Assembly (NCBI GenBank): GCA_008632985.1
Contig: QPGO01000054.1
Span: 1 to 64,000 of the forward strand
Source of the DNA: Psammoneis japonica
Lineage: Eukaryota
Direction of reading: 5' to 3'
Length of the DNA: 64,000 nucleotides
Shown here: positions 1 to 64,000 of the stretch, piece by piece
How positions within the stretch are numbered: position 1 is the first letter of the stretch
Layout of the letters: every line of letters begins with the position of its first letter
Made by a program: the position numbers and the translations under genes
The notes under the pieces: model-generated
Database searches by the model: none
Told to the model about the DNA's origin: nothing
The model's input: the letters and a program-made list of their open reading frames with translations, nothing else

Positions 1-107
1 CTGGTGAAAAGCCAATCGTAATCTGAATAAATAAGAGAGTTTTAGAAAAACAAATTAGTCGAGAAAAAACGAAGAAAAGAAAAAACGTGACGACGAAAAC
101 CACTCAC

Positions 108-1433
108 CATTGCGTCAAGCATTTCTTGATGCGTCACTTCATCGCTCACACCGTCGCGGCGATCGTACGTCCCACTCTGATTAAGCAATTTGAAATCTTC
201 GAAGTGAAGGTTATCAATATAGAATTGCTCCCTTTCCGCCTTGGTAGCGCTGGAGAGAAACTGATAAAAGACGTGGTAGTTCCGTTCTCCTGCTGCTTGA
301 TGGATGAGTCGAACCTTTTCCAATAGATAAGTTTCAATTGAAGCGCCAGACAGCTTTCCAGACCTTGTGAAGCTAATGTCAATATATTTTCCAAAGCGGG
401 AAGAGTTGTCGTTGCGGATCGTCCTTGCATTTCCAAAGGATTCAAGAATCGGGTTGCTCTGCAACACTTCCTGTTCGATACTGACGTCTTCGGCAGCACC
501 CTTGGGAGACTTACGGGGCGAAGAGCTTTGCATTTCAGCTCGCTTGCGTGAAAGCATGGCAAAGTAGTTCATGACAATCTTGGTCGTGACCGTCTTTCCC
601 GCACCACTCTCCCCAGAAACCAAAATACTCTGGTTGGTCGGATTGTCTAGGAGGGCAACTCGACCCTTGCCTCTTGATACCTGACGTGACTGTCCCATCA
701 GTGCAGAGTTCTCAAGTCCCCTTGTCATTGCACGGTATGCATCATCGGCAGTCTGGTATACGTGTGGTGGAAGCCTTTGATGAGACACATCTCTTCTACT
801 GGGACGACGCTTAAAAGGCGTAACCATCCCGTCGACCCCGTTCTCGGTGTTAGCTCCGACCCCCTTCTCCCCCTGAATTCTATAGCGATCCATCATTTCA
901 GACGAATAAAGACCCATTGGTTTGAACGGGTTGACCGCAATCAGGATGGGACCTGTGGCTGTGTAGATAATATCCGCATCGTACCTGAGTCGCAGGGCGT
1001 GCAGAATAGCAGGTTCGTGTAAATGCGTTAGCCCAATCAAATCGTCGACTCCTCCAACCACTGATTCGTCTACTTTGTTGGAAGGACTCGCAATAACTCC
1101 CGCTTCTGGGTCCTCTCCCGCCAGATGGAAGCTCGTAGGCAAATTTCTCAGCTTAATGTCGTCGTGATCTGCAGTTTTGAGCTGTTCTGGATCCACCGTC
1201 ACCACCACTTCGAACTGGTCTCGCTCATCGTAGTAACTCGAGCGCTGTCGAGCAATACTCGGTCTAGAAGGAGTCATACCCATTGTCATCTCAATGTTTG
1301 GGTCGTCCCTAAGGGTCAGGTTAAACATATCAACTCCCTGCACCGCAACTGGTGTCTTATCCGTAATAACAGCCGGCACCCATCCCCAGTGAGATCCGTC
1401 AGAGCGGAGCCATACGTGCGCTCCCACCTCCAT
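108..1433 (-). CDS. Myosin heavy chain, first exon (N-terminal region and start of motor domain); gene continues beyond the window start
   Basis: Motifs DDLIGLTHLHEPAILHAL, NQSILVSGESGAGKT (P-loop), LESFGNARTIRNDNSSRFGK, YLLEKVR and GERNYHVFYQ. GTGAG donor at ~107; putative CAG acceptor at 1-3. Confidence 0.95.
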
Positions 1434-2326
1434 GGTTGATACCTTAGTTTGCTATCTGGTCGTGTAGCAGAGCAAGTAAGCAAGAGACTAATGAGTATGG
1501 TGGGTTGAATAATAATCAATGCAATCGGTCGACTTGAAGTCGCATCACACTGCAATCGATCGATCGCGACAAACGAAAGGGCCTGGAACAAAGTACCCAA
1601 CAACATGCCACAGAGGTCACAAATCACAGTGTGCTCACCAGGGGATCTTTTAGAGGTAGTTCTGAGTCATCCTACCAAATTTTATGGCCCCAAGTGTCAC
1701 CAGTGGTTCGTTGTATCAACGCATCCAAGGGTGGGCGAGGAGCCCGGCAACGCAAGCTTCCGCCTTTCCATTTTACCCAGTGCAAAGCCTAAACTGGTCG
1801 GTACACTACCAAGATCTTCCAAAAAGCATGGGTGATGTCATGTTTTGACAATGAAGAGAATGTGGTTGTAGAGTAGGAAGAAAGGGTCGTCACACCGTAG
1901 ACCAGATAGACACCTGCACACATGAACTAGACACACAAAAAATCGCTCGTGAGACATGCGATTTTAGTCAAAACAAAGCCAAAACTCTCCAACATACTCA
2001 CAGGCTTATCATATTTTGACTATGATAAGATTGTCTGACAAATGCCAACGTCATAAGTGTCCTCCAGGCTCCATCGCGTCGTTTTGTTCCCAAGGCATGC
2101 ACTTTTCCAAAATTTTGACGGCCGAAAAACGACATGCCGTGATTACGAGCCGACCAAGACCCCGAGAACCACATCAAGCACGTCACATATCCAGCATAAC
2201 ATTCATAATGGGCACACCACAGGATGTAGAGTGAGATGAAGAGTAAGGCTCCCAAACGGATACGCTGCAGTGGTGCAAACGACGTGAAAAGACACCAATG
2301 TTGCAGAAGCGATAATCGAGCAAATC

Positions 2327-2970
2327 GACGATCAATCGACCTTACAAGCTGTAACAAAAAGCAACAATGATCTTTAGTGAATAAGAAACGATATAAAATG
2401 ATAAGACACAAAGAGAACTTACCGTCGCAACGTTGTCGACCGTAATCACTGTCTCGGGTGAAGCCGAAGGAGAAGTTGAGATTCGGTCCGATGGGTGCGG
2501 CATCCGACGCAAATGGCGGATGAGTTCTACCACCATGACTTTCTTCTTCACTTCTCTCTCACATGCTATAAAAGCGACAAGTCTCCAAGGTCGCTACACC
2601 TCTCGATCATCGACACTCTTTCGTACGTAGTGTTATTATGAGAGCTTGTTATCACGCACGATTGAAATCTTTCGCCAAATCGACCGACCGTACGAGACGA
2701 TCAATCGACCTTACAAGCTGTAACAAAAAGCAACAATGATCTTTAGTAAACAAGAAAACGATATAAAATGATAAGACACAAAGAGAACTTACCGTCGCAA
2801 CGTTGTCGACCGTAATCACTGTCTCGGGTGAAGCCGAAGGAGAAGTTGAGATTCGGTCCGATGGGTGCGACATCCGTTGCGCAGATGGTACGGACACGTT
2901 CTACCACCATGACTTTCTTCTTCACTTCTCTCTCACATGCTATAAAAGCGACAAGTCTCCAAGGTCGCTG
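2327..2970. repeat. Direct duplication of ~270 bp (2327-2595 and 2696-2970)
   Basis: Both copies read GACGATCAATCGACCTTACAAGCTGTAAC...GTCTCCAAGGTCGCT, nearly identical, with TpA and CpG retained. Confidence 0.9.
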
Positions 2971-3229
2971 CACCCATCATTGCGATGTCATTGCCATTCT
3001 CGATCATCGACACTCTTACTCTCTTTCGTGTGATAATGACGAGAGAAATCGCTTCGCCAAAAATCGGAAACGGTTGGATAGTTTTTAGTTTTGTACAGAA
3101 AATGCGATAGTAATGCTGTACGTAGAATCAATACCATGACCTAGTATGTAGAACATCGGAAGGACGAGCAGACGAGCCGTGCGCAGACGTAGCTAGATAG
3201 ACAAGCCGCACGTGACGAAGATCTCATGC

Positions 3230-4760
3230 GGACAAAAAGGCAAAGAGAGCAGAATTTGATCCCTTCGAATGGATCCGATCGCGCAGAAAGACGTCGGATG
3301 TCGCATCAGCGCCGGCCATAAAACATGACACCCAACTGCCGCTGATGGCCGACGGCTTTTGAGATCTTAGGGCTACACAACACTTCCCGTATTCGCCAGG
3401 CTGGTGAATCTCTCTCCTCAAGAAGACTGACTCCTGTTTGCCCCAATCTCGCCACTGGTTCAACACAAGAACAAGAGCCGGTGCAGCAGGGCCCAGCATG
3501 AAGTTTGCACAAGGGTGCCAAATGTGACGGACTCGTCATTGTTCAACAAGGCACCATCAAGACAGTCAATGTTTTGATTGGTGACACCAAGGTGCAGGAC
3601 TTGACCTTTGGTTGCAATGGAGTCTTTGGGCAGAATCTCATTCAAGACGAAAAGCCATGGCCAGGCGACGCGAGGGCGCTGACGGATGGAGTCATGTTTT
3701 GCCTTTCACGAGACAACTTTATCTGGGTGGACTCGATCTAGACAAGTTTGTTGCCAAGAGCTTGCATGAGCGCATGCTGGTGCGTTTTTGACAGTGTCTC
3801 GCTCTTGCATGTGCTCTTGTCAACTGTTGTTGTCGATGCTCACATGATGCTTGCAACTGAGCTAACTCTGCAGCAAGCAATTGATCTCTTTCGTAATTCC
3901 AATGTCGACGATGTCGAAATTGATTCAATTGTGGATTGAATCCAAACCATTCACGATGAAAACAAGTACATCTTTTTCCAACAAGGCAAGGTCGTGACGC
4001 ATCCAACGATTTGCATTGTCATTTCGGGAACAGTTTCGGCATCCACCAACAGTTTGTCAGGCAGAATGACCAAGATTCTCGAATCAAACAGCATGTTTGG
4101 ACATGAACAACTCGTGCCAGAAACAAAAGGAGAACCCACAAAAGCAACATGCCGGTGCACCATTGCAGTGGCTCAAGACGTGACAATGGGTGTCTTGACT
4201 CTGGAGGATGTTGAAGGGGTCATTTTAGATCAAGCAAGACTGAGCAGAAAGATTGAAGAGGCACCCACCAAACCGGGACATTCGATTCAACTTGATTCCT
4301 TGGAAATGCTCAAACTGCTGGGAGCGGGCACCTTTGGACAAGTGTGGCTAGTTTGTGAAAGTGACAACCCAGACATTGGCGCAACAAAAAACTGCTCATC
4401 AAGAAGGCAACGCCAAGTGGTGGTGACAGCAGTCAAAGAGCAGGCAAAGCGATGCATGTGCTCAAGGTCCAATGCAAGCGTGATGCACTGAAGTGCAGCC
4501 AAGCAACGGGAGCACTGGAGGAGAGAGCAATTGTGCAAAAGATGGGTCATCCCTTTGTCACACGTCTGCTCGATTCGCACAAGGACGAGGAGTGTCATTG
4601 CATGCTGGTCAATCCATTTCAAGGTGCAGAGCTGTCCAGTGTTGTTCACACACATGAACTTGACGGCATTCCCGAGGATGAGGTTGTTTTCTATGCCGCA
4701 GCAGCATGACATGCTGGACAGTGATGGATGTTGTGTTTCAATCGATCTTGGTTTTGGCGA
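3230..4760 (+). pseudogene. cGMP-dependent protein kinase (PKG)-like pseudogene: cNMP-binding domains plus kinase N-lobe
   Basis: PTICIVISGTV...MFGHEQL (cNMP-binding), LKLLGAGTFGQVWLV, HVLKVQ, HPFVTRLLDSHKDEECHCML, QGAEL, FYAAA and DSDGCCVSIDLGFG. Stops and frameshifts are present and the catalytic HRDLKPEN segment is missing. Confidence 0.8.
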
Positions 4761-5004
4761 GTGTTGCATGGGTGTCATTTGGCAGCAGAGGCACAACTCT
4801 TTTAAATGCATGTTGTTTGCTCATTGTGTCTTGAGTCCACCACGGCCTTCAGTGCACAGGGTCGTGATGCCGATCACGACCAAGAGGAGATTTGGAACAA
4901 AATTGTCAATGCTTCCACTTTTTTGGTGTGATGATCCCCCGACTGAAAGTGCGGGAAGTGGCGTCAGCCTGACTGCTGCAAGTGCAAGAGCTTCTCGGTC
5001 GTCG

Positions 5005-5720
5005 ATGGCTCAAACCTCCAACACAAGTTCTCCAGACAACAATGTCGTGGTCATGAACAGCGGGTGTGACTTGCATGATGAATCATTTCCAAAGCAATTT
5101 AACACCGGCCTGATTTCACGTGAAGAGTGCAATGAGAAAATGCAGCAACTCAGAGAACGCTTGGACGAGTGGAAATGCGGAAGAGCAACTGTTGCGATTC
5201 TAACCGCTGCCTTGTTTGTTCTTGTTGCCTTTTTGTGGCCTGCTTTGCTGCCCATTTTTGGAGCAGCCCGCTGTTTGATCATCCTGGGTGCATCACAGCC
5301 ATGGCTGTGACCATCACTTCTGCATTTTGCCTCCTCCATTGGTGTTCACGACGGGAATCGCAGAAGCCAGTGGTGGACGTTGAAGACTTGCATCAACTCT
5401 GGAGAGGCTGAGGCGTCCACGTGACAATGAAACGACATGCAAATGTCGCCCAATCAATCCCATGTGTGCAACGTTCATCAAGAGCAACACATGGAGGCAA
5501 CCCACATCTGGGTCAAATTGTCGTCATGACACCAATCGATGAAAACAAGGAAGATGCGCAAGACAATGCAAGTGTGGGAACAATCATGACTGATGCCAGC
5601 CGCCAGAGTGGAAGTGGTGACAAAGCAAATGAGGAGGGAGAGGTGAATGTTGCAGATGATGTCATTTGGAAGCAGTGTGTTGCGTCGTTGCGTGTTGCGC
5701 AAGCAGCAGCTTGGATTGAC
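5005..5720 (+). pseudogene. Degenerate host-gene fragment, possibly an ERF4/golgin-A7-like membrane protein
   Basis: SGCDLHDESFPKQFNTGLISREECNEKMQQL followed by hydrophobic segments; frameshifted. Confidence 0.35.
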
Positions 5721-7238
5721 TGAAGCTTTTCGAAAAGTTCGAGCCATGAAATCATGAGCATTGATTTTAAATGGCACGTTTTGTGCTTCACGCACAGGAG
5801 CCTCGGGACATCCTTTGAAGCCGTGCAAGCCCGCCTTGATGTGCTGCAGCCCCACTGGAGTAGAACTCACCACACAGCGGACGCCATCTTTCACGAGAGC
5901 AGCAATCGGCAGCTGTTCTTTAACTGAATCGGAGTCACAGGATGGCATCTGTTTTCCAACTGAATCGTTGCTCTAAAGTGAGATCAATGGCCAGCATGCG
6001 TGCTGGGTGCAAAAATGGGAACGTTTGCAAGAGTTTTGCGTGGAAGGACTCACGATGATAAAATGCTACACAGAAAATGGTCTCTGACGGCAGGTCCAGT
6101 TTACGAAAAGGATTCATGCTTTTCAACAAACCAAGCAACAACAACGAGCACAGCTTTCCATCTCAGTTGCTTGTCCTTGATCCGCATGGCAACTTGAGCT
6201 GCGCTTTCACTCCGATTTAAACGCCACAACAGAACACAGATCTGCAGAGCATTTCAAGCAGTTTGGAAGAAAGAGAGCCCGTGAAGCAAGGTGGCAAACC
6301 ATGAGAGGGAGATCTCATTCAGGAAGCCTTGCCAGCCAAATCCATTTCTTGCCGTCAAGCATGATGATCTCATCACTCTTGCAAAAGACACTGCAACTGT
6401 CAATGGCACCAGAACAAAAGAAAATGGCGAGTGTCTCTCGCAAGATCTTTTGCTTCATTGAAACCAACCACAATTTTTTTTTGTGAAAGCACTTGGCAGC
6501 CTCAAGTTGGAGCAGTCCTTTGACATTGAACCTCAATTCCATGGATGGACGGTTGTCTTGTTGTTCTCCCGAACCGTTGCTGGTTCATGTCACGACAACA
6601 AGAAGCCACCCACACAAAAATGCTGATGATTCTTCCGCCTCAGTGTCATCACATTGATTTTAACTAAGATGGAAGGGTCACAGAGTTTACTTTCCATGCA
6701 GCCGACCAAGCCCAAGGAACAACTGAGGGGCTTGTGGTGAAGCGATTGCCTTTTTGTTGTGGAGTTGGCAAACACTGCCACCGTTTCCTGAGGGCAGACA
6801 ATGCAGAAGAGTCTTGGGTGCCATCTTGCTTCCTTGATTGGTTGTTTTCTGCAAAATGCATGTCTCGCAAAGCAAGAACCAGTTGTGGCAGAAAAAGAAG
6901 CTTGAGCTTGAAATGATCAATCCTTGCATTCTGACTTGTGTCGGAGGATGCATTGAAGTCAATGCTGCACATCCTGGGCCATCAGTTTGGCGGGGTTGGC
7001 AGATGCTTTTGCAGCATGAGGCGGGGTGGACTGGTGGACCACGACGACTTTTGNCTCAGGGTTTCGAACCCCTGGCCTCCTGCCCAATGGTTGCGATGAA
7101 CCACTCCGCTGTGAATTCACAACGCAGCATGCATGCAGACAAAAGGTTGTTTTTGTCATGCCCTTTGTGACATTTGAAGGCTGCAACATGTCGCTGTGAT
7201 GCATTGACTCTCACCAGCAGCTGCACATTGCAGGGCGG

Positions 7239-7775
7239 TCGTGGCGGCAGGTGTTCGTTGAACTCCAACACAGCACACACGGTGGAACAGCACGTTCTGG
7301 CAATGATTGAGGTGTGGCAAGCCAGGATGGTTGCTCAACGACAAGTCATTGCCACCAGATGACACTCATGCACAGCGCATGTGCCACAAGCCCAATGATC
7401 CACATGCCCCCATCCATGTTGATCAAATTACGGTCTGAATGGTTTGGCCTCTTGTCTGACTGCAAGAGGCCCGGGCTCTGCTGAGAGCACCCATGTCGTC
7501 CCTTGCACGACAGCGTTGTTGCCCTCTCTGTCACGTTCGTTGTTTGTTCTCACAAAGTTGGGCCATCGTGGCGGCAAGTGTGTGTTGAACTCCAAAACCA
7601 GCACACACGGTGGAACAGCTTGCACTGGCGCATGTGCCACAAGCCCAATGATCCACGTGCCCCTGCCCTGTGCAGCAAGATCCATGTGTTGAGCAAATTA
7701 CGGTCTGAATGGTTTGGCCTTGCATCTCACTGCAAGAGGCCCGGGCTCTGCCAAGCGCCCATGTCATCCCTTGGT
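7239..7775. repeat. Imperfect tandem duplication within the degenerate block
   Basis: GTGGCGGCA..GTTGAACTCC, GCGCATGTGCCACAAGCCCAATGATCCAC and CAAATTACGGTCTGAATGGTTTGGCCT each occur twice (~7240-7505 and ~7568-7773). Confidence 0.8.
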
Positions 7776-10397
7776 TGCAAAGGTTGAACTCCCCAGAGAT
7801 CGCTCAGTGACTCCCATCTGCCACTTGGCACATTGCTTTGTCTCTTGCCTTTGTCTCTCGTGCAAGCAGGGTCCCATCAAACTGACTGCACCTGATGCTT
7901 TTCGAAGAGGTGGGTCACGTGCTGGGATGCGCTCTGCTGCTGGCGCAGAAGAAGACCTTGTTCATGACGCGTGCACATGTGAGTGTCACTTGGCTGCCGC
8001 AACTCTCTTCTTTGTAAGTCAAGCTCCGTCTCTTTCCAGCTTGTGTCTTTCCTTGATGATGGCAGTGTGTTTTCTGCCAAGCAGTGGGCACATGTGTGTT
8101 GTTTTGACGCAAAGTGCTCAAAACTAGTTGCAAATCGTGTGGTCAAAGACAGCAAGAGGCAACCCTCGATCAAAATCTTTGTTCCATCACATTGGCATGA
8201 GCCGCCAACTGCCACGGTCCAAAATTAAACTTGTTGTTCTTCCTGAACACAAAACTCAAGATTGGAGTCCTCATCTTTGCCCTCTCTTTTGGGCACAGTG
8301 TGGCTGCTCAAACCATGCTGTGCTTTTGGCACAACTTGCTGTGAAAACTGGTGCAAGATCCAGTTTCAAACAATGGATGACATGCATGTGGCAGCACTGG
8401 TGGTCTCATGCTGACACTGCATGAGATCATGCAGGAAAAAGTCGGTGACTTTCATGTCTGTCATGGACAGGAAGTGAGTGATTTTCTTGCTGGCAAACAA
8501 GGTGAGCCAGAGATTCATGCTGGTGCCAGTTGTTGTGGAGATGGCTGCCAAATTGCCCCAAACATCAAGCACCCATGGAAAAGCATGCAAACGATCTGGG
8601 GCACATGAAGCAACAACTCATGAATCTGAGGAAGGATCTCCAAACTGAGCTTGCTCCATCGTTTCTTGCCAGCTCTGCACAAGATCATTGCTTTGCAGAT
8701 CTGAGTTGGCCAATGATGACTGCGGTTGCATCAAGCACAGAAAGATGCCATCCGCATGGCAGTTGTCATGATGATCCACCCAAGCAGCAGAAAGAGGAGC
8801 CATGACAATGTCTGCCATGTCATCATCGGAAGCAACTGGCGGGGATTGGCAGGCTCTTGGAGGACCAGCCAAGGTTTCTTTCCATGCAGAAAATCTTGTT
8901 GTGGACTGGCACTCTGCTCCATCATCCCAAAGAACAGTCCTGTTGTCCCCCGTTTGCACACATGACTGAGCAAGCCTTGATGGCACCAACTGAATCAAAG
9001 GGCACCAGCAACTGTCCATTGTTGTCCTTTGGTTTTTCAAGGAAACAGAGCTGGCATCTCCAGGGACTTGTCAAGAACTTTCTCATCATGCCTGCACTGT
9101 TGTGCAGCTCAAATGCAGCATTGACTGTGATGCTCCTCCAGGCAAAGGCACTGCACACTGGCGTCCCTTGGTTGCAAGAGTTGCTGTCAATCTGGGTGAA
9201 AAAAACACGGTCACTCTTGTGGACTCTGTCATGTTGTTCACCCCCAAGGCATTGTGCACACACACAGCAGAGCAAACATTGCCACCAAGATTGTTCCTGG
9301 TCAGGGTGCCCCTCAAAGCATTGAAAAACCGATTCAAAAACTTGACAATCTCATGGAAGAAGATGTGGGTTGCCACCAGGTGCATCAGGGGTGTCCATTT
9401 GCATCTGCTGCATCATGCATCATTTTTTGTTGGCACCACACCATCATGTGCAAAACCTTTGTTGCCTTCTCTGGAGAGAGTTTGGAGACAGGTGTCATCA
9501 CCTTGAGCAGGATCAGCACTGGGTGACAGATCTGTGCCTCAGATTGTTTGCTTTTTCAGGTCTGAGTTGGATCTCTTGCAGTGTCCACATCCTTGTGTTG
9601 AGAGGCCCTCCAAATCAAGTCTCAATGACACCTGCTGCAGCTCTTCATTTTCTGTCACATTGACTTGAGCAAATCTCTCAATGTGATGCCAGCAAGCTCT
9701 GCATTGGCATTGGTGTGTGTCCACCCCCAATCTCAGCACTTGGCAGTTGGACAGGTGGGAATGGACCAAGTCAAAACATGCACAACAAGAAAGGGTCATG
9801 AGCCATTGGCATCGCCAAAAGATGGTTGTCTCTGATGTTGAGCTGCAAACGTGATTGATTTTAGCTGCAGGGGAGTTGTGCAGTGCAAATGGACATTGCA
9901 TTTTGACATGCCCAACCTGTTTGTGTGCTTTTCTTCCTTCACCTGGCCATGTGTGGTTGTGCCTTGCAAGAGATTGCCAGCAAGCAGCATTGTTTTGCAA
10001 GTTCAATCTGCACATGCAGAAGCTGCGCTTGCTGTTCACTGGTCCAATGCCATCACTGCACTGGTTGGATGGAGCTGTGTCATTGGAGCAGCAGTTCAAA
10101 CTGCTCACTCTGCAGCTGCAGCTTCTGGGGCCAATCGTGGTGCCAAACCAAACCACAGCAAGCCCTGGAACCACTGCAAGACCACAATTTGACAGCTGTG
10201 TCTTTCTGGTCTTTGCGCACATTCCATCCATTGCAACTCTTTCCAATCGTGGCTTGCACCCTGCAGCAATTGAGTCACAAGTTGAGGCACATTGCTGTTT
10301 GCACCATGTGTCAAAACCAAAGCCCCCCAGAAAACCAAACCAACATGTCAACCTCTTCATGACAATGGCAGAAAAAGATCCCCCATGAAAAAGACAC

Positions 10398-11930
10398 ATC
10401 CTCAACCTCCGCAAGACCCAAATTCTCACTGCCAAATTGCTGGAAGCAGCCCCATTCCCACTCTTCCTCCCTCTCAAGCTGACCCTCTCTGTGCCACCCT
10501 CTCATGCCTTAACGCTGAAAATGATTCATCCTGCAGCTCCAAACTCACCTCTGGTGTGTCTGCTTCCTTGGTCAACCCCTTGGTTCACAAACTTTTGCTG
10601 GCTCCTTCTTCTCTGCCACCGCTTCCACCCTCTCCAACAAGGTTGACATGCTCCTCTCTTGCCTTCATGACAAGCAAACTCAAGCTCAACTTTTCAAGCA
10701 TTTCTTCACTCCTTCCTCTGTCCATCCACTTGGCACCAACTTTTGCCACAGCTTTGATCCCAACAACCCACCCAATCCCTTCCTCTGGCCCTCCTCCTTT
10801 CAAGCTTTCTTCTTGCTGCTGCTCACTGATTTCTCCACTCTGTGCCACCTCCCATGCTGCTCCTCTCCCCATTCACCACTCCCTTGCCATTGCCCTCCTT
10901 CCTGCTTTGCTTGGGTGCTTTGGTCTTCATGATCCATCAGCTGCTGCCACCCCTTTGTTTCTGATCTCACTCCTCCTCCACCCCCTCTGCTTTGCATCTT
11001 GCAGCATCCAGCTGCCGTCAGGTGCTGCCGCCACCCTTCCTTGCTGCTTTGAGCTCTCCCTGTCTGCTTGGAACAACCCCCCCGCTTAACCTTGCATCTT
11101 TGCATGATCTTCCATTGCTGTTCCCCTGCTCTTGCTTCTGCCCCTGCCCTTTCTGCCTCCTCCCTGGCTGCCCTTGTCAAGTCGGCCACTCTTCCTGGCC
11201 TGGCCTGGCCTGCCATCAACATCATGAGCACCAGCAACAAATCATTGCTTCTGCTCTTGCCAATGCTCCCTCTGACATGCAAGTCTCTCTGCCTTTGCTG
11301 CTGTCCCTGCTCACCAGCTCACCACTTCATTCTCTCTCTCTCTTGCCACTCCAAGAGCTCTCATCTCACTTCTGATGCCTGTGTTGTTGCCACCCAGTGA
11401 AAACCCAATTCTTCCTTCCTCCCTTGCTGGTGTGCCTTGTCCCTGTGGCTGTGTTGCTTTGCTCAACAATGACAGCATCTTCCTTCTTCCTTTCTCTGTC
11501 AATTACCTCTTGGCAGCCTTGGATTCTTTGCCCATCACATCCTTTTTTGCTCTGTGCATTCATCTGCTCACTCTCAACCCAAGCCTCCCTGGTCCTCTCC
11601 TTCTGATCTTTGCCGCTCTGATGCTTCTTGCTCTGCTTTCCTCTGTGCCATCATCTCCCTCTGCTCTCCTCCCATCTGCTGATTTTGTGTGGAATCACCT
11701 GTCCACTGAACGCTTTGGCACTGCATTCCGCACCACTTCTCCTTCTCAGTGGGCCATTCAAACCCTTGGTCACAGCATTGTCCTTCCCCTGCCTTGTCCA
11801 GCCCTTCTGCCAAGCACCCCACGTCCTGCACTTGCTGCCCATTCTTGTCTGCCGTCACTGCAGCTGTCTCCGTGCCTCTTCTGCTGTCCCCTTTTGCTTC
11901 ACACAGGCTCTTTAACTCTGCACTTAGTTT
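10398..11930 (+). mobile_element. 5'-truncated, decayed non-LTR retrotransposon, CRE-like (RT C-terminus, Zn-knuckle and restriction-like endonuclease region)
   Basis: Joined across frameshifts: ILNLRKTQILT, SGVCFLGQPLGSQTFA, LHDKQTQAQLFKH, LPALLGCFGLHDP, LLPFSVNYL/GSLGFFAHHILF and PSQWAIQTLGHSI. Confidence 0.6.
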
Positions 11931-12246
11931 AAAAACGTGCCAAATGAAACTGCACACAAAACACAAACAAGAGCAATGTCAAGCATCAGCCACACACCCA
12001 GCACCCGCACCCGTCGCCATCTAACCATGAACTTTGGCACCGAATTCCTTTCCCTCCCCAAGGACAAGAGGCAGCTCTTGCTGGAGATGACCAAGTTTCT
12101 TGCAGAGTGGAGTAACAACCCGGTGCTGAAACACTCAACACAACGCATTGATGCCACACATGATCACTTTCGTCACACCCAAGAGTGAGCTTCTCGCATG
12201 ACACTGCCTGCTGCTTGTTTCTGTCCTGCTGATTCATTCTAACATC

Positions 12247-12516
12247 TTGACATTTGCTGTTCTCCATGGAAGGGTGAGCGAAGATAAAGGAGAGAAGCTC
12301 AGTCAGGACTTGACGGAAGCCAACGAAGAGGTGGCCGACACGGAGGCTGAAATCGAGGCTCAACAACGCGAGTTGTCTCGCGGCCAAGCGAAGCATGACT
12401 CGTTGCGCGACAAGCTTGCTGGCCGCAAAGATCGCGCTGCTTCAGCCGCTGGAGGGTGCGAGGATTGGAAGCAAGAACACATCAAGTTGACTCGCGAGCG
12501 GGAGGCGTGCTTGTGA
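12247..12516 (+). pseudogene. Coiled-coil coding fragment of unknown origin
   Basis: EKLSQDLTEANEEVADTEAEIEAQQRELSR heptad-like run; TpA-poor but CpG-rich. Confidence 0.3.
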
Positions 12517-12788
12517 CATCTGGGTAAAACCCACCCAGCAGGATCCGCGAGGATTGAGTCGTCGAAACCGTCGAACTCTTGGGGAGCTCCGACTACCATG
12601 CTACTGCCCGTACCGGTATGTTCAGTTCTGCTTCAATGTTGGGGGGCATGTCGTAAGGAAATGGATTTTGTAGAAGCTGTAGTCTGTAGAACAACTGCAT
12701 ATATTTACTAGATCTAGGCCTAGAGATCAAACCGAACACCTTCCAAAGTAGTCGTCTTAAAGATGTATGCGTCCCAACGAATTCATCA

Positions 12789-12902
12789 AACATTTCCATT
12801 ATTAGCGACAGGGAGAAACAAAAAGATACCTCCGCCGTCGTTGTTAACATTTCCATTTTTAGCGACAGGGAGAAACAAAAAGATACCTCCGCCGTCGTTG
12901 TT
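12789..12902. repeat. 57-bp tandem duplication
   Basis: AACATTTCCATTWTTAGCGACAGGGAGAAACAAAAAGATACCTCCGCCGTCGTTGTT occurs twice. Confidence 0.9.
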
Positions 12903-14726
12903 GACGATATCGGAGCGCTAGATTTTGTCCGAGATTGTGAATCGCATCATTCTAGCATATACGAACATATCAATCGCGAGAGCTCTACAACAGAATCGCC
13001 AAAGCTAGCAAATTCTCCATCAAATGATGAAGAATATGATTTCAGCCATTGGAATCCACCACCAAACCATCGGTAGAATCCGGGAGCATCTGTAACTCTG
13101 CCTCGGTTGAACAACGTCATGGGGTCACTTCGATCGTCGTTTCAAATCGGATCGCCCTCCGGTGCCAAGTTTTCACGATACTATACATTGACATGATAGG
13201 TCCAGGAGTTCACGTGCCAGTGATGACACTGCCTGGTTTGCACCCGACAAGGTGATAGACACGGGTACATCGTTGCTTGGAGGCGGCACATTCCGAAACC
13301 ACTGAGTATTACGTGGACGAAAACGCCTTTACTTCAACTTGATCCAAGGCTTGATTGGCTCCCGTGTCTCGATTCTCATAGGGGCGGTCGGCCGTCTGTA
13401 ACCCCAAGGGTACACCATCCATTCCAGCGTCCTTGCCAACCGCGGTCCCACTCGACGTTGTGATTGCGGATCGCTTTTTACTGCTACTGTACGTGCATAT
13501 CCAAGAGCACGAAATCAGGCAGCACGCTCGTCATGAACCGACGTGGCATGGACAATTCTAACATCGCATTTGACAACATCTTTTCCCAATTCCAAAGCCT
13601 TGTCCGTCGTGCTATTCTTTCAAGATTGTGTCAATCAGTCTGTCAAACGACATTTCGGCTCAATCTGCAAAGCCTCGTTCATATCATGGAGCAGCTCGAC
13701 CCAGTCCGGTCGTTCGAAACCATGTTTGGTCTCTTTGAGAACACCAGACACAAGCAAGGCGTCTACTTGCGGAGCGTCCAATAAATTGTCGGTATCCCAT
13801 TTTATCGCCCAATTTGGTTTCCCACAGAGACATGTATCTTGTAAGAGGCCCTCGGCTTTTGTCGTGACATTGTCTTTTGATGATGCTACGTTTGTTCGAA
13901 ACGGTGCGGCACCACTGTAATACATGAATTCGACTGTAACTTGCAGAGGAGCTACTTGACCGTGTGTACAAGAGATGGGATCGTGTACGATTCAAGCGAG
14001 CAGATACCTCGGCGGTCTCGGGGTTAACACCGTGCAAGGTTGAAATGGGCTCTTCTCCAATTCGAAAGCTTGGAGAAAAATTCAGCGAGTTCGATACGGA
14101 CAGTAGCGTCGTGTTGCGGCATCTCGAAATTGTCGACGTTTCGCGGCGGTCTTTGCAGGTTTGGTTTTCTTGATATTCCTGCAGCTTTGTGAGTTCTCTT
14201 CTTGAAGGAGTATGATTATGAAAAGCCGTACGACTTTCTGTTTGTTCTTTCTCTTCTTTAAGTCTCTACCAAGTCAACAAGGTAAACATGCCGTGTGATG
14301 AACTCCGCCGCAAATGCCAATCAGGATTCGCTACAAAGAGCATACTCTCTAGTACGTGCCTCACAACAGCCATGATTTTCCGTTTGAATCAAGAGGACGC
14401 GGAAAGGACTTTAAATTTTGAATTCATTTTTCGCCGAATAGATTTTGTTCAAAAGATTCCCGGTCAAGTTGCTACTCCTACGTTGTCTTTGTTCCGATTA
14501 ATCAATGACGAGAAGGACGTAGAAAAATGACAAATACAGCCGTAAACGTCGGTGCCGCAAGGATTGACATGATTGCAAGCGCTATTGACTGTTGTTGGAC
14601 GGTGAATAGGGGCGTGATCACTTGATTTTTTGTTGTTTTGTTTATTTCAATGCATGCCATGCTTGGATATGTAGAGATTGCAATCGCTATTCGAATGGTC
14701 AAGTGTAATGTACTGTACGTCCATCT

Positions 14727-15973
14727 TCATCTTGCAACGTACCGTACCATGTTGGGTCCAGCACCAACCATGGCATGTCCTCCAGGCGGTACGACTATCT
14801 CAAGCTGATTGGCTTTCAATGTCTTTGAAAAGTACCCCAACACACAGTAAGCAGTGTCGGGCGGTTCAAATCCATCAAAGGCCGTACCCAACCCCAATCC
14901 ACCGCCAAAACCGCCACATCCCAAGTTTGGAAACACAAGCCAGTCGTCACAATTGAGTGGAGGAAGCATGACTTGTCGGCAAACCCTGTCAAGGCCGTCG
15001 TCATTATCACTACTAGTCGTTGTCGTCTTGAGTGGCATGGGGCTAAACTCGTGTCCAGGTAATCCAGTGGTTTGTAGCGATCCGTAGCAACCGTCATCAA
15101 TGTAGTAGTGCATGGTGCATGGTGTATCCAGTGTTGCAGTCCTGGCTCGTCTCGTTGTTGTCGGTACCACAAAAACACTCCTACTCTTGGAACCGAAGAT
15201 TCGAGTACACAAGGCACCCGCATGAGCCACCAACAAGTGACTCGCATCAATCGTGAGGGAAATACGAGGTAGTTCCAAAAGCTTGTGGAAGAATTCTTGT
15301 ACTGACCGAGTCAAGGCATTGCCCCCACTGGGCGACAAACCAGTCACATCGATACGAAACTCTAGTTGTTGTTTGTCCGCATCATCACTGCAGATTGGTA
15401 GTAGAGCCGATATCAATCCATTCAAGTCGTCCTTGTAGCATTCCAAATGTAGACTAAGCCCGTGCAATGTCGCATGGAGAGTGTGAGCAGCCGTTCGGAT
15501 CGATTGAATCAAGTCCTCCCATTGTCGCTCGTCTCGTGGCAGCCGCAAAACGTATCCGCGTCCACCACAATCACTCCGTGTCGTTGTTGTCGTTGTAGTG
15601 TAGCCAGTGTTATGTGTGTTCAGTAGTGTATTGTGGATTCGTTTGACTTCCTCGGGTCCATCGACTGCAAAGCTATTTGTGAATTTTGCAATCCGTTTCA
15701 AATATCCATCCGGTTTTCTCGTGGCACCCATGTTGTCCACCACCAATCCATCGAGGCCTTGGGGACGAAATGGCGATGGAGACTGTGGAAGACGCGAGAG
15801 TCTGTAGTAGGCGTATGATTCTGCTTCTGTTGTTGTTCCTGACGCCAAGTGGCCCAGCTTTGAGTAATATTTTCTTTTGCAGCTACACGACGAGTGGGTG
15901 AGGTCGATAAAGAATTGTCGGTAGGTCCTGCTCTTGTCGAGACGACGGCGCTGCTGGCTTTTGGCGACGCCAT
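14727..15973 (-). CDS. Ornithine decarboxylase-like / antizyme-inhibitor-like protein; 5' frame disjunction, possibly a pseudogene
   Basis: HLLVAHAGALCTRI, HYYIDDGCYGSL, DGLDRVC, DWLVFPNLG and TAFDGF resemble the ODC C-terminal domain. The GPTC motif and a YAVK-type PLP lysine are not seen. The ATG at 15973 is one nt out of frame with the main ORF. Confidence 0.65.
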
Positions 15974-18134
15974 GGTTTTATGTTCAATGTTGCGCGTGTG
16001 TGTGAGTGGCGTGCGGTATGTGGCGTGTCGGAGGGCGAGGAACAGACGGGCACGTACAAACAGTCCATCCATCCATCCTGAGCGAGAAGATTTGGTGCGG
16101 ACAACACATCATGTTGTAGACCTCTCTCTACTAGCTAGCTAGAGAGTAGTAGAGTAGATGATTCTACGGTGGCTGTCGCTCATTGCAAAAATAGAGAGTC
16201 CGGCTCAAGCTCTCTCGAACGAATGATCAAAACTGGCGAAGCCAATTTTCCGTCAAATGTGACAAACAATGGCAATGCAAGTGGCTGAGGCAGAGCTGCT
16301 TGATCGGATGTTTGTCCAACTATTTCAGTGGTGGCAGGCACAACAACGTTGGCCGAAGTCAGGAGAGCAAGAATGATGATCCCACAAGACACTCACTCCA
16401 TTTTGGAGTTTGGGTGTGTTTTTGGTGTTTTGGCAATGGCCGAAAGGGTGCGCTGGATGCCGCCGCGACTCCTCTCTCTCTCTCTCTCTCTCAACACACT
16501 GTTGTGTCGACACTGACCACCAATGGCAACAACAACAAGAAGAAAAGCATGACACGATCGTCTTGGGGGGGGGGGGATCGATTTCGAAAACAATTGCACT
16601 GCACAGAGTGACCAGGAATGTCAAAAGCAGACCTGCTTTAATGGGATTGATTCGCTCGATTACAAGACCCACAATCACATCAATGAGCATAAAACGCAAA
16701 GCCTCTCACGTGACTGCAGCAACACGAAGTGGGCGGTCCTTCAAAAATTTTCTCTGTCAAAGAGGCATTCCCCCCTTTGCCTGCAGCAAAGGCGCCGCAT
16801 TACGTCCAAGTGGGCGCACCACAGTTCTCGGCCCGTTCATTTTCTACGTGGCCTGGCACAACCGAAATCTGTGTAGATTCAGTGCATTTTGCCCTGTGGA
16901 ACGACTTTTGGGACTGTTTTCTGGCTCGCGGCTCAAAACAACATGCAAAATAACACGGACAATGGCGTTTCGCCGATTTCAAAAATGCGGTTGTTTCTGA
17001 GGCACTTTGTGGTGTGCTCTCAACGGAACATCTTACGTCACAGCACAAGGCATGTGATGAGCTCGAGAGCACACAGGTTCACATGGGCAGCTGATGGTGA
17101 AAATTCTCACTGAAGGTTCGCGTTGACAGCATCGCTTCTGTTGCATCACGACCGACCTCATGTGTCACCATTCGTGCTGTGTGTTTCGTTGAGGCTTTGC
17201 ACATTGATGCCCGTTTGACTTGCATGTGTTGTCTCTTTCTACATTGTTCTTTTGTTCTGCAGTGTCTCTGTGTCGCAAGGCATCCCAGAAACACTTTTCC
17301 TTGTCAAGAATGTCAACTCTGCAATGCAATGGCCACGGCAATTCCAAAACGAGGCAAAGTCACAGACACAGCATCAGGCCGACTTCATGGTGAATGTGGT
17401 GACTTGGGGCTGTGGTGTCAAAAGCTGGACAAGCTCTCAAGAGCTCAGATCCGTCACAGTGCATTTTTGACAATGGTTCTCCCCGCCTCCACTTGGTGAT
17501 GCGGAGTTTGATTCGGCAGACCAGTGCATCATGGCTGTTCTGAAGGTTCAGATTGCTTCTTTTGGCTGCAAGGCAGTTTACAAGCTAGAAATGTGTGGCT
17601 CACTTGCCCAATTTGTTGGCCAATGCAACAAACTTAGAGGGTGACAGCCGGGACAGATGATCATTTTGTCAAGTCTAAAAAGCAGCTAAAGATTGCACGC
17701 CAACAAGAAGAACCAGCTTTAAAATTTATCATGGGGGCATGGACTTTATTTTGTTGGTGTTTCATGGCATCTCCATTGTTGTTCTAGAGTGAACATCAAC
17801 TGGTGTTGTCACCGCCAACGTGCGAGTTCACCTTGACAATCGGTTGCACTGCATTCTGAGATTTTGGACCAAAAACAACTTTTGTTTGCATTGCTCTGTC
17901 ATGAGAGAAAGCTCATTGGCTTCCCCTGGCCCTTTTGGAGCAATGGGTGAGTGAAAGAGGAGCTGCAGAAAGATGCAGACGATGCCATTTTGATGTGTTG
18001 TTGTCAGGTGGTGTCATCGTGAGGTCGCATGATGGAGTGCCATGCTTTCTGTTTTGTGCTGCGTCTGTGCAGGAATGCACGTGATTGGCTCTCTGGTGGT
18101 TTCTACGTAAAAAGTGCACCAGGCGATCTCTGGA

Positions 18135-18576
18135 ACCAGCGATGCGTGTGTCTCTCAAGGATCCATTGAGTGGCTCTGCAGCGGCACTCACCTCGTCCAA
18201 AGACACTGACATGCGAACAACCTTGGGTGCCGATTCGTGTTCCGCCAAACTTGTCTTCGAAAGCCGGGCTGGTGAATCAGTCAAGCTTGCTCTCAAAGCT
18301 TCACTTCCGTTGCTTGAGGTTGTGTCGGGAGGGCTTTGAGAAGCAGCAGCAGATTGCAGTGGCGCACTTGCTGGTGCAATCGGTGAGAGTGAGGTGCTGT
18401 GACTGTCCACACCAATGGAGTCCTTCATTCCCTCTGTCTCTTTGGGCAAATGTTTTGCAACCCAAGTCAAAGTCACTGGAGTCCTTGGCAGTGCACTGCC
18501 AATGTTTCCTTTGCTGTGTTGAGTCGCAGACTTGTTTGGGGTTGTCTCCAGGCAAGAAAATTGAAGAGACAGACTT
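18135..18576 (-). pseudogene. 442-bp hypermutated duplicate of part of the Ska3-like gene (source 31003-31444)
   Basis: Ungapped alignment at a constant offset of 12,868 bp; same peptide KHLPKETEGMKDSIGVDSHSTSLSPIAP...NGSLRDTRI. Confidence 0.97.
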
Positions 18577-18602
18577 TGTCAACTTTGGCAAGTTTGGTGA
18601 GC

Positions 18603-19159
18603 GGGTCTGCGGGAAATCGCAATTTTTGCCACCTGCTTGTCAAAATTGATGGAATCGCGCCTGCCAGTGCAAAATCTGTCTGACAAGACAAATTTGTTGC
18701 CAACATCACCTCGCAGAAAAGACATTTTCCAGACACAACTTTTGATGCAAAAAACTGTGTGAGACAAAGAAAACTGTGTAAAGACCCGGATGTGTGCAAT
18801 TGAAAATGTCCAAAAATTTGTGTTGTGTGGGAATGTGCCAGGCTTCTACACACAAAGAACCCGCATGTGCATTTTTCAAAATGTGTGACACAACTTTCAA
18901 AATGCACATCCGGGTTGCACTTTTTTGTGTGGATTTTGTGCTGGAAGTCTTGCAGGAATTCTAAAAACACCAGGATGTGCATTTTCGAAACTGTGGCACA
19001 ACTTTGATTTGTGTCAAAAGTTGTGTCAAAGTTGTGTCAAAAATGTGCAAGCTCGTCATGCAGAAAAAGCACGTGTGGCTGCGCTGTTGGCATTGCAAAT
19101 GGTCAAAGCTCACAGAGATTCTCTGTTTTTTGCTTAAAAACACGATTTCCTGCAGACCC
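18603..19159. mobile_element. MITE / non-autonomous DNA transposon inserted in the 9-bp satellite
   Basis: Terminal inverted repeats GGGTCTGCGGGAAATCGCAATTTTT and (reverse complement) GGGTCTGCAGGAAATCGTGTTTTT. Internal CCCGGATGTGCATTTT-like subrepeats. Satellite units lie on both sides. Confidence 0.75.
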
Positions 19160-20447
19160 AGTTTGTCAACTTTGGCAACTTTGGCAACTTTGGCAAGTTT
19201 GTCAACTTTGGTGACTTTGGCAAGTTTGGTGAGTTTGGCAACTTTGGCAAGTTTGTCAACTTTGGTGACTTTGGCAAGTTTGGCAGTTTGACAACTTTGG
19301 CGAGTTTGTCAACTTTGGCAACTTTTGCAAGTTTGGTGACTTTGACAAGTTTGTCAACTTTGGCAAGTTTGGCAAGTTTGGTGACTTGGGCAAGTTTGGC
19401 AACTTTGGTGACTTTGGCAAGTTTGGTGACTTTGGCAAGATTGGCATTGGCAAGTTTGGCGAGTTTGGCAACTTTGGCAAGTTTGGTGACTTTGGCGAGT
19501 TTGGCAACTTTGGCAAGTTTGGCGACTTTGACGAGTTTGGCAACTTTGGCAAGTTTGTCAACTTTGGCAACTTTGGCGAGTTTGGCAACTTTGGCAAGTT
19601 TGGTGACTTTGGCAACTTTGGCGAGTTTGGCAACTTTGGCAACTTTGGCAACTTTGGCAACTTTGTGGCGAGTTTGGCAACTTTGGCGACTTTGGCGAGT
19701 TTGGCAACTTTGGCAACTTTGGCGAGTTTGTCAACTTTGGCAAGTTTGGTGACTTTGGTGACTTTGGCAACTTTGGCAAGTTTGGCAACTTTGGCAAGTT
19801 TGGTGGCAACTTTTGCAAGTTTGGTGACTTTGGCAAGTTTGTCAACTTTGGCAACTTTGGTGAGTTTGGCGACTTTGGTGACTTTGGCAACTTTGGCAAG
19901 TTTGGTGACTTGGGCAAGTTTGGCAACTTTGGCAACTTTGGTGACTTTGGCAAGTTTGGCGACTTTGGCAAGTTTGGAAACTTTGGCGAGTTTGGCAACT
20001 TTGGCAAGTTTGGTGACTTTGGCGAGTTTGGCAACTTTGGCAAGTTTGGTGACTTTGGCAACTTTGGCAGCTTTGGCAACTTTGGTGACTTTGTCAAGTT
20101 GGGCAACTTTGGTGACTTTGGCGAATTTGGCAACTTTGTCAAGTTTGTCAACTTTGGCAACTTTGGTGAGTTTTGTGAGTTTGTCAACTTTGGCAAGTTT
20201 GGCAAGTTTGCCAACTTTGTCAACTGTGTTGAGTGTGTCAACTTTGTCAACTTTGGTGAGTTTTGTGAGTTTGTCAACTTTGGCGAGTTTGGCAAGTTTG
20301 CCATTTTTTGTCAACTTTGGCAAGTTTGGCGAGTTTGTCTGCTTTGGTGAGTTTGGCAACTTTGGCAAGTTTTCCAACTTTGGCAACTTTGGTGACTTTG
20401 GTGAGTTTGACAACTTTGGTGACTCATTTTGCAAGTTTGGCAAGTTG
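19160..20447. repeat. 9-bp tandem satellite array (units GGCAACTTT, GGTGACTTT, GGCAAGTTT, GGCGAGTTT, GTCAACTTT); a few units also at 18577-18602
   Basis: Directly visible 9-nt periodicity over ~1.3 kb. Confidence 0.97.
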
Positions 20448-20479
20448 AGCAAGGCATGCACAGCCAGCTGCAGTTGATG

Positions 20480-22000
20480 CCAATGAACTGGAAGATCTTC
20501 TGCAGCATTTCCGGGTCATCAACATCATGCATGAGCTGTCCCAAGTGCAGTGGGGTCTGCACAGGGACCAGTGATGACTTGGAGAATGGTTGACAGCACA
20601 CCAGCCATGCAGCAGCTCTTGTCAGAAAGGGTGCTTCTGACAAAGAAGCAGCTGAGAGACATGGACAGAATGAGGCAGGAGGTTGGGATTGGTCGGACGA
20701 GACATGTCATCCGCTGGCCCATTCTTTTCACCAGCCAAATTGCCACTTGGGAATTGATGCCGACACCCCTCAAAGGCAAAGCACAGACCAAATGCACAAA
20801 TGCCATTGTCATTGAGGAGAGCTGGCAGTGCCCAGATTGCATCAACCAGAGCTGACCACATTGTCAACTCGGTTGAGGTGGATCAAATTTTTGGGGGCAC
20901 CATGGGGAAAGAGGGAGGCCACCAGTTCCAGATCCATGCATGTGCTGACAGATTTCATGAAAGTGACTGTGCCTGCAAGCAGGAGGAGGGCAACAACAAA
21001 ACTGAGAGCATTGTCAGAAACCTGTCCTTGGGGCCATGAGAACAAGGTCAAACCTCAGCTTGCCATGGGGCTCCACATCACAAGGAACCAAAGTTGAAAT
21101 TCCCGGCAGCAACTGCCACCACCTGGTTTTCTTGCATCACCAATTCCTTGGCAGTGCAGATCACATGGGACAATGGCCTCAATCTTTTGTCACAAAAGAG
21201 TGTGGAGTGCTTTTGGCACAGCCCAAAAGACAGAAAATGGACGAGCAAAATTCAGGAAACACCGCCGTCTTGAGATGCAGATGATGTGCGAACTGTGCCT
21301 TTCCCCTGGCAATGATGTTTGGGAGATGATGAACCAACTTGTGTGGGAGTTGGCCACAAACCTGCTGCTCATGCCCTTGCCATGGCAGGGTCTGCTTGGC
21401 AACATGGCACCGAACCATCAAATTGCAACAAAGAGCATGCTGAAAAACAAAAAACCAACACCGAAGTGTGTGATCATGCCAAAAGCATGATGCTCCAAAA
21501 TGCCATTCAAGGTTGCCACCTCCAAGAGGAGGCACTCAATCTTGGGCTTCCAATCGTAAAGAACAAAGATGATCTTGTCAAGCTTGTGATCCACAATCCC
21601 AACAGTCAAAGAGCGGGTGTTGCGTGAGCACCCAAGAAGCTTGCAAAGGAAAGACAGGATGAGGTCAAGCTTTTTCAAGCTCAAGGCATTCAGGACTTCA
21701 TCCTGTGGAAAGCTGTGCAACACATGAATGGCAAAGGCACTTGCAGACATGGTGTGTGCCAAGAATTGTGCAACATCAGCTTGCAAGTTGTTGTCCACCT
21801 GATGCTTGTGAATTGGCAAAATCCACAGTCCATCCTGGAGAATTCCAGGGTTCAAGGAATCTGGGAGCACACAAGAAAATGCCTGTGCCCACCTTGGATG
21901 GAGTCAGTTGTGATGGAAACTCAATCCTTGGAAGGAATGGGTGCATGATCTTGACAACATTTGAGACACAAAATGCATGCTGCACAAGCTGCTGATGGCA
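20480..22000 (-). mobile_element. Decayed Ty3/Gypsy-like pol (RT and RNase H remnants); the element probably extends further upstream toward ~24 kb
   Basis: GIVDHKLDKIIFVLYDWKPKIECLL (CVDYRKLN..P.IE.LL-like), SDNALSFVV...DLELVA and LAGEKNGPADDMSR (N..AD.LSR-like), in RT-RNaseH order. Confidence 0.55.
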
Positions 22001-23102
22001 TTGCGACCATCCATCATTCCAATTGTGCAGGTCAGGGGTGTCCCCAAAACTGCAACCAAGTTGAGCCACAGCTGTGCTGGACCAACGCATGCATCCCAGC
22101 CAGGTTTGGGTTGCATTTCATCATGCGGCAAGCTCCAGTGGTGTCATTGTCAATTGGGTGGATCTCCTGAGATGGACAATTGATCCGTGCATTCCAGATC
22201 CAATGCACAACATCAAGCTCCTCCACAGCTTTGGAGCACTCTGGCTTGTGTTCCAGTGACAAAAAGTTGTTGAAGGCCATGGACAAAGGCTTGGGTTGGA
22301 ACGAGCTGTCCAAAACTGGTCAAGGCTGCTTGAACAATTTGTCAATGTCAACCAAGCTCTGAGGTGACAGATGACAGTTCAAAACACATGGTGTCAATTG
22401 TTGGTCAAAAATGAGAACCAAACTCTGCTTGGAGTCCTTGACAAGAGCCTTGCAAGTTTTCTCTGGATCAACACAAATGGGCAGTTTGTTCCTGCAGTTA
22501 AAACAGTCTTGAAAATTTTCTTCTGTGTTTTGCCCATTGCAGCAGGCTGGAACGCCATCTTGGCAGATGCAAGCAATGATCTTGACAGCAACAGGATCAA
22601 CTTTGCCATCAAGATGATGTGACACAATGCGCTCAATGTTCCGATGTGCTCAAGCATGTGGGCCACCAACCCATCGCACCAATGAAGCCATGTCTCTGTC
22701 AAAATGGAGCAATCCTGCCAAGGTCTGACAAACACGTGTCTTGTTGAGGTCTGACTCTTGCTCCCATCCCAAAGGGTGCCCTTGGAGAGAATTAAAGTCA
22801 TCGGGTGTCACACAACATGGATCCTCCCAATTGTTGACCACACACTGCCAGAGTCAAAGGATGGCATCTCTTGGGGAACAGAGTGCAGGAAACCCAACTT
22901 CCAAAGGGGCAACAAGACATGGTAAAAAAAACAGCTTCAGACATGAAGTTTCTGACAAGCATTGTCCTTGCCAAAAGGTTGGTCCGATTGGGACTGAACA
23001 CGAAGTGACAACTGAGTCCTGATGAACTCTTCACACTCAGCTTTCTTGAATGAGTTGCCAATTGTCAGGATGAGCTGAGAGGAAGAGCCTCCAGTCACCA
23101 CA

Positions 23103-23838
23103 GGGGAAAGGACCGGGCAGAACTCCTCAATCTCTTCAGAGGCAACTGGCGGGATGTCAGGCACATTTTTGGCACACCAAACCAAGTGATGCAGACTTGG
23201 AAAATTCTGCACCCTGGGGCAAGGGGGGCACACCTTCATCCACAGGGACACCAATGTGGCCTGGGGACAAAGTGCTGCCAATGGTGAACAGCCAGTGGAT
23301 GTTTCCAAATGAAACAAATGCGCCAGTTTCATCTGAGACAAAACCAACAAGAAGACACACCAGCAGGACCTTTCCCAGGTGCAAAAGAAAGATTTTCCAT
23401 CTTCTCCTCAAAGTTAACCAACTCGGCACACTTTGCTTCAGGGAGAGCACAAAGATGGTGACATGCGGCTTCTTGGGGAAAGGACCGGGCAGAACTCCTC
23501 AATCTCTTCAGAGGCAACTGGCAGGATGTCAGGCACATTTTTGGCACACCAAACCAAGTGATGCAGACTTGGAAAATTCTGCACCCTGGGGGCACACCTT
23601 CATCCACAGGGACACCAATGTGGCCTGGGGACAAAGTGCTGCCAATGGTGAACAGCCAGTGGATGTTTCCAAATGAACAAATGCGCCAGTTTCATCTGAG
23701 ACAAAACCAACAAGAAGACACACCAGCAGGACCTTTCCCAGGTGCAAAAGAAAGATTTTCCATCTTCTCCTCAAAGTCAACCAACTCGGCACACACTTTG
23801 CTTCAGGGAGAGCACAAAGATGGTGACACACGGCTTCT
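23103..23838. repeat. ~370-bp tandem duplication
   Basis: GGGGAAAGGACCGGGCAGAACTCC... starts at 23103 and 23475; the copies are nearly identical. Confidence 0.95.
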
Positions 23839-26010
23839 TGCATCTGGGACGGTTACAATGAAAGCCACAAGTCAAAAAATGAGCACAAAGGCGCTCTTCA
23901 GATGTTGAGTCAGAGTTCTTCTTAGCCACAACTGGGATGTTGTGAGTCTGGTGGGAATCATCAGAGATGACAAGCATGCCCATCTTCTTGATGAGCTCAA
24001 TCTCATCTGCAGACAACAATGACTTGGATTTCTCACTGGGTGAAGCAGTTCCAGTTGTCAACGGCAATTCAGCGAATTGCTTGTTTGAAGAAACATTCAA
24101 GTTGGCTTTTTTGGCAAGCTGATGTGAGACACACTGGCTTCCAAATGGTCTGCAGGGCTTCTTTCTTGCCAAGAGCCCAGATTCTTTTTGCTGGGCAAGA
24201 ACAGAACTTGCTCATCAACTGCTTGTTTGTTGCAAATGACCTTGTTTGTCTGTCTTGCTGTGTTGCACTCTTTCTCTCCTGAAGCTGGGCAGCATTTCAA
24301 TGCTCAGTTTGAGGTGCAAGAGTCAATCCAGTTGTGCCCCATTTCTGCATTTCAAAAGCAATTGCTTGTCAGCACATGCCAGCATGTGGGCAAGTCATGT
24401 TTTTTGGTGAGCCCTGCACAATGTCTTTGTTCTTGTTTGTCTTTGATCCACCTGTGCCTGTGTGCAACTTTCTTTTTTCACATTTTGTGCATTGCTTGGC
24501 ATGTCATTTTGCCTGAGTGAAAGGCAAAGAAAAAGAAAAAGCACCACCTTTTTTCATGCTGCAGCGCCAGCTTGTTGACACCCCAATGTTCCATTTCTTG
24601 CTTGCTTCAATGCCTCACTCGTCCTTGCACAGTGTTTTCCAGCACTGTGCTGTGCCAGCACACAAAAGTCCTCCTGCAGTGTCCTTGTTGCTTTGTGCTC
24701 TGGCATGTCTCTTGTTTTGTTTTGTGCAGCAGAGCATTTTGTTTTTATGGAGCCAAGCAAGTCAGCCTGTTGAGCCATCTGGTGTCATGCAGCCATTTTC
24801 AGTTTTTAAGCTGTTTTGTTTGTGCCCATTCTTGTGGAGATTTGTGGCTCAAATCCTGTCAGTTGGGTCACACACATGATCTTGACAAACAAAAGATGAG
24901 TCAAATCTTTTGAAAGTTTTGAGCTGAGCATGGTGCCTGCTGCCTCTGTGTCCAAAAACAACTCGTGCTTTGGCTTTTGTGACACAAAAGTGCTCTTGTG
25001 AAAAGAAATTGCAGATGTGCTTGTGGCTGCTCAATTGCCAGTCAGGCCAATTTGTCAAAAAGCAGACTGCTGAAGAAACCCAAGAGAACACAAAACAACA
25101 ACAACATGACAAAGCACGGGGAAGTCTGTTTTTTGTTTGTTCTTGCTGGTGCTGGGAGAACTCAATTGTGGCCTGGTGTCAGAGAGGTGGATTTGGAGGT
25201 GAGTGGCCAAGCAGGCAACAAGCAGGTTGTCCAGGCCACAGCATCATTCCCACATGCACGGGGGGGGGGGGGGCGGGGGGACAAAAGAAGTGGTGTTGGC
25301 CCAGCCAATGCCACAGCACCTGCAAACAAGGCACCTCTGCTGCTCCTGCTGACCAGGCTCCTGCAACCCCATCTCTGGCACAGGAGGCCCTCAGCTTCTT
25401 GAGTGTCACATGACAAAATGTTGTTGTTCAACACCCACAAGCTTGCCAAAGCATTGCAGCAGCAGCAGCAGCAGCAGCAAGCCCTTTGTGCATTTGATCC
25501 CTCTGCACAGCTCCCCCCCCCCCCCTGTGTTGATCATGTGGCTTCTGGCAAGAGGTTGTGAGCAGCATGTGAGTTGTCAACCAGTCAAGGTGCATCCTCA
25601 TGAGACATGCCAAAAATGTGCTCTCTCATGCAGTTGAAAGTGCCATCATGGAGGCACTCACCCAGCTGATTTTTGTGCAAAGCATCTGCTCACCTGCCTC
25701 TTTCAGGGTTGTCATGATGATCTCATGTCCGTGGAATTCCCATGCTGCCTCAACCAAAACAATGAAGCCAACTGCATTGCCCAGGTTGACTGCAGTCTTG
25801 TGAACAAACACTGTGCGGCTAACTGCACACAGGCACAGGCAGCACTCCTCTGCACTGGTGTGCCACAAGGCCAAGTGCTCCACAAAGGATGCCAAATGTT
25901 TCCTCCATCATCTCATGTGACACCATCCCTGCACGCAACAAGAGTTTGGGTGTGACCCTCCATGTTCCCGGCAACATTTCTTCAGGGTTTGAGTTGGCAC
26001 TTGTTTTTGC

Positions 26011-26070
26011 CAAAGTTGAGTCTGCCCAGTCCAGACAGACAAAAGTTGAGTCTGCCCAGTCCAGACAGAC
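26011..26070. repeat. 30-bp tandem duplication
   Basis: AAAGTTGAGTCTGCCCAGTCCAGACAGAC occurs twice. Confidence 0.9.
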
Positions 26071-29000
26071 AGATGCTGAGCATGAAAAAATTGCAAGTGA
26101 ATGAACCCCTTCCCCATCATCCAGTGATGAGCTGCAACTCATGGTGCAGAGTGTGATGTGATGCACACCAGCACAGCATTGCACTCAAAGTGGGGTGAGT
26201 GCACAAAAGGTGTTTGAGCTCTCTCATGAGCACATTTGACAGCACAGCACCCACTGCACCCCCCCTGGCTCTGCCAGCATGCACAAGAACAGCCCAGCAG
26301 GTGGCATGAGCCAAATGCAAATTTTCCTGCATCAACTGGGTGAAAAGCCCATGAACTCTTCCTCTGGAGGGGAACACAGAGAGAGAAGCAGCAGATGCAT
26401 TCCAGCCCTGGGCAGGATTGTGTGTGACATTGGGCCCGCAGAATTCTGTGTGCAAGCTCCACAGCAAAAACATCAAGCAATGAACATGTGAGTCATCGCC
26501 AACAGAAAAAGAGGCCATTTTGTGAATGTGTCTCCTCCTCCACACTTCAAGCATGTTGCTTGAAGTTTGCCCTGGGGTTGCATTCTTCAGACATCAAAGA
26601 GTGTGCCCGGCTTGCAACTTGCTCCAGATTTGGGTGGGCCCACATGAAAAAATGTGCCCATTTTTGCATGAAACATGCGGTCTAAACTTGTGGCACCATT
26701 TTTGACAGTTGCAACACAGTGATTTGCATGTGTCATCATGGCAGCACAAATGCACACAAAAATGTCTTGTGCATGCACCCATGCATTCGAAGCTGAGGAT
26801 GGACTGAGTTTTTGATCACCAAATGGTGCCGCAAGATGAGAGCTTGGTTTTCCAATGAGCAATTCATGACTGCATTTGTGTGATTCAAACACACAAAGCA
26901 AATGTTCTCATGCACAAACTGGCCCTTCAATGGACAATTAAAAGTGTGTTTTGTCAACATGCTTTGACCAGATTTGCCCTCAAGAATGGATTCAATGACA
27001 CATGCATTGCTTGCAAAGTGTGAGAAGACACAAGAAGAAATGAATCCCAGCCCACACCCTGACATCAACTTTGGACCCTTTTACAATGATTTGTGGATGT
27101 GAGCAACTGAAACACTTGCACCAGTTGATGACATGGAGGGAACACACACGGCAGTGGAAAAGAATTTGTCTGCAGAAGCAAGCTGCAAATGAAATGAAAC
27201 CAAGTTACAGTTGATAACAGATTGGTCTTTTTTTGCTCTGATTCAGCCTGCAACAAGCATTTTCATCAATGTCGTTGATGCCATGGAGCCACACAAAATG
27301 CTGCTGTCATCATCATGTTGTTCAATTTCCTGCAAGGTTGAAAAAAGTGGGCCATCATGGCCGCTGAAAGCCACGGCCATTTTGGCCATTGCTTGGTTCA
27401 AATTTCACCCAGTCATCTAATTCCCAGTGCATGAACACAACAACAATTGTGTGATGTCATCGATTTTGAACAAAGCATGAAATGTTTGTTTTTTGTGCCA
27501 AAACGGGCATGTGTGCTCCACCCAAGTCTGGAACATGTCCCATTTTTGTGCTCATGGATGGAGAAAATGGAGAGCCTTTGGCTTTGCAAAACAGGGAGCA
27601 CGGGACAATTTTGCAGAAAATCACATGTCAAAATGTGCGTGCATGGCATGCAACAAGATCCAAAAAACTGTTGATGTCACAGCTCAGCAATGCAAGGTCT
27701 TGCCTGGAGAGTTGGAGAGCACATCAGCAGGGACAAGAAGCTGTTGCTCTCATCTCTGCAATCTGCAACATGTTTTTGCAATTGATGGGAGAAAATCAAC
27801 CAAGAACAAAACTTTTGCACCTGTGGTTGGTGCACTCTCCACAGGCCAGCATCAGAGCACACAACACAGTGATTGAGCATGCCTGTCTCACAGTGATTTT
27901 TTGTGCCATTTGTTTTAAAATTTTTGTGCTGTGATTGGAGACTAGTTGCACACATGGTTGCAACATGTCAATTGTGACAGTTTGACAAATTGCTGCTGTG
28001 GGATTTCTGCCCCCCTCCGTCTGCAGGGGAAATTTCAAACCACTGCGAAACATCCACTTCTCTTCCACAGCTGTGAGCTTGCGGACCCTGCATCCCCACA
28101 AAATGTGCAAACCAAAAGCACTCCATTCATCCCTTTTTTGTTGATTGTCAAAGTCAAATGCAAATGAAGCAATGCATGTTTCATGCAAATGCCAATGAGT
28201 TTGCTGATTTGCTGCTTTTGCCATTTGATGTTTTTGCAGCTCTGCAGGTGGAGTCATCAAGGCCGACAGGTGCAGCGACCATTCTGGGCAGTGCTTTTCC
28301 TGCTGTCTCCCTCATCCTTGTCACTCAAGCCATCTCATCTGCATCATCCTCTTTGTCATTGTTTTCCCTGTCCTTCTCATTGCAGCTCAACAGCTCTGTT
28401 GTTGCTTGTGTCTTTGCCACCTTCTGCGCCGGCTTTTTTCATGGTTGTCACTCTTTTCCCTTTGTGTCACTTTGTCTCTTCTTTTCATTGGTGCACCCTG
28501 CATCAAACTGCACCCCTGCTTTGCTTGCCCTGTCTTTTTTCACCTCATCACACAGCTCTTTGAGTCATTCTGTTCCCACATCTCCCAACAATTTCCACTG
28601 TTTTGCAGGGTTTGTGAACATTGGCAACAGTTTTTTTCTCTTCCTCATCTTCATCTTCATCCTTTGCCCAATCTTCTGTTCCTTCCTTGCCTTGCACTCC
28701 CAAACACTCTGGCAGCTCTCTGATGTTGGCAGCCCCAGTGCCTTGCTTGCTGCAGACAGCTCTGCAACCTTCTTGCTGTCTCCCGACTCCACCATCTTTC
28801 TCCACATTGCAGTGCTTTTTTCAGAATTTCAGTGCATTTTTGTAGAGCCAAGCACGCACTTTCTTGTTGCTCCTTTTTTCACTCCCAATGGTCTTCACAG
28901 TCTTGTCCTCCCAAGTTGGCAGGAATCTTTCTTCAATGGGCAAAGCACACACTCTCTTCCTGCTGCTTTTTTTCTGGGGCACTTTGTTCTTGTCCTGGGT

Positions 29001-29677
29001 GTGTCTCTCCGCTGCCCTTGTTTTGTTCTTGGGCAATTCCCTGGATGGCCTCTGCGACAACGCCATTGTCCCCAATCCCTTTTTGGAAAAACACTGGGCT
29101 GCACTTGCAATTCAGCACATTTTTCATTGTCATCTGTGTGACGGTGTTCCTTTTTGCACTGATGGCACTCAGGACATGCCTTTTTGCCCAGTCTTCCCAC
29201 ATCCCTGCCCGCTTTTGCTGGCCAAATTTGCCACCAGCCATGTTCTTCCGCATCAGCCATGGCACTTTTTCATTGCTCAACATGTCTGCCTTTGCAAGGA
29301 ACTTTGCCTTTAGAAACAACTTTTTCCTTGCAACCTCTTCCACTTCTCTCCTCAGTGCCTTGCACCTCCCGCTTCATCCTGTCCGCCCAGTGCTGACAAC
29401 AGCCTTGGGCTTGCCTCATGACTGGAGATGTCCCTTTCTCTTGTTTTTTTGTGGTGTCTTTGGCATGGTCTTCTTGCCATTGATGTGATGATCATGATCA
29501 CCTTGTGTCTTGCAAAGTGTGATGATGGGCGCTCCTTTGCATCCTGCCATTGTCTGACTCCAAACCATTTTTTTCAACTCCACAATGTTGATGTCAAACA
29601 TTGATTCTCAAGCAATGAAGTTTTTGGCTCAAACTTAATGTTCCATGCACCCATTTTCCACTGAATTAAAAAAAGAT

Positions 29678-30118
29678 TGTCAGCTTTGTCGTTTTTGACA
29701 AGTTTGTCAACTTTGATGGGTTTGTAACTTTGGTGACTTTGATGAGTTTGTCAACTTTGTCAACTTTGGCGAGTTTGCCAACTTTGTCAGCTTTGTCAAC
29801 TTTTGGTGACTTTGTCAACTTTAATGAGTTTGCTGACTTTTTTCCATTTTTGGTTGCTTTGTCTTTGTTGAGTTTGTCAACTTTGGCAACTTTGGTGAGT
29901 TTGCCAACTTTGGAGACTTTGTCAACTTTGACAAGTTTGCAACTTTGCAACTTTGGCGACTCTGGCGAGTTTGTCAACTTTGGTGACTTTATCAACTTTG
30001 ACGAGTTTGTCCATGTTGGTGACTTTGTCAACTTTGATGAGCTTGCAACTTTGGCAACTTGGGTGTGTTTGTCAACTTTGGTGAGTTTGCACCAACTTTG
30101 CCGACTTTGTCAACTTTG
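29678..30118. repeat. Second, more diverged array of the same 9-bp satellite
   Basis: GTCAACTTT, GGTGACTTT and GGCGAGTTT units in the same orientation as the first array. Confidence 0.92.
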
Positions 30119-30126
30119 ATGCGCTG

Positions 30127-30353
30127 TGTCGTGACTCACTGTGGCGAGGCAACCAACTGAAGAACTAGTCGGTCGTGACCAACTCGCCGAGTCATAGAGT
30201 TCAATGCGATTTCGTGTCGTTGTGGAGGAGACATCAAGGGGAAGATTTCTACTGTGTAACCAGAGGCATGCACTATGTCGTGATTCACAGTGGGGCAACC
30301 GCAACGGAAGAGAACCAGTCGGTCGTGACCAACTCACCGAATCATAGAATTCA
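30127..30353. repeat. ~77-bp direct repeat pair at the right edge of the depleted domain
   Basis: GTCGTGAYTCAC...AGTCGGTCGTGACCAACTCRCCGARTCATAGARTTCA at ~30128 and ~30277. Confidence 0.8.
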
Positions 30354-30843
30354 GAAAACTCTCCAGATGCTAATAAGAAAGCAAGGAAAACACTATAGCA
30401 ATTCTCACCAGCATCAAAAGTACCATCTTTTTCTTTTCAGAATAGAAATGAATTTGTATGTGCCGGATCTTGCATTTTTTCAATTCGTGTGGTGTTCTCG
30501 TTGTTTGAAATAGAGATGTATCTCCAGTAGTTTTTCGCCCGCAAGGCACCGGCCATTGCTGAAGATGGGAGCGACGCTGAGATCCCCTCTCCGGTTGATG
30601 AGCTCTCATAAAGCACGACTTGGTGCAACCGAGAAGGATGATGACACTTGGAGAAAAGAAATTGAAAACTGGAAGAGCGAATGCGCATTGTTCATTATTT
30701 ACACGCCAGTGGTGCAGCATCAAGGCATAAGTCTTGAGCTGACTAAAGACACAACGGCAACGCTCTCTAGCTACCGGTAGAAGAGAGTGCTCTTTGACTG
30801 CGCTTAGACGTCGCTCATAACCCCTTGTAAATCTTCACAACTA

Positions 30844-33620
30844 TTAGTAACTTATTGCAAACACCTTGCCTTGCTCGTTGGGCTTGAGCATCGTCAGGCG
30901 TCTCCAGTGACAAAGACTCAACAATATACTTTTCTGTTTTCGGTCGGTGAAATGGCTTGCCAGAATGTCGTGCGCCTCTGACTGAGACAGAATTTGTTCA
31001 TCACCAGTGATGCGTGTGTCTCTCAAGGATCCGTTGAGTAACTCTACAGCGGTATTCACCTCGTCCAAAGATACTAACATGCGAACAACCTTGGGTGCCG
31101 ATTCGTGTTCCGCCAAACTTATCTTCGAAAGCCGGGCTGGTGAATTAGTCAAGCTTGCTCTCGAAGCTTTACTGCCGTTGCTCGAGGTTATATCGAGAGG
31201 GCTTTGAGAAGTAGCAGCAGATTGCAGTGGCGTACCAACTGGTGCAATCGGTGAGAGTGAGGTACTGTGACTGTCCACACCAATGGAGTCCTTCATTCCC
31301 TCTGTCTCTTTGGGCAAATGTTTTGCGATCCAAGCCGAAGTTACTGGAGTCCTTGGCAGCGAACTGCCAATATTTCCTTCGCTGTGTCGAGTCGCAGACT
31401 TGTTTGGGGTTGTCTCTAGGCGAGAAAATTGAAGAGACAGACTTCTAGCAGTAGGAGCTGCCTCTTGTTGGGTTGGAGGAAAGTCTGCCTCGAATGGACT
31501 ATGCAGAGCTCGATCATCAGCAGATATCGGCGACGGTTCAGACATTGGAGAATCATAAGGCGAGGTGTTCTCGTCGATTGGTTTCAACAGGCCTAATTTC
31601 TTCACGTGTGGGGTCTTTCGATAAACCTTGCGAATTCTTTCAGAATGATGCTTGTTTGGCGTTCGTTGATTCACCGGCACTGAAGGGCCGAGGGGCTTTT
31701 CTCTATGCAACCGTGATTTCTCTGCAGACGTCACTAGCTTTTCGGAAGAACCTTCTGCACTGCTCCCGTCTGATTCAGTCGGTGCACGATTCTTGCCTCT
31801 TCGATGTCGATGGGCACTTCTCGTGTTTGGGACAACTTTTATCCCAATGCTACTGTCATCTGCCACAAGCCTGTATCTGTCAAGGACAGGTGTCACCAGG
31901 AGACTCGCGTCATTCTTTGAATTCTCTTGCACCGGCGGCGAACGGGGCGGAGAACCAATCGTATCGTTCGATGTACCATATTGCTGATCGCTGTCGACAG
32001 AGCACGGCGACAACGCCTGATTTTCACTCACAATGATCTCGTCTACGCGATGTGAAGTTTCATCAACGACGCGAGAAGCTCCGGGAGACTGCGCAGAATA
32101 ATGCTCAGCGAGTCCCACCGTAAGATTCTGAGTCTCACTGGCATGGTCACGCAGTCGACCTCGTCCAACAAGTGTTGCGACTGTTAAAAGTGAAGCATCA
32201 TCGTACGTTTCATTCGTTTGTTGGCCGTCACTATCATCCGTGGCTCCCTCGCTGCTTTCGGTAGATTCTCCCGACGACATGTCGTCTTTCACAGTCGCTC
32301 GAAGATCTTCCTTGACCGAATGATCGTTGATACTGTACACGTTTGCATGGCCACCCTGTGCCAAATGTGTGTCTTGTTTTTGAGAAAGACTACTGCGACG
32401 CACCAACGTAGACTTCGTGCAAACCGAAACCCCGTCGTCGTACAAGGTGTCATCCAGCAAAAGTTCCTCTTGGCTGCCGCTGAAGTTTAGCCCCAAAAGC
32501 CCCTCATTTATGGAATTCGTTGCCTGTGTTTCAGAAGGGTCACTGTAGGTGATACTAAGGTTGACGTCTTGCTCTTTCTGCCTCTGGCTCTCGTCATTTG
32601 TATTTGCGGCTGCTTGAACTGTATGGTCGGTTTGTTCCGGTTCAGTATGTGGTGATGACGTCTCGGGAGAAAGTGGATTATCCGAGAGAGTCATAGATGT
32701 TCGGTTGACGTGTATTGGAACACTTTCATTGAATTGGTCTGTTGCGACGCGTTCAAGGCTTCTTCGATCATTCTGCATTCGCCAACGCTCCACGGCATCC
32801 ATGCTCATTCGTCTAGTTTCCTTCAGTACGGATGCGGTGCTGGACACATAGCAACAAAGGGAGAAACATTGTTGAGTGAGTTTAATATAATCTTGCATGC
32901 AAAATAGTAATAGGAACCATTTAAGAGCGAAGAATCATACCTTGGTGGTTCGAGACTGTCACGACGATGCGGCGTAGCTTTTCTCGATGAAAAAGAAGAA
33001 GCGGACGCGAGAGTTGGACTTGGAGCAAACACCGACGAGCTAGGAGTAGTTGTTGCATCCGATTCATATTCTGCTTCAAGAACCTGTTCTAGCGGTTCGC
33101 CAACTAATAAGCTATCATTCAGTGCCGGCGTCGTCGCATAAGAGGCCTGTACGTCTGGATAGCTCTGCCTGTCAATCGCGGGAAGCGTATCATCCCACCT
33201 TTCATGGAGCGGAGCGTTGTATCCATACTGACTCAGGATCTCCTCCAACCGGATCATTTGTTCCACATTTGTCTTTTGAAATGCTGCGCACAAGGAAGCC
33301 AATTCAGTCACCGTCAGACATTCCGAGGCCGGTAAGAGATCCTCTGTTGCGTTCAAAAAGTCCTCTTCAACCTGCTTCATTCGCTTCTTCTGACTCTGTA
33401 TGAATTTCTTTGACATGTCTGAAGCCTTTTGTTGATCAGAAGAAGCTATAGACGAGTAATAATAAATCGAGAAGTCAATAGCGGGACTCATAAGAACGAG
33501 AAAAAGGAAAAGCAAAAGTATTTTCGCCCAGCTACTGCTCGCAAATCAACACGTACCATCCGTGACACCGTTTCGTAAATCCTGGGAATCCCGTTGAATT
33601 TGGTTCGAAAATAAAGCCAT
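30844..33620 (-). CDS. Ska complex subunit-like protein (Ska3-like N-terminus, long disordered linker, Ska1-type C-terminal domain); 3 exons
   Basis: Exons 33620-33557, 33445-32941 and 32839-30844 join in frame via GT-AG introns. LEEILSQYGY; ISLAEHESAPKVVRMLVSLDEVNTAVELLN...KSILLSLCHWRRL resembles the Ska1 microtubule-binding domain. Confidence 0.65.
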
Positions 33621-33924
33621 ACGAGACGACAAGGTCCCTAGACGGGACCGTTGATTGACAAAGGACGGTGTCGTTGGGGTCGTCATGGTGTTGCTGTTGC
33701 TTTATTGACAACTCATCGTCGCTCTCTCATCACGCACATACATCGCGCCGCGACGAAAAAAACTCAGATTTTGAATTCAATTCATTTTATTCATGGCTGA
33801 ATAAAAATGAATATAATTGGTTTTGTATACAGTTATGAAGGTAATAATTACACTTTCCGCCTGGTCGCCGTACGTCTGATGCAACAACACAACAACAAAC
33901 CGCACTTGAAACCCAGATGCGACG

Positions 33925-35774
33925 ATGAGCAAGCGGAAACGGGAAACGCATCCGCCATGGTTGACTCTCCCAACTGATTTGCTCACCAGGATAGTCGAGT
34001 ATGGTGATATTTTGGATCTGCTGTCACTTGGACGAAGCAATCGGATCTTTCGCCAGGCTGCAAAACTGGTGATTTCTCGTGCCGATTCTCTGAACCTGAG
34101 CTTCCTCGCTCTGCTCCACCAGAAACGGGTTCAGCACCAACGAGCAAGTCAATGTCAGGATTTGATTGTGTCGAGAATTCTCGAGAAATCGAATTCATGT
34201 AAGCGTCTAGAGCTCTATGGATTACGCTTTGTGACGGGCGCGTGTATTGCAGATAACTGCAGCAACATTCCTCATGTCGTCAACCTGGAACTCAGCGGGT
34301 GTCAGAGATTCGACCCTATATTCTTGGAGGCTGCTCTTTCCGGTAGACTATCTGGTACTTTGTTACATCTCGGTATGTCTGGGTGCAGCCGCATTGGCCC
34401 GGCGACAGTGTCGCATATCGCGACAACCGTAAGATGTTTACATTCGATTGATTTGGAAGCTGTTCACAAACATTAATGATGCCTGCATTCAAGAACTTTG
34501 CACGCATCAACGACAGTTGCGCTCCTTAAATTTGTCTCTCTCAATCGGCTTACAAAGGCCATTATTCGGGAAATCTCAACTCTGTCGGATTTGGAAGTGC
34601 TTCGAGTCTCGTCATGCGCGAAACTCGACTGGATTCGACGCCTTGGCGGGTTCTCGGTAGAATGCTGTTGGATGAGCAAGGATTTCAGACTGTAGTTAGA
34701 GCTGTAAATAAGGGAGATGCTTCGACTCTGTACTCATACTATGAAACGTGGAGTCAGTCCCATCCGATTGCGGAGAATGAAGATCAAGATGTGGAGCAGT
34801 ATTTTAGACTTTCGAAAAAGCTTGCGGTGTTGGAGGCGATGGATGCATGTCACCCTCATGACCATTGGCCAGGAACGCTGGGGTGGGCTGTTTGTCTTAC
34901 CTTTGGGGCACTTCGAGAAGTCATCTTTTCTTCATGCGAAAGTCTCAGCGATGTCGACGTTAAAGTGCTGGCTGCGACGTGTTCCAAGTCACTCACGGTG
35001 CTTGAAATGGTTGCTTGTGACAGGATTGGAAACGATGCCATCAAAGCGCTGGCAGAATATGAATGTACAAAGCTAGCTTACTTGGACGTATCGGCATGTT
35101 TTGGATTATCGGATGAAGGGATAGTGTCGTTGTGTCCCTATGATTCGTTCTCCGGAGATGAAGAGATTTCCGATTCGAGTACATTTCGAACGGGATGTCC
35201 AGCGTTGCGATCTCTCAAGCTTCGTGAAGTTAACATCAGCGATAAAGCAATTTTTGCAATAGGTGGAATGGTTGAGGATGAGGATGGCGCTCTGCTTGTA
35301 TCAGAAAATGCCGGACTCAAAAAGCTACTCATGTTGAATGTCCGAAATTGCACTCGGGTCACGTCTTACGCCCTCAGCAAAATGGTGTGGAAGTGCGGGT
35401 CCCTGGTAGAGCTGGATGCACGTGATACGGACAAGAGATTAGTTTCTTCTCTGTCCCCCCTTCTAAGTCCCTGGCACTCGCTAAGGTTCATTAACGGCCG
35501 TCAATACGCCCGGTCTCCCGCCTTGCCGTGCAACTGTTGTTCCGTTTTAAAGAATTCTCAACGTCTGACGGCGGGGGTGAAAAAAGATTACATGATGCAC
35601 TGCGTTGATTGTAAGCTTGAACCTTTTCAAAACCGAGGCGTCTGCAGAACATGCGTGGAAACTTGTCATCGAGGGCATCGAACTTATATGGGCTCAATGT
35701 CTGTGTTCTATTGCGACTGCGCATTTTCAATATCCGGCCGGGAATGTCAAGCTTTGCCGCGACAGTCCGAGTGA
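33925..35774 (+). CDS. F-box / leucine-rich-repeat protein with C-terminal UBR-box-like zinc finger; apparent frameshifts at 34450-34640
   Basis: F-box LTLPTDLLTRIVEY; AMN1-type LRRs (LELSGC, LDVSACFGLSDEG); HCVDC..GVCRTCVETCHRGH..FYCDC. Confidence 0.8.
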
Positions 35775-36285
35775 GCATACGGTACATATGGCTTGTGCTA
35801 CTTAATAAAAAACTAGCCGAACGTGATCCAATCTATTCTTGGTGACACTGTAGGAGGCGGTTTTGCCTGAGCAAATCGAAAAGTGTTCGATTTCTCGGCG
35901 AAATAGATTTGGAATCAGAACCTTCACGAATTATGTTTGAACGAATGCAGTGCTACAAACGCGACTACCGTATCCTTTGAGTTGTAAAAGAGTGAGTGAG
36001 TGAGAGCACATATGAGTACGGGTAGGTTGAAGCCCATCGCTGCGGGTGGTTAGTTGTCATGAGCTCCTGCTGCATCAACTAGTTTGGTGTACTAGCAGCG
36101 TGGACTAGTCTCCTGTCGGAGTTGCTGGTCGTTGACGTAGTAACACTCTACCAGTAAAAAAAATGATTCTTTCCACTACAAGGGAACGTCAAAATGTGTC
36201 CTTTACTCTTATATTCTAAACCAATGCAACCTCTTTTCCCTTTCCACTTTCTTTCCAGCTACTAACATACACGCTCAAGTCTCAA

Positions 36286-37806
36286 TTAAGTGGACGAGTA
36301 GCTGCTTGCCCTCCTGCGAATCGCCCCCATAATGCCATGTTGACTTCTAGCAGATCGGTTCATCATGTGGGATGTTCGATGCAGAATCGCTTCGTTGCCC
36401 TTGGCCATGCCAACCAAATCTCCACGAACGACACTTGCAATCCTTTGAAAGTTTGGACGATCCTCTATCTTTTCGGCCCAGCATTCTGTGATTAATTTTC
36501 GTGTGAATGCCGGCCACGAGGAAGACACGTGCGGACGATGTCCACCCTTTACAACCTTTTGCTTGAAGTCAGCAATTGTGTACCCTTCGAATGGTACCTT
36601 GAGCGACAGCATTTGGTGTAATAGGATCCCATACGCGTAAACGTCGCACGAAGAATTGTATGGAGCGCAGAGAAACACCTACAACGAACGTGGTTAGAGA
36701 GGTACTGTAATGAAAATTTCAGCATCACGAATCAATCACGCGGAGAGCACATACCTCTGGCGCCATGTACGGCCAGCTCCCTGTCCTTCCCGTCATTTTG
36801 TACAGGCCATTGCCGACCTTGTTTTTTGGCAACAACGATTTACATAGTCCAAAGTCAAACACTTTTACGTCTCCTCTCACATCAAAGCCGATATTCTGAA
36901 CAAAGAAACAAAACATTAGAATGCTGAATGGCACTTCAAGGCAAAGCATAAATGTCAACAAACTCACCTCTGGCTTGATGTCTCGATAAACCAGCCTGGT
37001 TGTCAAAGTGTCGCGAAACCAACGTATCGTGAGACCGCAGAACTTGTAAAGTAAACGAATTAATGTAGTTCGCCATTCACTTACTTGTGGGAATGCATGT
37101 ATCGAAAGGCAGAAGCAAGGTCATAAGCAACGGTCAATCGGTCCACTAGAAGTTTCCTCAACTCCTCCTTATTCCCTCTAATGTTCATGATCCCCTGATT
37201 CTTCTTCTTTATTGCTTTCCACTGGTCTATTCGATCTTCCAGAGTATCGTACAGACGATCTAAAACAATAAAGTAATCCTTACGAATAGGATCACCCTCG
37301 GCAAGCGCTCTCATTTTAATGATGTTCGGGTCCGACAAAACAGTCAAAAACCTTGCTTCAATCGCCAGATCAATGACACCCCTTGCTTCCTCTCGCTCTG
37401 TCAATTGCTTGTTTCGAAGTCTTTTTACAGCATACCTGGCATCTCCATTCCGTAGACAGTTCCTAGCCATAAAACTGCGAGCCGTCGATACTTCCAGATG
37501 CGCTTCATGTTCATGCTCTTCCTCCTCCTTGACCGCACCATTCATATTATGATTTTCCTGTTCACCATTATTTTCTTTCCTTAATCGAATATTACGAATC
37601 TCCTTGACGACACAGAAACCACCAACACCGAGCGTTTTGGCAAACCCAAGCTCTGACCGCTGAAACGTTGGGAACTCTCTCGGTTCAATGGACCTAAAGA
37701 CGACGCCCTCTGAGACTTCTTGCAGGATACTATCGGCCTTGGCGAAAAGTTCTGCCGCGTACTCTTTATCGGTTTTCTTCTTTCTCCTTGGGTCACCCTT
37801 GTTCAT
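36286..37806 (-). CDS. Ser/Thr protein kinase (TKL-like), 4 exons
   Basis: Exons 37806-37085, 36995-36968, 36895-36755 and 36678-36286. Motifs LGVGGFCVV, YAVK, VYRDIKPEN, DFG, GSWPYMAPE and DVYAYG. Confidence 0.93.
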
Positions 37807-38039
37807 TGTCAGAAGTTATATCAGCTATCACACCTGCTCCAGAAGTGTTCTGCTAACCTTATTACCCAGCGGCGCTGCCGCTTGCCATTTTCATTTGGCA
37901 CTTGGCACTTGGCATACAGTAGCACTCTTCTCCGGACGATCTGGAGTTCGGAGCTCGCGATGTTTGAAGTTCGGCTGACGTCGTAGGGGTTCGCAAAAAT
38001 TACACAAATTGTGATAGTACATAAGATACCCGTTGGCTT

Positions 38040-40540
38040 TTCCGCCCGCCACATTTTCCTCTGGTTTCAAACTCGACCTCCACGCTTTTCTCTCGCGCTC
38101 GTTTTTCGATCACAACTCGTCGTCTCGCACGATGTGTTGTTGTTCGCCAAGCCGGAAGCCGTTATCTCCAAGGATGGCTCGCCCTTCCTCTGGATTGAGA
38201 GCTCGCTCCGGTTTGGCGTTCCACAGTGCATTTTGCTTGATGGCGTGTTGTCCAGGCGGCGCAGGTGTTGCCAGTTAAGTCCGGAGGTTGGGGCAAATCG
38301 AGTGCGTGTCTCCGGCCTGGAGTCCATGTTACTCCTGTGTCTTTGACCGTAGGAATTGCCTGTTCGCTTGACCCGTCAGGTCACGGCTGTTGAAACAGAC
38401 AGCAGCGTTCGTCTGCGAGGCAGCAAAAGCTCGCCAAGCAGATCATGCTGTTGACGGAACGCGGGGTTTGGGGTTCCGTCGCACCAGTGACGTGGTGCGG
38501 CAAGTCTTCACTCGTAGGGAGTGTTGATTTAGCACACGGTTGGCTTGCAAGTTTGCTTGTTGTCTCCGCAGTGCGTCCCCCCTTTTGCATTTTTTGGGGT
38601 GATTTTTCACTCTCAAGATGCGCAAAAGCTTGAGCTCCATCTTTTGATGGCGCTCTTGAGGCAACGTCACCTGTGCAATCACGATTTCAAAAGCATTTTT
38701 TGATGTTGGAGTGTTTCAAATTTTTTGAAACACACTTTGTACCTTTGCAACAGACGCAGAAACACCAAAAGTGCAGCACAGCAGTCTTCATTTGCGTGCC
38801 ATTTATTCTGTACGTACGTCAATGGACTGCGTTGACGGTTGTAGCTCTCGCACACTCTGATGCCGTCGCTGCTGTTTTCGACGCTCTGTTGCTTTTATGA
38901 GTGGACGTCTTGTCTTCAGCAGTCTTTCGTGGAGAGGAGAGAATGAAAGATGTTGTCGAAAGGTGTGCAACCTATGAACATGTCGAGCGCAGGAAAAATC
39001 ACAACGAAGTCATTGATCAAGCACTTTACAATGATTCTACAAGCACCTGCTGTCGAAGTTTCTCGGCTGCGGCTGTTGTGCTGCGGTGCCCAATTCGGCG
39101 GTGCACCAGGACTCATTGCTCTGCACGAGAGATGAGTGACTTGTGGCTGCTGTGTGCTCCGGCTTGCCTTTACCTGGTCCAGGCGGCTTAGATTCACAAC
39201 AGGAAGAAACGCAGCTTGGCGATGAGAGACTGGTTTTGTTCGCGATCGTCGTAATGTGCCGGTGCGGAACACCTGGGGGCGGGATCTTGGCCATGCCTCA
39301 TGCTCAGGTGTGCCTTACACAGTTGCCTGAGCGGTTGAGAAAACCAACGGGATGCGAAAAGTCTGCAATCTCGGTGTAAAGTGACAGTGATCACTGAACA
39401 TCAGCAATCAGGAACATGTGCGTGCTGCATGCACAGGCATTGAAACTCCTTTTTGCAGGTCTTGCCTGTCCTGCCGGGTTCGTTCTGGACCTGCAGTGAG
39501 AACGCAGCATGAGAAATGCCCACTGCTTACATTCCATGCCCTGAACATGGACGATGGCTCCAGACATTGACAGCGCACCTCGCAATGACCACATGATTGA
39601 CTCGTTTTCTGTGCCCACAGCCACAAATTGGTGCAGAACATGGAAGTCATCGCTGTCGTCCTTTACGTGCAAGAGTTTCATGTCCTCAGGAGATGTCTTG
39701 GTGTGGCGAGCAATCGCCGTCTTTTAATCTTCTGGATCGACCTCTTCGTCAATGGCGCTCCGAATCATTTCGGTTCCACAAGCCAGGAATGTCGATGATT
39801 TTGGAGGCGGTTGAGTGAGTCAAGCAAAACTTGGGCAAGTGCAATTGAAGACGTGTGTGCATCCGCGCCTTGCCTGCTGCAGCGAACCTCATGTGTCGCT
39901 TCCTTTCTTTGGCTTCTTCATCGATGTTGCTGACATTGCGAGACCGAGCCTTCTTGCAACGATCAGCGTCGTTCTTCTCTTGGATGTCATTCAAGATCTT
40001 CGTGTTGTCTGGCAAACGCCCTCGCAACATGGGTTTCATGAGGGCCTGAAAATTGAAAAAGCGGGAATGAGTCAGCTTCTCTTGTCCGTACAACATCTTG
40101 GCTCATCTCTTCAAGCTCATCTCCCACACCAGATGCATCCAAATGAGCTTTGAGTTGCGCCATGGCTTCAACCCATTTTTTTTTTCATTTTCTCAGGTGT
40201 CATTGCAGCCGACACAACATCTGAAATGGCACTGCACGTAAGGCAATGGCACCCACAAAAGCACTTTGCCTGTCAGACGGAGGCGTGAACTTTGGAGTCT
40301 TTGAAGAAGGCCCAACATGCATGACTGAGTTCCTCGCCGTGCTTCGCACTCCGTCTTCGTTGTTGTCATTTGTCTCAACAATCTTTTTGTACACAAGCCA
40401 TGCTGGTGCTAGCATGACACGAAACACACGGGCAGCAATGGCATCGCTTCGTTCTCCCAAGAGGGAAGGCAAAGGGTCGGATCAAGAACAAAGTCTCGCA
40501 TGGGAGAAAAGAAAATCCGGGAAAAATGGGTTGGGATGCC
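38040..40540. other. Partially TpA-depleted degenerate segment (CpG largely retained), unassigned element
   Basis: About 27 TA in 2.5 kb and about 7 in 39400-40450 (manual count); broken ORFs. Confidence 0.55.
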
Positions 40541-40838
40541 CAGATATAGCATCGCGCCGTCCTTGCGAAAACACTTTGAACTTCTCGTACTTTGGAAGGC
40601 TTGGCTTCATAGCAACGATAGGATCATCCCGGACAAGCGTAGATGATGCTGAACTCATGGTATCTTTGCCGACTAGGGCGATGGGTTGCTTTACATTAGT
40701 CTAGCTAGAGAGTGTAATGTAAGCCCTCAATCAATGGATACTCCCGCTATTTGTGCGCGACTTCGCTGGAGAGGGACACACATACTCAAAACCCAAAAAC
40801 ACTACGCGTTGAATCTGCATACTTCAAGCAGCAGCGAC

Positions 40839-41783
40839 ATGATGATAGTCACCATGCCGGTCCGAACGGTGGTTCTGCTTTGCGTTTTCATGTTGATTCA
40901 TGTAATGATACAGCCTATCGTTGGGTGGGTCATGATGTCATCTCATGCTGGAGGAGATGGAACGGTGTCTCGCAGTAAATTTCTTGATCTAACAAGTGCA
41001 GCTGCTGTGGGATGGATTTCACTCGGCTACTCAACACTGACTCTGCAAGACGCTCATGCGGATGATCTAGAAGGCTTTGTTTCGGCAGGCTTTGTTCGTT
41101 CCGAATGTAAGTAGACGGCTGGACCGAGAGAAAAGCAAATTTCAAGTCATCAGTCCTCGGCTAAACCGCTTACCTAATCTTTCCGTTCATGGTAACAAAA
41201 AGACACAAATTCAATAACAGCATCTAGAGATACCAACATTTCGCCAAAGGAGGTTTATGATAGCATTCTTGGATTGAATATAAGAGCCAAGGACGGAGCG
41301 GCTGCCCTTGACGTTGGTGCTGGAGCCGGTGTTTCTACTCAAACACTCTATCAAATGGGATTTACCAACATTGATGCCTTGGATTGGTCTAGCGATGCAT
41401 GGAACATTAATGTGGTTGAGAATGGACATTGTCCTGATTCGGTGCACTTTTATAACTTGGATGATGAGCGTTTTCTGAATCTGTGGAGACAAAGTATCGC
41501 CAGAAAGTATGACGTGATTGTGTTTAACTTTGCAGTCAATAGCGACAAGGCCACTCAGTTTGCCACCGAACTACTGAAGAGCGATGGAGTCTTGTTGGCG
41601 CCCGTAAATAACCAACGAGACTACTGGCTCAAGCAGTCCTTCCACGTTTTGAACTCTCAAGGCAAACTCTTGTCGAGTGTATCCGATGTCGGTGCTTGGA
41701 GTGTACAGTTTCAACCCGATGTCACCCAGGACACATGCCAAGGTATATGGTGTGCTCCTTTTAATGGATTTCAAAAGCAATGA
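40839..41783 (+). CDS. Class I SAM-dependent methyltransferase-like protein with N-terminal targeting sequence; 2 exons
   Basis: Intron 41107-41202 joins RSE-Y-TNSITASRDTNISPKEVYD. Motif I ALDVGAGAG, IDALD, YDVIVFNF. Start codon is 40839 or 40854. Confidence 0.8.
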
Positions 41784-41958
41784 CCAAAATTGAGCTAGAT
41801 GATTCACGAAAACTGATAATGCTCATGTCACTACTTTTATGTCACGTTCGGACGCTGTGATTAGGATTGTCCCTCGAACGGTCATTGATTGCAGTCAACA
41901 AGACACGAAGCATTCAAGTCCCTACTCTACCGTCTTCCTTCAAGCTTTCTTTCGATGC

Positions 41959-44067
41959 CTATTCGATTCTACCACCTCCACAAGCACAGCAGCTATCCTT
42001 GGCGGTCTTTCCTCCGTTGGCAAAGGAGTCACCAAAGCGCTCACAGTTCAATCCCTGCGCGTACCAGTTACAGTCATAAACGGAGCTGAAGGAGTCATGC
42101 CATCCCTCAGGAAAGTCACTGCACACTCCAACGGGATCTGCAGGTTTGTTCGTGCCGCCTCCGCATGCACAGCAGGCGTCCTTGGCCGTTTCTCCGTTGG
42201 CGTTGGCAAACCGATCTCCGAATTCAGAACAACGGGTACCTTGAGCGTACCACTCGCAGTTATCGCCATCGGCATCGACCCAGTTGATGATATCGCTACA
42301 GCCCTCGATTGGAGCAGGTGGCGGTTCAACACCGCCATCTGTATTCCCTTCTTCAGTCTCTCCTCCATTGAGTAGGTCAAGAGCCGCTTTGGCTTGCACG
42401 AGTCCATAGCCGTACCGATCGTCCCTGCCTTCCGGTCCAAGGTCTTCCGCAGAAGTCTCTAGGATGTTTCGAAGCTCGACAGCACTTGTACCTGGTGCCG
42501 CGCTGAGAAGGAGTGCGCCGACTCCACTAACATGCGGGGCCGACATGCTTGTGCCATCACTACGGCCATATCCTCGACGGTTCCAAAAGCCGCAGATTCT
42601 ACATCCTCCGACGGGAAAGGTACTGAGAATGCCAACACCGGGAGCGGCAATATCGACTTGATCGTTTCTCTGAGAGAAGATGGCGTGCTGCTTGTTTTGT
42701 CGGACTGCCGCAACGGACATTACAGAGCTGTAGCTCGCCGGGTAACTCTTGGCAGTATTGCCATCATTACCTGCCGCTGCCACCAAAAGGACGTCTTCGT
42801 TGTTGAAGAGATTTTCGAATGCGTCTTCCTCCATCGAGCTGTACTCTGGTCCACCAAGACTCATGCTGATGATTCTACTACCACCCTCTTTGCACCTGCG
42901 CGCGGCATCGTAGATTCCAGAAGCGTAGACAAAGCCGCAGTCGCTTCCAAACACCCGAACGGTAAAAATCTCAGCATCTGGTGAGACACCGACTACGCCC
43001 TTGTCATCTCGTTTGGCGGCAATTGTGCCACTATTAGTCGAGAAAACGAATGTAAAGCGTGAGATTGTGTGTCTATGTTGCAATAGTTCGTCGGACACCG
43101 AGAAACTTACCTACAGTGTGTGCCGTGACCGCACTATTAGTTGAGAACACGAATGTAGAGTGGTGAGATGGTGTGTCATCGAGGCAACAGTTCGTCGGAC
43201 AGCGAGAAACTTACCTCATCCTTACTCCACTGGAGACCATCACTGTTGTCAACACCGTCAAGGTTGGTCGTCACAAAGTCGGGGTGATCCTGGTCGATGC
43301 CTGCAGAGAAGAGAGAAAGAAGCAGTAACACAATATTAGAACGTCTCGAGACGCGGCCTTTGCTAGTCATCAATCGCGCTTGCGACTTACCTGTGTCAAT
43401 CACGCAAACTTTGACTCCTTGGCCAGTGATTCCCTTCTCCCACACCTCTGGCGCTTGCACAAGTTCGACACCATACGGCATGTCTTCGGCTAAACGTCGA
43501 TTGCCGCCCTTGTCGAAAAAGTCAGACATATCGCCATTGCTTCGCACAATCATCGGGGTTCGAATGGGATCGTCTACAATGGACTCAATATCAGGGTTGC
43601 TTTCCATAATGGCAATTTCATCCGGCGTGGCAGTAACAACGTACGTGTTGAGTTCTTGAAAGTCATACTCGACTTTGACCTCTGGCTCACCGGCCGCTCT
43701 CTGCAAACTAGCATCCTTCATTGCGTAGTACGTGCTCTTCTTGTGTCCCTCCTTGTAACGCACGATGATTCTTCGAGTACTTTGCATCTTGGCCATATCT
43801 TCAGCCATTAGTTCAATGGTTGTTGGTTCGTTATTCAACTCTCTTTCTTGGTTGCGATGCTCAGGAGAATCTCCACGCAAAGAATTCTGAGTTCATGTTT
43901 CAGGCGATAAGTGAGTCTCAACATTATGGCTGGCACGTCTTTTTACATGCAGTGAAGAAGACAACGGAGATATTTGCACATACCTGTTCGTTTGCCACGA
44001 CAACGTTAGGCCCTGTAGTCACAGCGGCCCAAAGTAGGGATAACAGTGCGGATCGGTGAACCTTCAT
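41959..44067 (-). CDS. Secreted subtilisin-like serine protease (S8) with I9-like propeptide and two C-terminal Cys-rich repeats
   Basis: Signal peptide; VCVIDTG (Asp), HGTH (His, on micro-exon 43111-43133), AAAGN, GTSMSAPHVSG (Ser); ACCACGGG-type repeats. Confidence 0.95.
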
Positions 44068-44514
44068 TTTCGGCGAGGGTACTGTTTACTGAACTGGTTT
44101 GAGAAAATTGTGAGGAAAGCTTGTACTGTACAGCGACGGCAATCCGCGTCAGAGTATCTTCGACGTGATAGTTTGTCTTGCGCGATTGTTAGTTTGGACG
44201 ACTCACAAGTCACAGCTTGTCTGGGCTGTTTTTTTTTTAATCAACCGGAGGTTGTAATGTATCGAAAGTTGTGGTGTGTAAGGATTTGTGAAGCAACACG
44301 GGAAGGAGGTTGCAATCTTGGGTGGCGGGAGCTGAGATTCAATCGTGAGCTTGAGATTTAATTATTCGGATATCAAGAATGATTTCTCGGAAAGGGACTT
44401 TTATTTATAAAAATGAAGGAATAATTATATTGAATTTCCAAAAAAAGTCGCAAGGTGGTGCGTGTGGCGTTCACGATGACGACGTAGCGGCAACAACCGA
44501 ATTCACCACCCAAC

Positions 44515-45630
44515 ATGATGAATGATAGCAACGATGATGGTACAAAGCGCCTTTTCTTTACAACATCTGATCTGATGAATAAGATCAACGAAAACTTGGC
44601 AGAGTTGGAATCCCCGAACGACACAATCAGTCCGCGAGTTGAGCTGCAAAAGCGTTTGCCGGACGGCTCCACTCAACGAGCCGACGAAAAAGAATTGGCC
44701 GCCGCCGACATGCAAACGAAGTTTAAACAGGTGAGGTCTATGATTTTGAAATTACTAATCTTTGTGATATCGATAGCACTAACTTTTCCAACCGTGTGGT
44801 GCATTCATGATTCTGTCTTGTAGGCTGCCGAGCAAGTTGCACGCCTGGATTCACCAGAAGAGAAGATAGCATGGGCCAAGCATCAACGACAAGAGGGAAA
44901 TAAACTGTATGCCACGGGTGACTACCGTGCGGCGATGGATGTGTATCTGACATGTCTTGTGACCAAGACTGACAACGAGGAGTTCCTTACGCAGGTGTTT
45001 CTCCCGACTCTCAACAACCTGGCATTATGCTCTTTGAAACTTTCAATGTGGTCCAAAACGGACGAGTTTTGTACGTTAGCCATCAAAGAGTATAAAAAAG
45101 ATTCAACTCTGCTAGAGAATGCAGAAGCCAAAGACGACGCTACTGACACTCTGGCAAAAATTTACTTTCGAAGAGGGAAGTCGCGTCGATTGCGAGGCAT
45201 GTACAAAGATTCGAGAAGCGACCTAGAGCAGGCCATGATGCTTTTGGATGAAGAGGCATTACAAGAGCGACAGTTAGTTGAAAGAGAAATTGCTCTGGTG
45301 AACAGAGCAGAAATTGAAGGACAGAAGAATGAGGATCGACAGAAACGCGCCATGCGACACTTCCTTGGATCGTCGGCTGATAATGCGGAAGCGCAACCCA
45401 TCTACCCAGAACATACGAGACGACGAAAGTATTCCACTCTTCGATCGAAGAAGTCAGAGTCTGTGGACAAGCCAACTGGCCAGTTCCAGGAAGCACGTGC
45501 AGAACTCTCTTGCTGGGACCGATTCCTCCTGATCGTAGCTGCTCTTGCGGAGAAGGCCTTGAAGATCATAGGTGATGACGAAACACCAGAAAGGATTGCA
45601 CAAGGAGAAATGAAACACCACGATGAATAG
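44515..45630 (+). CDS. TPR-domain protein; 2 exons (intron 44731-44823)
   Basis: RQEGNKLYATGDYRAAMDVY, LNNLALCSLKL and KIYFRRGKSRRLRG TPR helices. Confidence 0.85.
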
Positions 45631-45907
45631 AAAGGCGATGACTACGACACACATGACGCGACTGCGGTGATCACGCTCGTATTATTCAAGGTCGGATATC
45701 TCAATGAAGCTGAGTCTTGGCTTTGGTTGTGAATCCGGGATTAAATGCGACTCGAAAAACAAGACAGAACGTCACGTCCATTTTTCTGTAGAACTGTAGA
45801 GATCTCCACGTGACTAGTTTCGAAGCATTAATTTTTCGTCTCACAGAAACATCTCACAATTTGCAAAATTGAAGGGGACAAAGAGTAGTTCGAGAAACCA
45901 GTGCAGA

Positions 45908-47834
45908 ATGAGGTTTGGATCAAAAGTCATTGCGTCGCTGTTGTCGCTAGCCATTATCACTGGCACGGGTGTGTTTGCCCAAGATGATCACAAGGTGAGG
46001 TTTGGAGGGCGTCTTATGTTTGGGGCGGGTTTCACCATGTTAACATTTTCTTCTTTCTTTTGCTATCTTACGGTAGGTCGGATTGCGAGGCGGAGCTGAT
46101 GGTCAAGATTCGGTGCAAGAGGCATCTGCTGTCGACGTCCATGGACGAAAGCTTACAACTGCAATCAAGCCCCCGAAAGACCCTGACTTTGCGGTAACGA
46201 ACCAGAAGAGTCCATCTCCTCGTCGAGTCATTGTCCGGTACAAACCGGGATACAAGAAACAAACGATGAGCATCATGCGGGCAGCCAACAAGAAGCGCGC
46301 TGTAGGCGAGCCTGAGATTGAAGTGGCGTACGACTTTGATGAGCTGAATACTATGGTTATCAATGCTATGGAAGACGAGATTGCATACCTCATCAACAGC
46401 CCAGAGATTGAAGGCATCGAGGACGATCCGATTCGCTACCCCATGCATGTTGAAGGGAGCAATGTTGATATCTCTGAGCTCTTCGTCGAAGGATCCAGGA
46501 AGCTGGCAGAAACTATCCCACCGGGAGTCACGGCGGTGCAAGCCCCTGAGCTATGGGCAAAAGGTATCAAAGGGTCGGGCGTAAAAGTCTGTGTTATTGA
46601 CACAGGAATCGATCGGGAGCACCCTGACTATGTGTCTTCAAACCTAAGTGGCCCAAGCAACACCAACGCCAGGAACAGGTGGTACGAGGACGGTTGCGGT
46701 CATGGCTCCCACGTCAGGTAAGTTTCTCTGTGTCTGACGAACTGCTGCCTCATTGACACAACATCTCACCGCTTTGCATTTCTTTTCTCAACTAATAGTG
46801 GCACTGTGGCAGCTGCAGCGAATGGCAATGGCGTCGTCGGAGTAGCTCCAGATGCAGAAATCTTTACCGTTCGTGTCTTTGGCAAGGAATGCGGAATCAT
46901 CTTTGGTTCGAGCCTGGTAAATGCTGCTCGCACTTGCCGAGACAACGGAGTAAAGATTATCAGCATGAGTGTTGGTGGCCCCGTCAGGAATTTCTTTGAG
47001 GAAATTGGTTTCAATTCACTCGTGAACAGAGACGACATGTTGATTATCGCGGCAGCCGGAAACGCGGGCGACTCAAGCAAGAGTTTTCCGGCTAGCTACG
47101 GCACTGTCATGTCAGTGGCTGCGGTGAACTCTACAAAGGACCACGCCTTTTTCTCTCAGGCGAACAATCAGGTTAGCATCGCTGCTCCTGGGGTCGATGT
47201 TCTGAGCACCTTTCCTGTCGGGGGATGCGAGATCTGTCGGGACAATATCGATGGTTTTGGTGCCATTAGTGGGACAAGTATGGCTACCCCTCACGTTAGT
47301 GGCGTTGCGGCTTTACTCATGAGCGCCTCTCCGAGTAGCACATCTGCCGATATTCGGGACGCTCTCGAGCTTTCTGCCGAAGACCTTGGAGAATCGGGAC
47401 GCGACGACATGTACGGCAACGGCTTCGTGCAGGCAAGCGCGGCTCTCCGGTTGCTTAAAGGAGAAGACGAAGGGAACACTGAAGAAGGCGCAACTTGCAA
47501 CGACGTTCCGGGATGGCATGATTCTGACGGTGAACAGTATACTTGTTCGTGGTACGCGCAGGAAGGAAACTGCGCATCTTATGGCAACAGGTTTGAGAAC
47601 GATGGATTTACTGCCAATTCGGCATGTTGCGCTTGTGGTGGTGGTGAAGCTGAATCATCAGGGCCTGGCGTTTGCGTCGACTTTCCGGCTTGGAACGATG
47701 CTTTCGGATCTTTCTATGATTGCAACTGGTATAGCCAGGAAAGCAACTGTGAACGTTTTGGCGACACTTCTGCCAATAATGGCAGCACGGCGAATGAAGC
47801 TTGTTGCGCCTGCGGAGGAGGGAGACTTGAGTAG
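45908..47834 (+). CDS. Secreted subtilisin-like serine protease (S8), paralog of 41959-44067; introns 45995-46076 and 46718-46798
   Basis: Signal peptide; VIDTGID, HGSHV, AAAGN, GTSMATPHVSG; two ACCACGGG repeats. Confidence 0.95.
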
Positions 47835-48470
47835 GTAACGAAGATCACAGCTTGAATCTGCCATGGTGGCTTCATGCTGTTCACCTCTTGTTCGAAGTAG
47901 ATACAGGTAGTAGGTAAAGAAGTAGTCTTATTCGGAACAGACTCGGAATGGATTTCCATCATGATAACGTAGGGCTATGGTAGCTACCTAGCTAGAGGGC
48001 CTAGCTCTCTAGCTAGCTAGTAGTAGCGCAGTTTCACCACATCCATTCTCACTTCTGTTGAAAGCGATTTGGAATCTGGAATCTTGGAATGAGCGAACAA
48101 GTGCAGTATTCAAAAAGTGTATTCCGGATCTTTAAAATCTCAACGACAACTGTCAAAATTTTTATTTATAATTGTGTAGAAATGCAGATAGTGTGAAATT
48201 AAAATTTTCTATGTATCTGAAAAGTTCTTAGGTTAGTGCATACGCGAGAGAAAAGCCAAAATTTGATATGTTTCGTACCAGACATTGAACATATTTGATA
48301 TGATCTCAACGCCAGCAATTCAACGGCCGCTCGAAGCTCCCCTCACAATTTCCTCACCAAACAGAGTGCACCATCACAACAAAAAGCATCACGCCACGTT
48401 GGAACTAAGGAACGGCACCAAAGCGCAACAAAACAGATTCATAAGTTGACAAGAGAAGCTGCCGATTAGG

Positions 48471-51400
48471 ATGAGGACAAAGAGGCTCGGGGCCTATTTT
48501 GGCCTGTTCTTGCTGATTGGTGGACGCTTTCTCTGCGCAGCCGAAAATGATCACACGCCTTCGTTCGGTCTCGTCCAAAGAGACAATGGCGAAGCGAACA
48601 GTGAAGTACATTCCAAGATCAAATCAGACGATTTTGACGAGAGCATTGCCAGACTCTTAAGTGGTAAGGGAGGGAAAAAAGGTGGTTGGGGAGCGCCATG
48701 GAAGTACTCCAGACCGACCGAGAAAGGATATCTCAAACCGTCGATCCCCCCAGAATGCTACTGTCCTATCCCCGGCGGAAGCAAAAACCTTGGTAAAGAA
48801 AATGGTGGCTTCAGGAATGGTGGAAAGAAAGGAAAAGGATTTGGCAAGAAAAAGAGAAAGAAAGGCGAGAGATTTCTTCAAGATTTTGATGAACCTGTTT
48901 CAAGATATGATGCACCTAGGGAGCGCAACGAGCCTGACAAATATCATTTCTACGAGACCTACGAGCGCATCGATGTCTGTGATAACATTGTATGGGTGTG
49001 TCCAGATGCTTTGGAGAATCATTATGATGTTCTCTACTGTCCTGTAGTCAAGAACAAAGGTGCCATCGATACAAGCCTGCTCTACCCAAGTAAATCGAAA
49101 GTGTTAAGACACCTCCCCAAAGGCCATCCACTCTGTCTGTGTCCTAAAGATTCGGGTTATGCTCTGAAACCACCCCACACGGTTACATACCTTGCAACGA
49201 GCCCATCGAAAACAGCAACAGGATACTCTCGCAGGAGGAAAGGACGTTGGAGATATGGCAAGTACGGGAAGAATAGGTTTAATGGGAAGTACCGAGAAAC
49301 TCCGGCAAAAAGAATAGTTTCAAAAGGATACACCAAAGGGAAGGGGTTCATCGTTCTGCCACCTTCTCACTGCTTCAAGAAGCCAACTCCGCCACCAACC
49401 ACCAGCTCCCCCACGGCAATTCCACCCCTTCCGCCCTTTGCACCCCCAACGCCACCTCCGACCGATTCCCCGACAGCAATTCCACCCCTTCCGCCTTTCT
49501 CACCTCCCACACCGCCACCGACACCTAGTCCAACGCCCCCACCTACACCGCCACCGACACCTGATCCGACGCCCCCACCTACGCCGCCGCCGACACCTGA
49601 TCCAACGCCCCCACCTACACCGCCACCGACACCTAGTCCAACGCCCCCACCTACACCGCCACCGACACCTGATCCGACTCCCCCACCTACACCTACACCT
49701 ACACCTACGCCGCCTCCCACTCCAACGCCAACCACGCCTCCAACAGATGAGCCGACACCGCCACCAACTCCACCGCCCACTGCGACGCCTTCCTCAACGC
49801 CGACGAATATTCCTCCACTTCCTCCAGTCGCCCCGCCGACACCGCCTCCATCTTCAAGCCCTGCACCAAGCAATAGACCGAGTGCTATCCCGAGTGCTAG
49901 GCCTGAGCCAAGTGTCATTCCAAGCGCTATCCCGAGTGCTAGTCCTGCGCCAAGCAGCATCCCAAGCGAAGTGCCGAGTGTAAGTCCGGCACCAAGTACT
50001 TCGCCTAGCGCTATCCCGAGCGCGAGTCCTGCACCAAGTGATTCTCCCAGTTCAGAGCCGAGCGTCAGTTTAGCTCCATCGGAGTCTGTTGAGTGTGAAG
50101 TCGATGTAAGTTTTGTTATCTGACATACTATACGTCATCTTACTGGTGAAGCTTTCAAACTCAAACTTGTTCACAAAATGCTTTTGAAACTGAACAACAG
50201 GTCGAAATAACCTGCACGACCGGCGAAGGCGACCTCACCCAGAACTGCACCGACATAACAAGTCCAGATTCGCAGTGCGCTGGATATTCGAGCTTGACAT
50301 TCATCTACGACCCACGTCCTTGCGCGGAAGCAACGAACTCACAAAGTCAGACCACTATTTGTGAGGAAGATAACGGTGGTATCCCTGGAATCAATGACAC
50401 AGTTCAAGTTGTTTGCACTGAAAAAGATACAGACAACGCGCTTTTCAATGATCAGGTCGACAAAGGCGACACGGTCCAGATCTCCAACGTACCCAGTTCC
50501 GTTGAATGTACCATCCGCAATGTGACGAACCAGACCATACTTTATCAAAGGGTGACCTTTTTGACTGACGAACCCTTCAACTTGCTTCTCAACGATGAAT
50601 ATGGGAGTCTTACGCTCAAGGGCTGCACGGATGAGGAAGGAAATCAGCAACCAAGAGAATGCTTGATCGACGTGGACTACTTGATCACAGTCGAAAACGT
50701 CGGAAGTGACAACATGACATTAACACAAGCAGATCTTATATTGGACGGTATGGATCCGATTGATTTGCTCCCTGAGCTAGATACGGAGCTAGAACCAGAC
50801 CAAATCACAAACACCACAGAGACAGTGACTATCGACATTTGCGTTGAGGCGAACTATACAGCTAAGGTGGAGGTGGAAGCTAACCCACCGTTCGGTCCAA
50901 ACACTTGTGATGACGAAGATGGTTACGTCATTGAAATAGACCCCTTGCCAACGCCCTCACCGACACCAGTGCCGTCAGATATGCCAAGCCTGTCCCCAAG
51001 CGCATTACCAAGTGCCAGCCCGGCTCCAAGTTTAGCCCCAAGCAACGCTCCGAGCTCCAGCCCGGAGCCTACAGTCCACGATAGTGCTGCCCCAAGCTCA
51101 AGTCCAGCTCCAAGTGATTCTCCAAGTCGCGAACCAAGTTCAAGCCCAGCTCCGAGTAATGTGCCGAGCAACATGCCCAGCGCAAGCCCTGCCCCAAGCA
51201 GGACGCCTAGCAGCGAGCCGAGTGCTAGTCCAGAGCCGAGCTCCGTGCCGAGTAATGCGCCGAGCTCCAGTCCTGCACCTACAGTTCATGCTAGTAATCC
51301 ACCAAGCTCAAGTCCGGCTCCGAGTGATTCGCCAAGTGCAGCTCCTAGTTCAAGTCCAGTACCAAGTGATGCGCCAAGTGAAATACCTAGTGCAAGTCCC

Positions 51401-54400
51401 GCCCCCAGCAACGCACCAAGCACCGAGCCAAGCGCAAGTCCAGCCCCAAGCAATGCACCAAGCACTGAGCCAAGTGTTAGTCCCGCCCCAAGTTCGTCTC
51501 CAAGCGGCGTTCCTAGCTCGAGCCCGGCACCGACCACACATGATAGTTTTCCACCAAGCTCAAGTCCGGCTCCGAGTGATTCGCCAAGTGCATCTCCTAG
51601 TTTAAGTCCAGCACCAAGTGATGCGCCAAGTGAAATACCTAGTGCAAGTCCCGCACCCAGCAACGCACCAAGCACCGAGCCAAGCGCAAGTCCTGCCCCA
51701 AGCAATGCACCAAGCACCGAGCCAAGCGCAAGTCCTGCCCCGAGTTCAGAGCCAAGTAGCGCGCCGAGCTCGAGTCCTGCACCAACAGTCCATGGTAGTG
51801 CTGCGCCAAGCTCAAGTCCGGCACCGAGCAATTCGCCAAGTGCAGCCCCTAGTACAAGCCCAGCACCAAGCGACTCTCCCAGTTCAGAGCCGAGCGTCAG
51901 TTTAGCTCCGTCGGAATCTATTTTCTGTGCTGTCGATGTAAGTCTCGCTATCCGAAGGCCTAATTTTTCCTGATGGCGAAACCTTTCCTTCTTAATCTTT
52001 CCCTGCTTATTCCCTTTGAAACTTAACAACAGGTCGAGATAACCTGCACGACCGGCGAAGGCGACCTCACGCAGAACTGCACCGACATTACAAGTCCAGA
52101 TTCGCAGGTAGCAGGTTATTCGAACTTAACATTCGTCTACGACCCACGTTCTTGCGCGGAAGCAACGAACTCACAAAGTCAGACCAGCATTTGCGAGGAA
52201 GATAACGGTGGTATCCCTGGAATCAATGACACAGTTCAAGTTGTTTGCAATGAAAAAGACACAAACAATATTCTTTTCAATGATCAGGTTGTCAAAGGCG
52301 ACACCGTTCAACTCTCCAACGTGCCCAGTTCCGTTGAATGTACCATCCGCAATGCCACGAACCAGACCATTATTTATCAAAGGGTGACATTTATGACTGA
52401 TGAACCCTTTAACCTGCTTCTCAACGATGAATACGGGAGTCTTACGCTCAAGGGCGCCACGGATGCAAACGAACCACCCAGGGAGTGTTTGATCGACGTT
52501 GACTACTTGATTACAGTCGAGAACGTCGGAAGTGACAACATGACAATAACGCAAGCAGACCTTACATTGGGCGACATGGATCCGATTGATTTGCTCCCTG
52601 AGCTAGACACTGAGCTAGCACCAGACGAAATCACAAACACCACAGAGACAGTGACTATCGATAGATGCGTTGCGGCTAACTACACAGCCATTGCAGAGGT
52701 TGAAGCTAACCCACCGTTCGGTCAAAATACTTGCGAGGACGACGACGACTACGTCTTTGAAATAGACCCTTTGCCAACGCCGCAACCGACGCCGGCGCCG
52801 TCACAGAGTCCAAGCCAGTCTCCAACAGTAATGCCTTTGATCCCCCCTCCGCCGCCAACCACGACACCCTCCGTTAGCCCGGCTCCAAGTGAATACCCCA
52901 GCGATGCACCAAGCTCTAGCCCAATGCCAAGCGACGCTCTAAGCAATGCGCCAAGTGCAAGTCCGGCTCCAAGCACTGAGGGAAGCGCAGAGCCAAGTGC
53001 AAGTCCTGCTCCAAGCAATGTACCAAGCACCGTGCCAAGTGAAAGTCCCGCCCCGAGTTCGCCTCCAAGCGGCGTTCCTAGCTCGAGCCCGGCACCGACC
53101 ACACATGATAGTTTTCCACCAAGCTCAAGTCCGGCTCCGAGTGATTCGCCAAGTGCAGCTCCTAGTTCAAGTCCAGCACCAAGTGATGCGCCAAGTGAAA
53201 TACCTAGTGCAAGTCCTGCCCCCAGCAACGCACCAAGCACCGAGCCAAGCGCAAGTCCAGCCCCAAGCAATGCACCAAGCACTGAGCCAAGTGTTAGTCC
53301 CGCCCCAAGTTCGTCTCCAAGCGGCGTTCCTAGCTCGAGCCCGGCACCGACCACACATGATAGTTTTCCACCAAGCTCAAGTCCGGCTCCGAGTGATTCG
53401 CCAAGTGCAGCTCCTAGTTTAAGTCCAGCACCAAGTGATGCGCCAAGTGAAATACCTAGTGCAAGTCCCGCACCCAGCAACGCACCAAGCACCGAGCCAA
53501 GCGCAAGTCCTGCCCCAAGCAATGCACCAAGCACCGAGCCAAGCGCAAGTCCTGCCCCGAGTTCAGAGCCAAGTAGCGCGCCGAGCTCGAGTCCTGCACC
53601 AACAGTCCATGGTAGTGCTGCGCCAAGCTCAAGTCCGGCACCGAGCAATTCGCCAAGTGCAGCCCCTAGTACAAGCCCAGCACCAAGCGACTCTCCCAGT
53701 TCAGAGCCAAGCGTCAGTTTAGCTCCGTCGGAATCTATTTTCTGTGCTGTCGATGTAAGTCTCGCTATCCGAAGGCCTAATTTTTCCTGATGGCGAAACC
53801 TTTCCTTCTTAATCTTTCCCTGCTTTGAAACTTATCAACAGGTCGAGATAACCTGCACGACCGGCGAAGGCGACCTCGCGCAGAACTGCACCGACATTAC
53901 AAGTCCAGATTCGCAGGTAGCAGGTTATTCGAACTTAACATTCGTCTACGACCCACGTTCTTGCGCGGAAGCAACGAACTCACAAAGTCAGACCAGCATT
54001 TGCGAGGAAGATAACGGTGGTATCCCTGGAATCAATGACACAGTTCAAGTTGTTTGCAATGAAAAAGACACAAACAATATTCTTTTCAATGATCAGGTTG
54101 TCAAAGGCGACACCGTTCAACTCTCCAACGTGCCCAGTTCCGTTGAATGTACCATCCGCAATGCCACGAACCAGACCATAATTTATCAAAGGGTGACATT
54201 TATGACTGATGAACCCTTTAACCTGCTTCTCAACGATGAATACGGGAGTCTTACGCTCAAGGGCGCCACGGATGCAAACGAACCACCCAGGGAGTGTTTG
54301 ATCGACGTTGACTACTTGATTACAGTCGAGAACGTCGGAAGTGACAACATGACAATAACGCAAGCAGACCTTACATTGGGCGACATGGATCCGATTGATT

Positions 54401-56466
54401 TGCTCCCTGAGCTAGACACGGAGCTAGCACCAGACGAAATCACAAACACCACAGAGACAGTGACTATCGATAGATGCGTTGAGGGGAACTACACAGCCAT
54501 TGCAGAGGTTGAAGCTAACCCACCGTTCGGTCAAAATACTTGCGAGGACGACGACGACTACGTGTTTGAAATAGACCCTTTGCCAACGCCGCAGCCGACG
54601 CCGGCGCCGTCACAGACTCCAAGCCTGTCCCCAAGTTCATTACCAAGTGCCAGTCCAGCTCCAAGTCTGCCCCCAAGCGACGCTCCGAGCTCCAGCCCGG
54701 CACCTACAGTCCATGATAGTGCTGCCCCAAGCTCTAGTCCGGCTCCAAGTGATTTACCAAGTGCAGCACCAAGTTCAAGTCCGGCACCGAGTGATGCTCC
54801 AAGCAACCTACCAAGTGCAAGTCCTGCCCCTAGTGGCGCACCAAGCACAGGGCCAAGTGCAAGTCCGGCTCCGAGTTCCGCACCGAGTAATGCTCCGAGT
54901 GAGAGTCCGTTTCCGAGTGCAGCCCCTAGTGCGGCACCGAGCTCAAGCCCACAGCCCACAATTCATGATAGTGCGACACCGAGCTCAAGTCCAGCGCCAA
55001 GCGAATCGCCAAGCTCGGTTCCAACCGCAAGCCCGGCTCCAAGTAACTCTCCGAGTGCAGCACCGAGCTCAAGTCCGGCGCCGAGCGAATCGCCAAGCTC
55101 GGTTCCAACCGCAAGCCCGGCTCCAAGTAACTCTCCGAGTGCAGCACCGAGCTCGAGTCCGGCGCCGAGCGACTCGCCAAGCTCGGTTCCAACCGCAAGT
55201 CCGGCTCCAAGTAACTCTCCGAGTGCAGCGCCAAGCTTAAGTCCGGCGCCGAGCGAAAAACCAAGTGCAGTGCCAAGCTCAAGCCCGGCACCGAGTGACT
55301 CTCCGAGTGCATTCCCTAGCAGTAGTCCTGCACCTAGTGCTATTCCGAGTCAGCAACCTAGTGTAAGCTTTGTGCCCACGGAAGCTGCTGTATGCGATGT
55401 CGAAGTAAGTGAATGCTGGCGTCTCCCGTTGTAGATATCATCACTTCTGATTCGTTTCTCACCGTGCCCCGTTTCATCCGATGTTTGCATTACTTCGCAG
55501 GTGGACCTCAATTGTACCTACAATGGCGAGGATTGTAAGAACATCACACCTCCTGACGACCCACAATGCGAAGGATACCCCGATTTGACCTTCGTATACG
55601 AACCTCGGAAATGTGCTGAGATGAAAAATTCTCAAGGTGACAACTGCGATTGCGTAGACAACAGCAACAGCACCATCACCATTCCAAGTAATGAGAGTGC
55701 TTTTATTCTGTGCAGAGGTCCTCCGGATTCAACGGTCTATTTTGGAGACCTCGTCAATCCTGGTGACACCATTATGATGAAAGGGGTCCAATCTTTGTTG
55801 TTCTGTATCATTTCAGACCCAGATTACCCCTATACCATTTACCAGACGGTGGAGTTTCTAACAGAAGGAGTTGATTTTCTGTTGAAAGATCAGGTGGGAA
55901 GTCTCACGTTGGTGGGTTGCGAAGATGAAGATGAAGCGAAAAATTGCTTGATTGATATTGACTATTACATCACCATCGAAAATGTTGGTGGCATTGTCAT
56001 GAATATCACCTTAGCGGATCTTTTCTTGAATACGACGACGTCAACGACTTTTGAGTCGGAATACACGAACTTGCTTGACCAGCTCAATAAGACCGTCCTT
56101 GAAGTTGACGAGCTTGTTGACACAACGGTGTCAAAAGAAATTGATAGTTGCATCTTGGCGAAACATACAGCTCAGGTATTTGTTGAAGCGCTCCCACCTT
56201 ATGGTCAGAGGAAATGCCAAGACGAAGACGACCATGAGTTTGAAACGGATCCTATTCCGACTAGAATGCCGTCTGCTAGCCCGGCACCCAGCAGCGTACC
56301 GAGTTCAATGCCAAGTGTAAGTTTGATGCCCACCGAATGCCAGGGCATCTCGTTGGAGTTACGAAATTTCTTGATTGCAAACAACGGCACAGAATTTCTT
56401 CAACGCCCACCAGCTCGTGGCCGGTACCTACGAGGAGGTACCGGAGCGCTGTGCAATCCTAACTAA
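48471..56466 (+). CDS. Giant (~2,540 aa) secreted modular Pro/Ser/Thr-rich protein, likely cell-surface, cell-wall or mucilage associated
   Basis: Exons 48471-50105, 50201-51937, 52033-53754, 53842-55404 and 55501-56466, all phase 0, total 7,623 nt. Signal peptide, K/G-rich segment, PTPPPT repeats, and four acidic Cys-containing domains separated by PSxxP linkers. Confidence 0.85.
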
Positions 56467-57342
56467 GCCTCCCTCTAGAGAGAGAGAGAGAGTAGTCTGG
56501 GAACTCATCCCATCAAAAACAGAATCCTGGTGGCAGGGGCCACCAGGAATGACGTTGTGTCTTTTACTTTGCGTACCTTGGAAATCGGGAAACAAGCTAG
56601 CAACGGAGAGTAAATGTTGGACACACGACAAATCAAGGAAACAATGATAGAAGGGGCTATCATAACAACAAATTCGACTCGGGGTTTTCGGTCAATTTGT
56701 TTTGCATAAAGCGGTAACGCTAAATCAAACTTCATGTAACTTGTACTTGTAGGAGGCTTCTCGTAAACTTCATGCTCAGCTTATGCCAAAGCGATTGATG
56801 AGACGCAAAAGCATGATGGACTCAGATGGAAAACCTAAGCTTCTCCGATCGGCTTTGAGATTGTGATGCCATCACCATCAGGATGACATTAATGTGCAAA
56901 GCTGACACAGAGACATCAATGTCAGTGTCGAGTCGCTTGAGTGGAATGTCGCTCGACCTACCGTCGCCTGTAATCCTGTAGCACCTATTACGGGGCTTGG
57001 CGGCGATGAGTGCGTTGAGATGCCCGTCAATTCTCACGGCATAGCGTACAGTATCCTCAAGCCAAGTATTGGGGCTGCGTGCGGCTTTCAAACTACCGTA
57101 TAACTCCGTGGCCACACCTTTGCTGATGTCCTTGACATTGGGGCTTTCTCTGAGCTCTGACTGCACTTGTGTGCGGAACCGAAGTCTTTGTGGGTGTTGC
57201 TGCTTGTTCTTCTCCCGGTATGTGGCGTATGGCGTGTCCTTCTGTTTCCAAATCTCGCTCGCTCGAGCAATTCGACCGATCAACTGTCCTCTCTAGAGGA
57301 AAAGTATGGCTCTGGCGAATCCACCGCCATAATGACGCGCTT

Positions 57343-58929
57343 TCATCTGGCGGTGTGCTTTCGCAAGAGATCGAGATAAAGAAAGCCATAACCTTCATAT
57401 TCTAAACCCTGAGACAGATAACGCGGTAAGGTAGAGGAGAATCCAATTACTGGTTCAATCTGAATGAAAGACAAGCCAGTCACATATTGTTTAGCAGGGG
57501 AAATAAGACGTCAATGATTCATTCGTCACCCTACACAGACTTACTTGAGAGTCTTCATGCCATTCGTTCCATGAATTGATCAGGAGCATGTTTCCAGTTG
57601 ATGGCTCCACCATTTTCAGAGCTTCCTTCAATAATTCTTCAAACAGCGATCCAAATGGAGCTTCAGGTGAAAGTCTGCGCGACAACGCCGAGTGGTTAGC
57701 CTGTAGTCGCACAGACCGATCGTTAAATCCCGGACTAATAGCTGGAATGAAATCAACGCCTTGCTGCTGTGTACTATTCTGCCATCTCTGTTGCCGTGCA
57801 ATGTATTGATCCACTCCGCTTCTGTACGCATACCCGTTTGTCTTTTGTGTGCTTCCATAAACGTCGTAGTTTGTAACAGCGTCCAGATAGTCCAGTGGCA
57901 AAATGTCTGATCCAAACGAGTGATCGCCCACCAAGTAAATCCCCTTCTCTCCACATTTCAGAGCTGCGTTTCTCATAATCCTTGACGTATCTCTCATGAG
58001 ACCGAGTCCTTCAAACAGACGACTCAAATAGAAAACAACAACTGGTTTGTCGTCGATACGCAAATAATTTGGATGAGAAAAGAAGTGCTCACAAAGATGC
58101 GCAATGTCAGGTCCGGCTCGCTCCAAAATGAGAGTGGCATTGAACTGTTCCGTGGCATTCATGCTTCTGCCCATCGACTCGTAGTGAATGGCAATTTTGA
58201 GATCCCCGATATCTTTGTGAGGAAGAATGACATTGCGAACGGTTGTGTCTTCGTATAAGTTTGGTCCCCACCAACTCGTCACCCAAACTCGAATGTTTGC
58301 ATGCCTCGACCAAGCTAGGTGTTTCGCAATTACAGACGGATCACTGTCATCGTATTCTCCAAGCACTGGCGTTTGTCGAGGTATCAGATCGTGCCTATAA
58401 AATGAAATGAAATGAAAGAGTAGTATAATTTTTTAGTCGATGTGTTTTGCCGACAGATGTGACAGAGAACTCCACAACGTACAGAGAACTCGAAGATGTA
58501 ATCATACCTTAGATACTGCCCACCATGAAAGTTGCTGCCATACCACGGATAGTAATAAGCTGCCACGGTAATGTTTGAAAGCGGAAAGGGCGAAAGGTTT
58601 GGGGCTTGCGTAGGAGACTCGGTTGGCGGAAGCGTCGTGGGAGGATTCGTAATTCCGGGTTGAGAGGTGGGAGAAGATGCTGAAGAGACTATTTGACTCG
58701 TGTCTCCCACAAGGTAGCCAGCGAGAAACATAAGCCCAGCAGTAACTAGAAAGAGGACTATCACTACCAAAAGTTGCATTCTACGAAGAGAAGACATTTC
58801 GTTGCCGGTGCAGCGACTGTCGGCATCGTCAGCAAACCCGTCTTCTTCATCACGACTCGCTTCGTGTTCTGCGTGGCGTTTGTTTGTGTTTTGCTGTGAG
58901 CTAGCCACAAGGTTAGCCATTTCATACAT
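57343..58929 (-). CDS. Glycoside hydrolase family 99-like type II membrane protein; 3 exons
   Basis: Exons 58929-58508, 58394-57545 and 57459-57343. TM helix; AYYYPWY, LGEYD, SWWG, INSWNEWHEDSQIEP, YLDLLR. Confidence 0.85.
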
Positions 58930-59514
58930 TGCTGCGTTTTATCGAAAAGCGAGATGATGGCGAGAGCGTCTCTTTCTGTTATCTTTGCACGACCGAACGT
59001 CCAATCCGCAACAAGTGCGAAGCATCATCGTCGTGTCTCGCTCGTTCTGTGCTTGTTGCTTGTTTGTGATCTTCGCTCTTCGATCTTCGTGCAAGTCACA
59101 TATCCGTAAGTGAATGTTTTGGTAATTATGACGTCAGTCATACATTTTATTCGTACGAAGTTTCCGCTATATTCGTGTGAAGCATAGAATAAATGTATCC
59201 TTCAAATCCTGAGATTTTTTATTTTCTGTCTTTTCCCGCCAAGAGGTGACACGTGACCAAAGAGCCAACAACCACGGAACACGACAGCGAAACAAAACGG
59301 TGTTTTTGACAAGAAACGAAAGGCACGAGGTTCAAGATTGACCACGACATGTAGGGTTGCAGTGCACCGAAGGCACAAGTAACAATCACGCTCTAGAGAG
59401 AGAGAGAGAGATTAGTATCAGGGAAGCTTATTTTTTATTCAGTCCTTCCAATCGACATTGAACATACCGTTGCGAGAGTTTGATCAGAAGAGAGACAAAC
59501 GAAGTTCACAGAAA

Positions 59515-61677
59515 ATGCCGTCCCACATTCAGGTTGAAACAGCTTCCTCTTCTCCCGTCGAGTCGGTCGTGGTGGGTCTAGACACTATTGAAAAATCAAG
59601 GGGAAACCATGCCGCTGTCAAGCAGACAAACATTGAAGTTTGCGCGCGGGTACGGCCGCTCATGGTGGCATCGTCGTCGGGGAACAAGTTTTTCGAGAAA
59701 CGCAGTCATGTAGCGTCGAGTAGCAGACGTCAACCACCGCTCTCACCAAGTGGGACAAGACCAAGTCGTCCGAGCTTGATACCGGGAGGGAGTAGGATCC
59801 CTTCGCCACGCAAGCCTCCCATACCCGAACGGCAAAGCAATAGCGACGGGGACCGAAGAAACACACCTGCAAGCCCAAACAACTCATGTGGCGACGCTAC
59901 GATTTCAGCGTGGGATGTAATTGGAGATGCCACCGTGGCTCAATCTGCGGCAACAAAACCGGTACCGGGGAGAACTACATCTTATTGTCTGGACCGAGTT
60001 TATGGTCCGCACTCAACGACTGCATCGCTGTATGATCAATCTGTTCGCAATTTGGTGGTGTCTGCTATGGAAGGATATCACGCGTCCGTCTTTGCTTATG
60101 GGCAGACTAGCACTGGCAAGACATTTACCATGACTGGCACAAAGGAGTCTCCGGGTATTGCTCCTCTGGCGGTTCGAGATTGTTTCCGCTACGTAGCCAA
60201 TCTTAATTCTCCGAGGGAGTATCTGCTTCGCATGTCGTACATGGAAATTTATAACGAGCAAATTGTCGATCTCTTGGTACCGACTGCTGAGAGAAAGACG
60301 ATGCATCATGCCGCAATTCGTATTTTTGAGAGCAAACAAGAGGGGGTTATTGTCAGAGGTTTGCGTGAAGAAATTGTGTCTAGTCCAGAAGAGGTCTTCA
60401 ACTTGATCTCCGTTGGAGAAGCTCGGCGGCAAGTGGGGTCCACAAACATGAATACTCACAGCAGTCGGTCGCATTGCATATTTCGGCTAATTATCGAAAG
60501 TCGCACCCCAAAGTTTCGAAATCCATCCTCATCATCCGGTGCCAGCATATCGTCGTCTTCTACTGCGACCGAAAGTGTAGTTGGTGGAGGTCCGGTGCGA
60601 GTCTCGTCCCTCAATCTAGTTGATCTAGCGGGAAGCGAGTCGGCCAAGTTAACAGGCTCCTCAGGCGAACGACGAAAGGAGGGACAGTATATTAACAAGT
60701 CTCTCTCTACTCTTGGGCGCGTCATTTTCCAACTATCCGAGTGGTCTTCGCGCAACAGGAACACTTCCAACGGTACATCGACGCCGAGGCACATTCCGTA
60801 CCGCGATTCCAAATTGACTCGGTTGTTGCAGCCAAGTTTGTCAGGCAATGCTCAGATTGTAATCATTTGCAACATTTCTCCACAGTCGACCCACATTGAA
60901 GAGAGTCACAACACTCTCAAGTTTGCCATGCGTGCAAAACGGATTCAACAGACTGTAAGTGTGACGGAGGTTGTTGATGACAAGACTCTGTTGCAGACGT
61001 ATCGGGATGAAATTGAAGATTTGAAGCAACAACTAAAGGCAGCGCAAGAGGCGCAGAAGGTTCTTCAGGAGCAGCAAAAGGCGAGTGCCAGTACGGATGA
61101 AACAAGGGAGTTGGTTGAAGCTATTCAGAAGATGGAAAAGCTGATCCTCAAAGCGAATTCAGACGCGCAAAAGAAGAACAACACTGACATTGATGATGAC
61201 TTTTTGCTCAGTTCAAATCTTGACGGGTTGTTGATTGGGGATGACGATGTTTCCGGGGAAATTACAATGGGGGACAGCGCTGAAGAAGCAAAGGGCAATG
61301 TCGACGGGGATGTACAACTGGTGGGCGAGCTTCATCGTATACAGGGCCTGTTGGGTAACATGCTGAAAAGGAAAGGCGCATCGAATGCATCCACTCCCAC
61401 CAAACAGCCTGTTTCAGATCTTGAGCATTCCACGCCGGAACGGGACGTTGAGGTGGAGCAACTCCGAGCACAACTGCATGAGAAGGAAGTAACAACTTCT
61501 CTTCGCAAGGCGGACAGCAATTTTTTGCAAAGCCAACTCGTAGAAAAAGATAATCTCCTTAGGGAGGTTTCTAAGATCCTGGACGCACTCGAGAAGCGAC
61601 AGATAGAACTCGAAACAGAAAATGCAAAACTCAAGGATAAGATTGCGTTGTTGGAATCTGAAGAGCTGCTTATATGA
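59515..61677 (+). CDS. Kinesin motor protein, kinesin-7 / CENP-E-like
   Basis: FAYGQTSTGKT, SYMEIYNE, NTHSSRSH, LVDLAGSE, HIPYRDSKLTRLLQPSLSGN and a C-terminal coiled coil. Confidence 0.93.
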   Translation: MPSHIQVETASSSPVESVVVGLDTIEKSRGNHAAVKQTNIEVCARVRPLMVASSSGNKFFEKRSHVASSSRRQPPLSPSGTRPSRPSLIPGGSRIPSPRKPPIPERQSNSDGDRRNTPASPNNSCGDATISAWDVIGDATVAQSAATKPVPGRTTSYCLDRVYGPHSTTASLYDQSVRNLVVSAMEGYHASVFAYGQTSTGKTFTMTGTKESPGIAPLAVRDCFRYVANLNSPREYLLRMSYMEIYNEQIVDLLVPTAERKTMHHAAIRIFESKQEGVIVRGLREEIVSSPEEVFNLISVGEARRQVGSTNMNTHSSRSHCIFRLIIESRTPKFRNPSSSSGASISSSSTATESVVGGGPVRVSSLNLVDLAGSESAKLTGSSGERRKEGQYINKSLSTLGRVIFQLSEWSSRNRNTSNGTSTPRHIPYRDSKLTRLLQPSLSGNAQIVIICNISPQSTHIEESHNTLKFAMRAKRIQQTVSVTEVVDDKTLLQTYRDEIEDLKQQLKAAQEAQKVLQEQQKASASTDETRELVEAIQKMEKLILKANSDAQKKNNTDIDDDFLLSSNLDGLLIGDDDVSGEITMGDSAEEAKGNVDGDVQLVGELHRIQGLLGNMLKRKGASNASTPTKQPVSDLEHSTPERDVEVEQLRAQLHEKEVTTSLRKADSNFLQSQLVEKDNLLREVSKILDALEKRQIELETENAKLKDKIALLESEELLI

Positions 61678-62299
61678 TGAACCGTTTGAGACTCATGACG
61701 TTCTACGGTATCTACCAATTGACACACTGATTTCTTCTTTTGTTTCGACGTTGTCTGACCCTTTTGTGCGATTAATTCATAAAACATCTCGCTGGGGAGC
61801 TATCTACTCGTAAAGTACTAATAGCTATATCATGATGAAGCTCTTGGTTCTAGCTATAGAGTATAATTCAAAGTAGTAGCTTTGAGTAGCTACTACTCTA
61901 GCTCTAGAGTAGCTACTCCTCTCTACTGTACCGGTACTTTAGCTACTAGAGCTAGAGCTAGCTATGATAGCTGAGTAGAGAGGACCGGCGACAGACTGAC
62001 GATGTTGTTGAAGTTCCGAATGGATCGTTTGATCCGAAAGTGGTGCTACGTAATCACGACCCGACCGCAACGCAACGCGACGTCAAATTTCTGGATTCTG
62101 GATTCTGATGGATCCTCGTTCCTCGTTCGCAAACTGAAAACCGGCACCTTACTACTGCATATCTTCTATCTTCTGCCTTCACAGTCTCTTATTGTACCGT
62201 TACAAAAGTTATCTCGAAAGAGTTTCACATTGAAGCGGTTGTTTCACGTCATCGTGATTGCCTTTTCGGTGTGTTTTGTCTTTGAAAGATCTTTCCAGA

Positions 62300-64000
62300 A
62301 TGGGTCGCGGTGTTGCTCTTTTGGGCGGCTTTGTTCTGGGGTCGGTAGTCACTCTTGCGGTATCCAGTGCAATGGGGAAGAAAAAGAAAAAGACAGTGAA
62401 ATTCGATGACGCTTCTCCTCACGTCAGCCCTCGCTCCAGATCGGCGGCTTCTTTGCTTGCTGCAACTCCTGACCAACAGGTTAACTTTCTTACCGACATC
62501 ATGAATAGGCTTTGGAAACACATCAATGTTGCTGGCAGTGCTACGATCCGGGAGACCATTGAACCGATGCTTGAAGACATGCAACCTAGCCTCACCGTGA
62601 AGACTGTTGATCTCGGAAAGATTCCGATTCGATTCGACAACATTGCTGTGCACACAATCAAAGGAGAGGGGAAGGATGAAAGGCTTCAATTTGATCTGGA
62701 TATCCTTTGGGATAGTGAAATGGCTATCGAGATGCACGCTGATTATATCGGAGACTTTGGTGTCAGGAGTATCAAGTTGAAAGGAAGAATGACCTTTTTG
62801 CTGAAACCTCTTTCTGATGAGCTACCCTGCATCTCGGCCATTCAGTATGCCTTTATTGATAATCCAGAGTTGGACCTGGACTTTACGGGACTGGCCAATA
62901 TTGCCGAGGTTGGTGGCATCGACCAGAAGGTCCGCGACGTGTTGCAATCAACGCTTTCCAGTATGTTGGTCCTCCCGAATAGGATGTTGTACAAGATGGA
63001 CCTTGGATGTGATCTCAGGCAAATGTATCAACCACCCCTTGGTGTTGTGCGTATTACTGCTGTTGGTGGCCGGGGCTTTCAGATCGAGAAGAGAGCTCTG
63101 CGTGGTGGAGATATACCGGATGTTTACTTGAAGTTGTCCATGGGGGACAGAACTTGCACTACATCGACAATCAAGGATAATTTGGAACCTGTTTGGAACG
63201 AAGCATTTGATTTTGTCATTTGCTCTCATGATCAGATCATTCGTTTGCACGCATGGGATGAAGACAAGGGAGCTCTAGATGCTGATGACGATTTAGGAAC
63301 CGCCCAAGTCACTGTAGGGGATCTGATGCTTGCAGGGAAGACTGTTGAACTCGAACTACAGGACGATGATACTCCCACGGGTGCCTACATTACAATTCGT
63401 TGCGAGATCTACAAGCTCACGACAGACACAACCGCCGTGGAGACCCCATCTCTCCTCGAGGAGAAGCCGATCAAAGACGGACTTTGCGGACTACTTACCA
63501 TTATCGTGACACAGGCATTCAACGTACCTGTCAAGAAAAGCGAGGCAAACTCGTTTATCAAGGTCAAATGCGGAGATTCAGAGTTTTTGACCGGTGCTGT
63601 TGTCGATGCACCGGGATATGATTGCTTAAACCCGACGTACGATTGCGTCTTTTTTGTTCAACTTACGCCAGAGTTACTCAAGAAGCAGGCCAATGGCTGT
63701 CCTTCCGTGTCTTTTTCTCTCATGAATGGTGAAAAGGAATTGGGAAACCTCCTAATCGATGGGGCGTCAGTGCTGGCCACTCCGAACAAAGTCATCAACG
63801 AGACACGTGACATTGGTAGTAGTGGTGCTTCTCTAGCGTTTCTTGTGGGCGTTTACGGTATTGACCAGCCGCCTGAAGGGGGTCTTCCTAGTGATGCGTT
63901 GTCTTCCTCATTGACGCGGGCTTTGCCGGATTCTGGCGATGATGGCGTCATGGGCGTTAGCCCTACCCATGAAAGGGTGTTGAGTGGACACGGCTTCTCT
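62300..64000 (+). CDS. Extended-synaptotagmin-like protein (TM, SMP and C2 domains); runs off the window end
   Basis: Exon 1 62300-62422 (TM plus basic patch), intron to 62479, then FLTDIMNRLWKHI, VDLGKIPIRF, MLVLPNR, PDVY, DNLEPVWNE and WDEDKG..DDDLG. Confidence 0.88.
   Translation, partial: MGRGVALLGGFVLGSVVTLAVSSAMGKKKKKTVKFDDASPHVSPRSRSAASLLAATPDQQVNFLTDIMNRLWKHINVAGSATIRETIEPMLEDMQPSLTVKTVDLGKIPIRFDNIAVHTIKGEGKDERLQFDLDILWDSEMAIEMHADYIGDFGVRSIKLKGRMTFLLKPLSDELPCISAIQYAFIDNPELDLDFTGLANIAEVGGIDQKVRDVLQSTLSSMLVLPNRMLYKMDLGCDLRQMYQPPLGVVRITAVGGRGFQIEKRALRGGDIPDVYLKLSMGDRTCTTSTIKDNLEPVWNEAFDFVICSHDQIIRLHAWDEDKGALDADDDLGTAQVTVGDLMLAGKTVELELQDDDTPTGAYITIRCEIYKLTTDTTAVETPSLLEEKPIKDGLCGLLTIIVTQAFNVPVKKSEANSFIKVKCGDSEFLTGAVVDAPGYDCLNPTYDCVFFVQLTPELLKKQANGCPSVSFSLMNGEKELGNLLIDGASVLATPNKVINETRDIGSSGASLAFLVGVYGIDQPPEGGLPSDALSSSLTRALPDSGDDGVMGVSPTHERVLSGHGFS

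Follow-up and report, generated by a model that had tools for sequence, protein, structure and literature searches.

The window analysed is a single stretch of 64 kb from the diatom Psammoneis japonica (contig QPGO01000054.1, positions 1 to 64,000). Two stretches of hypermutated DNA, strongly depleted in the dinucleotide TA, were delimited in it on either side of a gene of normal composition. The features are given with coordinates, strand where one applies, and description (o/e, observed/expected ratio).

3400..11930: hypermutated domain A, 8.5 kb, TA nearly gone and CpG lowered, most from 8 kb on
3502..4706, + strand: relic of a host-type gene at the margin of domain A, with two cNMP-binding domains and the N-lobe of a Pkinase domain, interrupted by stops
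11931..12590: graded boundary, 5 TA in 660 b, CpG normal again
12591..16195, - strand: spared island, decarboxylase-like gene, TA 35-41/kb, CpG normal, Orn_DAP_Arg_deC match (E 2.5e-5)
16200..30150: hypermutated domain B, 14 kb, TA 0-11/kb, CpG o/e 0.10-0.54
16350..18485: multi-copy stretch within domain B, where contig depths sum to 1300-4560 versus 150-520 elsewhere
18135..18576: hypermutated copy (descendant) of a gene fragment, 91.9% identity to 31003-31444
19162..20419: satellite, 9-bp unit (TTTGGCAAC) repeated ~140 times
23103..23840: tandem duplication, 2 x ~365 b, 96% identity
29677..30121: second array of the same satellite family, more diverged, ending at the right boundary
31003..31444, - strand: unmutated parent of the fragment, within the orphan ORF 30844-32934, in normal DNA
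38200..40400: domain C, partly converted, TA o/e 0.18-0.43, TG and CA raised, CpG normal

The relic at the edge of domain A gave Pfam matches to cNMP_binding (3502-3738, E 1e-8; 3940-4488, E 6e-5) and to Pkinase (4365-4706, E 3.7e-5, profile positions 25-104 of 263 only). It contains in-frame stops and is TA-poor. The limits of the domains were placed at ~3400, 11930-12590 (graded), 16200 (sharp) and 30150 (sharp, at the satellite end), with widths of 100-700 b. Limits at gene edges are sharp, and the embedded gene was spared, its neutral sites included; a TA-rich stretch (16117-16165) lies at the upstream end of this decarboxylase-like island. The recognisable content of the domains consists of the decayed cNMP-kinase gene, the fragment of the neighbouring orphan gene, satellites and multi-copy DNA. 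The orphan ORF itself had neither a Pfam match nor a usable Atlas match. No TE or viral Pfam domain was present among 207 ORFs, no LTR or TIR was found, and a search with one 320-aa ORF from the domain returned no homologs. A reading made earlier from the sequence only had described TE relics, satellite and gene fragments; the last two were recovered and the TE relics were not. Heavy mutation may conceal the origin of the domain DNA.

In the depleted parts (~3400-11900 and 16200-30150; 22,452 b), 81 TA (3.6/kb), 411 CG (18.3/kb) and 4831 TG+CA (215/kb) were counted, versus 1481 TA (39.4/kb), 2192 CG (58.4/kb) and 5387 TG+CA (143.5/kb) in the normal parts of the window (37,553 b). Mononucleotide shuffling of the depleted DNA (200 shuffles) gave 1494 ± 28 TA, with a minimum of 1420, which confirmed that the depletion far exceeds chance. 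The sequence-only figures of ~2 TpA per kb in the core and ~35 per kb in the adjacent gene proved accurate on recount. Counts for domain A (3400-11900) were 31 TA, 199 CG, 917 TG and 884 CA. In 1-kb windows, TA o/e was 0.00-0.10 at 4001-12000 and 0.00-0.16 at 17001-30000, versus 0.43-0.84 in flanking windows, with the exception of 38001-40000 (0.18-0.31, domain C). Twenty-two such windows had a TA o/e <=0.18 (4001-12000, 17001-30000 and 39001-40000), with a combined CA+TG o/e of ~1.5-2.0. CpG o/e was 0.09-0.68 in depleted windows and TG and CA o/e were 1.3-2.3 each, AT o/e was mildly lowered only, and the GC content stayed at ~0.48. The minimum TA o/e was 0.35 in normal 1-kb windows of this stretch (n=70) and 0.20 in related eukaryotic metagenome loci (80 loci, 727 windows); the related metagenomic contigs, 424 kb in total, contained no domain of comparable depletion. 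TG and CA counts were near-equal in three domain-wide tallies (917/884, 317/269 and 992/1059). In the trinucleotide mass balance, TA- or CG-containing trinucleotides lose ~75/kb and TG- or CA-containing ones gain ~73/kb. Domain C (~2.2 kb) contains 25 TA, 119 CG, 221 TG and 183 CA, and Pfam showed no coding content in it. It lies outside the region that the sequence-only reading had covered.

The sole clean ancestor-descendant pair was formed by the fragment at 18135-18576 and its intact parent 12.5 kb away (442 bp, 16 TA sites, all retained in the parent at 31003-31444). In the descendant, all 16 TA had been converted, eight to TG and eight to CA; none had become CG and none was kept. Each site was hit once, both strands were hit equally and conversion was near-saturating. 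CG had decayed at 9 of 23 sites (p 8.6e-5 versus TA), other A/T sites had changed by transition at 6 of 191 (Fisher p 2.5e-19 versus TA) and other G/C sites at 2 of 173. Parental TG or CA had never turned into TA (0/62), which gives the direction of the change. The 36 differences comprised 22 A>G or T>C, 11 C>T or G>A (9 of them at CpG) and three transversions, and 24 of the 28 AA dinucleotides were unaltered. Hits per site were at least 1.77 for TA, 0.50 for CG and 0.032 for another A/T base, and TA was lost at least 3.5 times as fast as CG. The TG and CA outcomes formed 10 runs, with 9.0 ± 1.9 expected, so no strand runs were present. Purifying selection on the parent could account for its unmutated state. 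For this one pair, the conversion of TA to TG or CA proposed wherever an ancestor is recoverable was confirmed, together with the excess of TpA over other A->G contexts. Pair and domain-wide counts both support, as real, the domain-restricted and strand-symmetric process alongside CpG decay that had been proposed from the sequence.

Survival of TA depended on the flanking bases. Relative to the genic DNA of the window, a baseline that may differ from the true ancestor, survival of NTAN ranged from 0 at ATAT and ATAC to 0.60 at TTAA: ATAT and ATAC/GTAT were converted fully and TTAA was largely refractory. An additive two-strand flank model fitted the data (chi2 3.35, 6 df) and did so better than a uniform rate (LRT 101, 3 df). 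The seven strongly asymmetric sites of the pair were split 5:2 between mirror-image versions of this model.

Variation between copies was also recorded. The mismatches between the tandem copies at 23103-23840 are four: one CG/CA, one TA/CA and an adjacent TG/CA swap. This duplication arose after most of the TA conversion. In the satellite at 19162-20419, one column pair alternates between CG, CA and TG, which shows CpG decay in place. Conversions occurred independently in diverged copies or alleles. The TA/CA and TG/CA differences between the young tandem copies and the partial conversion of domain C are indirect signs of recent or continuing TA conversion, as are the TA versus TG/CA polymorphisms between the window and the run X1 described below.

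Contigs of a public run (X1) were built without reference and compared with the window. X1 possibly comes from the same sample as the assembly of the window, and its support is independent of assembly and polishing, not of DNA or chemistry. The contigs cover 30 of 30 bins and are TA-free throughout the 16 kb. Among the core pieces listed, they differ from the window at 5/501, 3/550, 4/391 and 8/547 positions, where unconverted DNA would give ~20 TA per 500 b. Several hundred differences were present overall, mostly transitions, and the window assembly contains an N. At the places listed, X1 shows the other letter alone, so the two sequences are not the same. The 34 differences listed, with 410 further rows beyond this list, include six adjacent TG/CA swaps, three TA versus TG/CA polymorphisms and 14 cases of TG or CA in the window versus CG in X1, which could be polymorphism or some overcalled CpG decay in the window; only one of the 34 restores TA. 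That true TA, perhaps modified, was misread as TG or CA during sequencing, base-calling or polishing would be compatible with the N, the number of differences and these 14 cases, if 5mC was miscalled. This is very unlikely: the independently assembled contigs are TA-free too, misreading cannot produce TG/CA swaps between data sets, symmetric misreading should give conflicting strand calls and not a clean 8:8 without TA or CG, and the same assembly reads normally in the parent copy and across the embedded gene. It is scarcely credible that the domains are foreign DNA which never had TA, or that a TA-cutting nuclease selects against TA. In favour of this reading, no homolog was found for the domain DNA and its ORFs, so that most ancestors were not recovered. 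Against it, none of the 16 TA that the fragment took over from the neighbouring gene is left, the relic of the host-type kinase is also poor in TA, TG and CA were gained in the mass balance, and polymorphism of TA versus TG/CA is seen between data sets as well as between the duplicate copies.

Hyperediting of repeat transcripts from A to I by an ADAR- or ADAT-type enzyme, followed by reverse transcription and reinsertion, would suit the partly multi-copy state of domain B and the preference of ADAR-type editing for a 5' U (10.64898/2026.01.13.699255). It should leave long one-strand A>G runs, whereas the outcomes alternate in the pair. The same state is seen in satellites, in a host gene fragment and across 22 kb of heterogeneous DNA, with limits at gene edges, and no reverse transcriptase or LTR was found, which makes this route very improbable. 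A by-product of error-prone repair or replication in heterochromatin appears quite unlikely. A Y-family polymerase (Pol-eta-like, WA->WG) or methylation-coupled mismatch repair would misincorporate at TpA of late-replicating, methylated DNA. The signature of Pol eta includes A>G at TA, and TA loss coincides with CpG decay and silent DNA. A WA specificity predicts hits at ApA, however, and the AA dinucleotides and other A/T sites of the pair were mostly unchanged; polymerase errors would not be expected to reach a saturation of 98-100% while hitting each site exactly once, and domain C lost TA without CpG loss. This disfavours the Pol-eta-type mechanism put forward from the sequence. The change could also start from the thymine: a modified T of TpA in silent chromatin (e.g. 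5-hydroxymethyluracil or a further derivative, made by a TET/JBP-type oxygenase) would mispair with G at replication or be repaired to C. TA being palindromic, all the observations suit T->C equally. In dinoflagellate DNA, TpA and TpC are the preferred sites of 5hmU. Among the papers listed by the literature search, those on 5hmU concern dinoflagellates only and none reports it in diatoms; 5hmU pairs normally with A, an efficient route from 5hmU to C is not known, and TpC was without depletion in the window (TCC, TCT and TCA about normal or raised). A thymine-side origin is therefore considered unlikely.

Several known systems share part of the signature. Fungal RIP, like the diatom process, wrecks silent or duplicated DNA by dense dinucleotide-specific transitions; it is coupled to cytosine methylation, as the diatom process probably is, and is usually read as genome defence. 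RIP proceeds by C->T (at CpA in Neurospora), makes TpA, lowers GC and mutates both duplicate copies. In the diatom, in contrast, TpA is destroyed, GC is unchanged and the parent copy is unmutated. The latter points to targeting by location, and 'reverse RIP', as the process had been called, is misleading as a mechanism. In diatoms, DNMT5-methylated silent DNA undergoes CpG decay by 5-methylcytosine deamination (PMC9998398, accessible part). This accounts for the CG->TG/CA half of the signal, of which the lowered CpG o/e, the nine decayed CG of the pair and the CG/CA/TG column pair of the satellite are the evidence, and makes it probable that the domains are silent and methylated. It cannot remove TA, and domain C loses TA without CpG loss. 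As had been proposed, neither RIP nor 5mC deamination explains the TA loss, in the pair or domain-wide. ADAR and APOBEC3 also cause deaminase-type, context-dependent hypermutation, there against selfish nucleic acids. They act on RNA or single-stranded replication intermediates and leave strand-coordinated clusters, whereas in the diatom the hits fall on resident chromosomal DNA, on either strand and at one site after another. Such clusters were absent (8:8 outcomes, 10 runs), and hyperediting of this type does not fit. In active genes, eukaryotic 6mA lies at ApT close to the TSS, and ApT is not depleted (PMC12695648, accessible part). The diatom target is TpA in silent DNA; 6mA (AMT1-type) does not fit as a premutagenic mark, and deamination of a modified adenine of this kind, one of the earlier suggestions, is disfavoured. 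DNA editing by ADAT2 is reported in amphioxus (PMC10354150, accessible part), and A->I on DNA by a tRNA adenosine deaminase fold, as proposed here for the diatom, is chemically possible.

A real in vivo mutation process specific to TpA very probably operates on the DNA of the diatom itself. It alters a single base of the palindromic TpA, giving TG, or CA when the opposite strand is hit; both strands of the palindrome would be targets and the products would be immune. The process is probably confined to transcriptionally silent, cytosine-methylated chromatin domains and targeted by chromatin state, not by sequence homology. The normal TA density of the spared gene island and the narrow boundaries speak for targeting of this chromatin type. 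Targeting by location and not by homology alone is suggested by the unmutated euchromatic parent of the duplicated fragment. The decay of CpG inside the domains, as at methylated silent DNA in Phaeodactylum, suggests that they are marked by 5mC. The adenine after T could be deaminated by a putative DNA-acting TadA/ADAT2-like or other deaminase-fold enzyme to inosine, which is read as G. Since TA is palindromic, A->G is indistinguishable from T->C, and that the chemistry acts on adenine is assumed. Among the mechanisms proposed, the best candidate is a TadA/ADAT-like DNA adenine deaminase. The natural tRNA substrate of TadA/ADAT2 is A34 with U33 before it, which matches the requirement for a 5' T, and engineered TadA base editors convert A to I on DNA. 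To our knowledge, a natural DNA adenine deaminase that is targeted to chromatin has not been established. Pfam revealed no domain of a deaminase, DNMT or polymerase in the window (20 + 207 + 76 ORFs), in line with the earlier statement that it encodes no candidate enzyme. Adenine deaminase as the agent is a tentative assignment, and the overall explanation, a deaminase-driven TpA process in silent, cytosine-methylated domains, is favoured on balance. The core process of the sequence-only reading stands, without its TE relics, its 'reverse RIP', two of its mechanisms and its remark that it was aware of no described system of the kind.

A system of the same kind has in fact been reported: in the chlorarachniophyte Bigelowiella natans, integrated viruses are hypermutated by A>G/T>C changes at TpA only (Mettrop et al., bioRxiv 10.64898/2026.01.13.699255, 2026; statements below refer to the accessible text of this preprint). 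During mutation accumulation, the rate of TpA changing to TpG/CpA was raised ~1000-fold in two regions of integrated viral DNA. Of the 231 mutations found in these two inserts, 230 were A>G/T>C, all 230 at TpA. The hypermutable NCLDV region was transcriptionally silent. An ADAT2-type deaminase was proposed, the agent itself not being established. In both algae TpA alone is hit, the products are TpG or CpA according to the strand, and the changes are region-confined with a very large regional rate excess. The excess substitutions of the diatom are A>G/T>C at TpA within regions, and the corresponding long-term signature, clustered 1-kb windows depleted in TpA and enriched in CpA+TpG, is present. 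The two are probably the same kind of system. The hosts differ, a stramenopile here and a rhizarian there, and so does the evidence, historical signature and polymorphism here versus de novo mutations in lines of B. natans. The targets in the diatom include satellites and host gene fragments and show no viral or TE domain, versus integrated viral DNA. Targeted TpA mutation appears to have been reported previously only from an unrelated alga, in this preprint. New here are the diatom host, the near-saturation (TA o/e 0.00-0.10 versus 0.45 in the NCLDV insert), the coupling to CpG decay, which the preprint text does not mention, the sparing of an embedded gene, unlike the B. natans account, and the dependence on flanking bases, for which that text gives none.

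TpA dinucleotides were counted in sliding 1-kb windows. Counts fell to 1-7 TA per window over 4001-12000 (observed/expected, o/e, 0.02-0.10) and to 0-11 over 17001-30000 (o/e 0.00-0.16). The flanks of these blocks held 29-55 TA/kb (o/e 0.43-0.84), except at 38001-40000, corresponding to domain C, where 10-18 TA/kb were found (o/e 0.18-0.31). The domains are as follows.

About 3400-11930: domain A, TA-depleted
Between domains A and B, minus strand: decarboxylase-like gene in a spared 3.6-kb island of normal composition
About 16200-30150: domain B, TA-depleted
38200-40400: domain C, converted in part, with 25 TA over 2.2 kb; TG and CA elevated, CpG normal

Taken together, 3400-11900 and 16200-30150 (22,452 b) contained 81 TA, compared with 1494 ± 28 in mononucleotide shuffles and with 39.4/kb in the remainder of the window, which confirmed the TpA depletion described in the sequence-only reading. 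TA o/e was never below 0.35 in normal 1-kb windows of the same stretch (n = 70). None of 727 windows from 80 metagenome loci around kinesin relatives (424,096 b) fell below 0.20, in a small, gene-centred sample that says little on heterochromatin in other diatoms. The blocks consist of complex sequence and not of simple repeats. CpG was low in them (o/e 0.09-0.68), and TG and CA were high (o/e 1.3-2.3). In the depleted DNA, trinucleotides with TA or CG were reduced by about 75/kb and those with TG or CA were raised by about 73/kb. GC stays at about 0.48 because the gain from TA to TG/CA and the loss from CG to TG/CA cancel. Domain limits were placed at about 3400, 11930-12590 (graded), 16200 and 30150. 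Just outside domain A, in DNA of normal composition, 2327-2600 and 2696-2974 form a 95% tandem duplication; three of its nine mismatches are TA versus TG/CA and one is an adjacent TG/CA swap, so the process may reach weakly past the visible boundary. At the 3' end of the decarboxylase-like gene island, 12789-12902 is a perfect-looking 57-bp tandem duplication (98%).

The direction of change was read from an ancestor-descendant pair found by self-comparison of the window. The fragment 18135-18576 in block B is a 91.9% copy, aligned without gaps, of 31003-31444, which belongs to an ORF of 696 codons in DNA of normal composition (30844-32934; no Pfam family, no usable Atlas match). All 16 TA of the gene copy were changed in the block copy, eight to TG and eight to CA; no TA was left unchanged and at no TA were both bases changed. 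CG had become TG or CA at 9 of 23 sites, and none of the 62 TG/CA of the gene copy read TA in the block copy. Transitions elsewhere were rare (6 of 191 A/T bases, 2 of 173 G/C bases). This corresponds to at least 1.77 hits per TA, 0.50 per CG and 0.032 per other A/T base. TG and CA outcomes alternated without runs (10 runs, 9.0 ± 1.9 expected) and their counts were balanced domain-wide (917/884, 317/269 and 992/1059). Each TA was thus hit once, on either strand and independently of its neighbours, and the product TG/CA is immune to further hits.

TA survival depended strongly on the flanking bases.

Survival of TA by flanking bases (NTAN), relative to normal DNA; the baseline is genic and not the true ancestor
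ATAT: 0 (0 observed, about 56 expected)
ATAC/GTAT: 0 (0 observed, about 117 expected)
GTAC: 0.015
ATAG/CTAT: 0.021
CTAC/GTAG: 0.055
ATAA/TTAT: 0.074
CTAG: 0.09
GTAA/TTAC: 0.157
CTAA/TTAG: 0.237
TTAA: 0.595

An additive two-strand model, in which the rate on each strand is set by one flank, fitted the ten classes (Pearson chi2 3.35, 6 df) and was better than a single rate (LRT 101, 3 df). Relative rates by the base 3' of the target A were T 2.64 > C 1.78 > G 1.20 >> A 0.21, and are equally assignable to the complement of the base two positions 5' of the target A, the survival data being symmetric by construction. Of the seven sites in the pair with strong asymmetry, five fit one mirror version of the flank model and two the other, so both flanks may matter.

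The public data comprised one sample with three runs. Contigs of run X1, assembled without reference, covered all 30 bins of 3000-19000. In the core pieces listed they differed from the window at 5 (8912-9412), 3 (9538-10087), 4 (10336-10726) and 8 positions (11651-12197). With so few differences, run X1 is also without TA, which makes a sequencing or polishing artefact, named as a refuting outcome in the sequence-only reading, unlikely. Over all contigs, the differences were mainly transitions (A>G 94, T>C 99, C>T 86 and G>A 85 places), with 3-10 places per class of transversion. The differences classified were 40 of 450 rows, representing 34 events. Six were adjacent TG/CA swaps, 14 had TG/CA in the window and CG in X1, one had CG in the window and TG in X1, one TG in the window and TA in X1, and two TA in the window and CA or TG in X1; one was TA>TT and nine were of other kinds. 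The swaps are expected where an ancestral TA (or CG) was converted separately in two lineages, and cannot come from misreading. At the places listed only the other letter occurs in X1, so the run and the window are not the same sequence; X1 may represent a different haplotype or strain, or part of its contigs may have been filtered out. In the 14 CG cases, CpG decay is either polymorphic or to some extent overcalled in the window, and the TA result is unaffected by them. Run X2 covers only genic parts and the kinase-like relic (3000-4600, 12600-15800). Its loose ends at 3523, 3839, 4134 and 4418 run on into TA-containing sequence, and it differs by CG or TA where the window reads TG. It has the look of transcript-type data, or of a paralog of the kinase relic that is intact elsewhere in the genome. 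No contig of run X3 aligned to the stretch.

The following were recognized inside the domains.

3502-4706: decayed gene of host type, broken by stops; two cyclic-nucleotide-binding domains and the first third of a kinase domain
7054: the single N of the window, inside domain A
16350-18485: multi-copy stretch, by summed contig depth
18135-18576: gene fragment of 442 b, copy of 31003-31444
19162-20419: 9-bp satellite, about 140 units
23103-23840: young tandem duplication
29677-30121: diverged sister array of the 9-bp satellite

A Pfam search of 207 stop-to-stop ORFs (≥70 aa) from the depleted DNA and domain C gave real matches only for the cNMP-binding and kinase relic, and none to a transposase, reverse transcriptase, integrase or viral protein. 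Beyond the satellites and two small duplications, no LTR/TIR pairs or other long repeats were found in the domains, nor any tRNA (ARAGORN) or Rfam family at gathering scores. The label 'TE relics' for this DNA thus has no support from these searches, though saturation mutagenesis may hide its origin. The kinase relic is too diverged from typical kinases for a Tyr to Cys/His count by hand alignment. Around the N, summed contig depth reached 35,172 (bin 6738-7271) compared with 150-520 elsewhere, so a very high-copy sequence adjoins the assembly join. A tRNA T-arm-like motif follows directly after the N; ARAGORN and Rfam call nothing there.

Core ORFs are long because TAA and TAG are gone, the mean chance ORF being about 40 codons. 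In domains A and B, chance ORFs of up to 150-420 codons occur, without Tyr and with much Cys, His and Trp, from which gene prediction would yield spurious proteins. The longest non-satellite core ORF (9542-10501, 320 aa; about 0.2 such expected by chance from stop frequency) had no relatives among 1.84 billion representatives.

Several observations point to location as the basis of targeting. In genic DNA 12.5 kb away, the parent fragment has lost none of its TA, and the embedded gene island has normal TA throughout, non-coding parts included. Domains start within 100-700 b of gene ends, and the TA-free state extends over sequence of different types (gene relic, satellite, single-copy and multi-copy). 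The untouched parent, the spared island and this mixture of sequence types suggest that neither homology nor foreignness is what is recognized. Purifying selection may account for the untouched parent.

CpG decay in the domains suggests that they are cytosine-methylated; in Phaeodactylum, according to the accessible text of PMC9998398, cytosine methylation is DNMT5a-dependent, with TEs as major targets. The co-occurrence of CpG decay with TA loss, together with the spared embedded gene, points to chromatin state as the probable targeting signal. TA loss precedes CpG loss. CpG is still near normal at domain edges and in domain C, where TA has already fallen, and in the pair 16/16 TA versus 9/23 CG were changed (Fisher p 8.6e-5). 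One column pair of the 9-bp satellite shows CpG decay in place, with CG in about 16 units against about 60 with CA and about 25 with TG. By 5' base, CpG survival was 0.26 of normal for TCG, the most depleted, 0.33 for ACG, 0.35 for CCG and 0.37 for GCG. In the core, TCG/CGA stood at 0.12 of normal. Over domains A and B, TTG/CAA showed the second largest gain.

Since TA is self-complementary, A to G and T to C are the same event, and the attacked base is not readable from the sequence. Deamination of adenine to inosine would be the simplest chemistry giving A to G. TadA/ADAT2-fold enzymes act on tRNA A preceded by U. One ADAT2 is reported to act on DNA (PMC10354150). A Pol-eta-like process would leave a WA signature, but ApA was not hit, and we disfavour it. 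The same holds for 6mA as a premutagenic mark, which in the accessible text of PMC12695648 lies at ApT in active genes of eukaryotes and leaves base composition unmarked. A route through RNA editing and then reverse transcription is at odds with the alternating strand outcomes and with the domain structure, and is also disfavoured; a modified thymine at TpA is possible. In line with the sequence-only reading, which had seen no candidate enzyme, Pfam found no deaminase, DNA-type methyltransferase or polymerase encoded in the window.

The same TpA signature is described in Bigelowiella natans, a chlorarachniophyte, in the accessible text of a preprint (10.64898/2026.01.13.699255). There, 15 mutation-accumulation lines were used and only some were affected; 231 of 302 nuclear mutations lay in integrated giant-virus (186 kb) and virophage (25 kb) regions, 230 of these 231 were TpA changes of the A>G or T>C type, with a rate of about 6e-7 per site per generation, and an ADAT2-type deaminase with a defence role was proposed. 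The kind is therefore no longer undescribed, contrary to the claim that no such system was known. The analogy with RIP as a mechanism also fails, the parent of the duplicated fragment being untouched. What stands of the original interpretation is a TpA-specific, strand-symmetric, domain-restricted mutator beside CpG decay. The literature searched, most subscription journals being outside it, held nothing on TpA hypermutation or RIP-like mutation for diatoms.

The finding thus belongs to a very recently described kind, with features bearing on targeting. P. japonica adds a second, distant host lineage, near-complete saturation, a spared embedded gene, an untouched parent copy and flank dependence, no flank preference being given in the accessible preprint text. 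Its targets are without recognizable viral or TE genes, unlike the viral inserts of B. natans. It also shows the link to CpG decay, CpG being absent from that text, and it bears on chromatin state as a targeting signal, which the preprint, as far as accessible, could not address.

We consider it possible, though somewhat doubtful, that an ancient genome-defence pathway guided by chromatin is common to diatoms and chlorarachniophytes, and that in it a DNA adenine deaminase or other TpA-specific mutator erases TpA to saturation. The mutator would be recruited to silent, methylated domains regardless of sequence homology or foreign origin, and would have its own tetranucleotide preference, ATAT and ATAC being fastest and TTAA refractory. 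If the cause is the same in both, TpA hypermutation would not be one alga's curiosity but a genome-defence or heterochromatin-linked mutator across the SAR supergroup. Transformation and CRISPR tools and epigenome maps exist for diatoms, so the enzyme question would then be directly testable. A shared pathway would also amount to a naturally occurring A-to-G DNA editor that acts symmetrically on both strands, and silent DNA in SAR genomes could be dated by a second compositional clock in addition to CpG decay. A natural A:T to G:C chromosomal enzyme with a defined motif would be of interest for base editing. The process yields stop-poor, Tyr-free, Cys/His/Trp-rich pseudo-ORFs and masks the origin of the DNA hit, and so has to be weighed in the annotation of algal TEs and viral inserts.

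Around the domains lie ordinary genes, for myosin, subtilases, kinesin, a GH99-like enzyme and a lipid-binding C2 protein. The organism is a diatom, and the best matches of the kinesin are diatom proteins (54-57% identity). An ORF adjoining domain C (41196-41780, plus strand) has weak, sub-threshold class-I SAM methyltransferase matches (E about 1e-4), with no sign of action on DNA. At 48450-56466 (plus strand), five long open frames lie in a run, four of them with DUF7467 domains, and internal repeats of about 1.8 kb share 78-84% identity; this is either one giant gene with repeats or several genes in a tandem array. Two subtilase (Peptidase_S8) genes, 41959-43892 (minus strand) and 46077-47834 (plus strand), lie in opposite orientation with about 67% DNA identity, and the former has an Inhibitor_I9 propeptide match upstream.

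Follow-up and report, generated by a model that had tools for sequence, protein, structure and literature searches.

Genes and Features of the Locus

The window, i.e., the whole 64-kb stretch of DNA that was analyzed, encodes a kinesin, a myosin, subtilases, and a C2/SMP protein. The best database matches of the kinesin frame (753 codons) share 54–57% identity with it, and every named match among the 120 listed comes from a diatom. The named matches include proteins of Attheya, Cylindrotheca, Chaetoceros, Thalassiosira, Nitzschia, Fistulifera, and Mayamaea. These matches assign the window to a eukaryote, namely a diatom or a very close relative that lacks a near neighbor in the collections searched. 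A conserved diatom gene with an open frame of 696 codons lies at 30844–32934 on the reverse strand. It belongs to no Pfam family, and its function is not assigned by homology. Among its 19 protein matches, the named ones are from Nitzschia inconspicua, Fragilariopsis cylindrus, and Cylindrotheca fusiformis. Residues 347–695 of the gene align with the diatom homologues, and its C-terminal block is common to the Nitzschia, Fragilariopsis, and Cylindrotheca proteins.

Part of this gene is present a second time at 18135–18576 (reverse strand). The fragment corresponds to codons 497–644 and extends into the conserved C-terminal block; its source segment, at 31003–31444 on the reverse strand, lies inside the intact gene. 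In a self-BLAST search, the two are recovered as one ungapped 442-bp match with 91.855% identity. Three units of a 9-bp satellite (18575–18601, forward strand; TTTGTCAAC, TTTGGCAAG, and TTTGGTGAG) directly abut the right end of the fragment. Arrays of 9-bp satellite with the consensus TTTGGCAAC are located at 19162–20419, with about 140 copies, and at 29677–30119. At the junction, GACTT is common to the gene and a satellite variant, which suggests that the fragment was joined to the satellite by microhomology.

Three Domains Depleted of TpA

A dinucleotide profile in 1-kb intervals, together with finer profiles of the 64-kb window, revealed three domains from which TpA is largely missing. Domain 1 (3250–12250) is TpA-free; roughly half of the CpG survives in its left half, and CG rho is 0.09–0.25 in the right half. 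Domain 2 (16250–30200) is TpA-free, CpG-poor, and rich in TG and CA, and it holds the fragment near its left margin. Here, CG rho is 0.36–0.90 at 16250–19000 and 0.1–0.3 in the core. Domain 3 (38250–40500) shows TA rho values of 0.06–0.38 and CG rho values of 0.70–1.10, i.e., its CpG is nearly intact, and it has either advanced least of the three or is targeted less strongly. In total, 20 of the 64 intervals of 1 kb contain at most seven TA, in comparison to about 30–55 in the others.

Per kilobase, the domains (25.2 kb) contain 4.7 TA, 108.5 TG, 103.1 CA, and 22.0 CG, which add up to 238.3, whereas the rest of the window (38.8 kb) contains 39.3 TA, 69.3 TG, 73.6 CA, and 58.9 CG, which add up to 241.1. 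The totals of the pyrimidine-purine steps agree to about 1%. Since this total is conserved, TA and CG have been converted in place to TG and CA. GC content is about equal inside and outside the domains, and ordinary GC profiles would therefore miss the process.

Nowhere in the three domains is CG more strongly depleted than TA. In domains 1 and 2, TA rho is 0–0.24 and CG rho about 0.4–0.9 in the outer zones, and TA rho is 0–0.15 and CG rho 0.09–0.3 in the cores. The margins of the domains are gradients rather than sharp junctions. The fragment sits in the outer zone, and its CpG loss of 39% agrees with the zone's CG rho of about 0.5. It is a small part of a domain-wide phenomenon that goes beyond the before/after pair described in an earlier note on this DNA.

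The 119 TA remaining in the domains and the 1523 TA outside them differ in flanking context (chi-square p = 2e-21). TTAA is 5.4-fold over-represented among the former, ATAT does not occur (0/119), and ATAC/GTAT occurs once (1/119). A flank preference of the mutator was considered as the cause and was not adopted, since new TA arising from the abundant CA and TG, e.g., in the satellite, would produce a similar bias.

Contents of the Domains

What can be recognized in the domains comprises satellites, multi-copy repeats, and host-gene fragments; most of the domain sequence is without recognizable origin. In the TpA-free core of domain 1, a predicted remnant of the C-terminal end of a B12-dependent methionine synthase activation domain lies at 9629–9832 on the forward strand (PF02965, E = 1.3e-6, 28.5 bits against a cut-off of 25). 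It matches MetH chains in the PDB weakly (E = 0.05), and a database search found no full-length relatives of it. In this one weak alignment, the Tyr of the Escherichia coli protein stands opposite His once and opposite Cys once, as would result from TAY changing to CAY or TGY. Remnants of a cNMP-binding kinase gene (3502–4706, forward strand) at the left margin of this domain comprise two cNMP-binding pieces and a protein kinase N-lobe in different frames. One PF00027 match is above the cut-off (E = 1e-8), and the other PF00027 match (E = 5.9e-5) and the PF00069 match (E = 3.7e-5) are below it.

A Pfam scan of 279 domain ORFs of at least 55 amino acids returned no match to virus or transposon families; four further ORFs had been set aside beforehand, one because it contains the N at 7054 and three because they lie within the 9-bp satellite. 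TpA-free DNA contains neither TAA and TAG stops nor Tyr codons; thus, it gives rise to long false ORFs on both strands, many of which are seen in the domains. Likewise, the ancestral frame of the fragment is still open only because TAA and TAG cannot occur without TpA.

Domain 2 also contains a tandem duplication of a 363-bp unit (23103–23840). Its two copies differ at four positions, and all four mismatches fall in pyrimidine-purine steps, namely one CG/CA, one TA/CA, and one TG/CA double.

The Same 442 bp Before and After

The source segment represents the "before" state of the pair. It contains 16 TpA and 23 CpG, and the fragment contains no TpA: eight of the 16 have become TG, eight have become CA, and none has become CG. 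Among the 23 CpG, 14 are retained, five have become CA, and four have become TG. From gene to fragment, the 36 mismatches are composed of 11 T>C, 11 A>G, six C>T, five G>A, and three transversions. Eleven of them lie outside TA and CG sites and comprise six A>G or T>C changes, two C>T or G>A changes, and the three transversions. The numbers that the earlier note had obtained from a manual alignment are all confirmed, namely the complete loss of TpA with its even division between TG and CA, the decay of nine CpG, and about 11 other substitutions.

The loss is specific to its dinucleotide context. TA loss (16/16) far exceeds transitions at A/T sites outside TA (6/191; Fisher p = 2.5e-19), and CG loss (9/23) exceeds transitions at G/C sites outside CG (2/173; p = 4e-8). 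The earlier note had further proposed that TpA mutates faster than CpG at this locus. Indeed, TA loss is higher than CG loss within the pair (16/16 versus 9/23; p = 8.6e-5), in line with the depletion along the domains. The 95% lower bound of TA loss in the fragment is 0.83. When the pair is coded as purines and pyrimidines, its identity rises to 99.3% over 443 bp.

The background divergence of the pair is 3.0% (11 of 364 sites). The pair is thus a rare internal calibration, in which background divergence amounts to 3%, CpG loss to 39%, and TpA loss to 100%, placing TpA first, CpG second, and all other sites last. The mismatches are spread evenly over the three codon positions (13/11/12), and 23 are non-synonymous and 13 synonymous, which indicates unconstrained divergence, as expected for one drifting copy. 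The fragment is therefore read as a truncated copy, now dead, of one part of the conserved diatom gene.

The loss of TpA extends beyond the fragment. Its non-homologous flanks contain nine and three TA per 500 bp, in comparison to 20 and 12 beside the gene. Since the flanks are TpA-poor as well, the fragment shared the fate of its neighborhood and was not stripped alone. The TA density of the source segment (36/kb) is close to that of the rest of the ORF (33/kb).

Direction of Change

The earlier note had taken the gene to be ancestral because of its intact ORF. This polarity is corroborated by a MAFFT alignment with 14 diatom protein homologues, in which seven positions of the conserved C-terminal block distinguish the gene from the fragment. 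Three of these positions are informative, and at each of them the homologues agree with the gene. At the first, the gene has Ile, the fragment Thr, and all 14 homologues Ile or Val; at the second, the gene has Asn, the fragment Ser, and all 14 homologues Asn; at the third, the gene has Leu and the fragment Pro, and the homologues have Leu (seven), Ala (five), or Ser (two), and in no case Pro. The Ile-to-Thr change is ATA to ACA and is itself a TpA loss. The remaining four positions are variable across the family and uninformative. Beyond the end of the homology between the two copies, the gene continues to align with the family, whereas the fragment stops. The gene retains the conserved residues and the fragment is off-family and truncated; thus, the fragment is the derived copy, and the change ran from TpA to TpG and CpA. 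In the collections searched, there was no close outgroup DNA, and the best protein match to the gene is 33–43% identical over part of its length; hence, few sites are polarized directly.

Other Copies and Controls

In a search of public sequencing runs, the stretch was matched by one sample of one study (share 0.42 of 281 words), and no RNA run was among the runs listed. The contigs of one public run, possibly from the assembly's own sample and of a platform that is not on record, were aligned to 15500–33000. They give depth in all 30 bins of this region, with a single-copy depth of about 65–140. The summed depth reaches thousands at 16668–18419, 19004–20171, 26012–26595, and 27180–27763, which indicates that parts of domain 2 are multi-copy repeats in the genome. 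With regard to the presence of the copy in the reads, on which the earlier note had made its reading depend, the contigs give a partial answer: there is depth in all bins, but among the 16 contig pieces listed (with 2328 further pieces) none spans 18135–18576. The sole listed difference inside the fragment is at position 18140, where a single contig reads the gene's letter.

Transitions account for 143 of the 175 places in 15500–33000 where the run contigs read another letter. At 16688/9, 18668/9, and 20782/3, a CA in the window stands opposite a TG in other genomic copies, or the reverse. Such TG-versus-CA doubles would arise if two copies had each resolved the same ancestral TA or CG independently. 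Together with the tandem duplicate of domain 2, whose mismatches all lie in pyrimidine-purine steps, they indicate that the process went on after copying. Among 40 differences listed (of 177), the other genomic copy has TA at none of those that lie in the domain, so that some repeats may have been TpA-free before they spread.

A direct duplicate outside the domains serves as a control. Its copies (about 2331–2606 and 2700–2975, within 2331–2975) differ by nine substitutions in 275 columns (about 3%), which is similar to the background divergence of the 442-bp pair, and both retain TpA and CpG. They contain 12 and 13 TA, with 11 in common, and 19 CG each, with 18 in common. Since this one control duplicate and the gene copy are untouched, location rather than duplication seems to matter. 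A purine/pyrimidine-coded self-search of the window for further pairs of TpA-free and normal sequence yielded only the 442-bp pair and an 87-bp repeat at a domain margin that is too short to use.

A second control comprised 80 metagenomic loci around relatives of the kinesin (424,096 bp), many of them on short, gene-rich contigs. Over 727 intervals of 1 kb, the minimum rho TA was 0.20, and no interval combined low TA with a TG/CA value above 1.5. TpA-free DNA is thus not a general property of such kinesin-locus metagenome contigs.

Proposed Mechanism and Alternatives

As read from this one assembly, these features are probably the product of a regional, strand-symmetric mutator that acts at the DNA level and turns TpA into TpG or CpA, accompanied by slower CpG decay. 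Part of the conserved gene would have been copied, truncated, and joined to the 9-bp satellite where a repeat- and satellite-rich domain of 14 kb has its margin. In the three domains, nearly every TpA has been turned into TpG or CpA, with both strands struck equally and each site once. That none of the 16 sites became CG is in line with a hit that destroys the TpA and thereby removes the 5'-T needed on the other strand. The direction of change, the dinucleotide specificity, the strand symmetry, the regional extent, and the lead of TpA over CpG are evident from the sequence, whereas the chemistry and the mode of targeting are inferred. Diatom transposons are CpG-methylated, and the slower conversion of CpG to TpG and CpA in the same domains would most simply be ordinary deamination of 5-methylcytosine. 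As the most likely chemistry, we adopt enzymatic deamination of the adenine 3' of T, which would generate inosine that is read as G, in silenced chromatin. The process would be guided by the chromatin domain rather than by duplication of a sequence in itself. Since DNA derived from the host is affected as well, the target appears to be set by location or chromatin state and not by foreignness.

The same regional DNA-level process could also act on the thymine of TpA, which would be modified, e.g., to a 5-hydroxymethyluracil-type base, and then mispaired or misrepaired to yield T>C, with no adenine deaminated. TpA is self-complementary, so that A>G on one strand is indistinguishable from T>C on the other; sequence does not separate the adenine route from the thymine route, and the 8:8 split fits both equally well. 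Moreover, 5-hydroxymethyluracil in dinoflagellate DNA occurs preferentially at TpA and TpC, which supports the thymine route. Nevertheless, we regard it as unlikely, as the only experimental precedent, a preprint on the alga Bigelowiella natans (Mettrop et al., bioRxiv 10.64898/2026.01.13.699255, 2026), proposes adenine deamination in its main text, albeit without proof.

An artefact of assembly or base calling would require that a long-read base-caller reads 6mA at TpA as G and 5mC at CpG as T, with TpA really present. It would give strand-dependent TG or CA at TA sites and TG or CA at CG sites in modified domains only, and the platform of the assembly, like that of the matching run, is not on record. 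However, over 24116–24613, 25487–26450, 28129–28966, and 29220–29800 (about 2.9 kb of TpA-free sequence), the run contigs match the window with zero substituted letters at a word depth of about 65–115, although this run may be the assembly's own sample and is then not independent. Such depth of exact 31-letter words is judged unlikely for raw error-prone reads. In addition, the fragment differs from the gene at 11 other sites, transversions among them, and the remnants of genes found in the domains show the truncations and broken frames of real pseudogenes. An artefact is therefore very unlikely.

Hyper-editing at the RNA level, in which an ADAR- or ADAT-like enzyme edits a transcript of the gene or a double-stranded RNA from A to I and the edited RNA returns to the genome as a DNA copy, would account for the sequence context. 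Animal ADARs usually favor U upstream of the edited A, as stated in the preprint (10.64898/2026.01.13.699255), and fungal A-to-I editing is described as preferring U at position −1 (PMC11156358). The earlier note had argued for a DNA-level process and against a single RNA intermediate on account of the even strand split inside one copy, and this argument gains weight from the domains as a whole. TpA loss does not stop at the borders of the fragment and runs on into the non-homologous flanks, the satellites, and the 14 kb around, where TG and CA are about equally frequent (108.5 and 103.1 per kb). In addition, the tandem duplicate kept diverging in place at the same steps, and the fragment has neither a poly-A tail nor an exon-only structure. 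Editing of RNA is thus highly improbable as the source of the pattern.

The domains could also be of foreign origin, e.g., an integrated virus whose genome is free of TpA by its nature or through selection, and the host fragment would have become adapted there prior to integration. The hypermutable regions of B. natans are described as integrated giant-virus and virophage DNA (10.64898/2026.01.13.699255), and most of the domain sequence here has no recognizable origin. However, none of the 279 domain ORFs scanned matches a viral or transposon family, and the recognizable pieces (methionine synthase, cNMP-binding kinase, and the diatom gene) are cellular. The graded margins and a pyrimidine-purine step sum equal to that of host DNA also speak against a foreign origin, and selection would hardly be able to remove 16 of 16 TpA within 3% background divergence. 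We give this possibility very little credence.

Finally, RIP is described as making exactly the changes CA>TA and TG>TA on both strands (PMC2621366), and 16 hits among about 75 TG/CA sites would be a plausible RIP dose, but it is extremely improbable that the fragment is ancestral and that the gene gained TpA by RIP-like C-to-T changes at CpA, since the gene, and not the fragment, has the open 696-codon frame and the residues conserved in 14 homologues, the polarized ATA codon (Ile or Val in 14/14 homologues) is ACA in the fragment, the TA density of the gene is that of the background, the nine differences of CG against TG or CA would require the opposite type of mutation, and the RIP indices of the gene segment are unremarkable (TpA/ApT 0.84; (CpA+TpG)/(ApC+GpT) 1.11), whereas those of the domains (0.09 and 1.84) are the opposite of RIP.

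Comparison with Known Systems

A full-text literature search found no report of TpA loss in diatoms. In the literature searched, a targeted TpA-removing mutator appears in only one preprint of 2026, for one organism and with no known enzyme. Of the 231 mutations that arose in two integrated viral regions during mutation accumulation in B. natans lines, 230 were A>G or T>C; all of these fell on TpA, and both strands were affected (Mettrop et al., bioRxiv 10.64898/2026.01.13.699255, 2026). According to the same preprint, the mutation rate of the hypermutable regions is about 1000-fold above background, and an ADAT2-type deaminase is proposed for the process. The signature is identical to that at the present locus, i.e., A>G and T>C changes that affect TpA only, occur on both strands, and yield TpG and CpA, although it is known from new mutations there and from sequence comparison here. 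When the thresholds given for clusters in the preprint (rho TA ≤ 0.43 and rho TG+CA ≥ 1.52) were applied to our 1-kb profile, 21 of the 64 intervals fell within them, in one run of eight (4001–12000) and one of 13 (17001–30000).

Yet, several differences are present. B. natans is a chlorarachniophyte (Rhizaria), whereas the host here is a diatom or a close relative (Stramenopiles). The window is not from B. natans itself, whose proteins should then have given nearly identical matches. The words "diatom" and "stramenopile" do not occur in the main text of the preprint (10.64898/2026.01.13.699255). Depletion is near total here (4.7 TA/kb), in comparison to a rho TA of 0.45 reported for the giant-virus region of B. 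natans. The recognizable targets here are satellites, multi-copy repeats, and host-gene fragments, whereas those described for B. natans are viral; either the target class differs, or viral and transposon sequences in the domains have decayed too far to be recognized. CpG decays in parallel here, and the main text of the preprint contains no occurrence of "CpG". The different lineage, the near-total depletion, the host-derived and repeat targets, and the parallel, slower CpG decay are thus new in comparison to B. natans. Since the saturated footprint lies in a different major lineage of eukaryotes, the process may be widespread in algae.

Like fungal RIP, the process at this locus would be a dinucleotide-specific, strand-symmetric transition mutagenesis at the DNA level that disables repeats and leaves compositional domains. 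However, RIP makes TpA from CpA, whereas the process here destroys TpA, and RIP mutates both members of a duplicate, whereas the gene copy and the control duplicate are untouched here. RIP itself is described as fungus-specific in abstracts. The decay of methylated CpG resembles the present pattern in that CG has changed to TG and CA in the same domains (9/23 in the pair; 22.0 versus 58.9 CG/kb overall), but it accounts only for the slower half of the pattern.

The natural tRNA substrate of ADAT-type deaminases has U33 before A34. ADAR and ADAT deaminases and TadA-derived adenine base editors likewise yield A-to-G changes and favor a U or T on the 5' side, although they act on RNA in nature, and their activity on DNA is engineered or confined to a few cases cited in the preprint (10.64898/2026.01.13.699255). 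Should the enzyme be an adenine deaminase that acts on DNA, the engineered adenine base editors would have an equivalent in nature. Collectively, these comparisons allow the tentative proposal, which we hold to be possible rather than probable, that diatoms carry a natural DNA editor that is targeted to chromatin domains and erases TpA (A:T to G:C) in silenced repeat domains, host-gene fragments included. Such an editor would be the mirror image of fungal RIP, and it would be either homologous to the process of B. natans, and then an ancient means of genome defence common to distantly related algae, or a product of independent evolution, the process having then arisen twice.

Flank Context of the Residual TpA

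In the three TpA-depleted, TG/CA-rich domains (3250–12250, 16250–30200, and 38250–40500), the flanks of the 119 residual TpA differ strongly from those of the 1523 TpA located elsewhere in the window (chi-square p = 2e-21). The tetranucleotide TTAA is 5.4-fold in excess among the residual sites, the ATAT context is absent from them (0/119), and ATAC/GTAT accounts for a single site (1/119). There are two possible sources of this bias: the mutator, i.e., the proposed regional DNA-level process turning TpA into TpG/CpA, may discriminate between flanks, with a −2 T or a +1 A being protective, or new TA may have emerged from the abundant CA/TG. Domain 1 also contains a single N, at position 7054 in TpA-free sequence.

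Open Frames and the 9-bp Satellite

Stop-to-stop frames of 150–420 codons overlap on both strands all through the domains (4000–30000). Since TAA and TAG are impossible in TpA-free DNA, such long overlapping frames arise on both strands, and over-calling by gene finders is to be expected in this region. A 9-bp satellite (unit TTTGGCAAC; variants TTTGTCAAC, TTTGGTGAC, and TTTGATGAG) occupies 19162–20419 and 29677–30119 and recurs at 18575–18601; one array holds approximately 140 copies, and all six frames of the satellite sequence are open. The satellite also produces a spurious collagen Pfam match.

Local Differences between Copies

Comparison of the gene copy with its derived TpA-free fragment revealed three neighboring mismatches, CAA (31236–31238) versus TTG (18368–18370), which are exact reverse complements. 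This difference could be one 3-bp inversion instead of three separate substitutions. In the contigs of one public sequencing run, several link ~26460–26608 directly to ~27573–27658, indicating that other genomic copies of a multi-copy element (window 26460–27575) lack ~1.0–1.2 kb of the window copy. At 24863–24867, the window reads TTGGG and one contig of this run reads CCAAA, i.e., five adjacent transitions.

Other Features of the Window

Two subtilase (Peptidase_S8) paralogues, at 41959–43110 (−) and 46722–47834 (+), lie in divergent orientation with a DNA identity of ~67%, and the TpA content of both is normal. Further along, a run of long open frames on the plus strand (48450–56466) consists of 42-, 84-, and 252-bp Ser/Pro/Ala-rich repeats and ends in a DUF7467 match; these repeat-built frames may encode a large repetitive protein that would be secreted or located in the cell wall.

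What the first reader, a model, noticed from the sequence alone, without database searches (positions are those of the whole stretch)
43031..43214. Twin near-identical introns flanking a 23-nt micro-exon carrying the catalytic His: intron copying or introner-like element
Introns 43134-43214 (81 nt) and 43031-43110 (80 nt) both read GTAAGTTTCTCG.TGTCCGACGAACT...GACACAC.ATCTCAC...TACATTCGT.TTCTC.ACTAATAG. They flank the exon encoding CGHGTHCS. The paralog has only one such intron (46718-46798, ~84% identical to the first by manual count), at the second position, and is uninterrupted at the first. All three sit in an AG|TG context. The introns appear more similar than the surrounding paralogous exons, suggesting recent intron transposition, a mobile intron family, or local conversion. 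The minus-strand gene also has an unrelated extra intron (43301-43390).
Basis: partly seen in the sequence, partly recalled or inferred. Interest (0 to 1): 0.75.

Follow-up and report, generated by a model that had tools for sequence, protein, structure and literature searches.

The report
One intron copied among old paralogs
A single 81-base intron was copied fairly recently into four places in three long-diverged protease genes of a diatom, twice within one gene only 23 bases apart, giving an unusually clear example of two rarely documented but known routes by which genes gain introns.

Summary
Introns A (43134-43214) and B (43031-43110) flank a 23-nt exon with the catalytic His of an S8 subtilase (G1). 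The neighbouring paralog G2 has copy P at B's site. A fourth copy, Q, lies at the same site in a third paralog, G3 (contig C38). No other copy was found in the genome. The copies are 84-88% identical, whereas fourfold sites of the host genes are saturated (28-31%); in a control duplicate pair, introns and fourfold sites match (88% vs 89%). Differences are scattered single changes, as expected of recent neutral copies, with no structure or Rfam match. It is not an introner: one paralogy group, no terminal repeats. Best reading: homology-anchored intron transfer among paralogs plus a same-gene copy, probably by template switching at the shared AG|TG flanks; reverse splicing is the main rival for A. 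A run that behaves like RNA splices P exactly, but its contig over G1 keeps A and B, so their splicing is inferred, not shown. Both processes are known; this scan noted three other twin-intron cases in this genome. The unusual part is one intron showing both, across genes only about 61% identical in DNA.

The parts
41959..44067 (-). G1: secreted S8 subtilase gene, 586 codons; exons 44067-43984, 43886-43391, 43300-43215, 43133-43111, 43030-41959
   Evidence: Open spliced frame; Peptidase_S8 and Inhibitor_I9 matches; exon 1/2 junction inferred from frame and homology
43134..43214 (-). Intron A, 81 nt, phase 0, 6 nt before the catalytic His codon; site found in no other family member resolved
43111..43133 (-). 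23-nt micro-exon with the catalytic His (HGTH motif); colinear with uninterrupted sequence in G2 and G3, not a duplicated segment
   Evidence: subtilisin alignment of the relative P0001
43031..43110 (-). Intron B, 80 nt, phase 2 in the Ser codon at His+5
43215..43217 (-). Glu codon GAG just before intron A; Gly in G2, G3 and the six closest outside relatives; its AG may have arrived with the intron
43301..43390 (-). Unrelated 90-nt intron of G1, absent from G2 and G3
43887..43983 (-). G1 first intron (97 nt), same position as the first introns of G2 and G3, no sequence likeness left: internal control
   Evidence: identities 0.41-0.45 against shuffled means 0.43-0.47
45908..47834 (+). G2: paralogous S8 subtilase gene, 587 codons; exons 45908-45994, 46077-46717, 46799-47834
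   Evidence: both introns skipped by a contig of run X2
46718..46798 (+). Intron P, 81 nt, same site as B; a further copy Q lies outside the window at G000:C38:220079-220159 (-) in paralog G3
   Evidence: exact 81-nt GT..AG skip
45995..46076 (+). G2 first intron (82 nt), old shared position, control

Best explanation
One ordinary spliceosomal intron was copied three times in a short period, long after G1, G2 and G3 had diverged. Shown: four copies, their sites, their youth relative to the host genes, confinement to the three closest paralogs. Inferred: (1) between paralogs the intron moved by homology-directed copying (intron transfer). A broken DNA end or a cDNA of the intron-less gene paired with the intron-bearing paralog in the well-conserved exon block just downstream, switched template at the shared TGGCAC, copied the intron and returned to its own gene within two bases, so almost no exon sequence was converted. 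(2) Copy A arose from the same kind of slip inside G1, using the TG that begins the Cys codon 23 nt upstream. (3) The exonic AG in front of each copy may have been carried along, which would explain Gly to Glu at A and the AGT Ser codon at B, P and Q. The copies have since decayed neutrally (2-6 private changes each) and are removed as normal GT-AG introns; the intron itself has no function beyond being spliced.
For: Introns 84-88% (interior 80-88%) against fourfold sites 30/96, 28/93, 28/100 (Fisher). Control pair L008/L009: introns 70/80 and 86/97, fourfold sites 103/116. First introns of the same three genes are at shuffle level. 18 of 22 variable columns are singletons, 1 of 22 has three states; a fixed-plus-saturated model expects 64% (P 9e-9), a uniform recent star fits; no clustering of changes (p 0.81, 0.36). 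Tree: G2 groups with outside proteins P0001/P0002 (100/99), G3 with P0003 (96/94), so the paralogs are old. P0003 seems to be called from inside intron 1 of a genomic contig and P0001 lacks the signal exon, yet both run through the His site without a break. Copies occur in exactly the three closest paralogs (60-66% aa; next 53% or less), at one site, while about 2,800 matches to the 8-nt target are expected genome-wide by chance. The best-conserved exon block lies 50-100 nt downstream (20-22 of 25 identical at 51-75). Repeat unit of A and B is AG + intron + TG; that 4-mer occurs 10 times in 1,582 nt of G1. Gly at His-3 in 10 of 11 filtered relatives, Glu in none; Ser at His+5 is AGT in 3 of 3 intron bearers, TCN in 5 of 5 intron-less own paralogs that have Ser.
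Against: Recombination between exons only 60-63% identical is expected to be inefficient (own knowledge). No co-converted tract is visible: synonymous identity near the site 6/11, 7/12, 4/12 against 70/153, 57/156, 60/165 elsewhere. The AG clue is soft: Glu occurs at His-3 in 6 of 23 other own paralogs, G1 has other private changes nearby, the five TCN cases are about three independent genes of other subfamilies, P0002 and P0003 already have Ser and their codons are unknown. Genomic origin of P0001/P0003 is inferred from their N-termini only. An unrelated intron sits at the same site in L017, so the site may be old. A is not closer to B than to Q; only 2 columns group A with B, against 1 each for the other pairings, so donor and order are unresolved. 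The X2 contig over G1 (41800-43355) retains both A and B. Only one control gene pair was measured.
Confidence: 0.55

Rival explanations
1. RNA route: the excised intron was reverse-spliced into a pre-existing AG|TG (in the same transcript or an R-loop for A; possibly into paralogous transcripts for P and Q), then fixed by reverse transcription and recombination.
For: All copies are exact, sense-strand, GT-to-AG units with identical flanking dinucleotides. Same-gene pairs in Oikopleura were ascribed to this route (PMC3879977 passage); reverse splicing into R-loop DNA is proposed in PMC10996645 (passages). Local events recur in this genome according to three unchecked earlier notes.
Against: It gives no reason why the same codon of two other paralogs was hit among about 2,800 chance targets. 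No intron-exon complementarity above shuffles (35, 117, 56, 99 of 200). It cannot change exon bases, so Gly to Glu at A must be a prior coincidence. G1 keeps its neighbouring introns, so recombination would have had to be very local.
Confidence: 0.22
2. The B site held an intron in the common ancestor of G1-G3; the old sequences were recently overwritten by one copy (intron replacement or conversion), and only A is a true gain.
For: L017 has an unrelated intron at the same site, and L008, L009, L019, L050 (one base before) and L029 (one base after) have others. AG|T may be an old proto-splice site. PMC3443670 (passage) reports that most homologous introns in Mycosphaerella lay at already occupied positions.
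Against: Needs independent loss in the lineages of P0001 and P0003 if these are genomic; 23 of 32 resolved other paralogs have no intron in this stretch. Needs the same copying between diverged paralogs anyway.
Confidence: 0.1
3. The intron is old and held by purifying selection (a regulatory or non-coding RNA element); A is a single duplication of it.
For: Length nearly constant (81, 80, 81, 81); all pairs about equally distant; a 5-bp stem is possible in all four.
Against: Column pattern rejects fixed-plus-saturated sites (P 9e-9); changes are unclustered; folding z from -0.06 to 0.81; covariation term unfavourable, 1 of 9 pairs with a double change; no Rfam match over A or B at E up to 10. 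Uniform slowing of every site about tenfold is not excluded by these tests but has no known cause.
Confidence: 0.05
4. A low-copy introner or MITE-like element inserting with an AG target duplication.
For: Every copy is flanked AG..AG; star-like divergence suggests a burst. Genome searches are seed-based lower bounds.
Against: 4 copies, all in one paralogy group, in two DNA searches and five pattern searches; 2-mismatch pattern 85 hits against 103 control; no inverted termini (best 6 of 15); three hits at one codon are not what a transposon gives.
Confidence: 0.05
5. G1 is a dead or mis-assembled copy and A/B are not spliced.
For: The X2 contig covering 41800-43355 keeps both introns.
Against: G1 is an intact 586-codon frame with the full triad after splicing, pN 0.27 against pS 0.72-0.80; X1 contig spans the locus; the X2 contig continues 845 nt beyond 41800, into the convergent + strand gene, so it may be antisense read-through (inference); contigs drop rare forms.
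Confidence: 0.03

Closest known systems
Same-gene duplications (SGD) of near-identical introns, non-segmental type, in fungi (PMC3609843, parts 1-2 of 3 of the text read) and the four same-gene pairs in Oikopleura dioica (seen only as cited in PMC3879977)
   Same: Two homologous introns in one gene, ordinary length, no stable structure, no duplicated exon; that paper suggests same-transcript transposition or transfer between paralogs for them.
   Different: Here the same intron also stands in two other, silent-site-saturated paralogs, one on another contig, and the new site coincides with a Gly to Glu change that supplies the exonic AG.
Intron transfer between paralogs (PMC3443670, section 11 and Table 1 passage: 3 events, in Mycosphaerella, Aspergillus, Chironomus, as of 2012)
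   Same: An intron at the same position in paralogs, younger than the genes.
   Different: Two transfers plus a shifted same-gene copy of one intron; donor and recipients only about 61% identical in exon DNA; no co-converted tract beyond at most 2 nt. I did not read the three original cases, so I cannot say how diverged their paralogs were.
Introners and introner-like elements (PMC12130899, PMC4457414, PMC3879977; passages read)
   Same: Homologous introns with likeness ending at the splice sites; sense orientation; burst-like divergence.
   Different: Four copies, one paralogy group, same codon; no inverted termini, no strong fold. The published introner pipeline discards such families by design.
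[quoted passage not shown]
   Same: A new intron next to a parent intron, reusing its signals.
   Different: No duplicated exon segment and a complete copy including the donor site; shared unit is only AG + intron + TG. A duplication followed by an exact 23-nt deletion would look the same as a template switch and cannot be told apart.

Membership tests
Introner (operational definition of PMC12130899) | At least 4 copies in genes of different paralogy groups | tested here: not met
   4 copies, all in one S8 group; searches are lower bounds
Introner (operational definition of PMC12130899) | Likeness confined to the intron, not running into exons | tested here: met
   blastn blocks of 85 nt at 85-88% against 65-75% exon blocks
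Introner, DNA-transposon type | Terminal inverted repeats and target-site duplication | tested here: not met
   Best end-to-end match 6 of 15; AG..AG flanks cannot be told from ordinary splice consensus
Fungal introner-like element | High copy number, longer than ordinary introns, stable predicted structure | tested here: not met
   4 copies; 80-81 nt against 79-126 nt for other introns of the family; z -0.06 to 0.81
Same-gene duplicated intron (SGD / NII), non-segmental | Two homologous introns in one gene | tested here: met
   68 of 81 columns
Same-gene duplicated intron (SGD / NII), non-segmental | Flanking exon sequence not duplicated | tested here: met
   Only 2 nt shared on each side; protein colinear with paralogs
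Same-gene duplicated intron (SGD / NII), non-segmental | Both introns spliced in RNA | tested here: inconclusive
   X2 contig retains both; frame requires removal of both
Same-gene duplicated intron (SGD / NII), non-segmental | One site is new (absent in relatives) | tested here: met
   A's site is empty in G2, G3 and in all 32 other family loci resolved, of 40 examined; no G1 ortholog with DNA was found
Intron transfer between paralogs | Same-site introns in paralogs younger than the gene duplication | tested here: met
Intron transfer between paralogs | Recipient site was intron-less before | tested here: inconclusive
   P0001 and P0003 unbroken at the site and probably genomic, DNA not available; L017 has an unrelated intron there
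Intron transfer between paralogs | Recombination footprint (co-converted flanking exon) | tested here: inconclusive
   No tract; possible 2-nt AG import
Tandem genomic duplication (AGGT or potato type) | Duplicated exonic segment forms part of the new intron | tested here: not met
Intron-encoded RNA (snoRNA, riboswitch and other Rfam families) | Match to a covariance model or covarying structure | tested here: not met
Peptidase S8 (subtilase) host genes | Asp-His-Ser triad and PF00082 match | tested here: met

The most novel reading that the evidence does not exclude
A plain spliceosomal intron with no coding capacity can 'home': it is delivered in a target-sequence-directed way to the cognate site of paralogs that are too diverged for ordinary recombination, brings its own exonic AG with it (rewriting two coding bases), and sometimes lands at a near-cognate site in the same gene. 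With the three other twin-intron cases noted in this genome, this diatom would have a general, active short-homology copying route for introns that introner screens filter out by design.
Probability: 0.12. Interest if true: 0.85.

Novelty: new variant of a known kind. Interest (0 to 1): 0.52.

Why it matters
The source of most new introns cannot be named. Here one intron has a traceable family of four, with internal clocks (saturated silent sites, a dead-level old intron in the same genes, a matched control pair). It documents intron transfer, for which a 2012 review listed three cases, between strongly diverged paralogs, together with a same-gene copy. It also offers a rare discriminating marker: if the exonic AG came with the intron, copying was by template switch or recombination and not by reverse splicing, and one PCR across sister strains can decide it. 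Introner screens discard paralog-confined families, so this class may be undercounted.

Tried and rejected
Sequencing runs: no RNA holder listed; all three runs are one sample and one study. X2 has no cover over 43356-44458 and X3 laid nothing; neither is evidence. Exact 24-base pattern in metagenome contigs: 0 matches. Related loci in metagenomes: 7 of 186 candidates confirmed, one diatom-type, apparently spliced, none with the intron. Translated intron plus exon start as a protein query: 1 candidate, none scored. 19 of 228 fetched proteins lack the His motif; none begins with intron-like read-through (by eye). Covariance model R1 was built but could not be run on this genome, so the copy count rests on seeds and patterns. 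Profile scans of the window and fetched loci found nothing beyond the four copies (best other E 0.1). The 8 other genome sites with the same first 12 bases are unrelated downstream (34-46 matches in 82-85 columns). The 3' pattern missed P itself (2 mismatches), so it is a weak search. No other twin intron in 95 sequences, 350 kb with overlaps. Intron-exon pairing of the group II type: not above shuffles. Tandem duplication with retained exon: rejected. In one search the G2 first intron was taken one base too long; repeated correctly. One search crashed after the intron table and was redone. Literature searches that found no paper on this case or on intron gain in diatom subtilases; most subscription papers are not in the library, and no supplements were opened, so the introner datasets of PMC12130899 may bear on this genome.

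Full report
1. Observation. On the minus strand, 43214-43134 (A, 81 nt) and 43110-43031 (B, 80 nt) are GT..AG segments around a 23-nt exon; 46718-46798 (P, 81 nt, plus strand) is a third copy. A-B and A-P share 68 of 81 columns, B-P 67; shuffles give 0.50 on average, 0.63 at most. Removing both A and B gives a 586-codon secreted S8 subtilase, G1; any other splice choice stops the frame before or just after the His. The neighbour G2 (587 codons) has P at B's site only. Outside relatives that carry names are diatoms, for example P0004 from Asterionellopsis glacialis.

2. How many copies. Two DNA searches of the 91-Mb genome gave the same four matches at E up to 10; the fourth, Q, lies at B's site in a third paralog, G3, on contig C38. 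An exact pattern gave 4 against 0 control; a core pattern with 2 mismatches gave 85 against 103 control, with only these 4 exact and none at 1 mismatch; other patterns added only unrelated sites. These are seed-based lower bounds. G1, G2 and G3 are the three closest members (60-66% aa) of a family with 70 matches. Of 40 other family loci examined around the His, 23 have no intron, 9 have unrelated introns (offsets +3, +16, +17, +18 nt from the His codon) and 8 were not resolved; none has one at A's site.

3. The introns are much younger than the genes. Pairwise identity is 84-88%, 80-88% without the splice ends. The catalytic domains are 60-63% identical in DNA, and fourfold sites 30/96, 28/93 and 28/100, near saturation (Fisher p 4e-9, 6e-13, 3e-13). 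Two controls: in the duplicate pair L008/L009, introns are 70/80 and 86/97 identical and fourfold sites 103/116; the first introns of G1-G3, at one shared position, are at shuffle level. In a tree of 27 proteins (G1-G3 and 24 of the 120 hits), G2 joins P0001/P0002 (100/99) and G3 joins P0003 (96/94); G1 is unresolved. P0003 begins with six residues that align with the translated end of G3's intron 1, and P0001 starts inside exon 2, which suggests genomic contigs; both run unbroken through the His site. This is indirect.

4. Not a conserved element. Of 22 variable columns, 18 are singletons, 3 are two-and-two and 1 has three states. Fixed sites plus saturated free sites would give 64% multi-state columns (P 9e-9); a star with 8-9% change per copy fits. 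Changes are unclustered. Folding is at shuffle level, covariation is absent, Rfam has nothing over A or B. The tree of the four is a star: 2 columns join A with B, 1 each supports the other pairings, so the donor is unknown and A need not come from B.

5. Junction anatomy. B, P and Q share AG|TGGCAC; A has AG|TG. The A/B repeat is exactly AG + intron + TG. No longer converted tract exists, but the best-conserved exon block lies just downstream. The TG after A belongs to a Cys found in all close relatives. The AG before A belongs to a Glu codon where G2, G3 and 10 of 11 filtered relatives have Gly (Gly 74, Glu 1 of 120). The AG before B, P and Q makes Ser AGT, whereas 82 of 120 relatives have Ala there and the 5 intron-less own paralogs with Ser use TCN. 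Against this clue: Glu occurs there in 6 of 23 other own paralogs, G1 has further private changes nearby, and P0002/P0003 have Ser with unknown codons.

6. Splicing. Run X2 is on record as 'DNA?', but one contig skips three GT..AG introns in two adjacent genes, P among them, exactly; I read it as RNA. Its contig over G1 (41800-43355) keeps A and B. It extends 845 nt further, into a convergent plus-strand gene, so it may be antisense read-through, and contigs drop rare forms; still, splicing of A and B is inferred only from the frame and from selection on G1 (pN 0.27, pS 0.72-0.80). X1 spans the locus in one contig, but may be the source of the assembly.

7. Mechanism. Hitting one codon in three paralogs, among about 2,800 chance 8-mers, needs gene-level homology, so B, P and Q are best explained by intron transfer anchored downstream, with a template switch at TGGCAC and a return within two bases. 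A is best explained by the same slip within G1, which would also carry the AG; reverse splicing is the alternative if the Glu came first. Weights: copying by template switch or recombination 0.55, reverse splicing 0.22, replacement at an old site 0.10, conserved intron 0.05, low-copy introner 0.05, dead or mis-assembled gene 0.03.

8. Comparison with what is known. Non-segmental same-gene duplicates are described in fungi, 82 introns in 24 species, half of them segmental (PMC3609843, parts 1-2 of 3 read), and four pairs in Oikopleura (cited in PMC3879977, passages). Intron transfer had three listed events in 2012 (PMC3443670, passages and section 11). The introner definition needs different paralogy groups (PMC12130899, passages), which fails here. 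Parallel gains within short windows are known for fungal elements (PMC4457414, passages). The potato duplication case differs (PMC4974935, abstract). Reverse splicing into R-loops is a proposal (PMC10996645, passages). The original Oikopleura, Mycosphaerella, Chironomus and yeast papers were not read. Ten searches showed no paper on this case. Earlier notes of this scan report three more twin-intron genes in this genome (unchecked), which lowers the surprise of the A/B pair; no note on transfer among saturated paralogs came up.

9. Verdict. Real; A/B is a member of a known kind; the family of four works like intron transfer and is probably a case of it; not an introner. New variant of a known kind, interest 0.52.

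Noticed in passing
L008, L009, L019, L050 (+16), L017 (+17), L029 (+18), L010, L011, L046 (+3); offsets in nt from the catalytic His codon: Unrelated introns occupy three consecutive base positions at the His+5 codon across the S8 family of this genome: a hot spot of parallel gain or intron sliding.
   Followed up: partly
window 44459-47889: One X2 contig joins the TPR-like gene (weak TPR match below cut-off) and G2; this may be read-through or overlapping ends, and a contig does not show a single transcript.
   Followed up: no
window 40677-41783 (+) and G1: A convergent gene with a methyltransferase-like motif (label by recall, not searched) ends 175 nt from G1's stop; an X2 contig runs from it across G1 unspliced, suggesting antisense read-through.
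   Followed up: partly
G1, G2, G3 C-termini (window 41959-42300 and 47480-47834): Each protease ends in two or three Cys-rich repeats (W.D.DG...C.WY...C..FG..F.N.G.TA..ACC.CGGG); Pfam gave no match to them.
   Followed up: no
G000:C19:813402 and C111:254833 (L010, L011); C20 (L046): L010 and L011 are identical over the stretch read and L046 has the same intron: very recent duplicates or uncollapsed haplotypes.
   Followed up: no
window 49400-55500: Three units of about 1.8 kb, 85-99% alike, each with Pro/Ser-rich 42-nt repeats: an internally triplicated surface-protein-like gene.
   Followed up: no
window 19086-20300: Array of about 100 copies of a 9-nt unit.
   Followed up: no
   Followed up: no
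L024 (G000:C13:494475-497867): This S8 paralog appears to change frame twice downstream of the His motif and may be broken or mis-called.
   Followed up: no
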